Below, piece after piece: positions 1 to 64,000 of a stretch of DNA of 64,000 nt. Both the position numbers and the translations under genes were made by a program. The stretch is from Chamaesiphon sp. (GTDB lineage Bacteria > Cyanobacteriota > Cyanobacteriia > Cyanobacteriales > Chamaesiphonaceae): positions 64,001 to 128,000 of the forward strand of contig CBDFFH010000020.1 in assembly GCA_965246715.1 (NCBI GenBank), in the 5' to 3' direction. Position 1 is the first letter of the stretch; every line of letters starts with the position of its first letter. The notes beneath the pieces are model-generated. The model saw only the letters and a program-made list of their open reading frames with translations. It made no database searches and was not told the origin of the DNA.

Positions 1-359
1 GCACCAGAATCGACTACCATCAGCACTTCTCGCTGCTTTAACCGATACTGAGCTGGAGCGGCCTCGCCAACAGTAAATGAAACTGGATACAGAGGTTCCC
101 AAGTTTCTTTCTTCAATCCGTAAAATTTTACCCAGTAAAAGCTGACTTGAGCAGTAGTAGCAGGAATCCAATCGATGATAAATGGCTTACCAGTGGCGAT
201 CGCCTCCGCTTCAACCAGATCGTAACTGTCACCTGCCGCCAAGACTTCACCAGTCCCACAAGCTATATACTTTTTCCGATAGTTGCTGCGGATCGTCCGG
301 CGATTCTGGGTGCGCCAGAGAATAATGGCTTGAGTCTGTTCTGGAGTGCGACTTTGCAT
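1..359 (-). CDS. retropepsin-like aspartyl protease family protein (runs off the window edge)
   Basis: Not in ORF track; hand-translated open frame MQSRTPEQ...EVLMVVDSG(A) ending in a D-S-G aspartyl protease-like motif; carries a 24-nt in-frame insert at 47-70. Confidence 0.65.
   Translation of the reverse strand, partial: MQSRTPEQTQAIILWRTQNRRTIRSNYRKKYIACGTGEVLAAGDSYDLVEAEAIATGKPFIIDWIPATTAQVSFYWVKFYGLKKETWEPLYPVSFTVGEAAPAQYRLKQREVLMVVDSG
47..70 (-). repeat. two-hairpin micro-element, family A (diverged)
   Basis: TG^TTGGCGAGGCCGCTCCAGCTCAGT^ATCG. Confidence 0.7.
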
Positions 360-521
360 AGTTATCGGCGGTGGATCTTCATGCTGTAATTATATCACCA
401 ACCAAACTGAAACATCAATTTTATCCGAGTTTTATCCGACGTATGGAAATGAATCTTTTCATGCGTTAAAGCGGTGGTATAATCTTACCAATCTCCTAGT
501 ACCGAGCAATTGAGGTTAGAT

Positions 522-1092
522 ATGATTGCAGCACCAGCACATTTGCCCCGACTTACCCCTGAAGAGTACTTTGCTTGGGAACAGCAGCAAGAAATTAAGC
601 ACGAGTACTTCGATGGCGAAGTTTTTGCCATGAGTGGTGGGACGGTCAATCACGGACGGATTGGCGGTAGAATTTTTTCATTAATTGACGATCGTCTCAG
701 CGAATCGGATCGCTGCATCGCGCTTAACTCAGATGTCAAAATTAAGATCCAAGCATCAGAAAAGTACGTTTACCCCGATGCCAGTGCGACCTGTGATGAA
801 CGAGATCGACAAACGACTCAATTTATTAGCCATCCATCTCTAATCGTCGAAGTCCTTATCCCCCAGTACTGAAGCCTATGACCGAGGCAAGAAATTCAAA
901 CTCTATCAGCGATCGCCCAGCTTAGTTGAATACGTCCTCGTTAGTGCTGAAGAAATTGAAATTGAAGTATTCCGCAAGAACGAGCGTAGTAAGTGGGAAG
1001 TAACCAACTACGTTGCTGGGGATACGGTCGAACTAGAAAGTATCGGACTCTCCTTTGCCATCGAACGAGTCTATCGTGGCATCGAATTTTGA
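522..1092 (+). pseudogene. Uma2 family endonuclease, +1 frameshift near 855
   Basis: KHEYFDGEVFAMSGG, YVYPD, LIVEVL, then continues in another frame as SPSTEAYDRGKKF...IERVYRGIEF*. Confidence 0.85.
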
Positions 1093-1138
1093 GGCAGATC
1101 TTCACTCGTCACCTTTGTGAAAGTTATATAAAAGAAAA

Positions 1139-1543
1139 ATGATGATTGAATATATTCCTTTATGCAAACATTGCCAATCTTCGGCTCTAGAAATTCAAGG
1201 AGCTAAAAACGAGGAGAATGCGAGTTGGCTAGATTATGAATGTCATAGCTGCGGTGAATTTACTAGATTTCACTATGCCAAAGACGCAGTAGCAGGAGCA
1301 GACCCAATCCGCATCGAATCTGGCCCTATAAAAAATAGATCTAAACTTCGATCGTTTGAGTTCGAGCTAACCGACGAGCAAGCCCAAGCCCTAGCTCAAT
1401 ATCTCAAGCGCGTCCAGTTTGATGATTTCCGCCGCCGCGCTATCGATGAAGACGACGCTTATCTCATGCAAGATGCAGCCTCAGAGGTTCGCAAAGCATT
1501 GGCACGTTGGGCTAGTTTAGCGAAACAGGCAACTACATCGTGA
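1139..1543 (+). CDS. hypothetical protein with N-terminal CxxC...CxxC zinc ribbon
   Basis: 134-aa ORF with CKHC and CHSC; helical C-terminus LTDEQAQALAQYLKR. Confidence 0.6.
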   Translation: MMIEYIPLCKHCQSSALEIQGAKNEENASWLDYECHSCGEFTRFHYAKDAVAGADPIRIESGPIKNRSKLRSFEFELTDEQAQALAQYLKRVQFDDFRRRAIDEDDAYLMQDAASEVRKALARWASLAKQATTS

Positions 1544-1790
1544 AATGGGAATTATATGATAAATAGAAACGCAGAATTAGGAATGAGAAATAAAATTTGC
1601 AAGCACATATACATTTTTAAATATTCCTAACACTAACAATACTTTCTTTTACTCAAAGTCGCTGCTTATCAGATGGTTAAGCCATTTGATAAGTTGATGA
1701 CGGAACTCGATCGATGTCTTGAGACTATTAATACAATACGATAACGATTGAGAGTACCGCATTCATAGCTAAATAACTAATTAAAATAAG

Positions 1791-2096
1791 GTGGATAATA
1801 ATCTCATTAGACCGAAACTAATAACAGAATACCGACAGGATAGTGAAATAGATGAAGATTTTATCGGTTATTATGCTGTCGGGCATTGGGATAGGCAGTC
1901 GTTCGCTATTGCTTGTCACAAGAATTATGGAACTGATGATATTGTCATTTTATCTGAAGTGATATTAGGCTGGGCGAGTCGGTGTCATTGTGAAGACGAT
2001 GAGCCTGATGATGAATACAATTGCTGGAATTATCATGAATTAAAAACTCAAGAGAGTGTAAGACCAGTTACTTATTGGCTGAGGTCTAAAAGATGA
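1791..2096 (+). CDS. hypothetical acidic protein
   Basis: 101-aa ORF, GTG start after TAAG. Confidence 0.5.
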   Translation: MDNNLIRPKLITEYRQDSEIDEDFIGYYAVGHWDRQSFAIACHKNYGTDDIVILSEVILGWASRCHCEDDEPDDEYNCWNYHELKTQESVRPVTYWLRSKR

Positions 2097-2103
2097 GCTT
2101 TGT

Positions 2104-2163
2104 TTAGAGAGTATCAACTTAACTTTCCCAATCGAGCGAGTGTATCGAGGAATTGAATTTTAA
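2104..2163 (+). pseudogene. 3' remnant of a second Uma2 gene
   Basis: Reads LESINLTFPIERVYRGIEF*, versus LESIGLSFAIERVYRGIEF* at the end of the Uma2 gene (1092). Confidence 0.75.
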
Positions 2164-2190
2164 TTATCGAAAATTTGGAATCTACAAAAT

Positions 2191-2715
2191 ATGATTACTA
2201 CAAAGTTGCACGAACGGTATAATAGTCATCAAATAACACTTAACGAGGTTTATCCGAGAGAATATGAGCTGTGGATCGATGAAAAAGTATATCAAAATCC
2301 CAATCGAACCATATCTCGCGATGAACGCAAGCTGTGGCAGCTTGGAAGAGAGATCGTAGACAGTTTATTGCCGGACGAAAAGCATAAGATTATCCAGAAA
2401 ATATTGGAAAAGTCTCCATACCTTAAAAGTTTTTACTTCAGAGATCTTTCTGAGTCGGAACTGAATCAATTATGTGAACATCTCCAATCTAATAATCGAT
2501 CCCCCAAAGCCCAAGAGGAGCATCTTTTCAAGACAGGGGAGGCTACGCCAACGAACTCGATCTCTATTGGCTCTATTGTCATTGGAGAGAAATCTCCTAC
2601 TAACAGAGGTATTGTATTTTCTTTTGCTCAGGAAGAACCTTTAGTCTTGTGGCAGAGTGGGTTCAAGAGCATTTGTAGGATCGAACAACTCAAGTTAGCT
2701 CCTGTTGAATTATGA
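2191..2715 (+). CDS. hypothetical protein, coupled to the recombinase
   Basis: 174-aa ORF with ATGA overlap to the next gene. Confidence 0.65.
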   Translation: MITTKLHERYNSHQITLNEVYPREYELWIDEKVYQNPNRTISRDERKLWQLGREIVDSLLPDEKHKIIQKILEKSPYLKSFYFRDLSESELNQLCEHLQSNNRSPKAQEEHLFKTGEATPTNSISIGSIVIGEKSPTNRGIVFSFAQEEPLVLWQSGFKSICRIEQLKLAPVEL

Positions 2716-3716
2716 CTCGCAACCCTCCTGCTGTCGTCATCACTCCAGTCGTCGAAGTGCAAGCGATTTCTATTCCCAGTGCTGCTTCACAACATTTGTG
2801 GGCGGAGTTTGGACAGTTGAAAATCACCGACAGTACTCGCAAACAGTACGTTAAGGCGATCGAGAATTTCTGTCAGTTTGCTTATAACGGCTCTGCTACT
2901 CCAGAGAGGATCGCAGAATTTCTAGATTTCGATCGATATGCTGCAATTGAGCTGGTATTAAGGTATCGTCGTCACTCGATCGATAAAAACCTTGCACCTA
3001 GCACGATTAATGTCCGGCTGGCGGCGATTAAGAGTTTGGTGGACATGGCGCGGAAGCTGGGTAAAACCACTGTCGATCTGGGGGATATCGAGAGCATCCC
3101 CAGTGAGAGCTATCGCGATACTAAGGGGATTTCGGTCGAACAGTTTAAGTCGATGTTGGAGGAGATCGATCCGAGTACGCCGATCGGGGTGAGGGATTAT
3201 GCGATCATGTTGTTATTCTGGGGGAATGCACTCCGACGGGGGGAAATTGCCAGTGCGAATATTGAGGATTTTTTACCCCAGCAGCAGAAGTTGACGATCT
3301 TAGGGAAGGGGAAACGAGCGAAGGTGGCGATCGATCTGACGGATAGTGTGAGTTATGCTTTGGAGGAGTGGCTGAATTTTCATCCTTACAATTCGCCGGA
3401 AAAGCCACTGATTACTTCTTTGAGCCATAACTGTTATGGGTCGAGGATTGCTGGGGATAGTATTTATCGGATCGTTCAGGGGTATGCTGAGGCTGCGGGG
3501 ATCGAGCGGCGGGTGTCGCCGCACCGTCTAAGGCATAGTTCGATTACAGCGTTTTTGGATGCTAGTGGGGGTAATCTGCGGGCGGCACAAGCGTTGAGTC
3601 GGCATCGCAATCAGAATACGTTGAATTTGTACGATGATAATCGACGACAGGAACAGAAGGGTGCTTCTGGGATGTTGGAGGATTTGTTAGTGGGGACTGG
3701 CGGGAAAAGCGAGTGA
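2712..3716 (+). CDS. XerD-like tyrosine recombinase/integrase
   Basis: RDYA...LRRGEI, GKG, SPHRLRHS, SRH...NLY catalytic residues; N-terminal SAM-like domain. Confidence 0.93.
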   Translation: MTRNPPAVVITPVVEVQAISIPSAASQHLWAEFGQLKITDSTRKQYVKAIENFCQFAYNGSATPERIAEFLDFDRYAAIELVLRYRRHSIDKNLAPSTINVRLAAIKSLVDMARKLGKTTVDLGDIESIPSESYRDTKGISVEQFKSMLEEIDPSTPIGVRDYAIMLLFWGNALRRGEIASANIEDFLPQQQKLTILGKGKRAKVAIDLTDSVSYALEEWLNFHPYNSPEKPLITSLSHNCYGSRIAGDSIYRIVQGYAEAAGIERRVSPHRLRHSSITAFLDASGGNLRAAQALSRHRNQNTLNLYDDNRRQEQKGASGMLEDLLVGTGGKSE

Positions 3717-3932
3717 CTAATAATTTATTTGCTGGGATTTATTAGTGGATGTGCTGAATTTTTTAAATAGCTAAGATCGACTAAAAACCCTGCTCTCATT
3801 GCGATTCAGGCTGAGATAAAACTATATTTTTATCCTGACCTTTCTCAACGATTACACCCGCATGAAGGGTGGCTTAAAACCTTTACCTACTCTTACTCGA
3901 TCGAAACTTTCCATTCGTAATTCTAAAGTATT

Positions 3933-4427
3933 AGAGTGGTTTGGAATATACCCTAGTGTTGAACGGAGCGTTTATGGAGTTTATCCCCTATATGCCTGAG
4001 TTTGACCTAGAACATCAGATATTTCAATACTGGGGCGATGGTGAAATGCCGATGGATTTTACGGCTCCTGATGATACTGCCAAGTATGTCGCCGCAGCCG
4101 TGAGCTGATGATCCAGACGTTCCAGACTTGGCAAACACGGCATTAGAAGTCGCGGGCGATACTCTAACCGCCAAGCAGTTGAAAGCCACTTATGAAGCGG
4201 CAACGGGCACCCAATTAACTGAAAAACGGTTGGGCAGTATCCCCGAAATGCAAGCTTGGATTGCTACCAAAAAAGCGTCCGCCAGCTCACTGGCTGAGTA
4301 TATATCGGATCAATATGATTATGCGATGGTATCGGGTAAAGGCAAGCTCGATCGCCTTCAGAACGATCGCTATCCTCAAATCGAACCCATCACCGTTAAG
4401 CAATTTCTAGATCGAGAAAATTCTTAA
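3933..4427 (+). pseudogene. NmrA-family oxidoreductase, 5'-truncated and frameshifted
   Basis: Nucleotide paralog of 5841-6320 (GGTTTGGAATATACC...CAATACTGGGGCGATGGTGAAA). Confidence 0.85.
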
Positions 4428-4555
4428 AACGGTAGCTTTATTTCGGATCTCGCTTGCGAGTCCGCTATGAGTCAAAAAATAGAGCCACCCGATCGTCAGA
4501 AACGATTCACAGCCAAATTCTATCCTCTCGATCTCAACCATAACTCCAACATCAA

Positions 4556-5386
4556 ATGAGCAACCTTCCTCAGAATTTCGAGCAAACGTTTACGCACCAA
4601 ACAGCAATTCTTGATGGTGTGCATCTGCATTATGTTATCGGCGGACAGGGCGAACCAATCGTATTGCTGCATGGCTGGCCGCAAACTTGGTATGAGTGGC
4701 GCAAGATTATGCCAATCCTAGCCCAGCATTACACCGTTATTGCTCCTGACTTACCTGGACTGGGAGACTCCTCTGCGTCAACAACAGGATACGACAAGCG
4801 ATCGATTGCCCAAGTCATCCATCAGCTCGTCACTCATTTGGGATTCGATCGCATCAACCTAGTCGGTCACGATATTGGCGCAATGGTTGCCTATGCGTAT
4901 GCTGCCATTCATCCAGAAACTATCCAGCGATTGGTATTGGCAGAATCTTTACTACCTGGTTTTGGGCTAGAAGAGAAAATGGATGTTGCGAGCGGCGGCT
5001 TTTGGCACTTTGGCTTCCACATGGCTCCTGAGATTCCAGAACTGCTGACAGCCGGAAGAGAGCGAGAGTATCTGTGTGCGCTCGTCTATCGAACTGGGGT
5101 CGAAGCGGATGCAATTGACGAATATGTCCGTCACTACGCCGCACCAAACGGAATGCACAATGGATTTGAATATTACCGAACTCTGCTCAAAGATGGGCAG
5201 CAAAACCGCGAACTTGCAAAAAGCAAGCTGCTAATGCCAGTCCTGATTTTGACCGGAAGCAATAGTCCGATCGAGGGACTGCTCGAAGGAGCGCAAGCAG
5301 TCGCAGCCAATGTGCAAAGCCAAATTATCGAAAACTCTGGTCACTGGCTTGCCGAAGAGCAACCCGATCGACTTTTTTCGCTGTGA
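4556..5386 (+). CDS. alpha/beta hydrolase (epoxide hydrolase/dehalogenase type)
   Basis: HGWP, GHDIG nucleophile Asp, GHWLAEE. Confidence 0.9.
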   Translation: MSNLPQNFEQTFTHQTAILDGVHLHYVIGGQGEPIVLLHGWPQTWYEWRKIMPILAQHYTVIAPDLPGLGDSSASTTGYDKRSIAQVIHQLVTHLGFDRINLVGHDIGAMVAYAYAAIHPETIQRLVLAESLLPGFGLEEKMDVASGGFWHFGFHMAPEIPELLTAGREREYLCALVYRTGVEADAIDEYVRHYAAPNGMHNGFEYYRTLLKDGQQNRELAKSKLLMPVLILTGSNSPIEGLLEGAQAVAANVQSQIIENSGHWLAEEQPDRLFSL

Positions 5387-5410
5387 TACTACTGTCACTG
5401 AATCGGGAGA

Positions 5411-6320
5411 ATGAATCATGTACAAAATCGACTGTGTTGGTTGCTGGTGCTACTGGAATGCTGGGTACTAAAATTGTCGCTGCTCTACTCGATAAAGGTG
5501 ATATTAACGTTCGGGCAATGGTGCGATCGATCGACGATACTAATGAAAAAAATCGTCAAAAGATCGACGCGATGAAAGCCAAGGGCGCAACGATCGTGAA
5601 GGCGACGCGATGAAACCTGAGACGTTGCTGCAATTATGTACGGGAGTCGATGTAGTGGTATCGGCGATCGGGAATAATGAAGTGACGGTGCCAGGGCAGA
5701 AAAACTTAATCGATGCTGCTAAACAGCAAGGCGTGAAACGATTTATTCCCTCCGATTACTCGATCGACTACCGCAAACTGGACTACGGCGACAATTACAA
5801 TTTAGACAAGCGCAAGGAAGTATTTGAGTATCTTCAGCACAGCGGTTTGGAATATACCTTAGTGCTCAACGGGGCATTTATGGATAGCATCACTTATATG
5901 CCACTGTTCGACCTCGAACATCAGACATTTCAATATTGGGGCGATGGTGAAACGCCGATGGATCTGACGACTACTGATGATACCGCCAAGTATGTCGCCG
6001 CAGCAGTCAGCGATCCAGACCTAGCCAACAAAGCTCTAGAAGTTGCAGGTGAGACGCTGACTGCCAAGCAGTTAAAAGCCAGTTACGAAGCGGCAACAGG
6101 CACGCACTTAGTGGAAAAACAATTGGGCAGTATTGCCGAGATGCAAGCTGCGATCGCGACCAAAAAAGCGTCAGCGAGTGCAGTGGAAGAGTATGTTTAC
6201 GACCAGTATATGTACGGGATGCTATCGGGTAAAGGCAAACTCGATCGGATTGAAGACGATCGTTATCCCCAGATTCACCCGATGACAGTCACGCAATTTT
6301 TGAGCAAAGGCACTAATTGA
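5411..6320 (+). pseudogene. NmrA-family NAD(P)-binding protein with two single-base frameshifts
   Basis: VAGATGMLG and RFIPSDY; split across ORFs 5383-5613 and 5610-6320. Confidence 0.85.
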
Positions 6321-6333
6321 GAAACTAGTTGCA

Positions 6334-6367
6334 CGTTACAGAAGGCTATATTTTACCTTCTGTAACG
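6334..6367. terminator. 12-bp inverted repeat downstream of NmrA gene
   Basis: CGTTACAGAAGG-N10-CCTTCTGTAACG. Confidence 0.5.
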
Positions 6368-6464
6368 CGGATCTACAGCAACCCGATCGAGAGCATCGAG
6401 CAAGATGCTCTTAGGGAAGTGCAAGAAATGAAGATCCTGCAAGGATGAAGTAATCTAATAACGT

Positions 6465-7514
6465 AATTTTCACGCTTATGCAGCCAAAACAGCAGGTGGC
6501 AAGTTAGAGCCTTATGACTACGATCCAGGTGTCCTCCAGGATGCGAAGAAGTCGAAATTAATGTCGAGTACTGTGGGGTCTGTCATAGCGAGGGCAAACT
6601 GGTTGCAAAATGAGCTGGGGAATCGAGTCACTATCCTCTGGTTGCTGGAAGCATGAAGTCACGTAGTGGGTACAGTGAAGCTGCAATTGGCGATCGCGTA
6701 GACCACCTTAGAAATAGGACAGCGAGTAGGTTTGGGTTGGTATTCGCATTCTTGTATGCACTGTGACGTGGTGCATGTCTGGCAACCAAAATTTGTGTTT
6801 ACCGCAGAACAAACGATCGTCGGTCGATCTATGAAGGGTTTGCCGATAAGGTAGCGCGCCCATGCCGAATGGGTAACGCCCATACCTGCCGGAGTCGATC
6901 CTGCCAAAGCTGGCCCCCTATTCTGTGCGGGTGACAAGACTAGGTGTTCAATCCCCTCGTGCAGTTTGATATCAAACCGACCGATCGCGTTGGGGTAATT
7001 GGGGTTGGGGTAAATTGGGGCACCTCGCACTCCAATTTCTGCGAGCAAAAGTGGGGCTGCGATGTCACTGCTTTTTCAAGCAATCCACGATAAAGAAGCT
7101 GAAATCCTTACCGAAATGGGAGCTACCCACTTTGTCAATTCCCGCGACTGCTGAGGCGATGAAAGCCGTTGCCAACTCATTGGATTTGATTATTTCAACG
7201 GTGAGAAAACCACTCTCGAAGTAGATTTAGATTGGAGCACATACATCAATGCACTGCGTCCCAAAGGGCGATTGCATTTTGTGGGCTTTGCTCCCAATCC
7301 GATTCAAGCCAGTCTGGTGCCGTTAATCTTTGGGCAAAGATCCGTGTCTGGTTCGCCAACGGGTAGTCCGAGCACTGTCGCTCAAATGCTCGATTTTTGC
7401 GTTCGTCACAACATCGAACCATTGATTGAAATATTTCCATTTAGTCAAGTCAATGAAGCGATCGATCGTTTGAGATCGGGAAAAGCTCGATATCGAGTTG
7501 TTTTGAAACACTAG
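6465..7514 (+). pseudogene. Zn-dependent alcohol dehydrogenase (Ahr/YjgB-like), many indels
   Basis: Fragments YCGVCHS, GQRVGLGW, AGPLFCAG and C-terminal VNEAIDRLRSGKARYRVVL in shifting frames. Confidence 0.85.
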
Positions 7515-7796
7515 TCAACGGACGATCTTTGGATGTAGTAGCAAATTCGAGCGTTGAATCACAGCTTAAAAGATTGTCAGTTGGAGTAAAACCTATTACT
7601 GGTCTATAGTTCGGCAAATGCAGCGGGGACGACCAAAACCGGAATCGGGCATTTTGATACCAAAAGTGAGATCGAGGCGTATATTCGCACTGCGATGAAA
7701 GTGACAGGCGATCGCACACCTTAACCTCGATGACGAATTCGATCGAGACGCGGACTGGCGGAAGGGGCACGTAAAACTTCTAAATAGGAGAAATTT

Positions 7797-8552
7797 ATGA
7801 AGACATTGGAAAATAAAGTTGCCGTGGTTACAGGCGGAACTTCAGGAATTGGTAAAGCTACGGCCATCGCTTTGGGTGCCGCAGGTGCAAAGGTGGTGTT
7901 TTCGGGCAGGCGCGAGTCGGAAGGCGAACAGACTGCTAACTCTCTGCGCGAGGCTGGTGTCGATTGCTTATTCGTGAAGTCGGATGTAGCGAGTGAAACT
8001 GATGTCCGATCGCTAATTCAACAAACAGTTGATAAGTATGGGCAACTGGATTGTGCTTTCAACAACGCTGGCATCGACTCGCCTACAAAGCCACTCCACC
8101 AGCAGTCGATTGAAGACTTCGACAAACTGATGGCGATTAATGTGCGGGGTGTGTTCTTGTGCATGAAGTATGAAGTTCAACAGATGCTGACTCAAGGAGC
8201 TGGAGTCATTGTCAATAATTCTTCAATGGGTGGTTTGATTGCATTTGCGGGGATAAGTCCTTATAACGCTAGCAAACATGCTGTGATGGGTTTGACTCGT
8301 GCTGCCGCACTCGACTACGCCAAGCAAGGCATTCGGATTAATGCTATCAATCCTGGTTTGATTGCCACAGAGATGATGGATCGCCTCAGCACTGGTGGCA
8401 CTCCAGAGCAGCTTGCCTCATCGATTGTGCCGATGGGACGCTTGGGTCAATCTGAGGAAATTGCCGCAGCCGTTGTGTTCTTGTGTTCTGATGCTGCCAG
8501 TTATATGACAGGTCAGTCTCTCGTACTCGATGGCGGATATACAGCAGCCTAA
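7797..8552 (+). CDS. SDR family oxidoreductase
   Basis: TGGTSGIG, NNAG, YNASK; RBS AGGAG. Confidence 0.95.
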   Translation: MKTLENKVAVVTGGTSGIGKATAIALGAAGAKVVFSGRRESEGEQTANSLREAGVDCLFVKSDVASETDVRSLIQQTVDKYGQLDCAFNNAGIDSPTKPLHQQSIEDFDKLMAINVRGVFLCMKYEVQQMLTQGAGVIVNNSSMGGLIAFAGISPYNASKHAVMGLTRAAALDYAKQGIRINAINPGLIATEMMDRLSTGGTPEQLASSIVPMGRLGQSEEIAAAVVFLCSDAASYMTGQSLVLDGGYTAA

Positions 8553-8644
8553 GCGCGCAAATCAATTTTCTAGAGCGCAGAGTGCTAACTATTTTCTAAT
8601 GTCAGACAACTACAGTACTCAATTCAGACCTTAACTAATAACCA

Positions 8645-9659
8645 ATGAAAGCCATTGCAATCCAAAACGGTTTCGGCATCGACCATCTCGATCGACTCGA
8701 ACTGCCTGTACCCAGTCCCGCTGCTGATGAAGTCCTCGTCAAAATTCAGGCCGTTTCCCTTAACTACGTCGATTTGATGGTCGTCAAAGGCAAGATGAAC
8801 CCAAACTTACCGTTGCCATTCGTGCCTGGTGCGGATGGGGCGGGGATCGTCGAACGGATTGGAGCTGATGTGACCGCCTTCAAACCTGGAGAGCTGGTAG
8901 TCACGACCTTTATTCCCAAATGGACTAGCGGCGAACCGACCAAAGAAGTCGTAGACTATGCTACCCGCCAAGGGATCGGCTCCCCTGGTCAATTGAGCGA
9001 ATATAAAGTCTTTAAGGTCGATCGATTGACAAAGGCTCCTGCCAATCTCTCGGCTGTAGAAGCGTCTACCTTACCCGTAGCTGGGTTGACTGCTTGGAAC
9101 GGGCTGCACTATGCCAGTGTCACAGCAGGCGAGACGGTATTACTACACGGTACGGGCGGCGTTTCGATTTTTGCCCTTCAGTTTGCCAAAGCACTTGGTG
9201 CCCGTGTCATTATTACATCGAGCAGCGATGCTAAACTCCAACGAGCTAAAGAGTTAGGAGCTGACTATCTCATTAATTATCACACTACACCTAACTGGGA
9301 AGAAACGGTGCTCTCATTCACTGACGGCGTTGGTGTTGACGCAGTGCTCGAAACCGTCGGCGGCAAAAATCTCGCCCGATCGCTGAGCGTATTGCGAACG
9401 GGCGGCAGCATCTCGATTATGGGTTTACTTGGCGGTTCGGAAATGACGATCGATGCGCTTGTCCCTGATGGAAAAACATGCCACGATTCGTGGCATGGAA
9501 GTTGGCAACACTCAGGATTTTCAGGACATGAATCAGGCGATCGAGCAGCACGATCTTCATCCAGCGATCGATCGCACTTTTAGCTTCGATGAGGTGCAAT
9601 TGGCATTTACAGAGTTGGAGCAAGGGAAACATTTCGGCAAAATTGCGATTGTCATTTAA
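8645..9659 (+). pseudogene. MDR-superfamily NAD(P)-dependent oxidoreductase, +1 frameshift near 9458
   Basis: SLNYVD, HGTGGVS; C-terminus QGKHFGKIAI lies in ORF 9453-9659. Confidence 0.85.
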
Positions 9660-9693
9660 CTCAATTCAGACACTTAAATAATTACGGAGCAAA

Positions 9694-10491
9694 ATGAAAA
9701 ATATTTCCGACCCAGTGCTTTCAAGAGTTCAGACAACGCTTGGTTCAATTGCTTTTTCCGATCGAGGCGCGGGAGTGCCAATAATTCTTTGGCCGTCGCT
9801 GTTCACGGATCATCGTATTTTTGATGCCATGATTTTACCCCTAGTCGAAGCTGGTTGGCGGACGATCGCGGTGGACGGACCGGGCTTCGGCGTAAGCGAT
9901 CCGCCGCATGGACTGGTGCAGCCTGAGATCTACGCCGACCTTGTAATTGAAATAGCCGATCGCTTGGAACTGCCGGAGATTGCGTTTGCTGGCTGCTCTT
10001 GGGGTGGGTTGATTGGAGCGCATCTGGGCGTTCGTCATGCCGATCGCGTGCGCTCATTGGTGCTCATGAATACGCCCTTCCTCCCCAGCCGAGGAGGGCA
10101 TCTGGTGGAGTTTCTAGGTGCCAAATTTGCGGTAAAATCAAAAGCTGTCGCCAACGGAGTGGCTCATTCGATGCTTTCGCCTAGTACACTCGCACACCCC
10201 GATCTGGTGGAGCGATTCACTTCACCTTTTGCTTCATTCGAGGGGAAGGGCGCAGCACTTACGGTGGATGTCACATTGCGCCACTCCGAAGGGCTTGAAA
10301 AAGTCATGCCCGATCTGCGTGTGCCGACGACGATCGTGCTGGGGCAGGAAGACAAATTGTACCCATCGGAAGACATGCTTCCCGTCGCAACGCTTACCCC
10401 AGATGTAAAGATCGTTGTCGTACCAAACGCAGGACACATCATCCCACTTGAGGCACCCGATGCCGCAGTTGCCGCCATCGGTACCGTATGA
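9694..10491 (+). CDS. alpha/beta hydrolase
   Basis: GCSWGG nucleophile elbow, D...AGHIIPLE. Confidence 0.9.
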   Translation: MKNISDPVLSRVQTTLGSIAFSDRGAGVPIILWPSLFTDHRIFDAMILPLVEAGWRTIAVDGPGFGVSDPPHGLVQPEIYADLVIEIADRLELPEIAFAGCSWGGLIGAHLGVRHADRVRSLVLMNTPFLPSRGGHLVEFLGAKFAVKSKAVANGVAHSMLSPSTLAHPDLVERFTSPFASFEGKGAALTVDVTLRHSEGLEKVMPDLRVPTTIVLGQEDKLYPSEDMLPVATLTPDVKIVVVPNAGHIIPLEAPDAAVAAIGTV

Positions 10492-10499
10492 GATCGCCG

Positions 10500-11000
10500 C
10501 TTCTACACGGCGATTTCGCCTCATCGTCGGCGACTTTACCCGCACTCATCGTCGAGCGATCTAGCTCAAAATCTTTTTTCAAAGGGTGAGACAAAATTCT
10601 TATCCCCCAGGGGGCGAACTCCTGACAGCATGTTTCGTTGGCGAAGCCTCAGTAATCGAATGCCGCTGGCTGCATTGCCAGACACGACAAACCCGACTGC
10701 AAATTAATTCGATCGTGGCTGGCATTTCAAACCAAAATCTTTTTTCAAAGGGCTCGGAGCTAGCACAGGTGCCAAAAAATAGCTGGCATCCCCCAGTGAG
10801 GCATTACACCACGAACTCCGCCTCGATATCGCTGCCGTGCCGTAGACCACCGTTTCCACGTTTAGAGCCTGGAGATCGGTTGGGCGGCAGGATCTCGAAT
10901 CAAGGCCAACACGGGCAAATTTTGGGTCGCCAAAATGCGGGCAATTTGATGGCCAACACCACGGCTAGCACCAGCCAGAAAAATCGAATGCCGATAACAC
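10500..11000 (-). pseudogene. decayed NAD(P)H-binding (atypical SDR) gene
   Basis: SIFLAGASRGVGHQIARILA Rossmann motif followed by frameshifts and stops. Confidence 0.65.
10638..10654 (+). repeat. micro-element family A (short, 17 nt)
   Basis: CG^TTGGCGAAGCCTCAGTA^ATCG. Confidence 0.7.
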
Positions 11001-11054
11001 CCGATTCCGCTGCGGTGGGCGCGATCGCTTTCTGGAGAGATGAAGATTGCTGCT

Positions 11055-11480
11055 TCAATTTCTCTGTACCCTGCTAAACCAGGTAGAAATCGCAGGTGCT
11101 CCTTGAAAGTACCATAATGCCAGCGCAGTGTCACAAATGGCGCACCCAAACGAGGACAGTGGCACGAATGGAACGATTGGCGTACCGTATAAATGGTGAA
11201 CCACATCCCATGCTGTATGTAACAGCCATCCAATGCCAATAAATCGATAATCCTTTAGTCCCCAGTAAGCTATAGCAGTCATCACCGTACAGAATGCAAA
11301 TTCCCAGCCTAACAAGCCACCATTGAGATATGCGGCTCCAGCTCCAGCGATCGTCAGGGCACTAAAATTGCGACGGTTCGGCTCTTTAAATAAAGAGCAC
11401 AAGGTGATGAAGACTATAGCGACAATTAACGGTGCAATTATTTGGATAATTGTTATTTCGGGTCTGACTTGAATTGGCAT
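11055..11480 (-). CDS. small membrane protein (DUF6010-like)
   Basis: Hydrophobic helices, GWLLHTAWDVVHH...FGCAICD. Confidence 0.75.
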   Translation of the reverse strand: MPIQVRPEITIIQIIAPLIVAIVFITLCSLFKEPNRRNFSALTIAGAGAAYLNGGLLGWEFAFCTVMTAIAYWGLKDYRFIGIGWLLHTAWDVVHHLYGTPIVPFVPLSSFGCAICDTALALWYFQGAPAISTWFSRVQRN

Positions 11481-11542
11481 ATCATTATTATCTTAGTGTT
11501 ATTCTTTAGTTCGATCGCGTCATAGTAAAATTATTTATATTT

Positions 11543-12011
11543 CTAACACTTTCTGCATTTTTTGTTGACGTTCCCATCTTTGAAAAGCGCGGTCGTAAGC
11601 ATATCCTGATGCTGAAACAAGACTCGCCACGCATCGACACCACGCACCATTCCCCAGGAAATTAGGACATATAGCGACCAAGGAACCCCAAACCCAGTTA
11701 GCAGATTTAATGGAAACAGACAGACATTGACGATCGCATATTTACCAAGTCGATCCTGAAGTCTCGATCGGCGATAAGCCTCAAATTCTCGATTTTTCAT
11801 TTATTACTGCTTTGTCGATCTAGCCACTGACGTTCTGGCAAGTTCTAACGATTCGGGAGCAGATACTCAGTTCTTGCGCGACTTCTAATAACTGAATCGA
11901 TGGGATAGCTCTGTGTCAAGATTCGAGTGTCGCGCCAGGGCAAGATTTAGGATTTCACTAACATCTTCCTGACTATATGAATGAGTTATGCGATCGTTTT
12001 GAAGAGTTCAT
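11543..12011 (-). pseudogene. 2TM-domain membrane protein, frameshifted
   Basis: N-terminal SYSQEDVSEILNLALAR; C-terminal transmembrane pair in ORF 11543-11800. Confidence 0.65.
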
Positions 12012-12028
12012 AATTCAACAATACCTCT

Positions 12029-12478
12029 TTAACTAACAACTGAATCTGATGCTTTGAACACCACTTGCCACGAGCGATGAACTAAAGTGGTCGAGGATGT
12101 AAATAATGAAAATCCGATGAGTGGATGCAGAACTCCTAAATGTAAGGCATGATTGAAGTGCCCTGTGATAAATTGCAGAGTGAGGAGTATTAACAGCCCT
12201 ACTGTAAGCATTTGGATTTTTCGAGGAAACGGATTGATAAACAGACCAGCTAACAGCATTACCACCAAGCCACTATATCCCCGTACCAACCAGACGTGAA
12301 TATGCCACCAACTAGAATCATAAAAAACAGCCAATCCAACTGTCAGCAGTTGGGCCATGAGGCAAACGTTGAATAATACCGCTAACACAACAAAGCCAAT
12401 TTGAGTCCAAGTTCTAGATATTTGCGTGCGCTCGGAGGGGAGATCTTTGACGGAGCCTTTCTGAAAGAAAATAGTCAT
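12029..12478 (-). CDS. membrane protein (DUF6220-like)
   Basis: Four transmembrane segments with WWHIH and LHP histidines. Confidence 0.75.
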   Translation of the reverse strand: MTIFFQKGSVKDLPSERTQISRTWTQIGFVVLAVLFNVCLMAQLLTVGLAVFYDSSWWHIHVWLVRGYSGLVVMLLAGLFINPFPRKIQMLTVGLLILLTLQFITGHFNHALHLGVLHPLIGFSLFTSSTTLVHRSWQVVFKASDSVVS

Positions 12479-12521
12479 AACTAACGATTATTTTTGAAGA
12501 TAAATTTGAAGGCTGGCAATC

Positions 12522-13355
12522 TTAGCTGGAAATCGGTACATTAGACAACCGACTCCATTCATTCCACGATCCGTCATAGTTGCGGACATGAGGATAGCCC
12601 AATAAATATTTCAAAACGAACCAGGTACATGCAGACCTGCCACCAATTGCACAATATGGAAACACCTCTTTATCGGCAGTAATTCCTTGGCTACCATAGA
12701 GATCTTGTAATGCTTCGATCGATTTAAATGTGCCATCCTCGTCTAATGTCAGCAGGTGTTCGATATTTACCGCACCAGGAATATGGCCCGCTTTTTCTGT
12801 GCCCTCTGGCGGTTTCATCATAAAGATTACGCCTTGATATTCTTGAGGTGTACGAGCATCGACTAACACACAATTCTGTTGTTTGAGAGCTGCTAGAACT
12901 TCTGGTTGTAGCACTCGAAAATTATGATTAGTAGCTGTTACCCGATACTGCGTGGGTGGAAAGCTGGAAAACTCCGATGCGACTGGACGACCTTCAGCAA
13001 CCCATTTCTGGTGTCCGCCATTGAGAACATATACTCGCTCGTGTCCGATGGTTTTCAACCACCAGAAAATTAAGGCTCCAGTATCGGGATAGCTACCATA
13101 GGCAATCACAGTAGTTTCAGGAGAAATACCGGATCGAGATAACAATTGTGCGATCTCATTGGGATCTAGCTTTATACTCAAATCGGGATTGAGGAAGTCT
13201 GTCAGGATATTCCAGAACACCGCACCAGGAATACGTGCGTCTCGATACTGTTGGGGATTCATGTTGAGTTCCACTACCCGCACATTCGGATCTTGGATGT
13301 GTTTTAGTAGCCATTGAGTATCGACCAAAACTTCAGGATGAGCGTAATCAGACAT
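12522..13355 (-). CDS. tandem-domain rhodanese sulfurtransferase
   Basis: GHIPGA, active loop YCAIGGRS, YDGSWNEW. Confidence 0.93.
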   Translation of the reverse strand: MSDYAHPEVLVDTQWLLKHIQDPNVRVVELNMNPQQYRDARIPGAVFWNILTDFLNPDLSIKLDPNEIAQLLSRSGISPETTVIAYGSYPDTGALIFWWLKTIGHERVYVLNGGHQKWVAEGRPVASEFSSFPPTQYRVTATNHNFRVLQPEVLAALKQQNCVLVDARTPQEYQGVIFMMKPPEGTEKAGHIPGAVNIEHLLTLDEDGTFKSIEALQDLYGSQGITADKEVFPYCAIGGRSACTWFVLKYLLGYPHVRNYDGSWNEWSRLSNVPISS

Positions 13356-13444
13356 CAGTTTTTTCCTATTTCTTGCACTAAAGTTAAGATTAAAGGAAGT
13401 AACCTAACCTAGATAGTCCTCGATCGGGTACTCTTTTTGACACT

Positions 13445-14104
13445 ATGACCACTTCCTTGCAGCCTTTATTTGCATCGATCGATTCTGTGAAAAATGAACG
13501 AGATTTAAGATCGGATCTCATCTCAAAAGTTGGCGAGCATTTCACAGCTAAACGATCGGGTATTTTTTTCTTTGACCAGCTTTCACAGCTAGATCCCAAT
13601 CTTCAGAAGCTATTCAAAGTGGCACTCTCGATCGAGCATAATCCCGTCGTCCGCTATCTCACAGAGCGTCACGCACCCGTACATGAAGGCTTGGTGACAT
13701 CACCCAAGGTTTGGAAGATAATTTGTCCTCGTCCCGACCACTGGCACGTAATGGCTGGGCCAATTGTCGTTAGCGGTCAACTGGTAGGTGCGGTGGGTTG
13801 CACTCGCGATAAGTCGATGCCTGCTTTTGATTCGCAACATCTAGCTGATTTGAGTGGGATCTGTTTGCACTTATCGATGTGGGCAGCAACGGCTAGATCC
13901 AAAGATCGACCTTTTAAAACTGAACGATTGACAGCGCGTGAATTACAAATTGTCGAATTGGTAGCTTTAGGGCGAACAAATGCTGAGATTGGTACTGAAT
14001 TGTGGATTACCGAAAATTCCGTCAAACAGGCTCTAAAGCGCATGTTTCGGAAGCTTGAAGTCTCCTCTCGTGCTGAAATGGTGGCACAGCTTTCTTCTAG
14101 TTAA
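13445..14104 (+). CDS. GAF + LuxR HTH transcriptional regulator
   Basis: LTARELQIVELVALGRTNAEIG...SSRAEMV; divergent from rhodanese. Confidence 0.9.
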   Translation: MTTSLQPLFASIDSVKNERDLRSDLISKVGEHFTAKRSGIFFFDQLSQLDPNLQKLFKVALSIEHNPVVRYLTERHAPVHEGLVTSPKVWKIICPRPDHWHVMAGPIVVSGQLVGAVGCTRDKSMPAFDSQHLADLSGICLHLSMWAATARSKDRPFKTERLTARELQIVELVALGRTNAEIGTELWITENSVKQALKRMFRKLEVSSRAEMVAQLSSS

Positions 14105-14115
14105 TCTAAGTTAGT

Positions 14116-15055
14116 GTGAAGATGAATCATTCTCGAAATCGCCGGAAATTTTTGCTGGCTGCTATATCTGTGCCGATGGCGACTATTTGGACATCGTGGG
14201 CTACGAAGGGGGATGCTGTAGTTTCGGCTCAAGCACAGTTAGCGAAACTCGAACGGACTTTGGCAGGTCGTCTGGGTGTATTTGCAATGGACACAGCCAA
14301 TGGCAAACAACTTAGCTATCATGCTGATGAGTATTTTCCCATGTGCAGCACTTTCAAGGTACTCCTGGTATCCGCCATCTTGAAACGCAGCACACAGAGC
14401 GATAGGTTGATGCAGCAGCGCATCAAATACCAGCAGAGGGATCTGGTGACATATTCCCCCATTACCGAACGGCATGTGGAAGATGGCATGACGGTTTCCG
14501 CTCTCTGCGCCGCTGCAATCCAGTATAGCGACAACACCGCTTCAAATCTGTTGATGAAGCTCCTCGGTGGCCCTGGATCTGTCACTACGTTCGCGCGATC
14601 GCTCGGCGATCTCCAATTTCGGCTCGTTGGCGTAGCCTCTCGCGAGCGAGAATCGCTGGGAAACTGCGCTTAATTCATCGCTTCCAGGCGATCGACGGGA
14701 CACATCGACACCTAATGCGATGGCAAGTAGTCTCCAACGACTCGCATTTGGAGACGCACTAGAGCCACATCTCCAGTTGCAATTACGAGTTTGGCTACAT
14801 GGTAATACGACTGGGGCGGCACGCATTCGCGCTGGTGTTCCTACCGACTGGGAAGTCGGAGACAAGACGGGTACTGGCGACTATGGTACCGCCAACGATC
14901 TTGCCGTGTTGTGGCCGCCACGGAGATCGCCCGTTGTCATGGCGATCTACACCACTCAAGGTGAGAAAGACGCAAAGGCGCGTAATGACGTTATTGTATC
15001 GGCAGCTCGAATTGTTGTCGATTGGCTGGCGATTGCTAAGATCGAAGGATTCTAA
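14116..15055 (+). pseudogene. bla: class A beta-lactamase, Tat-type signal, frameshifted by a 25-nt insert
   Basis: RRKFLL, STFK, SDN, KTG; removing 14627-14651 restores FRLDRWETALN and joins the two ORFs. Confidence 0.93.
14627..14651 (+). repeat. micro-element family A (25 nt)
   Basis: CG^TTGGCGTAGCCTCTCGCGAGCGAGA^ATCG. Confidence 0.92.
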
Positions 15056-15067
15056 TCTAAAACTCTG

Positions 15068-15778
15068 ATGACAGATCGACACCCAGCGATTGTATTCGAT
15101 CGAAATATGGCTTCTTCCTATGACAAAGGGAATGCCGTGTTTGCGCCGCTGCGCGATGCACTGAATTTTCTCATCCACACGATTCTTGCCGAACTTCCCA
15201 GCGATGCTCACATCCTCTGCGTTGGAGTTGGCACTGGTTCGGAAGTCATCGATCTTGCCCAAGCCTTTCCAAAATGGCGGTTCACATTGGTAGAGCCAGC
15301 AGCACCGATGCTGGATATTTGTCGCCAACGGGTTGAAGATCTGGATATCACCTCCCGTTGCACGTTTCACGAAGGTTATCTCGATTCGCTCACCAGAGCG
15401 GATACATTTGATGCGGCGACTTGCTTGTTTGTATCTCAGTTCTTATTGCAGTCGGAGGAACGGCGCGACTTTTTTCATCAGATTGCTGTGAGACTGCGCT
15501 CTCAGGGCTATTTGATTAATGCCGATCTCGCCTACGATCGATCTGCTGCAACCTATCCCGAACTGCTGGATATTTGGGTGCGGATAATGGCATCGGCGGG
15601 AATGCCCATTGAAATGGTTCGTGCTAGGATTAGTGCTGCTTACGATCGCGATGTCGCTGTACTACCACCGTCAGAAGTTGCCTCAATTATTGCAGCAGGC
15701 GGATTCGACTCACCTGTACTATTCTTTCAAAGTCTGTTGATGCACGCTTGGTATGCAAGGCGGAATACTTTGATTTAA
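15068..15778 (+). CDS. class I SAM-dependent methyltransferase
   Basis: ILCVGVGTG motif I. Confidence 0.9.
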   Translation: MTDRHPAIVFDRNMASSYDKGNAVFAPLRDALNFLIHTILAELPSDAHILCVGVGTGSEVIDLAQAFPKWRFTLVEPAAPMLDICRQRVEDLDITSRCTFHEGYLDSLTRADTFDAATCLFVSQFLLQSEERRDFFHQIAVRLRSQGYLINADLAYDRSAATYPELLDIWVRIMASAGMPIEMVRARISAAYDRDVAVLPPSEVASIIAAGGFDSPVLFFQSLLMHAWYARRNTLI

Positions 15779-16205
15779 TCTCGCGGATAACAGGACAGGG
15801 TTTCCTGAATTTGCGGCGCATTCAAGCAGCGGGACAACAACAAATTAGCGAAGGATGAGCTAATTTGAGCAAGATCGAAACACTGACCCAGTAACAGCTT
15901 CGAGCGGGTGAATTTACGGTCGATCGAATACACTTCCGCAACTCTATCGATCGACAGAGTAATTTCCAATCTAGTTTAGTTGACAATTAGACTGTAGTTT
16001 TATAAATTACAGACAACATATCGAGAGTTTTAATGAAACAGCATACGCACAAATATAGCTAATTATCATCTTGCAAGTCGCAGCACCATAATTGAATTCG
16101 CGCTCTCGATCGAACAGCAGGCAAATCTTCATGACTAAATTCGATCGAAATAGATCCCATTTTGATACATTCACCTTGCCCTCCCACTGTTACCTAAAAT
16201 AACCG

Positions 16206-17081
16206 ATGAAAGCACAGCAGTCACGTACTCGAATCTGGCGATCGCATTATCTACCCTCGATCGAGTTATTGCATAGTGCTGGTCAAAGCTCCCATTCATT
16301 GCCCCGCCATTTTCACGAAGAACTAGAGCTAAACATCAAGCAGGGTGACGGCTGGCAGTTTAATTACCGAGGTACGACGCACAACGTGCCAGCAGATACA
16401 TTAGCGATCACACAACCGGGCGAAGCGCATCAGGCGGACTCGACTGGTAACTCTTCAGGCAAGAGCCTCCGCCAACAAGACTACATTTTTAGAGGACTGA
16501 GGATCGATCTGGATTTACTGCAACAAGTGGCGACTGACGTTGCTGGACGCGAGACATCTGTGCCATTTTTTCCGCTGCCGCTCGTCCAAGATCGCGACCT
16601 CACCGACCAGATCGTGCGAGTTCACCAAGCACTATCACAACCCATTTCTCAGCTCGAACAACAGTCATTGGTGCTAGATTTCTTAGCACAATTAATTCTG
16701 CGATGTGCGGCAGCACCAATTTGTATTGCCAAGTTAGGGGCAGAACGTCAGCCAGTCGAGCGCGTTCGGGCGTATATCGAAGAAAATTACGATCGGGAGA
16801 TTTCATTAGAGGAATTATCACGAGTTGCCAATTTAAGTTCCTTTCATCTGAATCGATCGTTTAGTAAAACATTTGGAATGCCGCCGCACGCTTATCAAAT
16901 TCAAGTACGAATTTTACAGGCAAAACGTTTGCTTGGTAAAGACTGGTCGATCGATCGAGTCGTTTCCGAAACTGGCTTTGCGAGTCAAAGCCACTTTGGT
17001 TTACATTTTAAGCGGCTGGTTTGTATCACCCCCAAACAATATATTCAAGACAGCAAGAACGTGATAGATTTCGGTAATTAA
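16206..17081 (+). CDS. AraC family regulator (cupin + double HTH)
   Basis: PRHFHEE; SLEELSRVANLSSFHL; GFASQSHF. Confidence 0.93.
   Translation: MKAQQSRTRIWRSHYLPSIELLHSAGQSSHSLPRHFHEELELNIKQGDGWQFNYRGTTHNVPADTLAITQPGEAHQADSTGNSSGKSLRQQDYIFRGLRIDLDLLQQVATDVAGRETSVPFFPLPLVQDRDLTDQIVRVHQALSQPISQLEQQSLVLDFLAQLILRCAAAPICIAKLGAERQPVERVRAYIEENYDREISLEELSRVANLSSFHLNRSFSKTFGMPPHAYQIQVRILQAKRLLGKDWSIDRVVSETGFASQSHFGLHFKRLVCITPKQYIQDSKNVIDFGN
16452..16475 (-). repeat. micro-element family A (diverged)
   Basis: TTGGCGGAGGCTCTTGCCTGAAGA; accounts for 8 extra aa relative to two AraC paralogs. Confidence 0.7.
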
Positions 17082-17219
17082 GTTCATTAAGCTGGAGACA
17101 AGTGGAAGAGCGCGATTAATGTGCTTTGAAAAATTTAATTTCTGGCGATTCTTGTCAATAATCAAATCGATCGCCGGAGTGCCAGCGGCTGAGTAATTAA
17201 TTATAGAAGGCAATCATTT

Positions 17220-17960
17220 ATGGCACCTTTAACCGGGAAAGTGGCGATCGTGACTGGCTCGTCGCGCGGCATCGGGCGCGGCATTGCGGAACAGTTGGGA
17301 CGCGATGGAGCAGCGGTGGTCATCAACTATTCTGGCAGCGAACGGGAAGCCAGTGAAGCTGTAGAGGCGATTGCCGCAGCGGGTGGCAAGAGCGTGGCAA
17401 TTCAGGCAAGTATGAGTCAGGTTGCGGATATTCGCCGTCTGTTCGCCGAGACGATGCAGCACTTTGGTCGCATCGATATTCTGGTTAATAATGCTGGCAT
17501 GAGTTTTATGAGCGCGATCGCGGATGTGACTGAAGATGAGTACGATCGGGTGTTTGACCTGAATGTTCGCGGCGTTTTGTTTGCGTTGCAAGAAGCCGCC
17601 AAACACATGAATGACGGTGGCAGGATCGTCAATATTTCCTCTTCAACCACCCTTTATCCTGAATCGGGGATGGCACTTTATACAGCGAGTAAGTCAGCCA
17701 TCAAGCTGTTTACCGTCGTGATGGCAAAGGAAGTCGGATCTCGCGGCATTACCGTCAATACCGTCACGCCTGGTCCGACAATTCCTGGAATGTTTGGCAA
17801 TTTGCCGCCAGAAGTGCAGCAGCTCGCTGCTGCCAGTTCTCCCTTCAATCGCGTCGGAACGCCCCAAGACATCGCAGACGTGGTGTCATTTCTGGTGAGC
17901 GATCGAGGGCGATGGTTAACCGGACAAGATATTTGTGCCAATGGCGGCGCAAACATGTAA
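17220..17960 (+). CDS. SDR family oxidoreductase
   Basis: TGSSRGIG, NNAG, YTASK. Confidence 0.95.
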   Translation: MAPLTGKVAIVTGSSRGIGRGIAEQLGRDGAAVVINYSGSEREASEAVEAIAAAGGKSVAIQASMSQVADIRRLFAETMQHFGRIDILVNNAGMSFMSAIADVTEDEYDRVFDLNVRGVLFALQEAAKHMNDGGRIVNISSSTTLYPESGMALYTASKSAIKLFTVVMAKEVGSRGITVNTVTPGPTIPGMFGNLPPEVQQLAAASSPFNRVGTPQDIADVVSFLVSDRGRWLTGQDICANGGANM

Positions 17961-18161
17961 CTGAGGTTTCGATCGCCCGAACCTGGAACTAGGCTGGAAA
18001 TTTCGAGTTCTAAATTCGACCTTTCAGGCTTGGTAAGCCGAGGGGCAAAAGCTCAAATTGTCGAGTAAAACCTGCCCTACTCCCAGCCAGCGACAGCATC
18101 CTAGATGTCACAGCAGTAGCTTTAGCACTGATGAGCGACGACGCGAATAGAAGCATCACCT

Positions 18162-19010
18162 ATGAAAGCAAATCAGTCACACATTAAGGTTTGGCGATCG
18201 CAGTACCTGCCATCGATCGAATTGGTGCAGAGTGTTTCTAAAGCATATTCATTGCCCCGCCATTTTCATGAAGAACTAGAGCTTGTCGTTAGACAGGGTG
18301 ACGGGTGGCAATTTAACTATCGAGGCGCGATGTATAGCGTTCCCTCAGATACCTTAGTTGTGACACAACCTGGAGAAGTCCACCATGCTAATTGGATGAG
18401 CGAGCGAGACTGTACGTTTCGAGGGCTACGAATCGATCCAGATTTACTGCAACAAGTTGCCACAGAAATTGCTGGGCATCAAACAGCGGTGCCATTTTTT
18501 CCGATGCCGCTAGTCCAAGATCGCGACCTCACTCACCGGATCGTGCGAGTTCATCAAGCCTTATCGCAATCGGGTTCGCAACTCGAACAGCAAACTACGA
18601 TCCAGGATCTGGTAGCACGATTGATTCTGCGCTGTGCTGCCAATCCACCCTGTCTGACTAGAGTAAGAACAGAACGTCAGCCCATCGAGCGCGTGCGGGC
18701 ATATCTACAAGACCATTACAGTCGAGAGATCTCGCTAGAGCAACTAGCACAGATTGCCGAGTTGAGTTCGTTTCATCTCAATCGCTCGTTTCGCCAAATA
18801 TTTGGAATGCCACCGCACGCTTATCAAATTCAAGTGCGAATTTTACAGGCAAAACGGCTACTCAGACAAGAGCTATCGATCGAGCAAGTAGCCATTGCCA
18901 CTGGATTTGCGAGTCAAAGCCACTTTGGAACGCACTTCAAGCGGCTCGTTTTCGTTACACCGATGCAATACGTTCGAGACAGCAAGAACGTGATAATTTT
19001 CAGTGTTTAG
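18162..19010 (+). CDS. AraC family regulator (paralog of 16206-17081)
   Basis: Same motifs, clearly alignable. Confidence 0.93.
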   Translation: MKANQSHIKVWRSQYLPSIELVQSVSKAYSLPRHFHEELELVVRQGDGWQFNYRGAMYSVPSDTLVVTQPGEVHHANWMSERDCTFRGLRIDPDLLQQVATEIAGHQTAVPFFPMPLVQDRDLTHRIVRVHQALSQSGSQLEQQTTIQDLVARLILRCAANPPCLTRVRTERQPIERVRAYLQDHYSREISLEQLAQIAELSSFHLNRSFRQIFGMPPHAYQIQVRILQAKRLLRQELSIEQVAIATGFASQSHFGTHFKRLVFVTPMQYVRDSKNVIIFSV

Positions 19011-19083
19011 ATTTGTTAGGGTAGAGACACGTTCGTTCTTAACCAGAAAGCGATCGCATCCCAGATCGGTAAAATTAAAATAC

Positions 19084-19458
19084 ATGCTGGAACACACCGC
19101 TGAAATTACCAGCTTTCATGCCCATATTTATTACGACCTCACGACCCGCGAGGTGGCAGAGCGCGTGCGGCAGGGATTAGGCGATCGCTTTGAGGTACAG
19201 TTGGGACGCTGGCACGATCGACCGATCGGCCCTCATCCAAAGTCGATGTACCAGGCTGCTTTTGCCGTAAATCAGTTCGATCGGGTCGTGCCGTGGCTAA
19301 TGCTGCACCGCGAAAACTTAGATATTCTCATTCATCCTAATACGGGAGATGCAGTTGCAGACCATACCGATTATGCTCTGTGGTTGGGAGAGAAACTGCC
19401 AGTCAAAATTGAACCCCTGCGGCAATTTAACAAGTCACTTCTGCTGGCACAAACTTGA
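19084..19458 (+). CDS. DOPA 4,5-dioxygenase family protein
   Basis: FHAHIYY, PIGPHP, ILIHPNTG, DHT...WLG. Confidence 0.88.
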   Translation: MLEHTAEITSFHAHIYYDLTTREVAERVRQGLGDRFEVQLGRWHDRPIGPHPKSMYQAAFAVNQFDRVVPWLMLHRENLDILIHPNTGDAVADHTDYALWLGEKLPVKIEPLRQFNKSLLLAQT

Positions 19459-19475
19459 ATCCCTTAAATCTACCT

Positions 19476-20367
19476 ATGAAAGCAAATCTACCGATGAAAG
19501 AGGATCTATTACGCCCTAAACTTTGGCGATCGCGCTACCTGCCATCAATCGAGTTCTTTGAGAATACTTGTAAGAGCTTCTCATTGCCCCGCCATTTTCA
19601 TGACGAACTAGAGCTTAACCTCCGGCAGGGTAACGGCTGGCAGTTAAACTACCGAGGCACGATCCACAGCGTGCCATCTGAAACCTTAGTTGTGACACAG
19701 CCAGGAGAATCGCATCAAGTCGATGCGCCTAGCGATCGGCAAGGCACTTTTCGCGGATTACGGGTAGGGATAGATTTACTTCAACAAGTGGCTACAGAAG
19801 TTGCCGGACGCGAAACAGAGCTGCCACTTTTTCCGATGCCATTAGTCCACGACAGCAATTTTAATATCCAGTTCATTCGAGTTCATCAAGCTGTAGAACG
19901 GTCTACATCTCAACTCGAACAACAGACATTGACCCTAGATTTGTTAGCACAATTAATTCTTCGCCATTCAGAAAATCCACCGGATCTCGCCAATTTAGAA
20001 ACGGAAATTCAGCCTGTCCATAACATTCGTGACTACCTAGAAGAACATTCCGATCGAGAAATATCGTTAGAGCAATTGGCACAGGTGGCGAACTTGAGTC
20101 CATTTCATCTCAATCGCTCGTTTCGCCAAACATTTGGAATGCCGCCGCACGCTTATCAAATTCAAATGCGAATTTTGAGAGCAAAACGTCTCCTCAGAAA
20201 AAATAGATCGATTACCTCCGGTAGGCTCCGCCAACGAGAGTGTCGCTATTGAAACTGGATTTGTGAGTCAAAGCCACTTTGGATCGCACTTCAAGCGGCT
20301 GGTTGCTCTTACTCCAAAGCAATTCATCCAAGACAGCAAGAAAACGATAAATTTCGATTTTAAATAA
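19476..20367 (+). pseudogene. third AraC paralog, frameshifted by a 22-nt insert
   Basis: Removing 20213-20234 restores RSIESVAIETGFVSQSHFG...QDSKKTINFDFK*. Confidence 0.9.
20213..20234 (-). repeat. micro-element family A (22 nt)
   Basis: CG^TTGGCGGAGCCTACCGGAGGTA^ATCG. Confidence 0.92.
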
Positions 20368-20482
20368 AAGTTAAACAAGTTATGTTCAAGGTTTCTCGAA
20401 AGGCAAATGCTCGACCCTGTTGTCGTTCGATAACCTGACCCCGTTCATCAACCCGTACAGTTTCAAACTCAACGGGATATCG

Positions 20483-20506
20483 TTGGCGTAGCCTACCGCG
20501 TAGGTA
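20483..20506 (+). repeat. micro-element family A
   Basis: CG^TTGGCGTAGCCTACCGCGTAGGTA^ATCG. Confidence 0.9.
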
Positions 20507-20624
20507 ATCGTTAACTTTAATAGCAGACATCAGATTGCAACTCCTTAAGTTTATTAGTTGTTTGCGTTACTAATTTGCTGATATGTTTTGTCAATTGTTA
20601 CGCTCGATTGTGCGGTACCAATCA

Positions 20625-20999
20625 TCAATCATTTTGAATATTCCAATCCACACTTCGATTCCACGCATCAGATATTGTCACTGATGTCCCATGCCATTTA
20701 ATAAATACATTTCTTCGATCTGTAATTTTTGTTGGGTCATCTAATTCACTAGCAGAGAATGCTTTGGTAAAAACTATCGTCTCGTTAGTGTTAGCCAGTC
20801 GAAAAGTTACTCGATCGAGCTTATTAAATAATCCGAATATGCCGACTCTCTGCACTGTAACCGATGCGACATGCTTGCCGTCGTCCGATTTTTTTGTTTC
20901 GCCATATGACAACGGTATCCAGCAAGGAAAAGAAATCAATAATGCGGTAAATAATAAAGCCGCGATGTATTCTCTTGATATTTTCATCCAATTTGTCAC
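20625..20999 (-). CDS. hypothetical membrane-anchored or secreted protein
   Basis: 124-aa ORF with N-terminal hydrophobic segment; AT-rich. Confidence 0.55.
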   Translation of the reverse strand: MTNWMKISREYIAALLFTALLISFPCWIPLSYGETKKSDDGKHVASVTVQRVGIFGLFNKLDRVTFRLANTNETIVFTKAFSASELDDPTKITDRRNVFIKWHGTSVTISDAWNRSVDWNIQND

Positions 21000-21047
21000 T
21001 TTCGCATGTATTTATTTGTTAACATAATATCTGGTGTTATGAGTAGG

Positions 21048-21145
21048 CAATATATCCAAGACAGCAAGAACGTGATAATTTTCGGTGTTTAGGTTCGTTA
21101 GGGTATATACATGTTCGCTCTCAACCAAGGTAGCCAGCGATGAAT
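21048..21145 (+). promoter_or_regulatory. free-standing copy of the AraC-3'-end promoter module
   Basis: CAATATATCCAAGACAGCAAGAACGTGATAATTTTCGG..., matching 17037+ and 18975+. Confidence 0.7.
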
Positions 21146-21628
21146 ATAACTTCAACGACAAAATCCAGGCGGATAACAGGTAAACTGTTAATCTCTTTGG
21201 TGGCAGTATTTACCGCTGTAGCTCCATATCTAGCAGATTGGAATGTAACGCACATTTATAATCCGGCGTGGCCCCCACACGCTAAATTTCACAACGCACA
21301 AACTATGGTTTTGGGCACGATTCTCGGTTTTCTAACCATGTATTGTTTGTGGCTTAGAAAAGGGGTTACGCAACAGCAAAAGTTAAACGAAGCGGCGGTT
21401 TTGGCATCATTATATTGGTTGGCTCAATTACCTGCGACATTCTTTCCTGGAGTAGCGTTGGCTGACCCTGGAAAGAATCATACCCAAATGCCAGTCATAT
21501 TTGGTGTCGAACTTAACCAGCTAATCATGGATATTATCGTTATTTTTCCTTTGATTGCCGTTGGCTATTATTTGGAAAGTAAATCGCTTAAAAAGGCAGA
21601 AATTGCCAAAAACTTAAACATCACTTAA
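21140..21628 (+). CDS. membrane protein (DUF6640-like)
   Basis: ADWNVTHIYNPAWPPHAKFHNAQT plus transmembrane helices. Confidence 0.8.
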   Translation: MNITSTTKSRRITGKLLISLVAVFTAVAPYLADWNVTHIYNPAWPPHAKFHNAQTMVLGTILGFLTMYCLWLRKGVTQQQKLNEAAVLASLYWLAQLPATFFPGVALADPGKNHTQMPVIFGVELNQLIMDIIVIFPLIAVGYYLESKSLKKAEIAKNLNIT

Positions 21629-21644
21629 ACATCAAAAAAACACT

Positions 21645-22559
21645 ATGAAACCAACAATTTTAGTAGCAGGCGGAACGGGTAATCTTGGCGAACGAATTAT
21701 TAAAGCCTTAATAAAAAGAGGGGCAGACGTTCGCGCGATCGTCCGTAACGGTAGCAAACCAGAAAAAATTGCCAAACTGACCGAACTCGGAGCGAAAGTA
21801 ATTACTGTCGATATGTCAGATGTCGAGCAGCTCAAACAAGCCTGTCAAGGTACATCGTGTGTGGTTTCGGCTTTAGCCGGATTGCATGAGACAATTGTTG
21901 ACTCGCAAATCAAATTGCTGGATGCAGCGATCGCCGCAGGTGTGCCACGCTTTATTCCTTCGGATTATTCTGCCGACTTTACCAAACTACCCGCAGGCGA
22001 CAACCGAAATTTCGATCTCCGCAAAGAGTTTCATCAATATCTGGACAAATCTTCGTTGGCGCAGCCTCCCGGAACGGGAATCGCTGCCACTTCGATTATG
22101 AACGGAGCTTTTGCCGATATCTTGAGCTATGGTACGCCAGTTTATAACGTGGAAAATTACAGCGTCGGTTATTGGGGTGATAAATCCGACTGGAAAATCG
22201 ACTTTACGACGATGGACGATACGGCAGATTATACCGCCGCCGCTGCGATCGATGCCTCAACACCAAGAATTTTACGGATTGCTAGTTTCCAAATTAGCCC
22301 AAATGAATTAGTGGCTGTTGGCACAGAAGTTAAAAAGACAGAATTCAAACTTATTCCAATGGGCAGTATGGAAGATTTTTCCGCCTCAAATAAACAAGAG
22401 CGATCGGCGAATCCAGCAGGAGAAAAAGAATTGTATCCAAGTTGGCAAGCCAAGCAATATTTACATAGTATGTTCAGCGTCCAAAACATACCACTAGATA
22501 ACGATCGTTATCCTGATGTCCAGTGGACGAGTGCATATGATGTGATTGCAAAAATTTAA
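21645..22559 (+). CDS. NmrA family NAD(P)-binding protein with 8-aa insert
   Basis: VAGGTGNLG, RFIPSDY; LAQPPGTG encoded by 22056-22079. Confidence 0.9.
   Translation: MKPTILVAGGTGNLGERIIKALIKRGADVRAIVRNGSKPEKIAKLTELGAKVITVDMSDVEQLKQACQGTSCVVSALAGLHETIVDSQIKLLDAAIAAGVPRFIPSDYSADFTKLPAGDNRNFDLRKEFHQYLDKSSLAQPPGTGIAATSIMNGAFADILSYGTPVYNVENYSVGYWGDKSDWKIDFTTMDDTADYTAAAAIDASTPRILRIASFQISPNELVAVGTEVKKTEFKLIPMGSMEDFSASNKQERSANPAGEKELYPSWQAKQYLHSMFSVQNIPLDNDRYPDVQWTSAYDVIAKI
22056..22079 (+). repeat. micro-element family A
   Basis: CG^TTGGCGCAGCCTCCCGGAACGGGA^ATCG. Confidence 0.92.
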
Positions 22560-22660
22560 GACAGCAAGAACATGATAACTTTTGATACTTGAATTTTTTA
22601 AGCTGTAAACAGGTTCGCTCTTAACCAAGATAGCCAGCGATGAATGTGACTTCAACGAAT
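22558..22660 (+). promoter_or_regulatory. second free-standing copy of the module
   Basis: AAGACAGCAAGAACATGATAAC...GTTCGCTCTTAACCAAGATAGCCAGCGATGAAT. Confidence 0.7.
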
Positions 22661-22709
22661 CTATAACAGAGCAGCCAAACGAGAACCAATCTTTAGCACA
22701 GAAATCTCT

Positions 22710-24178
22710 ATGAACCAGCAAACCCAGCGCACAATAAACGACCCTCGCCCGATTCTGATTGTCGGCGCAGGGCCAACGGGAATGACCGCAGCAATGGAAC
22801 TCTCCCGCTTTGGAGTTTCCGTTCGCATCGTGGATAAGCTGCTGACACCCTCAACCACATCTCGCGCCCTTGCCGTGCAAGCACGTACATTGGAACTTTT
22901 AGAGCAGCGGATGCCGATCCAGGAAATGCTCCAGATTGGCAATCAGGGCAAGGCAGCTACCATCTATGGAAATGGCAAATGCCTTGGGAAAGTACCCCTT
23001 GGAGAGATTAAGAGCCGTTACAACTACATCTTGCTCATCTCTCAGGGCGAGACGGAACGCATCTTACGGGAGCAACTCGATCGCCAGGGTGTGTCGATCG
23101 AGCGCGGTACAGAGATGGTCGATTTTTCTCAACTAGAGTCGTCCGCTCAGTCTGGGCTGAACGACGGTGTAAAGGCTGTACTCCGCAATAGCAAAGGGGA
23201 GCTTGAAGAACTTGAAGCAGCTTACCTGATTAGTGCCGAAGGCTCACACAGCACGGCTCGCCATCACCTAAATCTGACGACGAGCCGACTTTGGCAGAGC
23301 TGCAACAGCTCTACGATGCGGATTCGCACATCCCCGTTCGGCTGCGGGATCTGACTTGGAGTTCTCGGTTTCGGATTAATAGCCGGATGCTGCACACGCT
23401 GCGATCCGATCGGATTTTTTTTGGAGGCGATGCGGCACATATTCATAGTCCGGCTGGTGGGCAGGGGATGAACACTGGCATTCAAGACGCGATCGACTTG
23501 AGCTGGAAGCTGGCGATGGTTTGGCAAGGCAAAGCGACTCCAGAACTGCTGGACACGTACGAGGAAGAGCGACTTCCGCTCATTCGTAGTATTGTATCCA
23601 AAACAGAAGCCGCCACCGATGCACTCAACTCCAACAGTCCGATCGTGCATCAACTGATTACGTACATCGCGCCAGTTCTACTCAACACCCATTTCGTGCA
23701 GCAGCTAAGTACTGGACTCATCAGCGAGGTCGCGGCGAATTATCGGACAAGCTCGCTATCTCAAACTCAGCACGCTCGCGGCGATCTTCGGGCGGGCGAT
23801 CGATTACCAGACTTGGATGTACTAGTGTTGAGCCGCGATGCTTTGGACGACGCACAGCCCCACGGATCGCGCCTTTATAAACTCCTCGATCCGTCGCGCT
23901 TTACTCTGTTAGTAACAGATAGCGAAAGTACAATGAACCTCCCTCCAACCTGGGAGAATCGATTCAATCCTTGGCAGGAGTTTCTGAAACTACAACGCAT
24001 CGCGCCTGCCCTGACCCAACCGGAGGCAAAGGTTCAATTTGACAGTTCCTTTGGTAGGGGTCAGAGTCTTTTGCTCGTGAGACCCGACTCATATCTCGGT
24101 TTTGTTGGAGATTTGGATGCTTCATCAGCCCTGACAGCATGGCTCAGTCGATGGTTCCCCCCGACTGCAAATAGATAG
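22710..24178 (+). pseudogene. FAD-dependent monooxygenase, internal deletion and frameshift near 23276
   Basis: VGAGPTG, AEGSHS, then GDAAHIHSPAGGQGMNTGIQDA in another frame; middle segment appears missing. Confidence 0.85.
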
Positions 24179-24508
24179 TAAAGACCTTTGGCGCGACATT
24201 AGTACCTGACCCATTCTGAACATCCGACTCAGTTACACCCTATTTACAAGGAGACTAAGAAAATGCCCGTTGCTTTAATCGATCCCTTTGTCGTTCCCGC
24301 AGACAATGAAGAAGAATTATCGTTAACCTTCAACTAGGAGATTCAAGATGACAGTAGAACACAAAAATGCAGCCAGGACATTTCTCGATCGCCAACACCT
24401 GTGATTGAAGGAACGAATGATGAAATCGATCGAGCTGAAACTATTTTGAAAACGCAAAATGTTCAGAGTTGGATAATTTTTTACACCATATAACAGGAGA
24501 TTTAAGCC

Positions 24509-24880
24509 ATGTTGAAGTTCACTGAAATGGATCGACAAATCACACTCCAGCAGCAACTGGAAGAAGAAGTTGGCCCTGTCATTCTGATTAACAAGTTCAA
24601 TGTTCCGCCCGAAGATGTCGATAAATTCGTTCAAGCTTGGGCGCACGACTGTAGTTATGTGAAGACGCAACTGGGGTTTATCTCCACACAGCTTCATCGG
24701 GGGATCGGTGAAAGTTGCACATTTATTAACTATGCCGTTTGGGAATCGGTGAAAGACTTTAAGCAAGCGTTCACCAGTCCAACGTTTCAATCGAATCTGA
24801 GCCTTTATCCATCCAGCCTGGAGACAGCACCGCATATCTTCCAAAAGGTTGCCGTGCCCAACGTTTGTGTAGGTTGTTAA
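24509..24880 (+). CDS. antibiotic biosynthesis monooxygenase (ABM) family protein
   Basis: VILINKF...GFISTQLH...FINYAVWES. Confidence 0.88.
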   Translation: MLKFTEMDRQITLQQQLEEEVGPVILINKFNVPPEDVDKFVQAWAHDCSYVKTQLGFISTQLHRGIGESCTFINYAVWESVKDFKQAFTSPTFQSNLSLYPSSLETAPHIFQKVAVPNVCVGC

Positions 24881-24932
24881 ATCGCAGCATGGGAAGTACG
24901 TTAGGGGGCTGGAACAAATCAATTACACATCC

Positions 24933-24983
24933 TGTGGGATGGGCATCTTGCCCGTCCGGGCGAGTGAGGACACCCACCCCACA
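24933..24983. repeat. GC-rich palindromic REP/MITE-like element
   Basis: TGTGGGATGGGCATCTTGCCCG...CGGGCGAG...CACCCACCCCACA imperfect inverted repeat. Confidence 0.6.
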
Positions 24984-25040
24984 ATTAATTCAGTCCACCT
25001 ACTTAATTACGATGTCTTTATCATCACGCAGGAAAAATCT

Positions 25041-25511
25041 ATGTCTCCCGAACTCCTTCACACGCTTAAAGTTTACAGTCAGTTCGTTCATCCCGCTTTG
25101 ATGTGGGTACTGTTTGCGCTCACAATTTACGCTTTTTATCTCGGCATCCAATGGCGGCGGGCGCGGAGTGCAGAAGGCGACCTTAAAAAAGAACTGCTCA
25201 AAGGTCGATTCAACATCAAACACTATCAAATCGGCTCGATCGTGCTGGCATTGATGGTCTTAGGCTCGATCGGCGCAATGGGTGCGACCTATATCAACAG
25301 CGGTAAGCTATTTGTTGCCCCTCATCTGCTGCTCGGATTGGGAATGACTGGGCTAATTGCAGTCTCGGCATCACTTTCACCATTCATGCAGAAAGGTCAG
25401 GACTGGGCACGATACAGCCACATTTTTATCAATGTGGTCATCACTGGGCTGTTTGGCTATCAAGCGTTAAGCGGAATTACCATTGTGCAGAACATCATTA
25501 AGCGGATGTAG
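25041..25511 (+). CDS. DUF4079 family membrane protein
   Basis: HPALMW, HYQIGS, PHLLLG, HIFIN. Confidence 0.85.
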   Translation: MSPELLHTLKVYSQFVHPALMWVLFALTIYAFYLGIQWRRARSAEGDLKKELLKGRFNIKHYQIGSIVLALMVLGSIGAMGATYINSGKLFVAPHLLLGLGMTGLIAVSASLSPFMQKGQDWARYSHIFINVVITGLFGYQALSGITIVQNIIKRM

Positions 25512-27243
25512 TTTAGGACAATGGTTCGGAGTGTATCCGAAATCAAAGGCGAAGTTGAACGTCATACCGCATCATTGGATCGATTCTTACCACGATCGAG
25601 AAACTAAATCATGAATAATCAGCTTATCGACGAGACAACCAATCATTTCTACCAACTGGCTTGGCGAGAAGTCCAGCTCCCAATGCGAGATGGCTCCTAT
25701 CTCGCTGCTAATCTCTACCAGCCTGATCGCCCAGGTCAGTTCCCAGTCATCATGTCGATGTGTCCCTATGGCAAGGATCTACACTTTACAGAATTCGCAC
25801 CGAAGAATCCGACAATCAAGGTCGAGTACGCACATTCACAGGACAAGGGGCCACTACTAGCCTGGGAGACACCCAATCCAGAGTTTTGGGTGCCTCAAGG
25901 TTATGCCATACTACGGATCGACGAGCGCGGAATCGGTCGATCGCCGGGTAAGCTCGACATTCTCTCCGAGAGCCTGAAAGAGGACTACTACGATGCCGTG
26001 GAATGGGCAGGAACGCAGGAATGGTCAACTGGCAAGGTGGGTCTGCTGGGCATTTCCTATCTAGCTATGAGCCAATGGGCTGTCGCTTCTTTGCACCCGC
26101 CACATCTTACCTGCATGATTCCCTGGGAGGGCACAGTCGATTATTATGCCGAGTTTACTTATCCCGGCGGTATGCTGGCGAACGGCTTCATCGATTTCTG
26201 GTGGAAGAACGGCGTTCTGTCCAACCAGTACAATCCTGATGGCACGATGAGTGAGGAGGAATTACGTAACAATCGCGTCGAGTTTCCCGAATTTGCCCGT
26301 CATCATCCGCTGCGGACAAAGGCTTGGACAGATCGATCGGGAGACATATCGAAAATTGAAGTCCCATTCCTCTCAGCCAGCAACTGGTTTAGTGCTGGTA
26401 TCCACACGCGCGGTAATTTCCTGGCATTCCAAAATGCCCCATCGCCACATAAGTGGCTTGAGGTACACGTCGGCAGCCATGTTGGCGAGTTCTACACCGT
26501 GGAGGGCCGCGAATTGCAGAAGAAGTTTTTAGATTACTGGCTCAAAGGCATTGACACTGGTTTGATGAAAGAGCCGCGTGTCAAGCTAGCAATCCCTACT
26601 GGCGGAAGCAGCTTTACTTGGCGATATGAAAATGAGTACCCACTAGCCCGTACCGAGTGGCGAAAACTTCATTTGAACGCATCTAGCCGAGTGCTTGTGT
26701 CGGCACAGCCTGAGATCGCAACAACTGCTGGCTTCTCAGGCGACAAAGAGGGCGAATCCCGCGATTGGGGCAAGCCCTACCTGACAAAGCAATTCTTCAA
26801 AGAGGAGGATAGCAGCAAGCGCGTTCTGTTCGAGACTACACCATTCGATCGCAAAACAGAGATCCTCGGCCCAATTAAGCTACAACTTTGGGCTTCGACC
26901 TCAACTAACGACATGGATATCTTTGTTTCACTCAGACATATCGATGCTGAAGGACGGGAGATCGTTAACGAGGGATCGAATGCGAAGAACTATCCCATCA
27001 GCCAAGGCTGGTTGAAAGCTTCGCTACGCAAACTCGATCCTGTGAGAAGCACGGATTGGAAACCCTATTACAGCCCACATTCCGCACTTCAATTTTAACG
27101 ACAGACACTTAGACTTATTTATTACTTATTCGACAAATAAATACGTAATTAAAAGACGAAATCAGAACAGTCTCCATACTACAACCGAAGCAGTGATTTA
27201 GTGATAAAATTATGGTTAAAACTCCCATTAACTTTATCAACAA

Positions 27244-29076
27244 ATGAATTATAAATTAGAAGAGATTGAGATTAAAAATCTAGACCATTTAGGGATAGTA
27301 GCTGGAATTATAGATGAAATAGGAATTGTAGAAAAAGTAAATGAATTATTAGGGACAGATTCTAGAGAAAAGATTAATTGTGGAGAAGTTGTTAAAGCAA
27401 TTATTTTAAATGGGCTGGGATTTGTTGCACAACCATTATACTTATTTTCAAATTTCTTCAAAGATAAAGCTGTAGAACATTTATTAGGAGCAGGAGTCAA
27501 AGCAGAGGAATTGAATGATGACAAACTCGGAAGAGTGATGGATAAGTTATATAAATATGGGCTGAATAATATTTTTTTGATTATTGGTTTGTCAGTAATT
27601 AACGTCAGTTCGGGATAAGTATATCCACTTAATCACTCCTAGCTTCGTTGCTGAACCGCCCTCAAATGAATTTGGGGCTAACAGCAAAAGTTCTCTGAAG
27701 AGAACTGCCAAATCAGTTAGTTCGTTTCAACGAACTTTTGCTGTTAGCCCGAACTTCTAGTTCAGGGCGGTGGTTGCGCGAAGCAGATCGGTTCTCCTTA
27801 ACCCGAACTCACGTTAATTAAGAAATACAAAATATCAACTAAGTATTCTCATTTAGATTCAACTTCATTTCATTTGCATGGACAATACAATAATCGAGAG
27901 CGTGATGAAACGGAAGAACAGAGATTAGAGGTAACTAGAGAAAATCCAATATTTATTACAGAAGGATACTCAAGAGACCACCGACCAGATCTCAAACAGT
28001 GTGTACTAGATCTAATAGTGAGTAGTGATGGAGATATCCCAATATTTATTAGAGGAGGTTCGGGGAATGAGTCAGACAAAGCAATGTTTGGAAGAATATT
28101 AGTCGAGTACTCACAGCAAGCAGATTTTGAGAGTATCATGATAGCGGATAGTGCTTTATACAGTGCAAAAAATCTAATATTAATCAAAGATTTAAAATGG
28201 ATAAGCCGAGTACCATTATCGATAAATAAAGCAAAAGATTTAGTTAGAACAGTAAAAAGTGAAAGCCTGAAAGATAGTAGCAGCAAAGGTTGTCGGTATT
28301 CGTCATCACAAGTGATATATGGAGGGATAGAACAAAGATGGATGATAGTAGAAAGCGAGGAAAGAAAGAAATCAGATTTAAAGAAAATACTCGATCGCCT
28401 AGAAAAAGAAGCAGAGAAAGCTAGCAAGGAAATCAACAAAATAATCAAGCTAGAATTTGAGCAGGTATCATTAGCACTGACAGCAATCGAACAGATTCAA
28501 GCTAAGTTAAAGTATCATCAAATAGTTCAAATTGAAACTTTCAGTAAAGTCAACAAAAAAGGACAAGAAATTCATACCGTTACCTGTAGATCGATCGAAA
28601 ACAAAGAACTAGTTGATGACATCAAAAATCAAGCTGGAAAATTTATACTGGCAACTAACATACTAAGCGAAACTGAATTAGAAACTTCGGAAATATTAAC
28701 TGTATATAAGCAGCAGCAATCCTGCGAAAGAGGATTTAGATTTCTCAAAAATCCATTGTTTTTTGCAGACAGCCTATTTGTCAAAAATCCCGAAAGAGTA
28801 GAAACAATGATGATGCTGATGGGATTAAGTCTTTTAGTGTATACAATTGGACAGAGACAAATCAGGAATGGTCTGAAAGCCAGAAAATCTTCAGTAAAAA
28901 ATCAATTGAATAAAGCAACAGATCGACCAGCTCTAAGATGGATATTCCAGTGTTTTCAAGGAATTCATTACTTTCAGCTTGACGAGATTGAAAGAATTAG
29001 TAATTTGACTGAAGAGCGGTGCCGAATTCTAGAGTTTTTACCTGAAGCTTGTCAAAAATACTATTTAGCTAACTGA
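27244..29076 (+). pseudogene. IS1634 transposase split by a MITE
   Basis: NLDHLGIVAG, HLDSTS, GYSRDHRPDLKQ, ADSALY, ERGFRFLK. Confidence 0.92.
27601..27815. mobile_element. 215-bp MITE (IS982-like ends, tentative) with long internal palindrome
   Basis: TIR AACGTCAGTTCGGGATAAG / CTTAACCCGAACTCACGTT; AATT duplication; removal restores LSVIKKYK. Confidence 0.88.
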
Positions 29077-29768
29077 ATTTTATCATGATGTATTAAAGAG
29101 ATTCATTGTTGCAACCACTATTGAATATTTCCGACCAATTAGTTTTTAAAGATCGGCAAAGACTAGAAAATTGTCATGCTCATTCGAGCGAGTTTTTGAT
29201 ATTGCAAATGTCACGAATATACTTCCAGGTTGATTTTAGCTATGGATTGCTTTTCGTAAAAATTGAAGTGCGGAATGTGGGTTACAGCTTCGACGAGGTT
29301 GAGGAACTAAAGCCAGATACACCGTACCTGCTTGAAATCGAGCTTTGGGATGCGGCAATCGTCATACCACAGGGTCATTCACTTTTGCTAGAGATCGGCA
29401 GCCAGAATCAGAGTGGCTGTGGACTCACCATTCAGACGGCTGATGACCGAGCTTGGGACGCTGATGTCACAGTCCACACTGGCGGCGAATTTGACAGCCA
29501 CCTGCTGCTGCCCATCATTCCGGCAAGCACCAAGTAGTTTAGAGCAATGACCTATTGTTGCAACCGGGCGCGACCACCTTTGATGCTCTGTAAATCTAAC
29601 CGAGCGCGTACAGCACCTTCACTCATAAAGCGGCTCGCGATGCCCATCCGAACCGACCGCCAAGGCACTGTTCGCGAATGTAGACGAGCCATTTACCCAC
29701 ATGCTAGAGATTGTTCAGATAATAATATCCGATCGGATGTCAGCCACTACCTTGATTGAGGATTAATA

Positions 29769-30233
29769 ATGTCTCGCGAATACATTTTATGGATTGCCAC
29801 CGTCGCCTACGGACTCCACATGCTAGAGGAGTACGAGTACAACTGGCGAGACTGGGTAGGTCGGGTACTGAAGCTGCAAGTCGAGTGGAACGAATTCTAC
29901 CTGGTTAATGCCTTCGTTATCGTTCTGGGCGTATGCTGCGCGGCGATCGGCTGGCGTAAACCAGCGATGGCTCTGTCCTTTCCAGCCTTCATGCTCGTTA
30001 ACGCGACTTTGTTCCACATCGCTCCGGTGCTGGTCACTCGCATCTTCTCACCAGGATTGTTCACTGCCACTGTTCTTTTTGTGCCAATTGCAGTGTGGGC
30101 TTACTACGGAGCATGGCAGGACGGCGTACTAAAGCCGAGCAGCGGGATTGTTTCCGGTGTGTTGGGATTTCTCATGATGATGTTCCCGATCGTGCTGCAA
30201 GTCACCAAACGGCTACCATTTTTTGGTCAGTAG
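29769..30233 (+). CDS. HXXEE domain membrane protein
   Basis: LHMLEE, FSPGLFT. Confidence 0.88.
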   Translation: MSREYILWIATVAYGLHMLEEYEYNWRDWVGRVLKLQVEWNEFYLVNAFVIVLGVCCAAIGWRKPAMALSFPAFMLVNATLFHIAPVLVTRIFSPGLFTATVLFVPIAVWAYYGAWQDGVLKPSSGIVSGVLGFLMMMFPIVLQVTKRLPFFGQ

Positions 30234-30268
30234 GGGCTTTACCGTTTAGAAAATCAAAGAGGTGTAAC

Positions 30269-30345
30269 ATGAAATTAACTGGAAAAATAGCAGTTGTAAC
30301 TGGAGCCAGTCGCGGAATCGGTAAAGCGATCGTTACCAGACTAGC
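30269..30345 (+). pseudogene. SDR 5' fragment
   Basis: MKLTGKIAVVTGASRGIGKAIVTRLA after AGAGGT RBS, then abrupt junction. Confidence 0.8.
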
Positions 30346-30589
30346 TGTAGAAGCAAGTTCGGTATAACGAACTGTATGTTGAATATTGTTATGCCCCAGG
30401 TAACTCTGAATTGTCCGAGTATCAATACCGCGATTAGCCAGATAATAACCCGTTCCATGCCGCAGCATATGGGCATGAACAGGCATTGGTAAAGCAGCCA
30501 ACTCTCCAGCCCGCTCAACAATGCCACCGACGGTATCATGCGCTAACGGCCCAGATCGCGAAGACTGAAAAACATAGGGACTGGGCGGA
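30346..30589 (-). pseudogene. C-terminal fragment of a FimB/FimE-like tyrosine recombinase
   Basis: VHAHMLRHGTGY...YLGHNNIQHTVRYT. Confidence 0.88.
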
Positions 30590-31894
30590 GGCTCTCTCGT
30601 AGTTAAGGTTATAACTTAAACTTATTAAAGCAATCGGAGCGCAGCGGAGATTACTTTAATAAGCAAGCTAACAGTTTTTCTCTCATGAGACTAAAGCTCT
30701 TAAATCCATAGCTTTGACGCATAATTAATTTGATTTTTGTATTAATTCCCTTTGTGACACCACTTGTGGTTCTACTGAGAAAGTAATTAGCAATTTCTGG
30801 CAAATGATTTTCCAATGTATTTGCTGCACTTCCAAGTATAACTTTAGCAGAAACCAACCATTTTTTGATTGCCTTCAATCCGCCTTTAACAGTCAGATTA
30901 CTTTCATATATGTCTCGCAGATCTTCTTTTAATTTGTAAGCTATACTCAGCAAGGGAGATTGAGCTAACAATTCAGACAAATCCTGGCTTCCTTGCTCTG
31001 ACAAAGACTGATTATTGCTTAATAACAAGTAGCGATTTTTCAACCCTTTTAAATCTAGAACGAGTCGAAGTTTGTTGAGAGATTTGTTAACCAATTTCAT
31101 CACATGAAATCTATCGATTATAATCGCTGCATTCGGAAAAACTTCCTTAATTACTTTTGGAAATCCGCCCCACATATCTACGCACACTTCTTTCACTGAA
31201 TCTCTAACAGCATCAGGTTGCTGCTTGAGCGTAGTTATTATATCGTCACTTTTATGGGAATCAATTACTTCTAATAAAGAACTTCGATCTAAGTCAACAA
31301 GAACTGTAGCAAATCGCCCTTTCCCTTTCCGACGACTAAACTCATCTAAGCTCAATCTTTGTGGAGTACCCCAATCTTTTTTTTTAATTCTCTGCTGGCA
31401 ATCCTGCTAAATATTCGCGCTCATCTGGTCTATACTTAAATTCTCCCTACGACCAACTTGCTCACAACTTGATTCTTTGCGTTGCGGGTCACCCGCCACG
31501 CTGACTCTCTCATAGATATATTCTTGGTATCTTTGAGTAAATCTTTGTCTATTTTCTACCCATGCTAGTTGCTCAGTTGGATATTTTTGGCAGTTATTAC
31601 AATAAAATTTACGTCTAGGAACTTTTAAATATACTCAACTCTCCAGTAATTGATAAGTCTCTAATTAATATGTGACTATTTTGATGAACTACATCTGTAT
31701 AATTCTGACAATTGGGGCAATTAATACCTTCGTTAGTTAGTTGTAAATGGAGAAATATAAATCCAGCTTCTTTATCGCAAGTGAAAACGGTGGTATTCGC
31801 TAAGTTTAATAAAGCGTTCAGGTGAAAATCCATATCCAGGAGCAGTGTAAAATGTAGCTGTCGCTACATTTTACACTGTTTAGCGGAGAGAGCC
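30590..31894 (-). mobile_element. ISL3 family element with degraded transposase (30651-31833)
   Basis: GGCTCTCTC termini; CPNC, SLDEFSRRKG, VDMW, IDRFHV; frameshifts and stops; perfect 16-bp hairpin at 31843-31878. Confidence 0.88.
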
Positions 31895-32062
31895 AAAGGG
31901 GATGAGTGAAGAACGGAGTTTGACACAATCGATCGCAGTTTGTAACCGCTCGAAGTTTTCATGATTTTGTCATGTCGATCGATCCAATCTAGGATCGATC
32001 GCCGCGAATAGGAGAAAAATCGGCTGCTTAAAAATTTATGTAAGCACGTAGTTTCAAGCAGA

Positions 32063-32761
32063 TTATTTAACGGTGGCAAGCAGACTGAGCTGTTCGAGCA
32101 GTTCCTTAGCGGCTGGCGCGGAAGATGCGGGATTTTGTCCGGTAATCAGCCAACCATCTTTGAGGACGTATGGCTGAAAGTCGGCGACTTTGGCATAATT
32201 CCCACCGTTGTTTTTAAGCATATCCTCGACCAGGAACGGAACGATCTCTGTCAGTCCTACGGCTTGCTCCTCACTATTGGTGAAGCCAGTTACATTTTTA
32301 CCTCGCACAACGGGATCGCCATTGGCTGCTTTGACATGTCGCAGCACGCCAGGTGCGTGGCAAACTAAGGCAACTGGTTTACCCGCTGCTAGCGTGACTT
32401 CGATGAGGGCGATTGAGTCTGCATCTTCTACCAAGTCCCAGAGTGGGCCATGTCCGCCAGGGTAAAACACTGCATCGAAATCAGCAGCAGCAACCTCGCT
32501 TAATTTGAGTGTGTTTGCGAGCGCGGTTTGAGCGGCGGGATCTGTTTTGAAGCGTTGCGTGTCCTTTGTTTGAGCGTCTGGGGCATCGCTCTTGGGGTCG
32601 ATCGGTGGTTGCCCACCACGCGGTGAAGCTATCGTAATCGTCGCACCTGCGTCTTGAAATGCGTAGTAGGGAGCGGCAAATTCTTCAAGCCAGAAACCCG
32701 TTTTTTTACCCGTATTTCCGAGCCGATCGTGTGAGGTTAGTACCATTAGTATGTTCATCAT
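32063..32761 (-). CDS. DJ-1/PfpI (type 1 glutamine amidotransferase-like) protein
   Basis: TGFWLEE, GGHGP, VCHAP, ITGQNPAS. Confidence 0.93.
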   Translation of the reverse strand: MMNILMVLTSHDRLGNTGKKTGFWLEEFAAPYYAFQDAGATITIASPRGGQPPIDPKSDAPDAQTKDTQRFKTDPAAQTALANTLKLSEVAAADFDAVFYPGGHGPLWDLVEDADSIALIEVTLAAGKPVALVCHAPGVLRHVKAANGDPVVRGKNVTGFTNSEEQAVGLTEIVPFLVEDMLKNNGGNYAKVADFQPYVLKDGWLITGQNPASSAPAAKELLEQLSLLATVK

Positions 32762-33336
32762 GACTCCTTTAATTACGGATATATATGAAATGAAGATCGA
32801 CCGCATAAGGGTCGATCTTCAGCAGAACATTATTCATCCAAACGAAAATTATATGCACCCCGATCTGAGTTGATGATTGTAATCTGTTCGCAAACAGTTC
32901 GAGTCTTATCACAGCAATACAATATTGTTGTCAATGAGTTCGATTGTTAGTACAACTCATAGACAGCGTTCTATCGTGTAAATCGATTACTTTCTATTTT
33001 AGCTTAAAAATATGTATAACTTACAAGATTAATTTATTTCTAATTTTTTATTTTAGAAAATTCGCAACTAATTTTTAAAATTATTCTCAACTAAATAAAT
33101 CAAGGTATGATGAATCTCTCTCGATCGATAGATGACAATTTATATTTTTTATTAATCGTCTATCAATAGGATTAAGTTGTGATGATATCGACTAGTAAAG
33201 AATTACTTTTAATTCAAGACAAATCAGCTTAAAAGCAAAATTTGAGTTATGAAAATCAAATCGAATCCTTTAATAACAAGGCTATGCAAATAACCCCAGA
33301 CTAGTCGCGCCGGATAAGAACTATTCCCTATCCTCC

Positions 33337-34245
33337 TCAAGCCGTCCGTAACCGTTTGATATCGCTGATCGGCGGCGCACCAAACATGCACGAATATTCA
33401 CGACTGAATTGCGAGGTGCTCTCATACCCCACCAGATTGGCAGCATTTGCCGCAGTAGATTGTTCGACCAGCATCAGGCGACGCGCTTCTAATAGTTTCA
33501 ATTGCTTTTGATAGTTCAATGGACTCATTGATGTCACTTGCTTAAAATGATAATGGAAAGAGGACGGAGACATCTTCGCTCGATCGGCCAAATCCTCAAT
33601 CCGCAGCCGCTTCGTAAAATCGGTTTTAATGTGTTGGATGACTTGAGCGATGCGCTGCATATTACTACCAGATGTCGCAATCTGACGGACGGCTTCGCAT
33701 TGTTCGCCCATCAGCAGGCGATAGTAAATTTCCTGAGTAATCATCGGAGCCAGCATCGGAATATCTTGCGGCGTATCCAATAGTTTTGTCAATCTCAACG
33801 CACAATCGAGCAATGATGCATCGGCTGTACTGACAAAAAAGCCTCTAACCGAAGTTTCTTTTTTACTAGCGATGATACTGGTTTGGGAGGTAATAATTTC
33901 ACCGAGTTGGCGCGGATCGAGATCGAGTTTAAACCCTAAATATGGTTGCGTTGAGGTTGCCTCAGTAATAAATCCACTAATCGGCAAATCGACGGAGAGA
34001 ATCAAATATTGAGCGGTACCATAATCATAAGTTTCCTCGCCCACTAATGCTGCTTTTTTGCCCTGAACAACGATCGCCAGCATGGGTGCGCTGACGGCGG
34101 CTAAAGTACTGGCAACACAAGACTCTCTTGCAAATTGCAACTGATCGATACTTGTCTGATGAAAACCGTCACCTTTACCTTCGGTATGGCGAGTTATCAG
34201 GGCTGCTAATTCTTGACACTGTATAGCGATTGGTTCCGTCGTCAT
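33337..34245 (-). CDS. AraC family regulator (YqhC-like)
   Basis: AIVVQGKK, EIYYRLL, MSPLNYQK, VGYESTSQFSREY. Confidence 0.92.
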   Translation of the reverse strand: MTTEPIAIQCQELAALITRHTEGKGDGFHQTSIDQLQFARESCVASTLAAVSAPMLAIVVQGKKAALVGEETYDYGTAQYLILSVDLPISGFITEATSTQPYLGFKLDLDPRQLGEIITSQTSIIASKKETSVRGFFVSTADASLLDCALRLTKLLDTPQDIPMLAPMITQEIYYRLLMGEQCEAVRQIATSGSNMQRIAQVIQHIKTDFTKRLRIEDLADRAKMSPSSFHYHFKQVTSMSPLNYQKQLKLLEARRLMLVEQSTAANAANLVGYESTSQFSREYSCMFGAPPISDIKRLRTA

Positions 34246-34543
34246 CCGGTTGTTTGACTGAATTTAATTGGCTGCCTACAAACATTGTAAAGCATCTAGA
34301 TCCAGTCCCCGATTGATCGATTTGGAGGATTAGGCAATAAATAGCGAGGTTTGTGTATTTCAAACTCCGGCTGTTATTTGTAGGATAAATATAGGCGATC
34401 GAAGCCACCCTGGCGCTCGATAGAACCAGTAGTACTGGTTCTAGTAGACTCAGCATCAATGATTAAATTAGCTCCTCGATCGATGCAGCAAGCCAATTCT
34501 AAAGCTAGAACATGAAACCTTTGCAAACACAAACGAAAAATTT

Positions 34544-34576
34544 ATGAAAGTTGTAGTAACAGGTTCGCTCGAATAT
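34544..34576 (+). pseudogene. 5' stub of an NmrA-like gene cut by ISL3
   Basis: MKVVVTGSL divergent from the AraC gene, ending at the IS terminus. Confidence 0.6.
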
Positions 34577-36009
34577 GGCTCTTCACTAGTTAGTATGCCA
34601 AGTCAATGATTAAAATGCCAACTCAGCAAGCACCTGTTGCGAAAATTTACAAAATTAGTGAATCCATATGCAGAACGTTTGATTAGCTTGAGTTTGGTAT
34701 TAATTCCTTCTACTGTTCCACTAGTTGTTCTATTGTCAAAATAAGCTAGTATTTCATCAAACCATCGATAAATTGTCGCTTGACTGTTGACAAAATACTT
34801 TTGCACTATGGAAAGCCATTCCCCTAATCTCAGTAATCCCTCAGTCCAGTTTCCCTTTCTCTCAAATATTTCTCGAAAATTTTTCTTTAATTGGTGCATT
34901 TTTCCCAGCCGACTTGATGCCTTTTTTACCTGAATCAACTTTTCTTTCTGTTCCGTATTTAAATCTTTTTCATTTTTCAATATCGCATACTTACTATTGA
35001 CTATTCCTGATAGTATGGCTGATTTTTCTGCTTTCTCTTCAGGAGCTTTCGTTTGCTTTATTTCTGCTTCTATTTTTCGCTTTTCTTTCTTTCTCCATCT
35101 AATTCTTGATTGATTTGTGCCATTACATGAAACCTATCTGCTACTATTTGAGCATTAGGTAATATTTCTGCCGCTAGACTTTTATACCCCTTCCATAGGT
35201 CTATGCTCACTTCTTCAATTCCTTCTAATACCTCTAAACCCCACCCTATCAAGACTTTTTTAATTTCTTCTTTAGTTCTTCCCTCAACGATCGCCAATAA
35301 TTTAGAACGATCTAAGTCTACTAACACTGCACAGTATTTCCCCTGCCCTTTAATCAAAGCTATTTCGTCTATCCCTAATCTTTTTAGCCCTACTGGCTTC
35401 ATTCCTAATAAATTTTTAGATGCATCTTTTAACATTCTTTCTATGTCTTTTTCTGTCACCTTTCCCTTCTTTGCTACACTACTAATGTCATCTGCTAATA
35501 CTTTCCCTATTGTCTGAGCTGCTAATCTTTTTGTATACCTTCTCCTTGACTTGACAAAATCTAATTTTTCACTAAATGGTTTCTGACATTTTTCACAGTT
35601 GAATTGTCTTCTATTTATTTCTAAAAATACAGCTTGCTCTCCCCAATTCAAATCTTTAATTATTTGTCGATGATTTTGATGTAATTTATCACTTTTTAAA
35701 CCACAGCGTTGGCACACACTTGTTTTGACGAGCGACTCAATTTCTAGTATTATTCCAATTCCTTCATGCTGGTGCTTGGAAGTTACTTTTACTCCCTCTA
35801 GGTTGAGTACTTCTGTTAGTAGTTGTAGTTCCTTTTTAGTAAACATCTTCTTTAAGTTTGTCTAAATATTACTTTCACTTAGACTATTTTTAATCATCAA
35901 ATGCTCTCTATGTCAATCATCACTGAGGTTTTCATGATAACTACATACATTTCTTGACTTTTGTTTGCCACTTTTGCTGTCGATCGAGCATACTAAGTAG
36001 TGAAGAGCC
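34577..36009 (-). mobile_element. ISL3 family element, transposase frameshifted (34603-35846)
   Basis: 22-bp TIR GGCTCTTCACTA(G/C)TTAGTATGC; LGIDEIAL, ADRFHV, VEGINTKLK. Confidence 0.92.
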
Positions 36010-36328
36010 GATTAAGACTACTCGATGTAGCTTCTATATTGAGTTTTTTCGCGAACAACATTGAGCCAGCTATGGTTCTAGTACCCATATTACAGACTAT
36101 ATTTTCACACTCTGCGATCTTCTTTCGATCTTCAATGTCTGCATTTGGTAGATCGGCGACTAGTTGGTGAAGTTCTTCGTGTGTCTTTGAGGCATGTACA
36201 GCTTCGACTCTGCTCTCAAATTCATCAAGATTGATGATGTCGGTACTGAAGGCATTGGTTAGAAAACCAATTGTTTTTTCCCTTTCCGATGGAGTCAAAT
36301 ACTTTGGCGTAGTTTTTTTTGTTTCCAT
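36010..36328 (-). pseudogene. DUF1707 (SHOCT-like) protein truncated by ISL3
   Basis: SEREKTIGFL...INLDEFESRV...LVADLP; frame runs into the IS end. Confidence 0.7.
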
Positions 36329-36356
36329 AATTGCTCCTGCTCTTGCAAAGACTTTA

Positions 36357-36905
36357 TTAGACGACATTATCGGGTGTGATGTGTTCGATTGTTTCAAATT
36401 CCACGTACTCTAGGGGCATCTCAATCTCGAAGTGTTGGCAGAGTGCTTTGACATCGCGGTAATCGTCTTCGTCAAACTCATAGCCACAATGAAACTTCAC
36501 CATCCACTCTGGGGATATACATTTTACCGGATAACCACCGATCGAACCAGTTCCCGTCAGTGACTCAAATGGATATGCAATTCCATAAACATTGTTGCCC
36601 GATCTATCGAATGTGTATGAGTGAATATCGATGTGATGTCCCTGGTTATCTCCCAGCACAAAGTTATAATCGCTCGTGTCCTGACGAGGCACTTCTCGAT
36701 AGCCTCTAGCTTCCAGCATAGCTCGGATTTGAGCCACATCTTTGTGTTCGACTGCGATGTCTAAGTCTGCATGAGTTCGGGTTTGTTTGCCCAACAAAGC
36801 ATCAACACCCCAGCCACCATCGATGTAAAGATCGATCTGATGTCGATCGAAAAGTTGCACTAGATCGAGTACATCATTAACAGTCATTTCGGGATAGTCT
36901 GTCAT
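36357..36905 (-). CDS. LinA/ANT(2'')-like nucleotidyltransferase
   Basis: IDGGWGVDALLGKQTRTHADLD. Confidence 0.88.
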   Translation of the reverse strand: MTDYPEMTVNDVLDLVQLFDRHQIDLYIDGGWGVDALLGKQTRTHADLDIAVEHKDVAQIRAMLEARGYREVPRQDTSDYNFVLGDNQGHHIDIHSYTFDRSGNNVYGIAYPFESLTGTGSIGGYPVKCISPEWMVKFHCGYEFDEDDYRDVKALCQHFEIEMPLEYVEFETIEHITPDNVV

Positions 36906-36945
36906 TATGCAGAAATCGCTTGCATTGTGCCTAGATATTAACTAA

Positions 36946-37560
36946 TTAAGTGGTGAAAACTACCTCATTTAAGGACTTTTGATATTCATTATTCGCCAGA
37001 TCGAGCATTTCTTGAAAAATCGGGGAGAAGGGACGATTGGCATCCATCGCGGCAAAATCTTCGATCGATTGCCAATGCCCAAAATTGATGCACCGCCAGC
37101 CATCAAAGCTACGATGAGCGTGAGTCGAAATCAATCCCGCTTGTCCCGATACCATTCCCAGTGCTTGTGTAAATAACTCAACAAACCGAGGCTGATACTC
37201 AGGTTGCTTCATTTTGAAAATACCAAAGTTGATAAGTCCATCCATATTGGAGGCGAGATTTAACTCGCTACCTGCGGGTTCGGATGCAAAGATTTCAAAC
37301 AAATGCACATCTGGAACGGCAAAATCTGCGAATGGCTCGGTGGCTATATAAGATGCTTTATCGCTCCATTGGATGTAACTTGTCACCCGCAACCCGTCGC
37401 GGCTACGAAACACAGAGCCAGAGGCAAATCCGACTTTTTGCGCGAGTGTAGATTCAATCTTTTGAATTGCGGATGCTACCAGATTTGCTTGCTTCTCAGG
37501 CTCTACCGGAAAGATAGCGAACTCAGCCAGTAATCCATTAGCTTTGTTAACGATCGGCAT
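36946..37560 (-). CDS. two-domain ABM-fold protein
   Basis: Repeated VFRSRDG..SYIQW and AHRSFDG..NFGHW. Confidence 0.8.
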   Translation of the reverse strand: MPIVNKANGLLAEFAIFPVEPEKQANLVASAIQKIESTLAQKVGFASGSVFRSRDGLRVTSYIQWSDKASYIATEPFADFAVPDVHLFEIFASEPAGSELNLASNMDGLINFGIFKMKQPEYQPRFVELFTQALGMVSGQAGLISTHAHRSFDGWRCINFGHWQSIEDFAAMDANRPFSPIFQEMLDLANNEYQKSLNEVVFTT

Positions 37561-37592
37561 TTGACACCTCACAAACCTGTAACTTTTCTATT

Positions 37593-38051
37593 TTACTTGT
37601 GTTTCTCCATGAAAGCGAACGACAAGGTTTCGGTAATTTTTTCATGCTTGAATATCTGGTATCCCAGCCGTTCGTAAAAACGAATGTTGCGATCGCTCTT
37701 GTGTCCCGTAAATAATTCAAACCGCTGCACCTGCTCGAAACAGGATTCGATTTGTACCATCAGCGCGGTACCAATGCCTTGCCCTTGAAAATTGGGATGA
37801 ACGATGAGTCGCTCGATCGAACAAGTATCACCCACCTGAAACCCTCTAACCGAGCCGACAATTTTGCCCTCAGCTTGAGCCTTCAAGCAAGTTTTGGTAG
37901 TGAAGTCATCTATTAACTCATCTAACGTTTGTGTGAGCGGCGGAATATTCCAGTCGTCGTACAGCCTTGCTTCACTCTGATATGCCAGCTTTTGGAGTTC
38001 GAGAATGGCTGGTGCATCTTCAGAGGAAGCGCGTGCGATCCTTTTTATCAT
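37593..38051 (-). CDS. GNAT acetyltransferase
   Basis: VHPNFQGQGIG, NIRFYERLGY. Confidence 0.92.
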   Translation of the reverse strand: MIKRIARASSEDAPAILELQKLAYQSEARLYDDWNIPPLTQTLDELIDDFTTKTCLKAQAEGKIVGSVRGFQVGDTCSIERLIVHPNFQGQGIGTALMVQIESCFEQVQRFELFTGHKSDRNIRFYERLGYQIFKHEKITETLSFAFMEKHK

Positions 38052-38087
38052 TCGATCTTTAGGCTCCTGGCAAAACAATAAAATTCT

Positions 38088-38570
38088 TTATTTTGGCACA
38101 AAGAGAGTGAATATGGCAGATGCAGCCAGAGCTGTTAACGTCCGAACGTGATTCCAGAATGTCCAAGTGACAAGGTATGCAGCCCAAACCTTCGCACCCT
38201 CAACGCTGTCTGGCTCGACTTTTGCCAGCGCATCATTTAGCGGCACATTGAATGCGATCGTCACTCCGACCGTACCGACAAGATAAAGCAAACTACCAAC
38301 TAGCAAACAGGCAGAACTGGGTTGATGCCACTTGGGCAGCAAGGTGATAATTAGCAAGATGCAAACCCCAGCAGTTCCAAGCAACGCCAACATAAACAAC
38401 GGATTAATCGCCGTAATATTAATCGATTGCATGGCGACAATCCCGCGATCGGGCTGGAGTCGAGCCAGGGCAGGCATCACAAATGTTGAAAAGGCGAAGA
38501 AGACTCCAGCAACTAGCCCGCAACCGATCGCCGCAGTAAAAGTCAGGGAAAATAGATAGCGATCTAACAT
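38088..38570 (-). CDS. DUF1772/anthrone oxygenase family membrane protein
   Basis: FAFSTFVMPAL, NVPLN, WTFWNHVRT. Confidence 0.9.
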   Translation of the reverse strand: MLDRYLFSLTFTAAIGCGLVAGVFFAFSTFVMPALARLQPDRGIVAMQSINITAINPLFMLALLGTAGVCILLIITLLPKWHQPSSACLLVGSLLYLVGTVGVTIAFNVPLNDALAKVEPDSVEGAKVWAAYLVTWTFWNHVRTLTALAASAIFTLFVPK

Positions 38571-38572
38571 CG

Positions 38573-39433
38573 TTATTTGCCTCCCCAGATGCCAGTCGCA
38601 GCCGTTTGTCGCACATAGTCGGAAAAGTCGCGCGGCGGTCGTCCGAGCGCACGCTGTACGCCATTGGCTAGCGGTGTATTCCGTCCATCGAGCACGGTGG
38701 AGAACAAATATAAGATTAGCTCGATGTAATCATCTGGAACACCTTGCCGGACAAGCTCTGCGCGGTAGTCATCGACCGAAACAGGGACGAACGCAATCTC
38801 CCGTCCCGTCACGCGGGCGATCTCGCCGATCGCATCGGAGAAGGTTAAGGCTTTTGAGCCAGTAATCTCGTAGAGCTGACGCGAGTGTTGCGGATCTGTG
38901 AGTGCGGCAACAGCGATATCGGCAATGTCATCGACATCGATAAATGGCTCTGCGACTGACTCCACCACAGGCAATGTAACCTGCCCAGTCAGTATCGGAT
39001 CGAGGAAAAAACTTTCGCTGAAATTCTGGAAGAACCAGCTCGATCGCAAGATCGTCCAATCCACGCTAGTCGCCTGGAGTAACCGTTCCGCCTGTTCTGC
39101 CTCCACTTCGCCCCGACCCGAAAGTAGTACCAGCTTTTCCACGCCACAGGCGATCGCTCGATCGAAGAACGCCTGTATAGTTTCAAGGGCACCAGGCACT
39201 GCTAGATCGGGTTGATAAGCAACGTAGGCAGCCTTCACATCTTGTAGTGCCCGATCCCAACTGTCCGGTTGCTCCCAATCGAAGGGTAATTCTGCTGTCC
39301 GCGAGCCGATTCGCACTTGGCGACCAGCATCGAGCAGTCGAGCTGCCACCCTGCGACCTGTCTTCCCTGTAACACCGATAACCAAGGTTATGCCCTTACT
39401 CCAATGTTCGTTTGTCATCTTTTTTGGCTCCAT
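38573..39433 (-). CDS. NmrA/NAD(P)H-binding protein
   Basis: GVTGKTG, WFFQNFSE. Confidence 0.9.
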   Translation of the reverse strand: MEPKKMTNEHWSKGITLVIGVTGKTGRRVAARLLDAGRQVRIGSRTAELPFDWEQPDSWDRALQDVKAAYVAYQPDLAVPGALETIQAFFDRAIACGVEKLVLLSGRGEVEAEQAERLLQATSVDWTILRSSWFFQNFSESFFLDPILTGQVTLPVVESVAEPFIDVDDIADIAVAALTDPQHSRQLYEITGSKALTFSDAIGEIARVTGREIAFVPVSVDDYRAELVRQGVPDDYIELILYLFSTVLDGRNTPLANGVQRALGRPPRDFSDYVRQTAATGIWGGK

Positions 39434-39647
39434 TTGCCGATCGAGAATGCGTAATCGGCGATTCGATTTCCTGTCGATCGCGCAGCGTCGGCTTTGCTGA
39501 ATCGATTACCATTCCAGCTTAGGGAAACGACAACTTTTCCACTATCTGATTCTTGTGAAACTAACAAAATCTTGCGGGCAATTCTCAGCATGTTTGAGGA
39601 AATGCGAAAATGAAGATAATCAGATCTAGACGAATGGGGTTTACATT

Positions 39648-40523
39648 ATGAAGCCGATTGCTAGCCATCAGATTATCTGTACCAGCCAGCCCCTGTTTTC
39701 GAGTCAAATTCAGACTTGGGAGCAGATCCTCGTTGAAGAATTTCATCATCCAGCGGGTGAGGGAAAAATGCTCTACCCCAACGAACATGTCATTTGTTTG
39801 TCCCTTGCGCCCCGTCCGGTGCGGTTGCTGCAAATTCAGGGAGACAAGTCCTATACCGGACTATATGGAAAGGGCGATCTGTCGATCGCGCCTGCTGCTG
39901 CACCCTTTTTTGCACGGTGGGACAGTGACGATCGCTTCTTGCAGATACGGATTGACTCTGGGTTTATGGCGCAGGTTGCCACAGAAGCACTGGCGATGAA
40001 TTTAGATCGGCTGGAAGTAATTCCCACATTTCGGACTCGCGATCCTCAACTTGAGGCGATCGCGATGTTACTACTGACCGAACTCAAACAAGAAAATCTA
40101 GCTAGTAGGCTGTATATTGACTCTCTAGCGAATGTGTTGGCGGTACAATTACTCAGACAATACTCAGCATCGAAACCACAACTTTCGGTTTATGAAGGCG
40201 GATTGCCACCGCGTCAATTGCAACAAATATTGGACTACATCCACGCGCATCTAGAGCGAGATATCAAACTGGCAGATTTGGCGGGATCGATTGGGATGAG
40301 TCAATTTCACTTTAGCCATCTGTTTAAGCAATCGATTGGCACATCTCCTTACCAATATCTGCTCCAGCAGCGGATCGAACGGGCGAAACAGTTGTTAAAA
40401 CAGACAGATCGATCGATTGTCGATATTGCTTTTGGCTGTGGATTTAATAGTCACAGTCATTTAAGTAAACAGTTTCGACAGCTTACAGGCATGACACCCA
40501 CCAGATATCGATCGAGCTACTAG
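39648..40523 (+). CDS. AraC family regulator
   Basis: KLADLAGSIGMSQFHF, CGFNSHSHL; divergent from the NmrA/DUF1772 operon. Confidence 0.92.
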   Translation: MKPIASHQIICTSQPLFSSQIQTWEQILVEEFHHPAGEGKMLYPNEHVICLSLAPRPVRLLQIQGDKSYTGLYGKGDLSIAPAAAPFFARWDSDDRFLQIRIDSGFMAQVATEALAMNLDRLEVIPTFRTRDPQLEAIAMLLLTELKQENLASRLYIDSLANVLAVQLLRQYSASKPQLSVYEGGLPPRQLQQILDYIHAHLERDIKLADLAGSIGMSQFHFSHLFKQSIGTSPYQYLLQQRIERAKQLLKQTDRSIVDIAFGCGFNSHSHLSKQFRQLTGMTPTRYRSSY

Positions 40524-40903
40524 CTATTAATGTCTGATTCAAAAATTGCATCGAAACCCAGAACTAGACAAACAGCCTTCTTTATTTCGCCCCAGTACTT
40601 GTCCTCTAACTTTCCTAACTTATTATCGATGCGGCGATTGTCAACAACTCTCATCTGTTCGAGGTGAATCCCTCTGGTTTCATCTAGTCCATTCGCCACC
40701 GTTGCTTCAATATCGACAACAAAAGGATAAGCTTTGGAGCTTTTTAACAAGGGAGCTACCATCGTTGTATCAGAGAGCGTGTTGCCTACATCATTTTGAA
40801 GGATTACACAGGGTCGCTTTTTAGCTGTTTCGCTGCCTACTGTCGGATCTAAATTCACCCACCAGATCTCGCCGCGCTTGTACCGCAGCTCGCCACTAGG
40901 CAT
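40520..40903 (-). CDS. PemK/MazF family toxin
   Basis: KRGEIWWVNLDPTVGSE.KKRP, EQMRVVD. Confidence 0.92.
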   Translation of the reverse strand: MPSGELRYKRGEIWWVNLDPTVGSETAKKRPCVILQNDVGNTLSDTTMVAPLLKSSKAYPFVVDIEATVANGLDETRGIHLEQMRVVDNRRIDNKLGKLEDKYWGEIKKAVCLVLGFDAIFESDINS

Positions 40904-41120
40904 CGATACCATCTCCCACCGTAACATTCCACAACTCAATCTCCGCCTGATATTCAGGATTGTTAGCTAGTTCGGTATAGGCATCGGCCAACTCTTGCAA
41001 ACAGCGTCTCTTTTTTTCTCTGGACAATATTTCGTTGATAAATTGACTGCGATTTTGGCTCGATCGATCTACAAACTCCAACACATCTCGATCGAGTGTA
41101 ATGCTCACTTTCGCGCTCAT
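40896..41120 (-). CDS. RHH (CopG/MazE-type) antitoxin
   Basis: KVSITLD...NRSQFINE...WNVTVGDGI; overlaps the toxin start. Confidence 0.88.
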   Translation of the reverse strand: MSAKVSITLDRDVLEFVDRSSQNRSQFINEILSREKKRRCLQELADAYTELANNPEYQAEIELWNVTVGDGIDA

Positions 41121-41180
41121 AACTGAATCCTACTAACTGGTAAGACAATAATATCTTAACACGTTAGCAACCGCACCTAC

Positions 41181-41227
41181 TAACGCAAGTTGCTAGTTAT
41201 ATTCGCAGTAACTAGCAACTTACGTTA
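41181..41227. repeat. 19-bp inverted repeat between two TA modules
   Basis: TAACGCAAGTTGCTAGTTA-N9-TAACTAGCAACTTACGTTA, one mismatch. Confidence 0.7.
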
Positions 41228-41249
41228 CTAGATGGCAAAGCTATCGAGC

Positions 41250-41355
41250 GATTGTAGTCAGAGCTAATAATTATCGCTGGACGAGTTTTCTGAATTTCTG
41301 CACCGATAGTTGGATCTAGATTAACCAGCCAGATTTCACCACGTTTAGGGAGCAT
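41250..41355 (-). pseudogene. truncated second PemK/MazF toxin
   Basis: MLPKRGEIWLVNLDPTIGAEIQKTRPAIIISSD, after which similarity is lost. Confidence 0.85.
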
Positions 41356-41635
41356 AGATTTCGGCGATATCAAGGTTAATCCATTCTTCCCATTCGGCTT
41401 TGTGCTCTTGGTAGTAAGGTAGAGCTGTTTCGGCTTGCTGTGCTAAGATGCGTCTGCGTTCTTCGATCGATAGCTTAAGAAAAGATCGTCGATCGATGGA
41501 TTTAGGGTTGGATTCTAAAGCATCGGGGATAATCAAGATAACTTCGATCGTTTGTCCGATCGGAATGTTCGGCAGATCGATTTCTAGTCGATTGCCTGCT
41601 TGAATCGTGGTGGTAATATAGCGGGTTTGTTTCAT
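41345..41635 (-). CDS. putative antitoxin of the truncated toxin
   Basis: 96 aa, overlaps the toxin stub start; FLKLSIEERRRIL. Confidence 0.7.
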   Translation of the reverse strand: MKQTRYITTTIQAGNRLEIDLPNIPIGQTIEVILIIPDALESNPKSIDRRSFLKLSIEERRRILAQQAETALPYYQEHKAEWEEWINLDIAEIYAP

Positions 41636-41731
41636 TTCGATAGCTTATACTCACTTGCCTCTATTGTAGGTTTGTATGTCATGAAAGTGGTGGCGTTGTG
41701 GCTCCAGGTTTGCTAGGAAAAGTCCCTAACG

Positions 41732-42055
41732 TCAATCGAATCGACCTTTGAATGGGTTGGGATACAAAGCAGCTTGGCTTTCGATCCCAACTTCCAATCG
41801 ACAATCAGAACGCGCATACGCCACGCACAATAACACGTAGCCAGCAGCAATTTGGGCTGGCTTGAGACACCGTTCGCCAGATCGTTCGACTTCACCTGAG
41901 ATTAATTTGGCAGCACAACTAATACAAACACCATCCCGACAACCCACAGGCAATCGCAATCCCGATGCTTCGATCTCATCTAAAATCCGGACATCGGGAG
42001 CGACATCAATAACAATCCCGCCCCGATTTACCAACTCAACTCGATGTGTATCCAT
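41732..42055 (-). CDS. 2Fe-2S ferredoxin
   Basis: CRDGVCISC...LLC. Confidence 0.92.
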   Translation of the reverse strand: MDTHRVELVNRGGIVIDVAPDVRILDEIEASGLRLPVGCRDGVCISCAAKLISGEVERSGERCLKPAQIAAGYVLLCVAYARSDCRLEVGIESQAALYPNPFKGRFD

Positions 42056-43423
42056 CTAAATCCAAATATCTGAAGTACAATCGCCGCCGGGATAGCGCAT
42101 CTCATGTGCGCGTGCAGCACCTTGGGGTTCGCGCCCAAAATCGATGTAAAAATCTTCGTTAATTGAGAGTCCACCTTTATTGGTATCGCAATCGATCTGC
42201 AACATGTACGAGCCAGTTTGATTCATGTCTGGGTAAAATTGATTATCCCAAGTGCTAAACAATGAACTCGTGACATACAGCCGCTTGCCATCCAAACTCA
42301 ATTGCAGCATTTGGGGGCCACCGGAGAGCTGATGCCCTTTAATTTCACCGCCTTGCCCTAGCAAGCCACCACACCACACTTGCCCGACTAATTGCGGCTG
42401 GGCGGGATTGCTGATGTCATACTGGCGAATATCTCCATGCAACCAATTGGAAAAATAGAGATAGCGATCGTCCATCGAGATTAACAAATCTGTGATCAGC
42501 GAGGGCACGGGAAAATCCCAGCCCGCCAACTCGACAGATGGTACATCGACAACTTTACGAACTTGCCAATCGCCATTATCTCGATGCCAATGCCAAATAT
42601 TGCTACTCAAAGCCGCCCCTACATAGCCGTGAGTGCTATCGGGATGGTGATGAAAGCGGACTTCTAACGGAATCAATCCCTCCGCACCCAGATCCACCGT
42701 TTGGAGCACTTCGCGTTTTTGCCAGTCCCAAAAGTGCAAATGTTGCCCGTAATTACCCGCTGAGACATCATTAAGATCGAAGCCAGGATAGAAGGTTTTA
42801 GGTGCCGCCCATTCGCTACTGACCATCACATTGTGACGCGGTTGGTACCAGAAGTCATAGTTAAACTCGATCGAATTGGGTTGCTGCTCCCAGCGTCCGG
42901 AAATGTCAAAGTTTTCATCTAATAACAAAAAACCACCTGGTGCATTACCCTGAGCATCACCGAGCATCGATATCATAATTTGACTGGTTGCCAAACAGTG
43001 AACCGTATGCGGAGCCGTCAAATTGGTTTTCGCTTTAATCTCTTCTGGCTCGATGATTTTGTGAATTTTGGGTGCTTTGCTGTCAGCAGTATCGATGATA
43101 TAAATCCGACTAGAACGAATGCCCGGAATCACCAAAAATCGCCGCGCTTTACTCGCATCTTCATGACAGGAGCTACAGGCATTCCAGCCAAAATGATGTA
43201 GTTCGTCACCGATATACGGCATCGGGAGACGGTGAATTACTTGGGAATAGGTGGGCGAGTCGGGATCGCTATCGATCGTGGCGAGATAGTCTGGTGCTTG
43301 GATGCCCGTGCCAGTATACAGCGCGATCGTATATAACAATTTCTCCCGCTCTGCTGTCATCGCAGCTTGCGGAGAGGCATAACCAGGGCCACAACATTGA
43401 TGTGCCATATTTTTATGCTCCAA
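42056..43423 (-). CDS. selenium-binding protein 56 (methanethiol oxidase-like)
   Basis: CCGPGYASP, GDELHHFGWNACSSC, GGPQMLQLSLDG, GGDCTSDIW. Confidence 0.93.
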   Translation of the reverse strand: MEHKNMAHQCCGPGYASPQAAMTAEREKLLYTIALYTGTGIQAPDYLATIDSDPDSPTYSQVIHRLPMPYIGDELHHFGWNACSSCHEDASKARRFLVIPGIRSSRIYIIDTADSKAPKIHKIIEPEEIKAKTNLTAPHTVHCLATSQIMISMLGDAQGNAPGGFLLLDENFDISGRWEQQPNSIEFNYDFWYQPRHNVMVSSEWAAPKTFYPGFDLNDVSAGNYGQHLHFWDWQKREVLQTVDLGAEGLIPLEVRFHHHPDSTHGYVGAALSSNIWHWHRDNGDWQVRKVVDVPSVELAGWDFPVPSLITDLLISMDDRYLYFSNWLHGDIRQYDISNPAQPQLVGQVWCGGLLGQGGEIKGHQLSGGPQMLQLSLDGKRLYVTSSLFSTWDNQFYPDMNQTGSYMLQIDCDTNKGGLSINEDFYIDFGREPQGAARAHEMRYPGGDCTSDIWI

Positions 43424-43866
43424 TTTGATGGTATTGATGAAGTCCGATTCCAGTATTAACGGTATTCCGATTCAAATATCGTAGTAGTTATCGATCCTCA
43501 CAAATTTCTAGCTAAAAAGCAAGGTTCAATGCACGGATTTATGAAGTAGATAGACCTGCTAATACGATCCGATCCAGCATTACCAGCTAGGGTTTGAGTA
43601 GCATTGGAACCAAAAACTGGGTTGAGGATTTTAGATCGATCTCGATCGATGCTAGGGTTGGCGTAACTCCTGGACAATATCGCCAACACATGTAAAATTA
43701 ATCATTCTTTGTTTTTTGTGATGTTGACTGAGGTAGTGTTATCGATCGATCTGAGAAGCCGAGGTAATAATCGAGCGTTGCTCAGATCGGTTGATTCGTT
43801 AGACACATTAACAAGCTCGAAAACGTACTATAATCTTCATAAAAATTAGAGCGCGGAGATTTTGGC

Positions 43867-44520
43867 ATGACATCCGATCGTCACGTTACACTGTTTCATT
43901 CACCAAACACGCGCTCTTCTGGGGCACTGACCCTGCTTAAAGAACTCAATGCTGATTTTGAATTGCACGTCCTCAATCTGAAGGCAAACGAACAGCGTGG
44001 AGCTGAATATCTAGCCATTAATCCAATGGGTAAAGTACCAGCGATAAAACATGGTGATGAATTGATTACTGAGCAGGTAGCTATCTTTTTATACCTTGCG
44101 GATCTGTATCCTGAAGCCAATTTAGCACCCGCGATCGGCGAACCGCTGCGGGGTACATATTTGCGCTGGATGGTCTATTATGGTTCCTGTTTCGAGCCAG
44201 CAATCGTCGATCGAGCGCAAAAAAATGCGCCAGCACCGCCTGCGATGTCGCCTTACAGTGACTACGATACGATGTTGAGTGCGTTGACCGTTGGCGAAGC
44301 CTCTCGGAACGAGAATCGATTATCCCAAGGAGATTACTTTCTGGGCGACAAATTTACTTCCCTAGATGTACTTTGGGGACATGCATTGAATTGGGTGACA
44401 ATGTTTAAGCTGGTACCAATGCTGCCTGTAATTAAAGCCTATATCGATCGGATTAATACTCGCCCATCCGTGGTGTGGACGAGAGCAAAAGATGCTGAAA
44501 TAGCTGCCAGTCAGAGCTAA
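43867..44520 (+). CDS. glutathione S-transferase with 8-aa insert
   Basis: INPMGKVP..ITEQVAI; VGEASRNEN arises from 44291-44314. Confidence 0.92.
   Translation: MTSDRHVTLFHSPNTRSSGALTLLKELNADFELHVLNLKANEQRGAEYLAINPMGKVPAIKHGDELITEQVAIFLYLADLYPEANLAPAIGEPLRGTYLRWMVYYGSCFEPAIVDRAQKNAPAPPAMSPYSDYDTMLSALTVGEASRNENRLSQGDYFLGDKFTSLDVLWGHALNWVTMFKLVPMLPVIKAYIDRINTRPSVVWTRAKDAEIAASQS
44291..44314 (+). repeat. micro-element family A
   Basis: CG^TTGGCGAAGCCTCTCGGAACGAGA^ATCG. Confidence 0.92.
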
Positions 44521-44808
44521 TCGATCGCTAGAGCCGCCAAGTTATCAAAATTTCTGGCGATCTCGCTGGTTTAGGATAATATACAGAAAGTTCCTATGAG
44601 GCATCAGGCTTTGGGTAGATATTCTTGGCAGATATCACCCAAGTTTTCAGGGAATCTGCGGAAACTTTCCGTCTAATAAATAATTCGACTGCTTCGTTTT
44701 ACTAGTTAGGGCGAAGTTTGAAGATAGTTAGTGGTAGACAGGATAGTGTGTGAATCAGGATCTTTTGTTAAGATGTAGCTGATAAAATGTTGACAGCAAT
44801 CGCGGAAT

Positions 44809-45300
44809 ATGGAAGCAGTGAATTTTTTCGTTCCTTCTCAAAGCTATCTTCAACGAGTAGCAGACCTATTTGAAGAGCATCGGAAAAAGATTCTCTACTT
44901 AGTCCCTACAGCGGAAGTAGAGCATATTGGAGCAACGTCAGTACCGGGGCTACTGACAAAGGGGGATTTAGATTTGCAAGTCTCGGTGTCGCCACAGGAG
45001 TTCGATCTAGCTGTTATTCTCTTGCAAACAGAATACTCAGATCATCAACTTGAAAATTGGACTGAATCGTTTGCCAGCTTTAAAGTTGAGAGAGACTCTG
45101 ATATCCCAGTGGGGGTGCAGTTAGTGATTCAAGGTTCAGAAAGCGATATCTTTGTCAAAAGTCGGGAATTGTTGCTTGCACAGGCAGAAAGGGTAGAAGA
45201 ACTCAATCGATTAAAGCAATGTCATTCAGGTGGGGATATGGATACCTACATCAAAAGCAAAGGTGAGTTCTTCACAGTGCTCCTTAAGAATAGTGTATGA
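44809..45300 (+). CDS. GrpB (UPF0157) nucleotidyltransferase-like protein
   Basis: VEHIGATSVPGLLTKGDLD. Confidence 0.88.
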   Translation: MEAVNFFVPSQSYLQRVADLFEEHRKKILYLVPTAEVEHIGATSVPGLLTKGDLDLQVSVSPQEFDLAVILLQTEYSDHQLENWTESFASFKVERDSDIPVGVQLVIQGSESDIFVKSRELLLAQAERVEELNRLKQCHSGGDMDTYIKSKGEFFTVLLKNSV

Positions 45301-45477
45301 AATCGCAGTCGAACAATCCCGTTGCACACCGACCGTTCAACCGCTTGGCGATCGTGCCGGGAACTACGCACTATGACATCTTAGCAACTACAGCAGTTGC
45401 CAATCTTGTCGCTTCTTTCTTAGCTGCACCGCCAGTAATAGAGAACTAGTTCTCCTTAACTCGATCGAGATCGATTC

Positions 45478-45575
45478 GCACGGCAATACCCCGATGACAT
45501 TGAGGGCTATATAGATGGTAAGGATGGATTTATCAAAGAGATCGATAAAAAAGCACGAGTGTGGCGACGACTAGT
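45478..45575 (+). pseudogene. C-terminal remnant of a second GrpB-like gene
   Basis: ARQYPDDIEGYIDGKDGFIKEIDKKA. Confidence 0.6.
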
Positions 45576-45663
45576 CGGTGAATGCGGCGATCGGTTCTAT
45601 CTCCGAGCGATCGAATCTATGGAAAATGTCATGGTAAACCTCCGATCGAATATGTGAGCCGAT

Positions 45664-46314
45664 CTATAATGTTTCTAAGACTTCTGACTTGGGGAATCTG
45701 ACTTTGGCCAGTGTTGCATACTTATCCGCTTCAGACCGATAGCCAGCCGCACAAGCGACAACTGTTGCAAAGCCTCTAGCCGAAAGTCCCAGTACCCGAT
45801 CGTAATTGATAGGTTCGATTCCTTCCATCGGGCAGGTGTCCACACCGAGTAAGGCCGCACTAGTCATAAAGTTTCCCAGTGCGATGTAAGTTTGGCGCGT
45901 TGACCACTGATTGATACTAAAACTGCGCGCGCCATCCACCAAGTCACTAACGATCGTCTGCCGATAACCTGCGAGGGTATCGATACTACCGCCCCGAACT
46001 TCAGCAATACGGTGCATAAACCGATTGACATCCTCAGCAGTGAAATTCTTTTTAATTGCGAACACGACATAATGCGAACAGTCGGTAACTTGCGACTGAT
46101 TCCAAGATAAAGGCTGGAGTTGCTCTTTGAGTTCTGGGCTGGTGATAATTAGAAATTTCCAGGGTTGTAGTCCATAGGAAGATGGCGTTAACACTAGGGC
46201 ATCTTCTAAAGCTGTCCAGATTTCTGGAGCGATCTTCTTGGCTGGATCGAATTGTTTGGTGGCATATCGCCAGTTGAGATGTTCGAGTAAATCTGTCGTA
46301 GTGATGTGCTGCAT
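45664..46314 (-). CDS. NfsB-like nitroreductase
   Basis: WRYATKQFD, PSSYGLQPW, DTCPMEG, KVRF. Confidence 0.93.
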   Translation of the reverse strand: MQHITTTDLLEHLNWRYATKQFDPAKKIAPEIWTALEDALVLTPSSYGLQPWKFLIITSPELKEQLQPLSWNQSQVTDCSHYVVFAIKKNFTAEDVNRFMHRIAEVRGGSIDTLAGYRQTIVSDLVDGARSFSINQWSTRQTYIALGNFMTSAALLGVDTCPMEGIEPINYDRVLGLSARGFATVVACAAGYRSEADKYATLAKVRFPKSEVLETL

Positions 46315-46739
46315 TTGAATATCAGGTTAGAGTTCTGGTGGCGATCGTCAGCATCGGTGTAGACCTCTTTAGATTAACGCAAGCTTAGCTTGGCGATAGT
46401 GTGGCATCTGTAAAATGCTCGATCGCAGTATCCTCACACAACACGCACACCGCAATTAGCCAGGAAGAGAGATCCGGTCGTGGTAGCGTCTGTTGCCCAC
46501 TCATCCATGTTGCTCTCGATCTGCTGGGTGTCTATTTAGCAGCTTCAAATCCTGCTAGTACAATTTTGCCCCGTGCCTTACCGCTTTCTATCAGCGTGTG
46601 AACCTGTTTGAGATTGGCAGCATCAATCGGCGAATACTGCTCTGTCATCGTTGTCCGCAGAATGTCCGCATCGACTAGGCGCGAGACTTCATTGAGGAGT
46701 TTGCCCTGCTCGGCGAGATCGGGGGTATTAAAGATCGAT

Positions 46740-46763
46740 TCTCATTCTGAGAGGCTCCGCCAA
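46740..46763 (-). repeat. micro-element family A
   Basis: CG^TTGGCGGAGCCTCTCAGAATGAGA^ATCG. Confidence 0.92.
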
Positions 46764-47169
46764 CGGGTGAACATTAGTTCCCAATGCACCGATACAGACT
46801 TACGTTTAAATCGGTTGATATCCAGCACAGCCGGATCGTCGATGAGTCCAAACCGCCCTTGGGGTGCGATGAGTTCGGAAATCTCATCGAGATGGCGATC
46901 GGTTTGAGTTGTCGAAAAGACGAATGCAGGTGCGCCCAATCCCAGCTTGGCAACCTGTTCGGCAAGGGGTAAGGTATGGTCGATAATGTGATGTGCGCCC
47001 ATTTCTTTGACCCAAGCTACTGTCTCCGCTCGTGAGGCGGTGGCGATAACGGTCAAATCGGTCAAGGCACGCGCTATTTGGATCGCGATCGAGCCAACAC
47101 CGCCAGCTCCACCAATAATTAGAATTGCTGGAGCAGCTCCAGGTACAGCCTTCTTCACATCTAATCGAT

Positions 47170-47193
47170 TGCCGAAGGCAGGCCAAAGGCCAT
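47170..47193 (-). repeat. micro-element family B
   Basis: CG^ATGGCCTTTGGCCTGCCTTCGGCA^ATCG. Confidence 0.85.
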
Positions 47194-47683
47194 CGAATAA
47201 CATTTCCCAAGCGGTAATCGATGTCAGGGGCAATGCGGCAGCAGCAGCCCAATCTAGTGTCTTCGGTTTCGTACCGACGATCCGCTCGTCCACGAGATGA
47301 TATTCGGCATTGGTACCAGGTCGCCCAATTGCCCCTGCATAAAATACTTCATCCCCAGGTTGAAACAATGTTACCTCCGGCCCAACCGCAGTCACAATCC
47401 CGGCAGCATCCCAACCCAATACTTTCCAGTTTCCCGCTTCCGGTTTGGCACTGAGCCGAACTTTAACATCGACAGGGTTGACAGATATAGCTTTAACCTC
47501 GACGAGCAGATCTCGTCCGGTGGGTGTTGGCGTTGGTAGCTTGATATCGACTAGGGCTTCAGGGCGATCTATGATACCAGGCTGTTGAAAACCAATTGCA
47601 CGCATGTTTGACCTCTTAATGTGCTATTCACCTATGCTAGGTTTTACGATCGGTTAAGTAAAGTACGCACATTTTTTGTACAT

Positions 47684-47701
47684 AGTATCAAAAAGGATAC
47701 T
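47684..47701. promoter_or_regulatory. probable HxlR-type operator palindrome
   Basis: AGTATC-N6-GATACT between the divergent oxidoreductase and HxlR genes. Confidence 0.6.
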
Positions 47702-47705
47702 GTCA

Positions 47706-48082
47706 ATGACTAAAATTCGACATTCTCGGCTCGATTGCAATCCTGGCTGTTCGGTTGAGGCGACGATTAGCTCGATCGAGGCAAGTGGAAATGCGTTATC
47801 TTATTTCATCTATTAAACGGGACATTACGCTTTAACGAACTGCGGCGGCACGTACCCGAAGTCACACAGCGAATGCTGACTAATCAGCTTCGAGAACTGG
47901 AGGTAGATGGGTTAATCGTGCGAAAGGTCTACCCACAAGTTCCGCCCAAAGTAGAGTACAGCATTTCGCCATTGGGACGTAGTTTAGAACCCGTACTTCT
48001 GGGGTTGAAAGATTGGGGGGATGAAAATATTGGTCTGTTTGGTCAACTCGCTAACGAGTCGCCATCTCCGGCAAGCGACTAG
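47706..48082 (+). pseudogene. HxlR family regulator, 1-nt deletion near 47780
   Basis: PGCSVEAT...GKWKCVIL...LRFNEL...LTNQLRELE..PPKVEYS. Confidence 0.88.
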
Positions 48083-48253
48083 CAGCCAACGTTAACTCGA
48101 TCCCTCGATCGTCGATAGTTCAGATGGCGCAGGAATGCGATCGTTTCAATTGCTCGTTACGAGCTTCGATGACATGAAAGCCGAGCGTCGCTTGAGCATA
48201 GATGCTGATTCGACTCGGCTGTCGTGAAATGGTCGCTTAGTATAACCTCTCAG

Positions 48254-49630
48254 TTAGAAACGACAAGCATCAACAAAATTACTCATTCTAGATTGAATAT
48301 CGATAATCTGATCGATCCATTCATTTATAGGTTGTACACTTAAGGGAATTGTGTTGTTTGTAATCGACACAACACACTCATCTCCTAAAACTATTGGAGG
48401 AAGTATCATTGATGTTCTATTGAAGTTTTTTATGGACAAAATATTCTGTCCCCAAACTCCTCTCTCAATTAAATTTTTTCTTCCTACTGAGAGTAAGAGT
48501 CTTAGTCGTTCTGAATATCTCCCCTGTAAAATGCCACTTTCTAACTTTTCTAATTTAGCTTCGACTAAATGCTTAATTTTTTCTAAGTCAGGAAGTCCAG
48601 CATTTTTTAGGGATTCTTGAAGCCACTCTTCAACATGGATATTATCTCGATATTTAGCAGCTTGTGTAGCGATAATAAAAAATGCGAATCCAGGATCTGC
48701 CATATCTTTAAAAGATTGTATTCTTTCACCCCAAACATCATAATCTTTTGGTACATTCAAAGAATGAAATAGCTCTTCAGGTAAATTAAGACAGAGAGTA
48801 GCTAATGCAGAAGAAAATTTATATGCTTCAATAGTTTCGCCGATCCCAATTGAATTAGCTAAACAGTGGGCTGCGACTGAGTAAATTGCTAGTTCAGGGT
48901 TGTATAAATTTTGCAATCTTTCTTTCTCAATTCTAGATTTTTCTACTAGTCTATAATTTTCATCAAGAAATGAAAGCCCCTCTTGTATGACTTGCAACTC
49001 CGCGTATGTAGCTGTAACTTCAGTTAATGAAGTCATACTGAAAGGCACACGAATAATACGTTCATCAGATTTGTAGAACGTAGTGAAAAGAATAGGTCTA
49101 TCTTTTCTAGGCGTACCATCAGCACCAAATTCAACACCAGTAGAATATCTGTAGTGCCAAGTCTTACCAATACAATTATTTAAATTAACATAGTATTTTT
49201 CGGTATAGTAAGTTGAAAGTCTGGCTCTGGCTCTCTCAGAATTAGCACTTACTATTCTATGAAACTCTTGTTCATTTTGATTAGTCCATGCGTTGATGGC
49301 ATTATAAATAAAGATTAACTGCTTTTGCCCCCAGAGAGTAGATGTATGATCTAACCAGTGTGTTAGCTCATGTGTACAGGTAGAATAAAATTTTACTATT
49401 GAATTGTGATTTGCTTGCAGCACATTTTTTTGTGAGTTTAAGTCTTCATTCCTGAAATGATTAATGCTTTTAAAAAGCTGATTAAAAGTTTGCATTTCTA
49501 AATAGTCAAGACAAACTATTTGTGAAAGGTCGTCATAAGATCCGATCGTTTCAAGATTGGCAAATATTCCAAATTTCCTAGCATAATTATTAAGGTTTTG
49601 AACACTTCTTCTGTTTTTAGATTCGACCAT
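48254..49630 (-). CDS. hypothetical AT-rich protein with HExxH motif
   Basis: 458 aa; THELTHWLDH; distal SLTE. Confidence 0.75.
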   Translation of the reverse strand: MVESKNRRSVQNLNNYARKFGIFANLETIGSYDDLSQIVCLDYLEMQTFNQLFKSINHFRNEDLNSQKNVLQANHNSIVKFYSTCTHELTHWLDHTSTLWGQKQLIFIYNAINAWTNQNEQEFHRIVSANSERARARLSTYYTEKYYVNLNNCIGKTWHYRYSTGVEFGADGTPRKDRPILFTTFYKSDERIIRVPFSMTSLTEVTATYAELQVIQEGLSFLDENYRLVEKSRIEKERLQNLYNPELAIYSVAAHCLANSIGIGETIEAYKFSSALATLCLNLPEELFHSLNVPKDYDVWGERIQSFKDMADPGFAFFIIATQAAKYRDNIHVEEWLQESLKNAGLPDLEKIKHLVEAKLEKLESGILQGRYSERLRLLLSVGRKNLIERGVWGQNILSIKNFNRTSMILPPIVLGDECVVSITNNTIPLSVQPINEWIDQIIDIQSRMSNFVDACRF

Positions 49631-50056
49631 AACTAATTTTGCTAATTCTTGGATATATACAACAGCATTTTATCACGCCTGTAAAAACTACCTTATTGCT
49701 TTGCACCTGGAGTTACAGCAAATCTCGATCTTAAATATATTACTAACATCATCCCGTACAGCTAGATATCGATCGCGCCTAATGCAGTCAGAGTAGCTTG
49801 CTGTGCCGCTGTCAATCCGGTTGTGCCCCGAATATTCAGCTTTTCGGACGATCGATCGACTCCGAATGGTTGAGAAAGTAACCCGCGATCGCATTATCGT
49901 GAAAAAGATCACCATCACAACCGCTTAAATTGGTGCTTAACTTCTAATCTTGACTGGTGTAGACCGAGTGTAAATGACAGACTTTTAATAGTCCGCAGAT
50001 CCAGACTCGATTCGGCAGAGCCGACGTTACACGATCGCACACACCCCGGAGAGATT

Positions 50057-51145
50057 ATGAACCTTTGCCAAAGCCTTCGCCATTACGGGCAATCTGTCTG
50101 GCTCGACGATCTCGAACGGAATTTGACGATCGCGGGTCAGTTACAGCGATCGATCGACGATGGATTGCGCGGCTGGCTCTCAAATTTTACGAGCTTAGAA
50201 CAGGCAATTCGATCGGGAGATTACGATCGAGACTTTCAAGCGATCTCGCATTATTCAGATTCAGATCCAACCTCGATCTATGAATATCTGACGATTCAAG
50301 ATATGCAGTTAGCCGCCGATCTGATGAAAGCGGTATACGATCGCACCCATGCTACCGATGGTTTTGTCAACTTAGATTTGTCGCCCTATGTGGCGATCGA
50401 CACTCAGGCAACTTTAGCTGAAGCCAGACGGCTGTGGCAAGCAGTAGGTTGGTCTAATTTAATGCTCAAGATTCCCGCAACTGCGGCTACACTACCAGCG
50501 ATCGAACCACTCATCGCTGAGGGTATCAATGTTAATGTGACCTTACTTTGTTCCCAAATTGTCTACGAACGGGTTGCAGAGGCATATTTGAGGGGTCTAG
50601 AAGCCTTATCGATTGAGGGGAAAGAAGTCAGCAAAGTTGCGAGTGTGGCTAGTTTTTCAATCGGTCGTATAGATGAAGCGGTTGCTAACTTGAAAACCAC
50701 CGCACAGCAACAAGCCTTACGAGAGTCCCTGCTAGGTCGTGTCGGCACCGCTCAAGCAAAGGTCGTATATCGGCAATATCAAGCCATCTATCAAACCGAT
50801 CGCTGGCAGTCGTTAGCGCGGCTGGGGGCGCAACCACAGCGATTGTTATGGGATCTTACCAACATTGATTCGGCTCGATTTTCTGCCCAGCATTACATCG
50901 AATCCCTTGTCGGTGCAGGCACAGTAATAGCACTATCTCCACAGATTATCGAAAATTACGATCGATTCAGCCCGACACAAGCTAGTCTCACCGCCGATGT
51001 CGATCTTGCCCGACAAACGTTAGAGCATCTGGAGCAGATTGTGTCGCTAGAGACGATCGCAGATCGATTACTGGCAGAGGAATTACAACGATCTCAGGAT
51101 GCTTACCAACAATTGTTGGGCACAATTCTCCAACGGAGCAACTGA
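50057..51145 (+). CDS. transaldolase family protein (divergent)
   Basis: GQSVWLDDL, NLMLKIPAT, GINVNVTL, VASVASF. Confidence 0.85.
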   Translation: MNLCQSLRHYGQSVWLDDLERNLTIAGQLQRSIDDGLRGWLSNFTSLEQAIRSGDYDRDFQAISHYSDSDPTSIYEYLTIQDMQLAADLMKAVYDRTHATDGFVNLDLSPYVAIDTQATLAEARRLWQAVGWSNLMLKIPATAATLPAIEPLIAEGINVNVTLLCSQIVYERVAEAYLRGLEALSIEGKEVSKVASVASFSIGRIDEAVANLKTTAQQQALRESLLGRVGTAQAKVVYRQYQAIYQTDRWQSLARLGAQPQRLLWDLTNIDSARFSAQHYIESLVGAGTVIALSPQIIENYDRFSPTQASLTADVDLARQTLEHLEQIVSLETIADRLLAEELQRSQDAYQQLLGTILQRSN

Positions 51146-51171
51146 GCAAAAGTATAAATCAGAAAACCAGT

Positions 51172-52230
51172 CTAACCGAAGGTCGCAGTTACAACAGATG
51201 AAATCGTGCTGATATCCGCCCGATCGATGGCTCTCGCCAGACCAGTAATATTACACATACAGGTTTCACAGTCCATCTCATCGCGGAGAATGCACTTACC
51301 AACGCTGTCACCATTGAAGTTCAAGCTCTCAACTCGGTTAGCCACCGAGCAGTCTGCGGGACTGTGAATGATATGCTCTTCGTCAAACAGAAACTCATTC
51401 ACCGTCGGCTGATTGAAGGGGAATAATTGCCAGCCATACTTCTGAGCTGCTGCCACGATCGCCTGCTTGAGCTGTTGACGCTCGATCGGTGTAAATGCCA
51501 CCGGATCGGTTTTAGAAGCTGCTGTGGTGCCAGAAACCACGATTCCGCGCAGCTTTTCGATGTTGGCAACCAGCCAGTCGATGGTTGCTGAAAATTGGTC
51601 GATCGCCGATCTGGTGAGGGTCAGATGTACATACGCACCTCGTTCAGAGCGATCGATATTCCGCGCGATCGCGGCGGTCATCCCGGTTAATTCTTTGTAG
51701 CGATGACTGGCAAAGAAGCCTAGCGGATCTCTAGCTTGATTATGAGCATCTGGCAACCCATCCAGGCTCACGAAGACGCTGACCGATCGCGGCAATGATG
51801 GCAGCTTAATCGAGCCATTTGTTACTACCCAGACTACTGGAAATAATGCGGCGGCTTGCTCGATCGCTTTGGGTGCGAGTGCAGGTTCTCCGCCCACCAG
51901 CGTGACATGAACGATGCCTTGCTTTTGCAGCCGCTCTAACGTTTCAAATACTTGTGCTTCTTTACGTTCGTGGTCTGGTTTTGATAGCTGTAAGTATCCC
52001 TGTACCCGATCGTGTTGCGTCCATTCTGGTGGGTAAACATAGCAATAGTGACATCCCGCATTACAGCGATCGGTAATTTCGATCGATGCGGCAAATTTGG
52101 TGCTGCTACCCCGCAGTAGATGTGATGCCACAGTTGCGGTTGCCTGCGCGATCGTTACGGTGCGCTGAAGCTTCTCGGTGAGAGAATAAGGCGGTTGATA
52201 AGGCACGAATGTGGGGGTAGACATTTTCAT
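51172..52230 (-). CDS. radical SAM protein
   Basis: CNAGCHYC, GGEP, VTNG, VSLDG; Cys-rich C-terminus CILRDEMDCETCMC. Confidence 0.92.
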   Translation of the reverse strand: MKMSTPTFVPYQPPYSLTEKLQRTVTIAQATATVASHLLRGSSTKFAASIEITDRCNAGCHYCYVYPPEWTQHDRVQGYLQLSKPDHERKEAQVFETLERLQKQGIVHVTLVGGEPALAPKAIEQAAALFPVVWVVTNGSIKLPSLPRSVSVFVSLDGLPDAHNQARDPLGFFASHRYKELTGMTAAIARNIDRSERGAYVHLTLTRSAIDQFSATIDWLVANIEKLRGIVVSGTTAASKTDPVAFTPIERQQLKQAIVAAAQKYGWQLFPFNQPTVNEFLFDEEHIIHSPADCSVANRVESLNFNGDSVGKCILRDEMDCETCMCNITGLARAIDRADISTISSVVTATFG

Positions 52231-52429
52231 TAAAAATGAAGTGCTATCACCTATCGTAGAACATAAGTTATTTTCACGGTCGTTATCCATTGATGCTCAT
52301 GGTAAAATTACATGGAGGAAGGTTTAGATCGCTAATAGAGTAGGAAATTTTATTTTCTACGTTCAAAAATCTCGTTCAAGATCGAATACTTGTATAGCTT
52401 AAAGCTAAAATATTATTCACCCAAGAGCG

Positions 52430-53070
52430 TAGATTTAACAGCTTAGAAGTTATGGGGAAAAGTTCCGCCAGACAAGTAGAAGGTGTTAACGGCCTTTGAA
52501 ACAACTAAGGTCGAAATAGTCTAAGTTTTATGAGAGGCATCAAGCCAGAGCGTTCTTTTCTTATTAACCACTTACAGGTTGTAAACTTCTCTAATTTTGG
52601 TGAGAAATTAGAAGAGGGAGCGGAAGACCATTTATCTATAGTTCGGTCATATTTGTCTCCCCTTTTGACAATAGATTCATCTATAGGCTCAATTCTCATC
52701 AGGCTCTAACTATTAAAAACTCATTTCACATTGTCCTGTGACGTGGCGGCGTTCTTACCCCTTTGCCTGGTGAGCGACTACCATTTAAAGGTCGTAGGTG
52801 CGGAGAATCAATCTGTTAATTCAAGTGGCATTACTGCTACTTGAATTAGTGAGTTTAGCCAATTTCTTCCGAGAGATCGGGGAGATTTTAGTAACTCAGA
52901 GAATCACTAGTAGCGGAAGGTTTTATAGGATATTAATAGATATTACTCTAGTTGTGGAAGCTGCCAGAGGCTATCGAACTAATGAATGCCTTGGTGATAA
53001 AGTCTCTTCGAGACAACTCGTTTAGCCCTTTAGAGTTATGTCAGTAATGTCATGATAATATCTAATGTCC
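52430..53070 (+). ncRNA. candidate large structured non-coding RNA
   Basis: No credible ORF; more than 10 helices including long-range nested stems; G-U pairs work on the + strand; GAGA tetraloop; no CGATCG. Confidence 0.6.
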
Positions 53071-53116
53071 AGATATCGATCGATACCTTTCTCTTTCAAC
53101 CTCAAATTAATTACTG

Positions 53117-53845
53117 ATGGTACAAACTACATTTACAAAGCAGAAAAGGGAACTCGAAAAAGCAGTAGCTTGGATCGAAAAAATTCGCGCTCAAGAAGTG
53201 CGCCAGCGTCGTTATAACGATCGCGATGAATTAGAAGAAGAAATTAGAGAAGCCTATGTAGATCATTCACCCGAAGAAATTGCCCATAAAGCGATCGAGA
53301 TTGTGCGTGAAGTAGTGAGTCAACACGCTGCTCGTCAACAAGCTAATTCAGCAAATCGTGGAACTTTTGCCTGGAGTGGTATTAATGTTGAACTAACCGT
53401 CCCCCAATTACGCACGCTTCAAAGTGCCCATGTGATATTTAGCGAACTGGTTAGAAAATTGCCGCGTCGTAATCCTAAATTAGTATACAATACTTCGATC
53501 GACAATCGCCCAGCATTCGCTCATATCAAGCAGAGACACGAAAAAACAGAAATTCGATATACTCCCTACGAAGAAGAAGCAAGTAATCGAATTCGCACCT
53601 ATGAAGAAAAGCATCAAGTTATCAGTCACTATACACAAAAAATAGAAATTGACTACGGGTTGGAAATCAAAAAGTTAACAGAATTAAATGAGATGGTGGA
53701 CGATCTCGGTACTGCCATTCAAATTGCAATCGATGAAGCTAATACGAAAGGACGTAGCAACGACCCACTTATCGATGATTTAATTCAGAGAATTGGATCG
53801 GTATTACTAGAGAAATTACCTTTAGATTCCTCGATCGATCCTTAA
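53117..53845 (+). CDS. uncharacterised helical-hairpin protein (tentatively DIP1984/DUF7873-like)
   Basis: 242 aa; QQAN...VRKLP...AIDEAN pattern with amphipathic helices. Confidence 0.75.
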   Translation: MVQTTFTKQKRELEKAVAWIEKIRAQEVRQRRYNDRDELEEEIREAYVDHSPEEIAHKAIEIVREVVSQHAARQQANSANRGTFAWSGINVELTVPQLRTLQSAHVIFSELVRKLPRRNPKLVYNTSIDNRPAFAHIKQRHEKTEIRYTPYEEEASNRIRTYEEKHQVISHYTQKIEIDYGLEIKKLTELNEMVDDLGTAIQIAIDEANTKGRSNDPLIDDLIQRIGSVLLEKLPLDSSIDP

Positions 53846-54469
53846 ATGAAAACTCCATCGATTCAATTATCTCTAGCAGGAGATCGACGATTGATTCGTC
53901 TTACTCAAGCAACAGCAATAATTGCTTATCATCAATTTTCTAGTGTTAATCCTAGATATTTGATGGGAAAAATAAGATCTTTCAATAGTAAAGATCGCCT
54001 TTTGTACAATCTATGGAATTCCTCCTACTTTACTATCCTAGATCGGCAAGATATTAGAACTATCGAATCCGAATTAAATCGGCAAATTATCGATAATAGC
54101 TTGTGCTTAGTGGAAAATGAAGGTAAATTATTTGATGGCAATACAAATGCAGTAGATATTTGTAAAGGCTCTATCCCTAGTAGTTATATCTTCCGTTATG
54201 GCATGAAGTTTACGGTAGAACCCATTGTCAAAAGCAAAATGCTTGGCATGAAAAATCTAGATCTATTTTGGCAAGATCGAGATTTTAATTTTCACTATGT
54301 TCGTTATTGTGGTTTACTATCCTCTCCCCGCCAACAGCAGGTAAAATTACGATTTTGCCATCCTCTAGACTTGTTGAAAATCTGGACTTGTACTGTAGCT
54401 GAGTTTCAACCTCGACAAATTCTGATGATTCAAAAAATCTATCCATGCAAAGGATTCTACTTGAAATAG
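53846..54469 (+). CDS. hypothetical protein abutting the upstream gene
   Basis: 207 aa; TAA-ATG junction. Confidence 0.6.
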   Translation: MKTPSIQLSLAGDRRLIRLTQATAIIAYHQFSSVNPRYLMGKIRSFNSKDRLLYNLWNSSYFTILDRQDIRTIESELNRQIIDNSLCLVENEGKLFDGNTNAVDICKGSIPSSYIFRYGMKFTVEPIVKSKMLGMKNLDLFWQDRDFNFHYVRYCGLLSSPRQQQVKLRFCHPLDLLKIWTCTVAEFQPRQILMIQKIYPCKGFYLK

Positions 54470-54506
54470 ATTGAGTACTACAACTCTCGATCGAGATTCC
54501 GTAGAT

Positions 54507-57500
54507 CTATGTTTGGACGGCTCCTAATCCAGTCAGAGTGGCTTGCTGCGCGATCGTCAATCCTGTTGCACCCTGAATATTCATGCCCTCATACAATCGA
54601 TCGGCTCTGAGGGTTTTGAGACACTCACCCGTGCTGACATCCCACAGTTTAATCGTCTCATCCTGACTCCCACTCGCCAGCATCCGACCATCTGGGCTAA
54701 AGCTGAGGGAATAAATAGAGCCAATGTGTCCCTGCAATATATGTAGGCAGCGACCATCTCGCACGTTCCATAAGCGAATCGAACCATCGAAACTACTGCT
54801 GGCAAGAGTTTGACCGTCAGGGCTAAATCTCACCGACCAGATACTACCCACATGACCGTTGAGGACATGTATGCAGAGATCGCTAGACAGATCCCAGAGC
54901 CTCACCTCCCCGTCAAAATGTCCGCTGGCGATGAGGCGATTGTTTGGACTGAATCGGACAGAATAGATGCCACTGGGCGTATCTAGTACCTTGATACACC
55001 GACCGTCTGACACGTTCCATAGTCGCACGGTGGTATCTTGACTACCGCTGGCAAGCGTTTTTCCATCTGGACTGAAGCTAGCCGACCAAATCCAACCAGT
55101 ATGACCCGCTAAAACTTGCAAACACCGACCATCTGACACGTTCCAGAGTCGCACGGTGGTGTCTTGACTGCTGCTGGCAAGCATTTTTCCGTCTGGACTG
55201 AAATTGGTCGAATAAATACCACCGTCATGACCTGGCAATACATGTAAGCACCGACCATCTGCCACATGCCACAGTCGCACGGTTTGGTCGTTACTGCCAC
55301 TGGCTAAAATCTGACGATGAGGATTCCAGCTCACCGTCCAGACCCAATCAGTATGACCTGTCAACACTTTGAGGCATCGATCTCGATCCCACAGCCGAAT
55401 CGAACAGTCTAAGCTGCCACTCGCAAGCATCTGACCATCAGGGCTGAAACTCACTGAGTGAATGCCACCTGAATTTCCCTGGAGGACTCTGAGGCACCGA
55501 CCGTCTGCCACATTCCACAGGCGAACGGATAGATCGTTGCTGCCACTAGCGAGGATCTGACCGTCGGGGCTAAAGCAGACCGTCCACACCCAGCTCGAAC
55601 CATCATGCAGAATATCGATACATCGATCGCTGAAAATATCCCACAACCGAATCGAGCCATCCCAACTGCCACTAGCGAGGATCTGACCGTTGGGACTAAA
55701 GCTCACCGAGTAAACCCAGCCAGTGTGACCCAGGAAGGTCTTGATACATTGCCCAGCGGCGACATCCCACAGCCGCACCGAACCATCCGCACCGCCGCTA
55801 GCGAGGATCTGACCGTCAGGACTAAAACTGACCGAGATGACTCCACCCTCATGCCCCAGCAAGGTCTTAATACATTGCCCAGAGGCGACATCCCACAGGC
55901 GAATGGTCGCATCATCACCACCACTAGCGATCGTTTGACTGATGCCGGAGTTAACACCAACAGGACTCAAGCTCATCGTCCACACCCACCCAGTATGCCC
56001 CAACAAGGTGTTGATACATCGACCGGAAGCAACATCCCACACTCGCACGATCGCATCATCGCCGCAACTGGCAAGGGTGCGACCATCATGGCTAAAATTA
56101 ACCGCTCGCACGCCATTCGTCTGTCCCTGGAAGGTTTTCAGACACCGACCGGAGGCGAGATCCCATAAGTGAATGGCCGAGTCCTCACTGCCACTGACTA
56201 GCATCTGACCGCTCGCCGACGGCAGATCGACCCCAACGGGGCTGAAGTTGACCGAGTAGACCCAACTGCGATGCCCTTGCAGTGTCAAAAGCTGTTTGCC
56301 ATCTACCACCTGCCACAAGCGGATCTTACCATCGGCATCGCCTGTAACCAATCGATCGCCATCGGGACTAAAAGCTAATGAAGTAACGCAACTGAAAGTC
56401 TCGGCAAACACCGATTTGGCAAGATCGGTATTGCGAAGATTTACTCCTACCAAGTTGGCTTGGCGTAGGTCGGCTTGCCATAAAGATAGTTCGGAAAAGT
56501 CCCAGCCACGTAAATCGGCTTGTAAATGGATGAGGAGGTTGAGGAGGTTTCCGGCCAGATAATTCGACTGAGGTGCTTGTTGTTGCCGCTCCAGCATGGC
56601 TTTCAACTGCTGTTCGATCGCTTGAGGATGCCCGAACTGAAGCGTTAAATCTTCAACGATCGATCTCCCGATTAACCGCTCTTGCATCTGGCGGATGTAG
56701 TCTTTTGCCTGAGCTTTGACGCTCGCGTGCAGCTTTAATTGTGTTGGTGTTTGCGTGGTAATTTCTGCAACGATACAGCGGACGAATCGATCGGTAATAT
56801 ATTCCAACACTACAGGCTGAAGCGAGAACCGTTCGGCTTCTTTTTCGATTAACGATCGCCGCAACAACGACTGAATCGTATTTGGGAGTTGACGTTTGGA
56901 GGTAGTAGTGAGAAGGTCTTCACTTAATTCAAACAATGAAACAGGCTCGCGGTTAATCGCCAACCAAAAGATAATTTCCCGTTCGAGTTCCGACAATCGC
57001 TCGAATTGTCGCTCAAGTAGGTCTCGAATGTCATCAAAGATCAACATCCCCTGTCCGACATAATTTAAAACCTCGATAATTCTGCCATTAAACAGTTCTT
57101 GAGTTGTCGCTGCTACCAGCTTTAGTGCCAAGGGATTGCCACCATAATGAGCGATTAAAGTTTCCCATTCAGATTCTGTCCCCGTAAATTTTCCTTGATA
57201 CCGAAACAGTTCTCTGCCTGTTTCTGAGTTAAGTCCCTTGAGCAATAATGTTTTTACCGATCGATCCGCACCTTCGAGCGGCACGATCTCTTTAGGCTTT
57301 TCGCGGCTGGTAAGTAACAAACAACTCTGATGAGCTACCTCGCCAATCTCCTTGAATAGTTGCCCGTAGCCTTCATAACCCGATCGATATTGTCCGGTTT
57401 GTCCGGCACTGAGGATCGTCTCAGCATTGTCTAGAATCAGCAGACAGCGCGAGGATCGTAAGCCCTCCATCAGCTTAACCATTCTGGCATCTAAGCTGTT

Positions 57501-58124
57501 GGGTAGTGCGATATCCTCTCCGAGTGCCCGCAATAACAAGGGCAGTACGCTCTCTAACCACTCTTCAAACGGTGGGGCGTTTTGGAGCGATCTCCATACC
57601 ACTACCTCAAACTCCGATCCAATTTCCCGTATCAGTTTCGCGGCTAATGTGCTTTTGCCCATCCCACCAATTCCCAGAAGTAGGACTAGACGACACTGTT
57701 CCTCTATTACCCATCGCTTGAGCTGCATGATGTCTTCATGCCGTCCACAGAAGATCGAAGTATCGATAATAGCGTTTCCACAATCTGTCTGGGGTTGATG
57801 CGATCGATTTTCATGCTGGGAGGCTTCGCCAACGATTATCTCCTCATCATTATTTGGTCGAGTATAATCGCTTTTGCTTAACTCCAATCCAAAGGCGCGG
57901 AATGCCCACTGTAATGATTGCTTATCTACAGGTTCCGATCGTCCTAACAGTTTGGCGATCGTATTGAGGGATAATCCCATCCGTTCGCTGAGTTCTTCGA
58001 GCGTAAATCGATCTCCGGCATTCTCAGCCAACTCCGCCCGTACTTTTGCCGTTTGAAATTTGTCCCAACCCTGCGCTGTCAGAATGACTCCTCTGTAGCG
58101 TTTAGCTTTTTGTAGTTGCATCAA
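54507..58124 (-). CDS. HTH + NB-ARC/STAND NTPase + WD40 repeat protein
   Basis: [28 protein letters not shown], pentapeptide linker, about 14 WD repeats. Confidence 0.95.
57809..57832 (-). repeat. micro-element family A
   Basis: CG^TTGGCGAAGCCTCCCAGCATGAAA^ATCG. Confidence 0.88.
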
Positions 58125-58395
58125 GTCACCCAGAACGAGGACATTGCCTATCTAAAGTATAGATGCTCGACCCTCAAAACAAAGCTTAACTTGAGCTTAT
58201 CTTCACACCTATCTTGGGAAACTTGACTGGTTTAAATTAGGCAAATGCTCAAAACTAAGCATAGTTCGCATTAAATCATTAATCGATCGCCTGATTCGGA
58301 TCGACTTAGTAGAAATAACGATCGATCGAAGCTTGTCACAAGAAACAATGGTGTTTCGTCTTATTTTATAGAATGCTTGAGAGGGTTCTTTGAAT

Positions 58396-59004
58396 ATGAA
58401 TGAAAAGAAAGCGTTAACAGACCACCCGATTCATGAATTTCTAGCAGAACGCTGGAGTCCTTATGCCTTTAAGGATCGATCTGTTTCTCAGTCCGATCTG
58501 TGCTCGTTATTCGAGGCGGCGCGGTGGTCAGCATCATCCTACAACGAGCAACCTTGGAGTTATATCGTCGCCACCAAGGAAAATCCCGACCAGTTTCAAC
58601 AACTGCTATCTTGCTTAGTCGAAGGAAATCAATTTTGGGCAAAAGATGCTCCAGTGCTAGCTCTGGGCATTGCCAGCCACAAATTTGCGCGGAATGGCGA
58701 AGATAATCGATCGGCTATTCACGACCTCGGACTTGCCACTGGCAATTTAGTCTTAGAAGCGACCGCACGAGAGCTTTGCGTCCATCAAATGATTGGCATC
58801 TTACCTGAGAAAGCCCGCGAAATCTTCGATATACCTACAGATTCTGAGGCATGGACGGGGATCGCGATTGGTTATCGAGGCGATCCGATGACACTGCCAG
58901 ATGCCCTCAAAGAGCGCGATTTAGCACCAAGACAACGGAAGCCGCTAGCACAATTTGTATTTACTGGGAAATGGGGTAAGGCATCAACATTGGTGTTGAA
59001 GTAA
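58396..59004 (+). CDS. nitroreductase family protein
   Basis: ERWSPYAF, ASSYNEQPW, RQRKPL. Confidence 0.92.
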   Translation: MNEKKALTDHPIHEFLAERWSPYAFKDRSVSQSDLCSLFEAARWSASSYNEQPWSYIVATKENPDQFQQLLSCLVEGNQFWAKDAPVLALGIASHKFARNGEDNRSAIHDLGLATGNLVLEATARELCVHQMIGILPEKAREIFDIPTDSEAWTGIAIGYRGDPMTLPDALKERDLAPRQRKPLAQFVFTGKWGKASTLVLK

Positions 59005-59188
59005 TTATCTCTAAACAGACTAATTCAACAGGAGGGAAATAATCAAATTAACTCTCTAGAAATTGTCAATCGAGCTTATATTTACCTAAATAAAAAAGAT
59101 ATCCCTAATTACTTTTCATTTTGGAAGTTTAGATCGACACAAATGTGATGAATGCGGCACTAACCCCAACTTAATCGGAGGTTTGCAG

Positions 59189-60124
59189 ATGAAGATTTTT
59201 GTAGCAGGCGCGACGGGCGCGATCGGTCGTCCGCTCATTGTCGAATTATTGAAGCACGGATATCAAGTATCTGCGCTCACCCGTTCGCTAGCAAAGGCAC
59301 GAAGTTTAACCGAATTAGGCGTGGAACCAGCGATCGCTGATGTCTTCGATCCAGCAGCAGTCGGAACTGCAATCGCCCACATTCAGCCAGAGGTAGTCAT
59401 CGAACAACTCACCGCTCTGCCCAAAACCTATACTGGCGAGTCGATGAGTGCAGCCGCAGCCTTGAATGCACGCATCCGGCTCGAAGGTGGGGGTAATGTA
59501 TTGGCAGCAGCACAAGCGCATGGCGTGCGGCGTTATTTGAGACAGTCTATTGCCTTCTGGGGAAGTCCTGGCGCAGGGTTGGCAGATGAAGCAACACCTT
59601 TAGCCATAGCAGCTTCGCCCGCAGTTGCAGCAGATGCTCGCACGGTGACTGAAATCGAGCACCGACTGCTCAAAATTCCCCATCTCGAAGGGATCGTCCT
59701 CCGCTATGGCTTCTTGTACGGTTCTGGTACTTGGTTTTCTCCCGATGGCGATGTTGCCGCCCAAGTGCGACAGCAACAGTTCCCGATCGTGGGGAATGGG
59801 GCAGGCGTGTGGTCGTGGGTTCACATTGAGGATGCGGCGATCGCTACGGTTGCAGCAGTAGAACGAGGTAATCCAGGCATTTACCTCATCGCGGACGATC
59901 GCCCCTTGGCAGTACGCGAATGGCTGCCAGCTTTTGCCCGATCGATTCAGGCACCCCCACCGCCCCAAGTATCGGTTGAGGCTGTGCTGCAAATCGGTGG
60001 TGCGGATGCTGTTTATTACGGTACTCAGATGCGCGGGGTATCGAATGCCAAGGCAAAACGCGAACTTAATTTTCAGCCGAGATCGTTGGCATGGTTAGAA
60101 ACTGCCGCTGTCTGTAACATTTAA
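59189..60124 (+). CDS. NAD-dependent epimerase/dehydratase family protein
   Basis: VAGATGAIG, LRYGFLYG, SNAKAKRELNF. Confidence 0.9.
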   Translation: MKIFVAGATGAIGRPLIVELLKHGYQVSALTRSLAKARSLTELGVEPAIADVFDPAAVGTAIAHIQPEVVIEQLTALPKTYTGESMSAAAALNARIRLEGGGNVLAAAQAHGVRRYLRQSIAFWGSPGAGLADEATPLAIAASPAVAADARTVTEIEHRLLKIPHLEGIVLRYGFLYGSGTWFSPDGDVAAQVRQQQFPIVGNGAGVWSWVHIEDAAIATVAAVERGNPGIYLIADDRPLAVREWLPAFARSIQAPPPPQVSVEAVLQIGGADAVYYGTQMRGVSNAKAKRELNFQPRSLAWLETAAVCNI

Positions 60125-60224
60125 CCGATCGATATTTCAACCTGATTCAATCGCAGCCGTGAGGCAGCGGCGAAGCACGTCTCATTTCTCGACAGTTGAG
60201 GTTTATCGCTCAGGACGAACAAAG

Positions 60225-60632
60225 ATGAAGATTGCTATCTACGGAACCACGATCGTCGTCATCCACGCGATCGTCAACGGACTACATGGTCTATCACATG
60301 CGGAAATTCCCGTTCCTCTCTCTCTGCTTCAGAGTCTATTTGTCGGGATTGCGATCTTTCCGCTGCCGATCGTCGCCGCCATTTTACTGTGGACACCGTT
60401 TTACCGGATTGGTAGCTGGCTCTTACTAGTTGCAATGGCTAGCTCGCTCCTGTTCGGATTCTACAATCATTACCTGGTCGTTAGCCCAGACCATGTATCG
60501 CAAGTTTCCTTTGCAGGTTGGGGTCTACTATTCCAAGTCACCGCTTTGCTCGTATTTCTTGTGGATGGATTAGGCTGCTGGATTGGGATCTGGGCATTGA
60601 AAACAATTCAGCAACCGGAGGGTGTCGGATGA
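60225..60632 (+). CDS. His-containing membrane protein
   Basis: Four transmembrane segments, HGLSH, NHY, SPDH; ATGA overlap with the sigma factor gene. Confidence 0.75.
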   Translation: MKIAIYGTTIVVIHAIVNGLHGLSHAEIPVPLSLLQSLFVGIAIFPLPIVAAILLWTPFYRIGSWLLLVAMASSLLFGFYNHYLVVSPDHVSQVSFAGWGLLFQVTALLVFLVDGLGCWIGIWALKTIQQPEGVG

Positions 60633-61507
60633 ATTCTCTCGAAGATTTTAACCACCATCGTCCACTCCTGTTCTCGATCGCCTACCGAATGCTCGGCACT
60701 GTCACCGATGCTGAGGATATGGTGCAGGAAACATTTCTCCGCTGGCAACAGACGACAAGCGAAACGGTACGTTCGGCAAAGACTTATCTGACCAGCATTA
60801 TCACACACCTCTGTATCGACCACATGCGATCGGCGCGCGTGCGACGCGAACAATATGTCGGCACCTGGCTACCAGAACCGATGCTAACGCAGGAATCCGG
60901 TAATCCAGCCGATCTCATCGAATTAGCCGACTCGCTCTCGATCGCCTTTCTGATGGTACTAGAGCAGTTATCGCCGATCGAACGCGCGGTATTTCTACTC
61001 CGCGATGTATTCGATTATGACTATGACGAAATTAGTCCGATGGTTGGTAAAAGCCCCACCAACTGTCGCCAAATTCTCAAACGGGCAAAACAGCACCTCA
61101 CCGCACAACGTCCGCGTTTTCCAGTCTCACAGCAGCAGCAAGCACAGATTACAACCCAATTTTTAGATGCTTCCACCAATGGCGATTTACCAGATTTGCT
61201 ACTGTTGCTCGCCAAAGATGTAACGTTTTTGTCGGATGGCGGGGGTGAGGTTGTTGCAACTATTAAACCAATTCATGGAGCAGCAAAAATAGCACGGATG
61301 TTGTTAGCAATTCGTCGTAAATGGCTGTTTAATTCTGTGTCTCATTTAGCTGAAATTAATGGACAGGCTGGCATTGTTCGATACCTAAATGGCAATATCT
61401 ACAGCGCGACCACACTAGAAATCGTCGATGGTTATATTCACTCCATTTACTGTGTGCGAAATCCTCAAAAGCTAGAGCGGATTTACCAAGAACTATCTTT
61501 AAAGTAG
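60629..61507 (+). CDS. ECF41 (SigJ-like) sigma factor with SnoaL-like C-terminus
   Basis: AYRMLG..DAED, YVGTWLPEP, SDGGG, VRNPQKL. Confidence 0.92.
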   Translation: MNSLEDFNHHRPLLFSIAYRMLGTVTDAEDMVQETFLRWQQTTSETVRSAKTYLTSIITHLCIDHMRSARVRREQYVGTWLPEPMLTQESGNPADLIELADSLSIAFLMVLEQLSPIERAVFLLRDVFDYDYDEISPMVGKSPTNCRQILKRAKQHLTAQRPRFPVSQQQQAQITTQFLDASTNGDLPDLLLLLAKDVTFLSDGGGEVVATIKPIHGAAKIARMLLAIRRKWLFNSVSHLAEINGQAGIVRYLNGNIYSATTLEIVDGYIHSIYCVRNPQKLERIYQELSLK

Positions 61508-61689
61508 CGATCGTAATCCGTCTCAAATCGAGCCAATCGTCAGATTTTTCATCGATTTCATGCTTAGTCAAAACGAGCGATTCTATTCTCATTCTATCAC
61601 CGTTGGTGATAGCCTGCCGTTAAGCACAGCATCTACCTTAGCAGAGAAGCTACACCAACAAAATTTTATTAAACAATGAGGTTTTAATT

Positions 61690-62067
61690 ATGAAATTACG
61701 TCTAGTTTGGATTTTCATCAGCGTGATATTTATGTGTTTTCTATTTTCACCACCAGCCTTTTCCGCAGCTACCCAATGTGGAATCCATAAAGGAGATGGC
61801 TGGCGATGTGCCAAAGACAATTATCAAGCTGACACGATCCGAATCGGCAATGAGTCAACTCAGTCTGTCTCTTTTAAAGTCGGCATCTGGACTAGCACTT
61901 GTGGCAAAAAAGGATCTGAAATATCTAATAATAGTTTTTCTGTCGGATCGAGATCTTTTACCACAGTTCCATTGATTGCAGCTAAAGCTAATCAGTGCGT
62001 GGAAATGTTTGTTTATGATTGCTCGACAGATGCCTGTTCAAAAGTTCTTTCCGCCCATACACTTTAG
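61690..62067 (+). CDS. small secreted Cys-rich protein
   Basis: Signal peptide ending PAFSA; six Cys in the mature part; GAGG RBS. Confidence 0.75.
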   Translation: MKLRLVWIFISVIFMCFLFSPPAFSAATQCGIHKGDGWRCAKDNYQADTIRIGNESTQSVSFKVGIWTSTCGKKGSEISNNSFSVGSRSFTTVPLIAAKANQCVEMFVYDCSTDACSKVLSAHTL

Positions 62068-62123
62068 CAAAAATGCCAACCTCGATCGAGCCTATTTCAG
62101 CGATCGCTAGACCATGACTCGAT

Positions 62124-62147
62124 TCTCATTCTGAGAGGCTTCGCCAA
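62124..62147 (-). repeat. micro-element family A
   Basis: CG^TTGGCGAAGCCTCTCAGAATGAGA^ATCG. Confidence 0.92.
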
Positions 62148-62208
62148 CGAGAAATAATTGTATTTCCAAAGTAGATTTACACATCATTTTCTAAATAGGA
62201 GCATCAAA

Positions 62209-63057
62209 ATGTTACCTAATAATCATCCGCCAATCGTATTTATTCACGGACTCTGGCTGCATGGCGAATCTTGGCACAAGTGGCTAAATTTCTTCCATCA
62301 ACACGGTTACGACGCGATCGCTGCCACTTGGCCAGGAGATGGGGATACCACCGCAGCAACTCGCCAGAACGCCAATGCTCTCGCAGGTTATGGCGTGACC
62401 GAGATTGCCAACCATATCGCCAAACAGCTCCAACAGTTCCAGCAACAGCCGATCCTCATCGGTCACTCTTTCGGTGGAATTCTCGCTCAAAACCTGCTGG
62501 GACGCAACCTTGCCGCCGCAGCAATCGCGATCGATCCTGCCCCGATTAAGGGCGTACCTGAGTTGCCTTTCTCAGCACTCAAATCGGCCTTCCCAGTGCT
62601 GGGAAATCCTTGCAACTTTAAACTAGCTGTATCCCTGACCGAGCAACAGTTTCGCTTCAGTTTCACCAATGCTGTTTCCAGACAGGAAGCCAGAGAACTG
62701 TACGAAATGTATGCAATTCCTGCTCCAGGGAAACCGCTATTCCAAGCGGCTACGGCAATGTTCAACCCCAACTCAGCGGTGAAGATCGATGTCGCCAACC
62801 CGACTCGCGGCCCACTATTGCTGATATCGGGCGCAAAGGACAACACAGTCCCGCCTGTAATCGTCAAGAGTACGCTCAAACTGTATCGCAGGTCGCCAGC
62901 CGTGACAGATTTCCAAGAATTCGCAGGTCGCGGTCACTCGTTGACGATCGACAGCGGTTGGCGGGAAATTGCCGAATCTTGTCTAGACTGGCTGGATTCT
63001 CAGCGACTGAAATCGAAGATCGAAATGCGATCGCTCACATCTTGCACCAGTACATAA
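62209..63057 (+). CDS. alpha/beta hydrolase
   Basis: IHGLW, GHSFGG, DNTV, GRGHSL. Confidence 0.9.
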   Translation: MLPNNHPPIVFIHGLWLHGESWHKWLNFFHQHGYDAIAATWPGDGDTTAATRQNANALAGYGVTEIANHIAKQLQQFQQQPILIGHSFGGILAQNLLGRNLAAAAIAIDPAPIKGVPELPFSALKSAFPVLGNPCNFKLAVSLTEQQFRFSFTNAVSRQEARELYEMYAIPAPGKPLFQAATAMFNPNSAVKIDVANPTRGPLLLISGAKDNTVPPVIVKSTLKLYRRSPAVTDFQEFAGRGHSLTIDSGWREIAESCLDWLDSQRLKSKIEMRSLTSCTST

Positions 63058-63120
63058 CAACTGATTTTCGCAGGAGTCAAAATATGAGAAAAAGGGCGTG
63101 TAAAAACATTGATGAGAACA

Positions 63121-64000
63121 GTGAATACCATTCTCCCGTACGCCCAATTAATACTCTACACGTTGTTAGAGCTGATGCCCAGTCCCTATCAGAAACTTAG
63201 TCTCCAAGCTAGTTTCGCTCTATTTATGGAACCTAAGAATGGTCAAATGTTACCAGAACATGGGGTGATTAAATCACCTGCGGCTTTGAGCAGATTTTTC
63301 AATGAATATGGGTGGCCAACCAGAGCCGTGATTCGTACGACTCGCCAACATATTTTGAAACAGTTGAGTAATTACACAGCCAAAGGACAAAGACCTTACT
63401 TGCAGGTAATTATCGATCTGACTACATTGGAGAAAAGGGGGAAATTCAAAGCATTTGCAACGTTGATACATATTCTCAACGGTAAGCGAGGACTGCATTT
63501 GGTTGTACTGTACTTAGTCGTTGGACAGTGGAGAATACCTTGGGCGTTCCGTTCCTGGCGTGGTAAAGGCACAACTACTCCTGCTCAATTGGGGCTAAAA
63601 TTGCTCCGCACCTTGCCCAAGAAACTCACTTACCGCTTTCGAGTCCAAGTATTAGCCGATACTGGATTTAGTAGTGTCGAATTCCTCAACGGGGTCAAAA
63701 AACTTCGTCATCAAGCAATTGTTGGTATACCGAATAACCGGAAACTGGCAGATGGGAGACAGATGAAGATGCTAGGCAAGAAGGGTCAACAAGTTAAGCT
63801 ATCAGGTTTAGAGGGCGTGGTTACGGCTTCCTGGTTCTACTTAAAACGGGATGGTAAGTTGGAGAAAAGATTTGTGATTTCGACCCGCGCTCTTAAAGGC
63901 AGTACGATTGCTTGGTGGGGCAGTCGTCGATGGGCAATTGAAGGATTTTTCAAGACTGCTAAATATCGATTTGGGCTGGCTAGCTTCGGTCAACAAACAC
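63121..64000 (+). mobile_element. DDE transposase (IS4/IS701-like), runs off the window edge
   Basis: Not in ORF track; hand translation gives LMPSPYQK...IIDLTTLEK...LADTGF...RRWAIEGFFKTAKYRFGL. Confidence 0.85.

Follow-up and report, generated by a model that had tools for sequence, protein, structure and literature searches.

The 64-kb stretch of a Chamaesiphon contig analysed here (the window) contains a family of very small two-hairpin sequences, 11 copies of which (family A) had been listed in the first-pass annotation. The described sequence was present at all 11 coordinates, and nine of the copies were confirmed to lie at CG^ATCG, with the claimed lengths of 17 nt (10638), 22 nt (20213), 24 nt (six copies) and 25 nt (14627). 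The 25-nt copy (14627..14651, plus strand) causes a frameshift in a gene of the class A beta-lactamase family (Pfam Beta-lactamase2); its site was empty in 5/5 spanning congener orthologues, one of which has a base change in the site. The 22-nt copy (20213..20234, minus strand), which belongs to the commonest subtype, causes a frameshift in an AraC-family gene; four paralogues are empty at this site, one carries a different 25-nt element at the identical bond, and the length arithmetic fits the absence of the copy from a strain that is ~98% alike. As had been claimed, removal of the inserts restores RLDRWE in the Beta-lactamase2 gene and SIESVA in the AraC gene. The 24-nt copy at 46740..46763 (minus strand) adds an in-frame stop to a zinc alcohol-dehydrogenase-family gene, and its site was empty in 4/4 spanning congener genomes. 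In-frame 24-nt copies were found in an NmrA-family gene (22056..22079, plus strand, empty in two paralogues), in a glutathione S-transferase gene (44291..44314, plus strand, empty in two homologues) and in a WD40-repeat gene (57809..57832, minus strand). Two other 24-nt copies are intergenic (20483..20506, plus strand, and 62124..62147, minus strand), the latter having the same second hairpin as the copy at 46740, and the 17-nt copy (10638..10654, plus strand) has a truncated second hairpin between CG and ATCG.

The remaining two copies of the original list are decayed, with mutations in the first hairpin and changed flanking bases. That at 47..70 (24 nt, minus strand) retains an intact right ATCG next to a left flank changed to TG, and that at 16452..16475 (24 nt, minus strand) lies within an AraC-family gene, a paralogue of which, on contig C27, has the same copy with an intact CG flank. 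The list was correct as far as it went, but the second stem of the copy at 57809 is imperfect and two copies were overlooked. One of them (2528..2551, minus strand) has an intact CG flank and first hairpin with a decayed second hairpin and no ATCG, and the other (39477..39500, plus strand) is a CGC-stem variant with a changed first base, which is present in the congener G020 as well and is therefore older. The exact string TT-GGC-GNA-GCC occurs 10 times in the window, where 0.12 occurrences would be expected, and none of 100 shuffles reached 10; 9 of the 10 matches correspond to listed copies, each between CG and ATCG. With 10 per 64 kb, the window has ~3.5 times the mean density of the genome (274 per 6.1 Mb).

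In 181 of 218 copies the loop of the first hairpin is GNA, whatever its middle base, and N takes all four bases, as noted previously (T/A/G/C = 47/34/21/13 among 115 24-nt copies). The stem of this hairpin is GGC in 83 and CGC in 26 of 115 copies, and both variants keep the core GCGNAGC. The second stem is highly variable (93 types among 159 copies), and identical second hairpins were found with both first-hairpin variants. The covariation that had been described in stem 2 was borne out by Watson–Crick pairing: among 72 distinct 13-nt second hairpins, pairs 2 to 5 were Watson–Crick in 63, 64, 62 and 56 cases, compared with means of 40, 30, 44 and 29 for shuffled sequences, and 0 of 5000 shuffles reached the observed values. 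Pair 1 is nearly invariant, and is therefore uninformative in this respect. It is the structure of hairpin 2 that is conserved over its sequence. The lengths of 191 copies, collected with a pattern that admitted 22–25 nt only, were 22 (53), 23 (9), 24 (118) and 25 nt (11), and an unconstrained tally shows no 21-nt class. A search of Rfam gave no match to the element.

Nearest-neighbour folding indicated no preference for either strand, nor for DNA over RNA. GNA alone of the 64 triloops is reported to give a stable DNA mini-hairpin, the RNA counterparts being much weaker (PMC13037366); the GCGNAGC of both first-hairpin variants is such an ultra-stable DNA mini-hairpin. As this core and the GNA loop are conserved, and as copies within genes show no sense or antisense bias (26:18), the moving form would be DNA rather than RNA. 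An RNA route, in which the elements would be written into DNA by a reverse transcriptase, whether group II intron-like or not, appears very unlikely to us for the same reasons, as well as because the majority of copies lie outside predicted coding frames and 24 bases hold neither a primer nor a priming signal. Such a route would nevertheless fit the highly variable loops, which error-prone copying could generate, and reverse transcriptases were found here (22 matches) and in 5/5 other high-copy genomes, the comparison being confined to genomes of high copy number.

Precise empty homologous sites, in orthologues and in paralogues, show that the copies are insertions without target duplication, as had been proposed, and empty CGATCG alleles do exist among the orthologues. 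In the comparison with G020, 22/29 comparable sites were empty in one direction and 22/29 in the other; long DNA queries were dominated by the repeat and recovered few orthologues. Genome-wide, ~180 copies lie in CG^ATCG, which is the commonest palindrome of the genome. The first-pass annotation had regarded both the use of the 6-bp core and the high density as special, and neither view was supported. Only 2803 of the 28365 CGATCG sites of this genome are full octamers, so that with ~10% octamers a hexamer target is unremarkable, and inserts were found in the full GCGATCGC octamer at the chance level (11/166 non-redundant inserts, 9.9% expected, p 0.19); Nostocaceae-like genomes are no poorer in copies, with 84–201 in genomes of another family compared with 183 here. 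One base upstream of the site T is preferred and A is avoided (p 5e-10), and the pairing of position -3 with +5 had no effect (35% vs 33% expected). Copies were present in 24/24 congeners tested (23–206 in each), and a contig of a named Chamaesiphon carries the 22-nt form. A pattern scan of GTDB returned 114 loci, from which only the cyanobacterial rows were used; the ~90 non-cyanobacterial loci look like chance matches, almost all being without a second hairpin.

Copies are found in accessory, HIP1-poor regions (median 4.0 vs 5.0 CGATCG per kb) and in multi-copy hosts, a single MITE site shows stems that differ by compensatory changes, and low-copy genomes of other families have subtypes in common. 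All of this would suit elements of rare origin that are not mobile at present, being spread passively by HIP1-associated recombination in transformation, gene conversion between repeats and horizontal transfer, with perfect stems produced by quasi-palindrome correction in place; HIP1 is reported to raise transformation efficiency (10.1101/2024.09.10.611283). Such passive spread is, however, hard to reconcile with ~160 unrelated, mostly lineage-specific flanks per genome, which are out of reach for ordinary homologous recombination, with ~30 identical second hairpins located at unrelated sites, or with two different elements at one homologous bond, and we consider it very unlikely. A possible local hopping of sister copies gave a weak signal here (21 pairs within 200 kb vs 7 expected, top type excluded) and none in G020. 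A same-strand cluster on contig C2 was accounted for by a repeated host unit.

SDR5 is the small dispersed repeat 5 of Nostocaceae, ascribed to Elhai et al. 2008, and reportedly has two hairpins with compensatory changes, and neither terminal repeats nor target duplication. The same authors are said to have described SDR4, SDR6 and nested SDRs, which share a common secondary structure and nest in themselves and in mini-transposons. The Chamaesiphon element has in common with SDR5 the CG^ATCG bond (9 copies in the window, 175 in the genome), the two-hairpin plan, the compensatory changes and the lack of duplication. Moreover, 21-nt elements at 22 Nostocales loci, which their length and register indicate to be probably SDR5, share with it the two-hairpin plan, the first hairpin (10/11 bases) and the register, and differ in the second hairpin; 50 kb of a Nostoc punctiforme plasmid contained no copy. 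Given the same first hairpin and register, the Chamaesiphon element is, by the descriptions of SDR5 in citing papers, most probably a variant of it outside Nostocaceae. Thus, the insertion and the kinship with Nostoc SDR5 put forward in the first-pass annotation both stand, and what it missed are the second stem variant, the nesting and the non-HIP1 hosts. In the citing papers, SDR5 is placed between the third and fourth HIP1 base (PMC4390886, PMC5861425, PMC13756078), none had been found outside Nostocaceae (PMC5861425), and its function is given as unknown (PMC13756078).

The differences from SDR5 are nonetheless considerable. The Chamaesiphon element is 22–25 nt long and starts with TT, whereas SDR5 has 21 nt; its second stem is longer and far more variable; its target is the hexamer (octamer in 11/166 inserts, compared with 22/23 Nostoc loci); a second stem-1 variant also targets HIP1; and it occurs in all 24 congeners tested, in contrast to the reported confinement of SDR5 to Nostocaceae/heterocystous cyanobacteria. 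Nesting, as reported for SDR4, SDR6 and the nested SDRs, is found in subtype X and in the CGC-type elements of G278, but here the stem-1 type does not set the target. Literature searches, which covered a minority of subscription papers, brought up no account of elements of this kind in Chamaesiphon, nor of an enzyme that mobilises them.

Subtype X, defined by the second hairpin TCTGC-N4-GCAG, was outside ATC in 16/16 copies examined, whereas the main classes were inside it in ~219/242; in the genus, at most 1 of 150 X copies among the matches listed, beyond which 145 more exist, was in the ATCG register. It occupies at least 10 kinds of hairpin host, for which empty alleles are known. The target classes are subtype-specific, which suggests that target preference travels with the element lineage, and some second-hairpin types were found in both target classes. 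HIP1-targeting copies end in A here, in C in Nostoc, and in G and T elsewhere; both stem-1 variants are used for HIP1, whereas in a Nostocaceae-like genome HIP1 sites hardly ever hold the CGC variant. The target is therefore not written in the stems of the element. As the last base is not conserved and the element is too small, an integron-like G^TT crossover was dropped.

Much of the mechanistic information is carried by the non-HIP1 hosts. Three host repeats that are not related to one another have A directly downstream of the insertion point (+1) in empty alleles (42/42, 4/4 and 107/110) and C or T in filled alleles (25/26, 7/8 and 4/4). As the filled copies in multi-copy hosts are not independent, these counts may go back to only three or four replacements. 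Filled alleles of this kind may stem from a few founders, spread by conversion or by host mobility. The first downstream base is thus replaced at some non-HIP1 hosts. Lineages have different flank preferences: the G-C octamer in 22/23 Nostoc loci, an upstream T in this genome and a downstream C in G213. Sister copies have no common flank bases at -3 to -6 and +5 to +8 beyond the hexamer; any carried homology is therefore confined to CG plus four bases at most, and there is no inheritance of the preference for T at -3.

The same lineage-dependent flanks, together with the scarcely overlapping targets of X and the HIP1 subtypes, would also be expected if two or more mobilisers acted on one scaffold, namely a HIP1 nicker, possibly a methylation-linked host function, and an actor on hairpin loops, the coupling of subtype and target then reflecting the choice of enzyme and not flank pairing. 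Read on the opposite strand, the insertion bond is CGAT^CG, and directed cutting at HIP1 could explain SDR5, as suggested in PMC4390886. We regard this as unlikely, since second hairpins are common to both first-hairpin variants, some types occur in both target classes, and no nuclease adjoins the probable CGATCG methylase.

The mobiliser had been left unnamed in the first-pass annotation, which proposed phylogenetic profiling; none of the enzymes profiled against the copies (Y1/RAYT, IS200, IS110) tracks the elements, no methylase-adjacent nuclease is linked to them, IS110 is absent from G252 and G332, and no multi-copy long repeat with the ends of the element was found in this draft genome. 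A dedicated HUH single-strand transposase (IS200/IS605, RAYT), excising a 22–25-nt dumbbell circle and pasting it at a protein- or element-guided site, would account for the lack of duplication, the hairpin ends and the single-strand signature, which are typical of such enzymes (PMC8266576, PMC6006769), and the element joined end to end would form a two-hairpin dumbbell. Y1 genes are present in 26/27 genomes of the genus, and 3 of the 6 Y1 loci found here lie within ~400 bp of a copy or decayed copy. However, every Y1 gene in this genome has a REP-like family of its own on its flanks, the 6 copies in 84 kb around 29 other Y1 loci are close to background, and the occurrence of three Y1 types does not follow copy number (9/16 vs 18/35, 7/16 vs 19/35 and 7/16 vs 8/35). 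Moreover, G252 (a 90-contig draft) has 143 copies, ~29/100 of them identical among the matches listed, and no Y1 match, and the replacement of the +1 base is not expected of a clean circle. A replication-strand bias was not reproducible: 119/189 copies were on the G-rich strand here and 41/99 in G020, with no two-part skew defining replichores, and the bias (block p 0.003–0.04 here) was not seen at four-fold or non-coding sites and was reversed in G020. Taken together, these results make a dedicated HUH enzyme doubtful.

REP/REPIN sequences and RAYT resemble the element in being small hairpin DNA with proposed single-strand processing and in-frame insertion into genes (PMC8266576, PMC6006769, PMC3116915), but they carry a GTAG/GTGG foot on the 5' side of one hairpin, are cleaved at C^T, and have a doubled REPIN form and a cognate RAYT that is both flanked by the repeat and co-distributed with it. 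The Chamaesiphon element has no GTAG foot inside, has junctions G^T and G^A, is single, and has no such cognate; in this genome REPs serve as its hosts. With IS200/IS605 derivatives it shares the lack of target duplication, hairpins at both ends and possibly a target chosen by DNA–DNA pairing (the logic of IS608, PMC8266576); it is much smaller, with no conserved guide base found, no autonomous TnpA partner with matching ends and no reproducible lagging-strand bias. In contrast to MITEs, which have terminal inverted repeats and target-site duplication, its empty sites are precise and there is no duplication.

What appears new relative to the SDR5 descriptions in citing papers, namely the conservation of GCGNAGC, the avoidance of HIP1 by X in favour of hairpin repeats and the +1 replacement, suggests flank-guided copying of folded single-stranded DNA. 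Our preferred reading, to which we assign a probability of roughly 40%, is that these are SDR5-kind non-coding inserts moving as folded single-stranded DNA, with a landing site set by pairing of the donor flanks. Folding of the GNA strand into a pair of compact hairpins would leave its CG and ATCG flanks no more than two bases apart, so that the donor strand could align with an empty site. The few bases on either side of the donor copy would then pair with the target and choose the landing site, the +1 base of the donor being carried over and positions from +2 onwards having to match roughly, and joining would occur by nick-and-join or template switch through a host or trans-acting enzyme. The apparent specificity for HIP1 would be self-perpetuating, because ~28,000 matching targets become available to a lineage once it has landed in CGATCG. 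Host selection would clear most copies from needed genes and retain in-frame lengths. Against this reading, neither an enzyme nor an intermediate came to light in the assembled contigs analysed, and X has switched among many +2/+3 contexts but not to ATC, for which simple flank matching has no explanation; alternatively, X might be selected through stem completion with the A of the target. A dedicated protein that recognises the element would likewise be in keeping with the first T, which does not vary, and with the retention of hairpin 1 between Nostoc and this genus.

In a bolder form, which we put forward only tentatively and think somewhat unlikely, SDR-type elements would be the smallest known homing DNA, a mini-hairpin pair of 21–25 bases with no transposase of its own that copies into any site matching the two upstream and the few downstream bases of the donor, HIP1 being parasitised simply as the commonest matching word. 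If so, some activity that nicks or switches strands would operate at the CG^ATCG bond, with a bearing on HIP1 function, which is still being worked out.

How elements of 21–25 bases move has been in question since 2008, and it can be approached in this genus through several subtypes differing in target, a base-replacement footprint and alleles, both filled and empty, that number in the hundreds. If flank-guided insertion is true, it would represent a minimal, scarless and programmable route of single-strand insertion. In any case, the elements steadily supply frameshifts and 8-residue insertions to cyanobacterial genes.

All eleven copies claimed in the first-pass annotation are present in the window, but two further ones, at 2528-2551 and 39477-39500, had been overlooked. 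Placement between CG and ATCG was borne out for nine of the eleven, the copies at 47 and 16452 being decayed, and the compensatory changes described for the second hairpin were recovered as covariation far above that of shuffles at 4 of 5 pairs. Ten instances of hairpin 1 with its TT lead (TT-GGC-GNA-GCC) were counted in the window, where 0.12 would be expected by chance, and the 6.1-Mb genome has 274, of which 226 follow CG. A second stem variant, TT-CGC-GNA-GCG, which has target and second hairpins in common with the GGC type, accounts for approximately 50 more structured copies. The general pattern lies within CG^ATCG in 183 genome copies, and YG-TT followed by hairpin 1 occurs in 305.

The proposal that these sequences are insertions was checked against homologues, and precise empty sites were found. 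The 14627 site is empty in 5/5 spanning orthologues, the 46740 site in 4/4 genomes and the 44291 site in two homologues; four paralogues of the 20213 site and two of the 22056 site are also empty, and one 20213 paralogue carries a different element at the identical bond. Contig C27 (approximately 126000-158000) carries several blocks paralogous to the AraC/NmrA block (window 16206-22559), and these provide filled and empty alleles within the genome. When 191 own copies were compared with 1.6 Mb of sequence from the congener G020, 162 had no orthologue in the compared tiles, 22 sites were empty, 4 filled and 3 other. In the reverse comparison, 67 of 96 G020 copies had no orthologue; 22 of the remaining sites were empty, 4 were equal in length (one proved empty when inspected) and 3 were other. 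Some sites scored as empty carry diverged bases. As all filled sites common to both genomes are of the CGC type, the GGC type appears to have spread more recently. Assembled lengths in related strains (908 vs 883 bases; net 29, 7 of these due to listed indels) give a weak hint of the same kind, fitting the absence there of the 25-nt and the 22-nt window copy.

The source genome (GC 45.8%) contains 28,365 CGATCG sites, 4,633 TCGATCGA (~757 per Mb) and 2,803 GCGATCGC (~458 per Mb), and the last two rates agree with those for Chamaesiphon in Table 2 of PMC4390886; together with a 22-nt copy on a named Chamaesiphon contig (below), this makes Chamaesiphon the probable genus. The six-base target had been singled out as special. 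However, octamers make up 11 of 166 non-redundant insert sites, which is chance level; the target is therefore a local form of HIP1 and not a new specificity. Immediately upstream, 102 of these sites have T and 5 have A (p 5e-10); the downstream base is near background. All 23 Nostocales copies, from 22 loci, have G on one flank and 22 have C on the other; 22 are 21 nt long. In a Nostoc plasmid sample, 16/20 hexamers are octamers regardless of inserts. An element of 1230 bp, present in multiple copies and bounded by terminal inverted repeats, lies at the right end of the window (C20:127034-128263) between GCGATCG and ATCGC; its site resembles HIP1 and seems to carry a short duplication.

The 2008 SDR paper reportedly makes structural and nesting claims for SDR families. 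According to later sources, SDR5 is inserted between the third and fourth HIP1 base (PMC4390886) and is 21 nt long, of no known function and present in a few heterocystous cyanobacteria (PMC13756078); searches beyond Nostocaceae had yielded no repeat of this type (PMC5861425). The suggested kinship was supported: the elements differ from SDR5 in length, octamer and range, but hairpin 1 and register are common with Nostoc 21-mers, and for this reason we file them as an SDR5 variant. The strict pattern was present in 24/24 congeners (23-206 copies each) and occurred 0-2 times in 16 genomes of other families; the 22-nt form is present on one named Chamaesiphon contig. Of 301 genomes of the phylum, 227 lack the general pattern; six genomes of one family (f7) have 84-201 copies, all of Nostoc type in sequence, and several more genera have 13-41. 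In three genomes (G213, G231, G332), hairpin 1 also heads families that differ in their second hairpin and in their hosts (e.g., after TCCTG); in G213 such a family is at high copy, prefers C downstream and leaves the upstream base free. This breadth of distribution, the additional variant aimed at HIP1, the interpretation as DNA mini-hairpins (below) and a lineage-linked target with +1 replacement had no counterpart in the literature searched, which did not extend to the 2008 SDR paper and its supplements.

In keeping with host selection, copies lie in predicted coding frames less often than random sites (44/191 vs 835/1500), and those that do are more often in frame (36/44 vs 82/147 elsewhere), 26 in sense and 18 in antisense orientation. 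Three window copies disrupt genes and three are in frame. A link between orientation and GC skew (119/189 in the source genome) was rejected, since it is reversed in G020 (41/99).

Of 218 copies, 181 have GNA as their first loop and 22 have ANA; the GGC and CGC variants differ in the outer pair alone, keeping GCGNAGC, and hairpin-2 loops lean likewise (18 GNA vs 5 TNC among 72 types). According to PMC13037366, GNA alone (any N) of 64 triloops gives a very stable, exonuclease-resistant DNA mini-hairpin, and RNA counterparts, shown for a tetraloop, are much weaker. Together with the loop conservation, this points to the GNA strand folding as single-stranded DNA; ViennaRNA folding did not discriminate the folding molecule. 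An RNA route is thus improbable, even though each of the six genomes checked (the source genome and five others of high copy number) contains reverse transcriptases. Several reverse-transcriptase genes, one in a 1326-aa open frame, lie within 20 kb on contig C43 (22760-42656).

A dedicated HUH-type enzyme with a circle intermediate seems unlikely: an element copy lies near 3/6 Y1 loci of the source genome, but all six genes are RAYT-like and each is accompanied by a repeat family of its own, and 29 other Y1 loci show background element density. Three Y1 types did not track element number across 16 high-copy and 35 low-copy genomes, and neither Y1 nor IS110 matches were found in draft genome G252 (143 copies, ~29 identical among 100 matches listed). 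Two Y1 genes (L181, L182; C9:115803 and C14:4559) carry the subclass 1.2 motif Y---Q-HH; PMC6006769 lists that subclass as without REPs, but here both genes are flanked by REPIN-like hairpin repeats related to high-copy families of the genome. No autonomous element with matching ends was seen, and no nuclease among the neighbours of the probable CGATCG methylase, whose identity is inferred. Passive spread is improbable as well.

Other hosts include the elements' own loops, arms of other copies, a MITE-like repeat, REPs and other hairpins, the insertion always being preceded by (C/T)G. Two- and three-level nested composites reach ~70 bases (L255, L287, L289, L292, L321), some recurring at several places in G020. 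Two internal hairpins of the MITE-like repeat, which has dozens of copies (e.g., C12, C15, C22, C29, C39), show loop micro-inversions (GAA vs TTC) that combine freely from copy to copy, suggesting frequent template switching or conversion. On contig C2 (235100-245900; L174:5100-15900), a cassette-like array of small toxin-antitoxin genes (Phd/YefM, Fic/Doc, others) contains ~ten copies of a 150-250-bp REP-like intergenic repeat in a single orientation, with HIP1 sites variably filled or empty.

Target choice separates lineages. Subtype X, with second hairpin TCTGC-N4-GCAG, was outside ATC in 16/16 copies examined, whereas the main classes were inside ATC in ~219/242, copies not being independent in either set. 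Of 295 matches to X in the genus, the 150 listed were inspected by eye: a single one is in ATCG register, no complete hairpin is followed by ATCG, and six show a different nesting. X occupies at least ten kinds of host; empty alleles of several of these indicate precise insertion at G^A, and the same X occurs in different host hairpins. The CGC variant, which targets HIP1 in the source genome, is hardly ever found there in G278 (90 copies), and HIP1-targeting elements share no last base or stem. That several mobilisers are at work is another unlikely reading.

In three unrelated hosts, the base after the cut is A in empty alleles (42/42, 4/4, 107/110) but predominantly C or T in filled ones (25/26, 7/8, 4/4). 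The best mechanism, to which we give a probability of about 0.4, is flank-guided insertion of folded single-stranded DNA, in which the donor's +1 base would be carried into the new site and the bases after it would guide the landing. Against it, founders within repeats may be few, no inheritance was seen at -3 to -6 or +5 to +8, and X often switched +2/+3 context without arriving at ATC, and may just need the target's A for stem closure. The elements are genuine and mobile, and their kind has been on record since 2008; we read their target class as travelling with the element lineage.

Follow-up and report, generated by a model that had tools for sequence, protein, structure and literature searches.

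In the S4 leaders of Firmicutes and Fusobacteria a conserved GUAA bulge imitates 16S rRNA and is the proposed site of S4 binding (PMC3849166, PMC7247131). Y RNAs of the YrlA type imitate tRNA (PMC4201824), Y RNAs are described as protein tethers with a link to RNA repair (PMC4201824, 10.1101/312249, PMC7790460), and ROOL and GOLLD are reported to form RNA-only oligomers (PMC12286853). Large, ornate RNAs of bacteria are rare and mostly have no known function. The RNA reported here matches no catalogued family, occurs in several phyla and brings with it a built-in hypothesis: it contains an arm that copies helix 16 of 16S rRNA and tracks the 16S rRNA of the host. This arm is what is new here, and it is the most telling feature of the RNA.

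The window, i.e. the whole stretch of 64,000 nt that was analysed, contains an 826-nt gap between a radical SAM gene on the minus strand and two ORFs on the plus strand. The features of the locus are given below in window coordinates; stem counts are cells that pair among 31 copies, aligned by sequence only.

51172-52290, minus strand: radical SAM gene, left neighbour of the gap
52300-52308, plus strand: possible extended -10 promoter element, picked out by eye from the bare sequence and not listed by the consensus scan
52340-53096, plus strand: large structured non-coding RNA, its ends placed by conservation; profile match and metatranscriptome contigs
52366-52373, plus strand: 5' strand of the long-range stem P1, pairing with 52882-52889
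52462-52473, plus strand: kissing hairpin A, loop 52465-52470 complementary to loop 52744-52749
52469-52480, plus strand: conserved element with a weaker likeness to the junction of 16S helices 5 and 6 (third peak)
52577-52629, plus strand: 16S helix-16-like arm with strands swapped, 52577-52590 resembling the 3' strand with its GUAAA bulge and 52613-52629 the 5' strand
52740-52753, plus strand: kissing hairpin B (117/120 cells; double changes at 4/4 pairs)
52769-52815, plus strand: most conserved central block, with stem 52774-52778/52791-52795 (145/151 cells)
52817-52848, plus strand: 14-bp hairpin, variable in sequence and absent in some copies (266/351 cells, 76%, in a separate set of 30 homologues)
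52849-52889, plus strand: conserved block, comprising hairpin 52859-52880 and the P1 3' strand 52882-52889
52890-53096, plus strand: more variable 3' domain, with stem 52904-52907/52994-52997 and hairpin 53036-53055
53117-53845, plus strand: gene 1, 242 aa, distant DUF7873 relative by profile similarity and constant partner of the RNA; predicted helical hairpins and a long beta-hairpin
53846-54469, plus strand: gene 2, 207 aa, of no family, predicted to end in a small beta-barrel (SH3/Sm/WYL type); co-occurs with the helix-16-like arm

The initial annotation had recognized no credible ORF in the gap, and this holds: only two ORFs of at least 60 aa are present (75 aa on the plus strand and 64 aa on the minus strand), neither has a counterpart in homologues, and in AT-rich homologues the longest plus-strand stop-free stretch is 32-108 aa, with reading frames broken by indels. 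The absence of CGATCG from a window otherwise rich in it is a weak argument for a non-coding RNA, and we rejected it because the word is missing from 10% of all 641-nt windows; 20 of the 255 gaps between its occurrences are at least as long. The extent first proposed (~640 nt, 52430-53070) proved too narrow, since conservation gives ~750 nt, about 52340-53096. In alignments the conserved region begins at 52366 at the latest, preceded in cyanobacteria by a hairpin from 52340, and its 3' end lies near 53096, so that the ATG of gene 1 follows after ~20 nt and not the ~45 nt originally estimated. Sigma70-like -35/-10 pairs were found in eight cyanobacterial loci among 11 homologues scanned, with 81-99 nt between their ends and the start of conservation in the first block, and a search for sigma54 motifs upstream in 29 loci gave none.

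The comparative analysis drew on 72 loci (50 from a genome scan and 22 from a metagenome scan), many of them close kin and ~27 of rumen Thermoguttaceae type. Among the 65 loci with at least 700 nt upstream, 64 have a match to the RNA profile upstream of gene 1 on the same strand, the sole miss being L054, whose gene 1 is broken; for loci outside the training set the count is 38 of 39. A conserved non-coding region thus stands beside the homologues of gene 1, nearly always about 20-210 nt ahead of the gene, and the flanking genes vary from locus to locus. The loci are assigned to cyanobacteria, SAR324, Thiotrichaceae (Gammaproteobacteria), Myxococcota and Planctomycetota, two further bins carry doubtful labels (Clostridia, Chitinophaga), and records of Nostoc, Calothrix and Amazonocrinis, which are harmless and in culture, hold the intact system. 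Departures from the usual layout include two RNA copies in tandem (L072), an RNA copy downstream of gene 1 (L037) and joint duplication of gene 1 and the RNA (L030), and the system has decayed as a whole in L054, L056 and L057, with all parts affected together in L056 and L057. Its spread is patchy: in 400 further cyanobacterial genomes that were sampled, gene 1 with the RNA was not found apart from partial matches of low strength, and one of 60 relatives had a strong RNA match. Within the sensitivity of BLAST, none of the 400 sampled cyanobacterial genomes has the RNA without gene 1. Plasmids did not yield the system, and neither the gene nor the RNA was found in viral contigs, where the two matches were lone 18-mers.

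No Rfam covariance model matched the window (at E 5) or the 24 locus scans (14 loci at gathering score and 10 loci at E 1), including the models for GOLLD, ROOL, OLE, HEARO and MISL; in five genomes the MISL model gave nothing above its cut-off and the GOLLD model nothing at E 1. Models of group I and II introns, RNase P RNA, tmRNA and rRNA were likewise without a match, in agreement with the initial annotation, which had recognized none of the first four, and likeness to rRNA is confined to short local stretches of 16S. A distant group I core may go undetected by the Rfam model. We also weighed the reading that the RNA is a decayed rRNA pseudogene or a catalytic or mobile element such as a degenerate intron or a ribozyme, for which its highly conserved single-stranded blocks and its size, within the range of large ribozymes, could speak; however, only ~30 nt resemble 16S, and in swapped order, nothing matches the 23S of the genome, the RNA interrupts no gene, and the sole segment skipped in RNA contigs is skipped in DNA as well, so that together with the Rfam result this reading appears highly improbable. 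The literature searched, consisting mostly of papers outside subscription, contains no description of this RNA. That a large structured plus-strand RNA is tied to the downstream genes, as first proposed, is borne out by the 64 of 65 loci, covariation at the level of helices, the lack of an Rfam match and the metatranscriptome contigs, and we regard a conserved structured RNA of ~750 nt at this locus as virtually certain.

Selection on a plus-strand RNA had been suspected from G-U mismatches in stems, and the plus strand of 52430-53070 folds better than shuffled sequences (z -2.52 vs -0.85 for the minus strand); across copies a z of -2 or better was reached in only 5 of 10 (eight shuffles each). 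The conserved architecture is built on the 8-bp stem P1 (230/232 cells pair, with double changes at 5/8 pairs) and on two hairpins whose loops kiss: the stem of hairpin A pairs in 93/93 cells and the kiss in 177/180. Six loop variants, each with a complementary partner loop, occur among the 46 copies examined, seven of which were mis-parsed or without a partner in a crude script (one of these is a deletion copy). Pairing in the 3' domain is somewhat lower (109/124 cells for the stem 52904-52907/52994-52997 and 184/205 for the hairpin 53036-53055). Four stems had at least seven extra pair types, against none in 15 tree-based null simulations. Covariation assessed pair by pair is weak and underpowered, with one pair at E 0.05 or better, located in the helix-16-like arm, and high-scoring canonical pairs show no overall excess (56 vs 15-66 in the nulls).

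All 13 helices drawn in the initial annotation can pair in the window near the places given for them, including the GATATTACTCTA stem (11 of 12 pairs) and the GAGA hairpin as extended in this analysis (8 of 10 pairs), but most are not conserved column by column: in 30 homologues most pair in 21-65% of cells and the 14-bp hairpin in 76%, a count that falls short for hairpins of variable length. Two are contradicted by covarying elements: the GGGG/TTCC stem is incompatible with the kissing hairpin, and the GAGA hairpin in its long form with the long-range stem. The present analysis adds three elements that the initial annotation lacked, namely the kissing loop, the closing stem of long range and the copy of 16S helix 16 that tracks the host.

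When the 16S rRNA of the genome to which the window belongs was searched with the RNA profile, positions 390-417 matched (E 0.002, a value that none of 200 shuffles attained). When nine hosts were compared, each with its own 16S (two near-duplicates dropped, and L054, which has no RNA, excluded), the two best 12-nt windows fell on the two strands of a 16S helix spanning 373-405, assigned here to helix 16 of the 16S map, with scores of 10.56 and 10.33 of 12 vs 8.5 for the antisense and no more than 8.78 in any of 12 shuffles. A third peak coincides with the helix 5/6 junction (mean 9.22 of 12 vs control maxima of 8.0-8.78). Homology to the whole 16S 5' domain was considered and rejected, the peaks past the third falling within controls; a boxA-like antitermination site was inconsistent across eight hosts, and the 23S of the window's own genome showed no likeness to the RNA. 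In 16S the purine-rich strand comes first, followed by a short loop and then the GUAAA strand, whereas the RNA has the two strands the other way round and closes the helix at its opposite end, so that the internal loop is kept and the topology permuted. The arm is not a pasted fragment of 16S.

GUAAA is invariant in 18 of 18 aligned copies. The variable base of the loop matches the host's own 16S in 8 of 10 homologues and that of a relative in 3 of 4, with four different bases represented. Permutation of hosts gave p 0.023 with own 16S sequences (seven hosts), p 0.083 when these were reduced to four representatives (not significant), and with proxy 16S sequences p 0.0006 (10 hosts) and 0.0008-0.008 (5-7 lineage representatives), values that are inflated by kinship among hosts and by the use of proxies. 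In L018 and L052 the arm agrees better with other hosts than with the one that carries it, and among the 11 arms scored that of the window is the furthest degenerated (20 of 28), with a 2-nt insertion in the loop and stems that still pair. We consider it very probable that the mimicry of helix 16 is functional. The arm is not the core function of the RNA, since ~27 rumen copies persist without the arm; these armless copies retain the kissing-loop core.

Size and the kissing loop are features that the RNA has in common with self-assembling ornate RNAs of the GOLLD, ROOL and OLE kind, and the helix-16-like loop could be a reused module for RNA-RNA packing, in keeping with its dispensability in one lineage and with the RNA-only oligomers reported for ROOL and GOLLD (PMC12286853). 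We consider this improbable, as a packing module need not track the 16S of its host, the linkage to gene 1 is strict, and the GOLLD, ROOL and OLE models are unmatched. The setting typical of GOLLD and ROOL, among phage genes or tRNA clusters, was also not found (one tRNA in 14 loci, no viral contigs).

Gene 2 follows gene 1 in 34 loci, and in L010 there is in addition a cut-off start of the gene. The arm scored 20-27 of 28 in all 33 gene 2 loci with enough upstream DNA and 19 or less in the 29 loci where no intact gene 2 was detected, three further loci ending too early; in 21 such genomes without detected gene 2 the gene was found in none, and in both of two controls it was recovered. The exception is the L037 copy, which keeps the arm without gene 2 in an incomplete genome, and the joint loss of arm and gene 2 is essentially that of one rumen (Thermoguttaceae-type) lineage. 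Neither gene of the window has a meaningful Pfam or NCBIfam match. The only structural matches to the model of the gene 2 protein (pLDDT 87.7) are small beta-barrels of a generic kind (Z 6.6 at best, rmsd 2.7 over 64 residues), with RimP, Hfq, WYL and Tudor tied below the best match. Barrels of the SH3/Sm/WYL-like fold class often bind nucleic acid. Reverse-transcriptase features in gene 2 (Atlas score 0.93; 146/256 shared) were rejected for want of backing from Pfam, PDB or fold comparison, and an S13-like match (E 0.36) was set aside as weak.

The order of RNA and then protein, together with the co-occurrence of arm and gene 2, invites comparison with type III toxin-antitoxin or anti-phage systems, in which case the gene 2 protein would attack or bind 16S helix 16 and the RNA would serve as a host-matched false target until it decays. 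Host tracking suits such a target mimic equally well, and the patchy spread (0 of 400 sampled genomes, as above) and the decay of the whole system in three loci are consistent with it. For a toxic protein of a known family, PADLOC, PHROGs and PDB returned no match of weight. Several observations argue the other way: PADLOC matches never reached a meaningful level; the neighbours are mostly housekeeping genes and not defence islands; the gene 2 protein has no nuclease fold or invariant catalytic set, its invariant residues being G, G, F and G; and L037 has the arm without gene 2. We judge this reading unlikely, while giving it appreciable weight.

For gene 1, 126 homologues were found at E 0.001, forming only 29 clusters at 50% identity, many of which are fragments. 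Pfam PF25283 (DUF7873) is matched by 20 of 69 homologues at E 0.1 or better (best E 3.6e-8), and comparison with a true DUF7873 member aligned 180 columns (hhalign probability 86%, E 5e-6); on these profile similarities gene 1 is a distant DUF7873 relative and appears to represent a small separate subfamily. Its model (pLDDT 85.6) has no clear match in the Foldseek PDB and viral sets or among PDB sequences, and a wide fold search gave helical bundles (best Z 9.1). Ordinary DUF7873 genes are present in 17 of 301 sampled cyanobacterial genomes, and sub-threshold YrlA matches were seen at five of eight of their loci. The RNA reported here also offers a first functional lead for the DUF7873 family, whose two branches go together with tRNA-like or rRNA-like RNAs.

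Clues to the circumstances of expression come from neighbouring genes and promoters. Among 73 neighbours scanned in 27 loci, three loci (L015, L019, L060) have RtcB or RtcR and one has a SLOG protein; the remaining neighbours are unrelated and mostly housekeeping, and 24 of the 27 loci have no rtc neighbour. A gene for Ro60 (TROVE) was not seen among the 73 of 97 listed neighbour ORFs covered in these loci, all of up to 900 aa. In Anabaena, TrcR is reported to repress rtcB, along with a tRNA array, by way of a site that overlaps the -10 box (PMC10272220). Of 10 cyanobacterial loci, 3 that are probably related have the exact TrcR site given there, TGTAGTAT, overlapping their -10 box, and L007 has a near match; the exact site is absent from the window, and it occurs 45 times per strand in the 6.1-Mb genome to which the window belongs. 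The rtc neighbours, TrcR sites and YrlA-like arrays are leads and not proof.

Further evidence comes from public sequencing runs. A small share of the region is present in ten runs recorded as RNA, six of which, along with two other runs, were mapped to it. Contigs from all six RNA-run studies cover the RNA within 52337-53076, with one long and two very short pieces on gene 1 and none on gene 2, and in one run whose kind is not recorded 29 of 30 bins are covered; these contigs carry neither strand nor level, derive from relatives at 80-99% identity, were picked for holding the region and may include DNA. A 224-nt skip in one RNA run is a deletion and not splicing, since the same skip is found in DNA.

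The possibility must be considered that the RNA acts in cis, as a long 5' leader which senses free S4 through the helix-16-like arm and thereby turns the two genes behind it on or off, much as a ribosomal-protein leader would if it had been taken over for stress genes. Its position ahead of gene 1 on the same strand in nearly all loci, the U-rich end directly before the ATG and the precedent for GUAA mimicry in S4 leaders (PMC3849166, PMC7247131) are all compatible with such a role. However, the RNA is far larger and more ornate than known leaders, tandem copies (L072) and a copy downstream of gene 1 (L037) exist, armless copies keep the kissing-loop core, and the contigs from RNA runs, which span the RNA, seldom extend to the genes. 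A cis-acting leader is, in our view, distinctly unlikely.

Four features of the system are established: the conservation of the RNA, its stems and kissing loop, a likeness to helix 16 that tracks the host 16S, and linkage to the two genes. The explanation we favour, at a little short of an even chance, is that the RNA and the gene 1 protein form a trans-acting particle in which the arm, as an accessory, and gene 2 capture S4, or another reader of helix 16, under translation stress, the RNA serving as a decoy or tether. Stress would lift repression of the RNA locus and the RNA would then accumulate, its expression forming part of the RNA-repair/translation-stress response. The gene 1 protein would bind the RNA core, given that no intact locus has one without the other and that they have been duplicated jointly. 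The arm may then hold free S4 or draw a helix-16-reading factor off real ribosomes. Binding of S4 is suggested by analogy with the GUAA bulge of the Firmicutes S4 leaders, and we put the chance that S4 is the ligand at about even. Gene 2 would work with the arm, as both are missing in the rumen Thermoguttaceae copies. Somewhat more tentatively, the RNA may found a new class of ribonucleoprotein, a stress-induced 'false 30S shoulder' that stores S4 or lures proteins which attack or survey the ribosome. Such a shoulder, an equally tentative construction, would consist of a permuted, host-matched helix 16, perhaps with the helix 5/6 junction too, on a kissing-loop scaffold with a DUF7873-like protein. 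If the arm does copy a ribosomal protein site matched to each host, rRNA mimicry in trans becomes directly testable.

How the system compares with those already described can be stated more precisely. A GUAA bulge resembling 16S is common to the S4 leaders and this RNA. The former are small cis leaders of rpsD operons, whereas the present RNA is ~750 nt long, precedes two non-ribosomal genes, has both helix-16 strands in swapped order, tracks the host and matches no Rfam leader. With GOLLD, ROOL, OLE and MISL it shares a multi-stem, pseudoknotted structure, a length class of 600-900 nt and occurrence in several phyla (PMC5737381, PMC12286853), but it differs from them in its fixed partner gene and its host-matched rRNA arm. 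Within the DUF7873 (PF25283) family, ordinary members have tRNA-like arrays downstream, whereas the gene 1 subfamily has a large RNA upstream. Y RNAs such as YrlA are ~100 nt long, mimic tRNA and bind Ro60; YrlA itself had no Rfam match in the window or loci scanned, and here the RNA that is mimicked is rRNA. By analogy, the RNA would combine the workings of an S4 leader with those of a Y RNA while belonging to neither group, and the 'false 30S shoulder', if true, would be the rRNA counterpart of the tRNA-mimicking Y RNAs.

Three further protein-coding regions of the window lie on the strand opposite to the structured RNA (~52340-53096, plus strand) and the two genes that follow it, gene 1 (53117-53845) and gene 2 (53846-54469):
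48254-49630, minus strand: 458-aa ORF with a HELTH motif
51172-52290, minus strand: radical SAM protein
54507-58124, minus strand: 1205-aa protein whose N-terminal region is NTPase-like and which also carries WD40 repeats

The sole match of the 458-aa ORF was weak and zincin-like, and the CGATCG word is sparser within this ORF than around it. The radical SAM protein scored under every NCBIfam cut-off, its weak top matches being viperin-like and PapB models, and its gene is not conserved as a neighbour of the RNA system.

Among the homologous loci, gene 2 carries long C-terminal extensions in five (L062, L065-L067 and L073), giving totals of 403-627 aa. At another locus, a basic, arginine-rich ORF of 241 aa (L060:1349-2071), for which a Pfam search returned no match, is located between rtcB and the RNA. 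The arrangement of the RNA itself also varies in rumen planctomycetes, where it is duplicated in tandem together with gene 1 (L030:6550-8070), is present in two tandem copies (L072) or has a copy downstream of gene 1 (L037:1340-2065). In a Chamaesiphon locus (L013), an insertion inside the RNA (~4310-4410) holds two imperfect direct repeats.

Two loci from a close relative (L056 and L057) contain an RNA with a 224-nt deletion (window-equivalent 52548-52771), flanked by short repeats, through which both the 16S helix-16-like arm and kissing hairpin B have been lost. A transposase-like fragment is found at the 3' end, gene 1 is broken and gene 2 is shortened; the deleted form of the RNA is also present in an RNA run. 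In two viral contigs (L145 and L146; 2501-2518, minus strand), 18 nt within an intergenic-looking stretch exactly match kissing hairpin A together with its 3' element, without the remainder of the RNA, gene 1 or gene 2.

Ordinary DUF7873 genes, i.e. family members outside the gene 1 subfamily, include one in the window's own genome that is broken into two pieces (G000:C44:26158-26597). In cyanobacteria, such genes are followed ~60-420 nt downstream by an array of about three tRNA-like hairpin units (L133, L136, L137 and L140-L144). Some promoters of these loci contain words that, as judged by eye, resemble those of TrcR, the Anabaena repressor of rtcB and a tRNA array. The units gave below-threshold matches to YrlA, the bacterial Y RNA class that mimics tRNA, and the arrays possibly represent an undescribed Y-RNA-like array.
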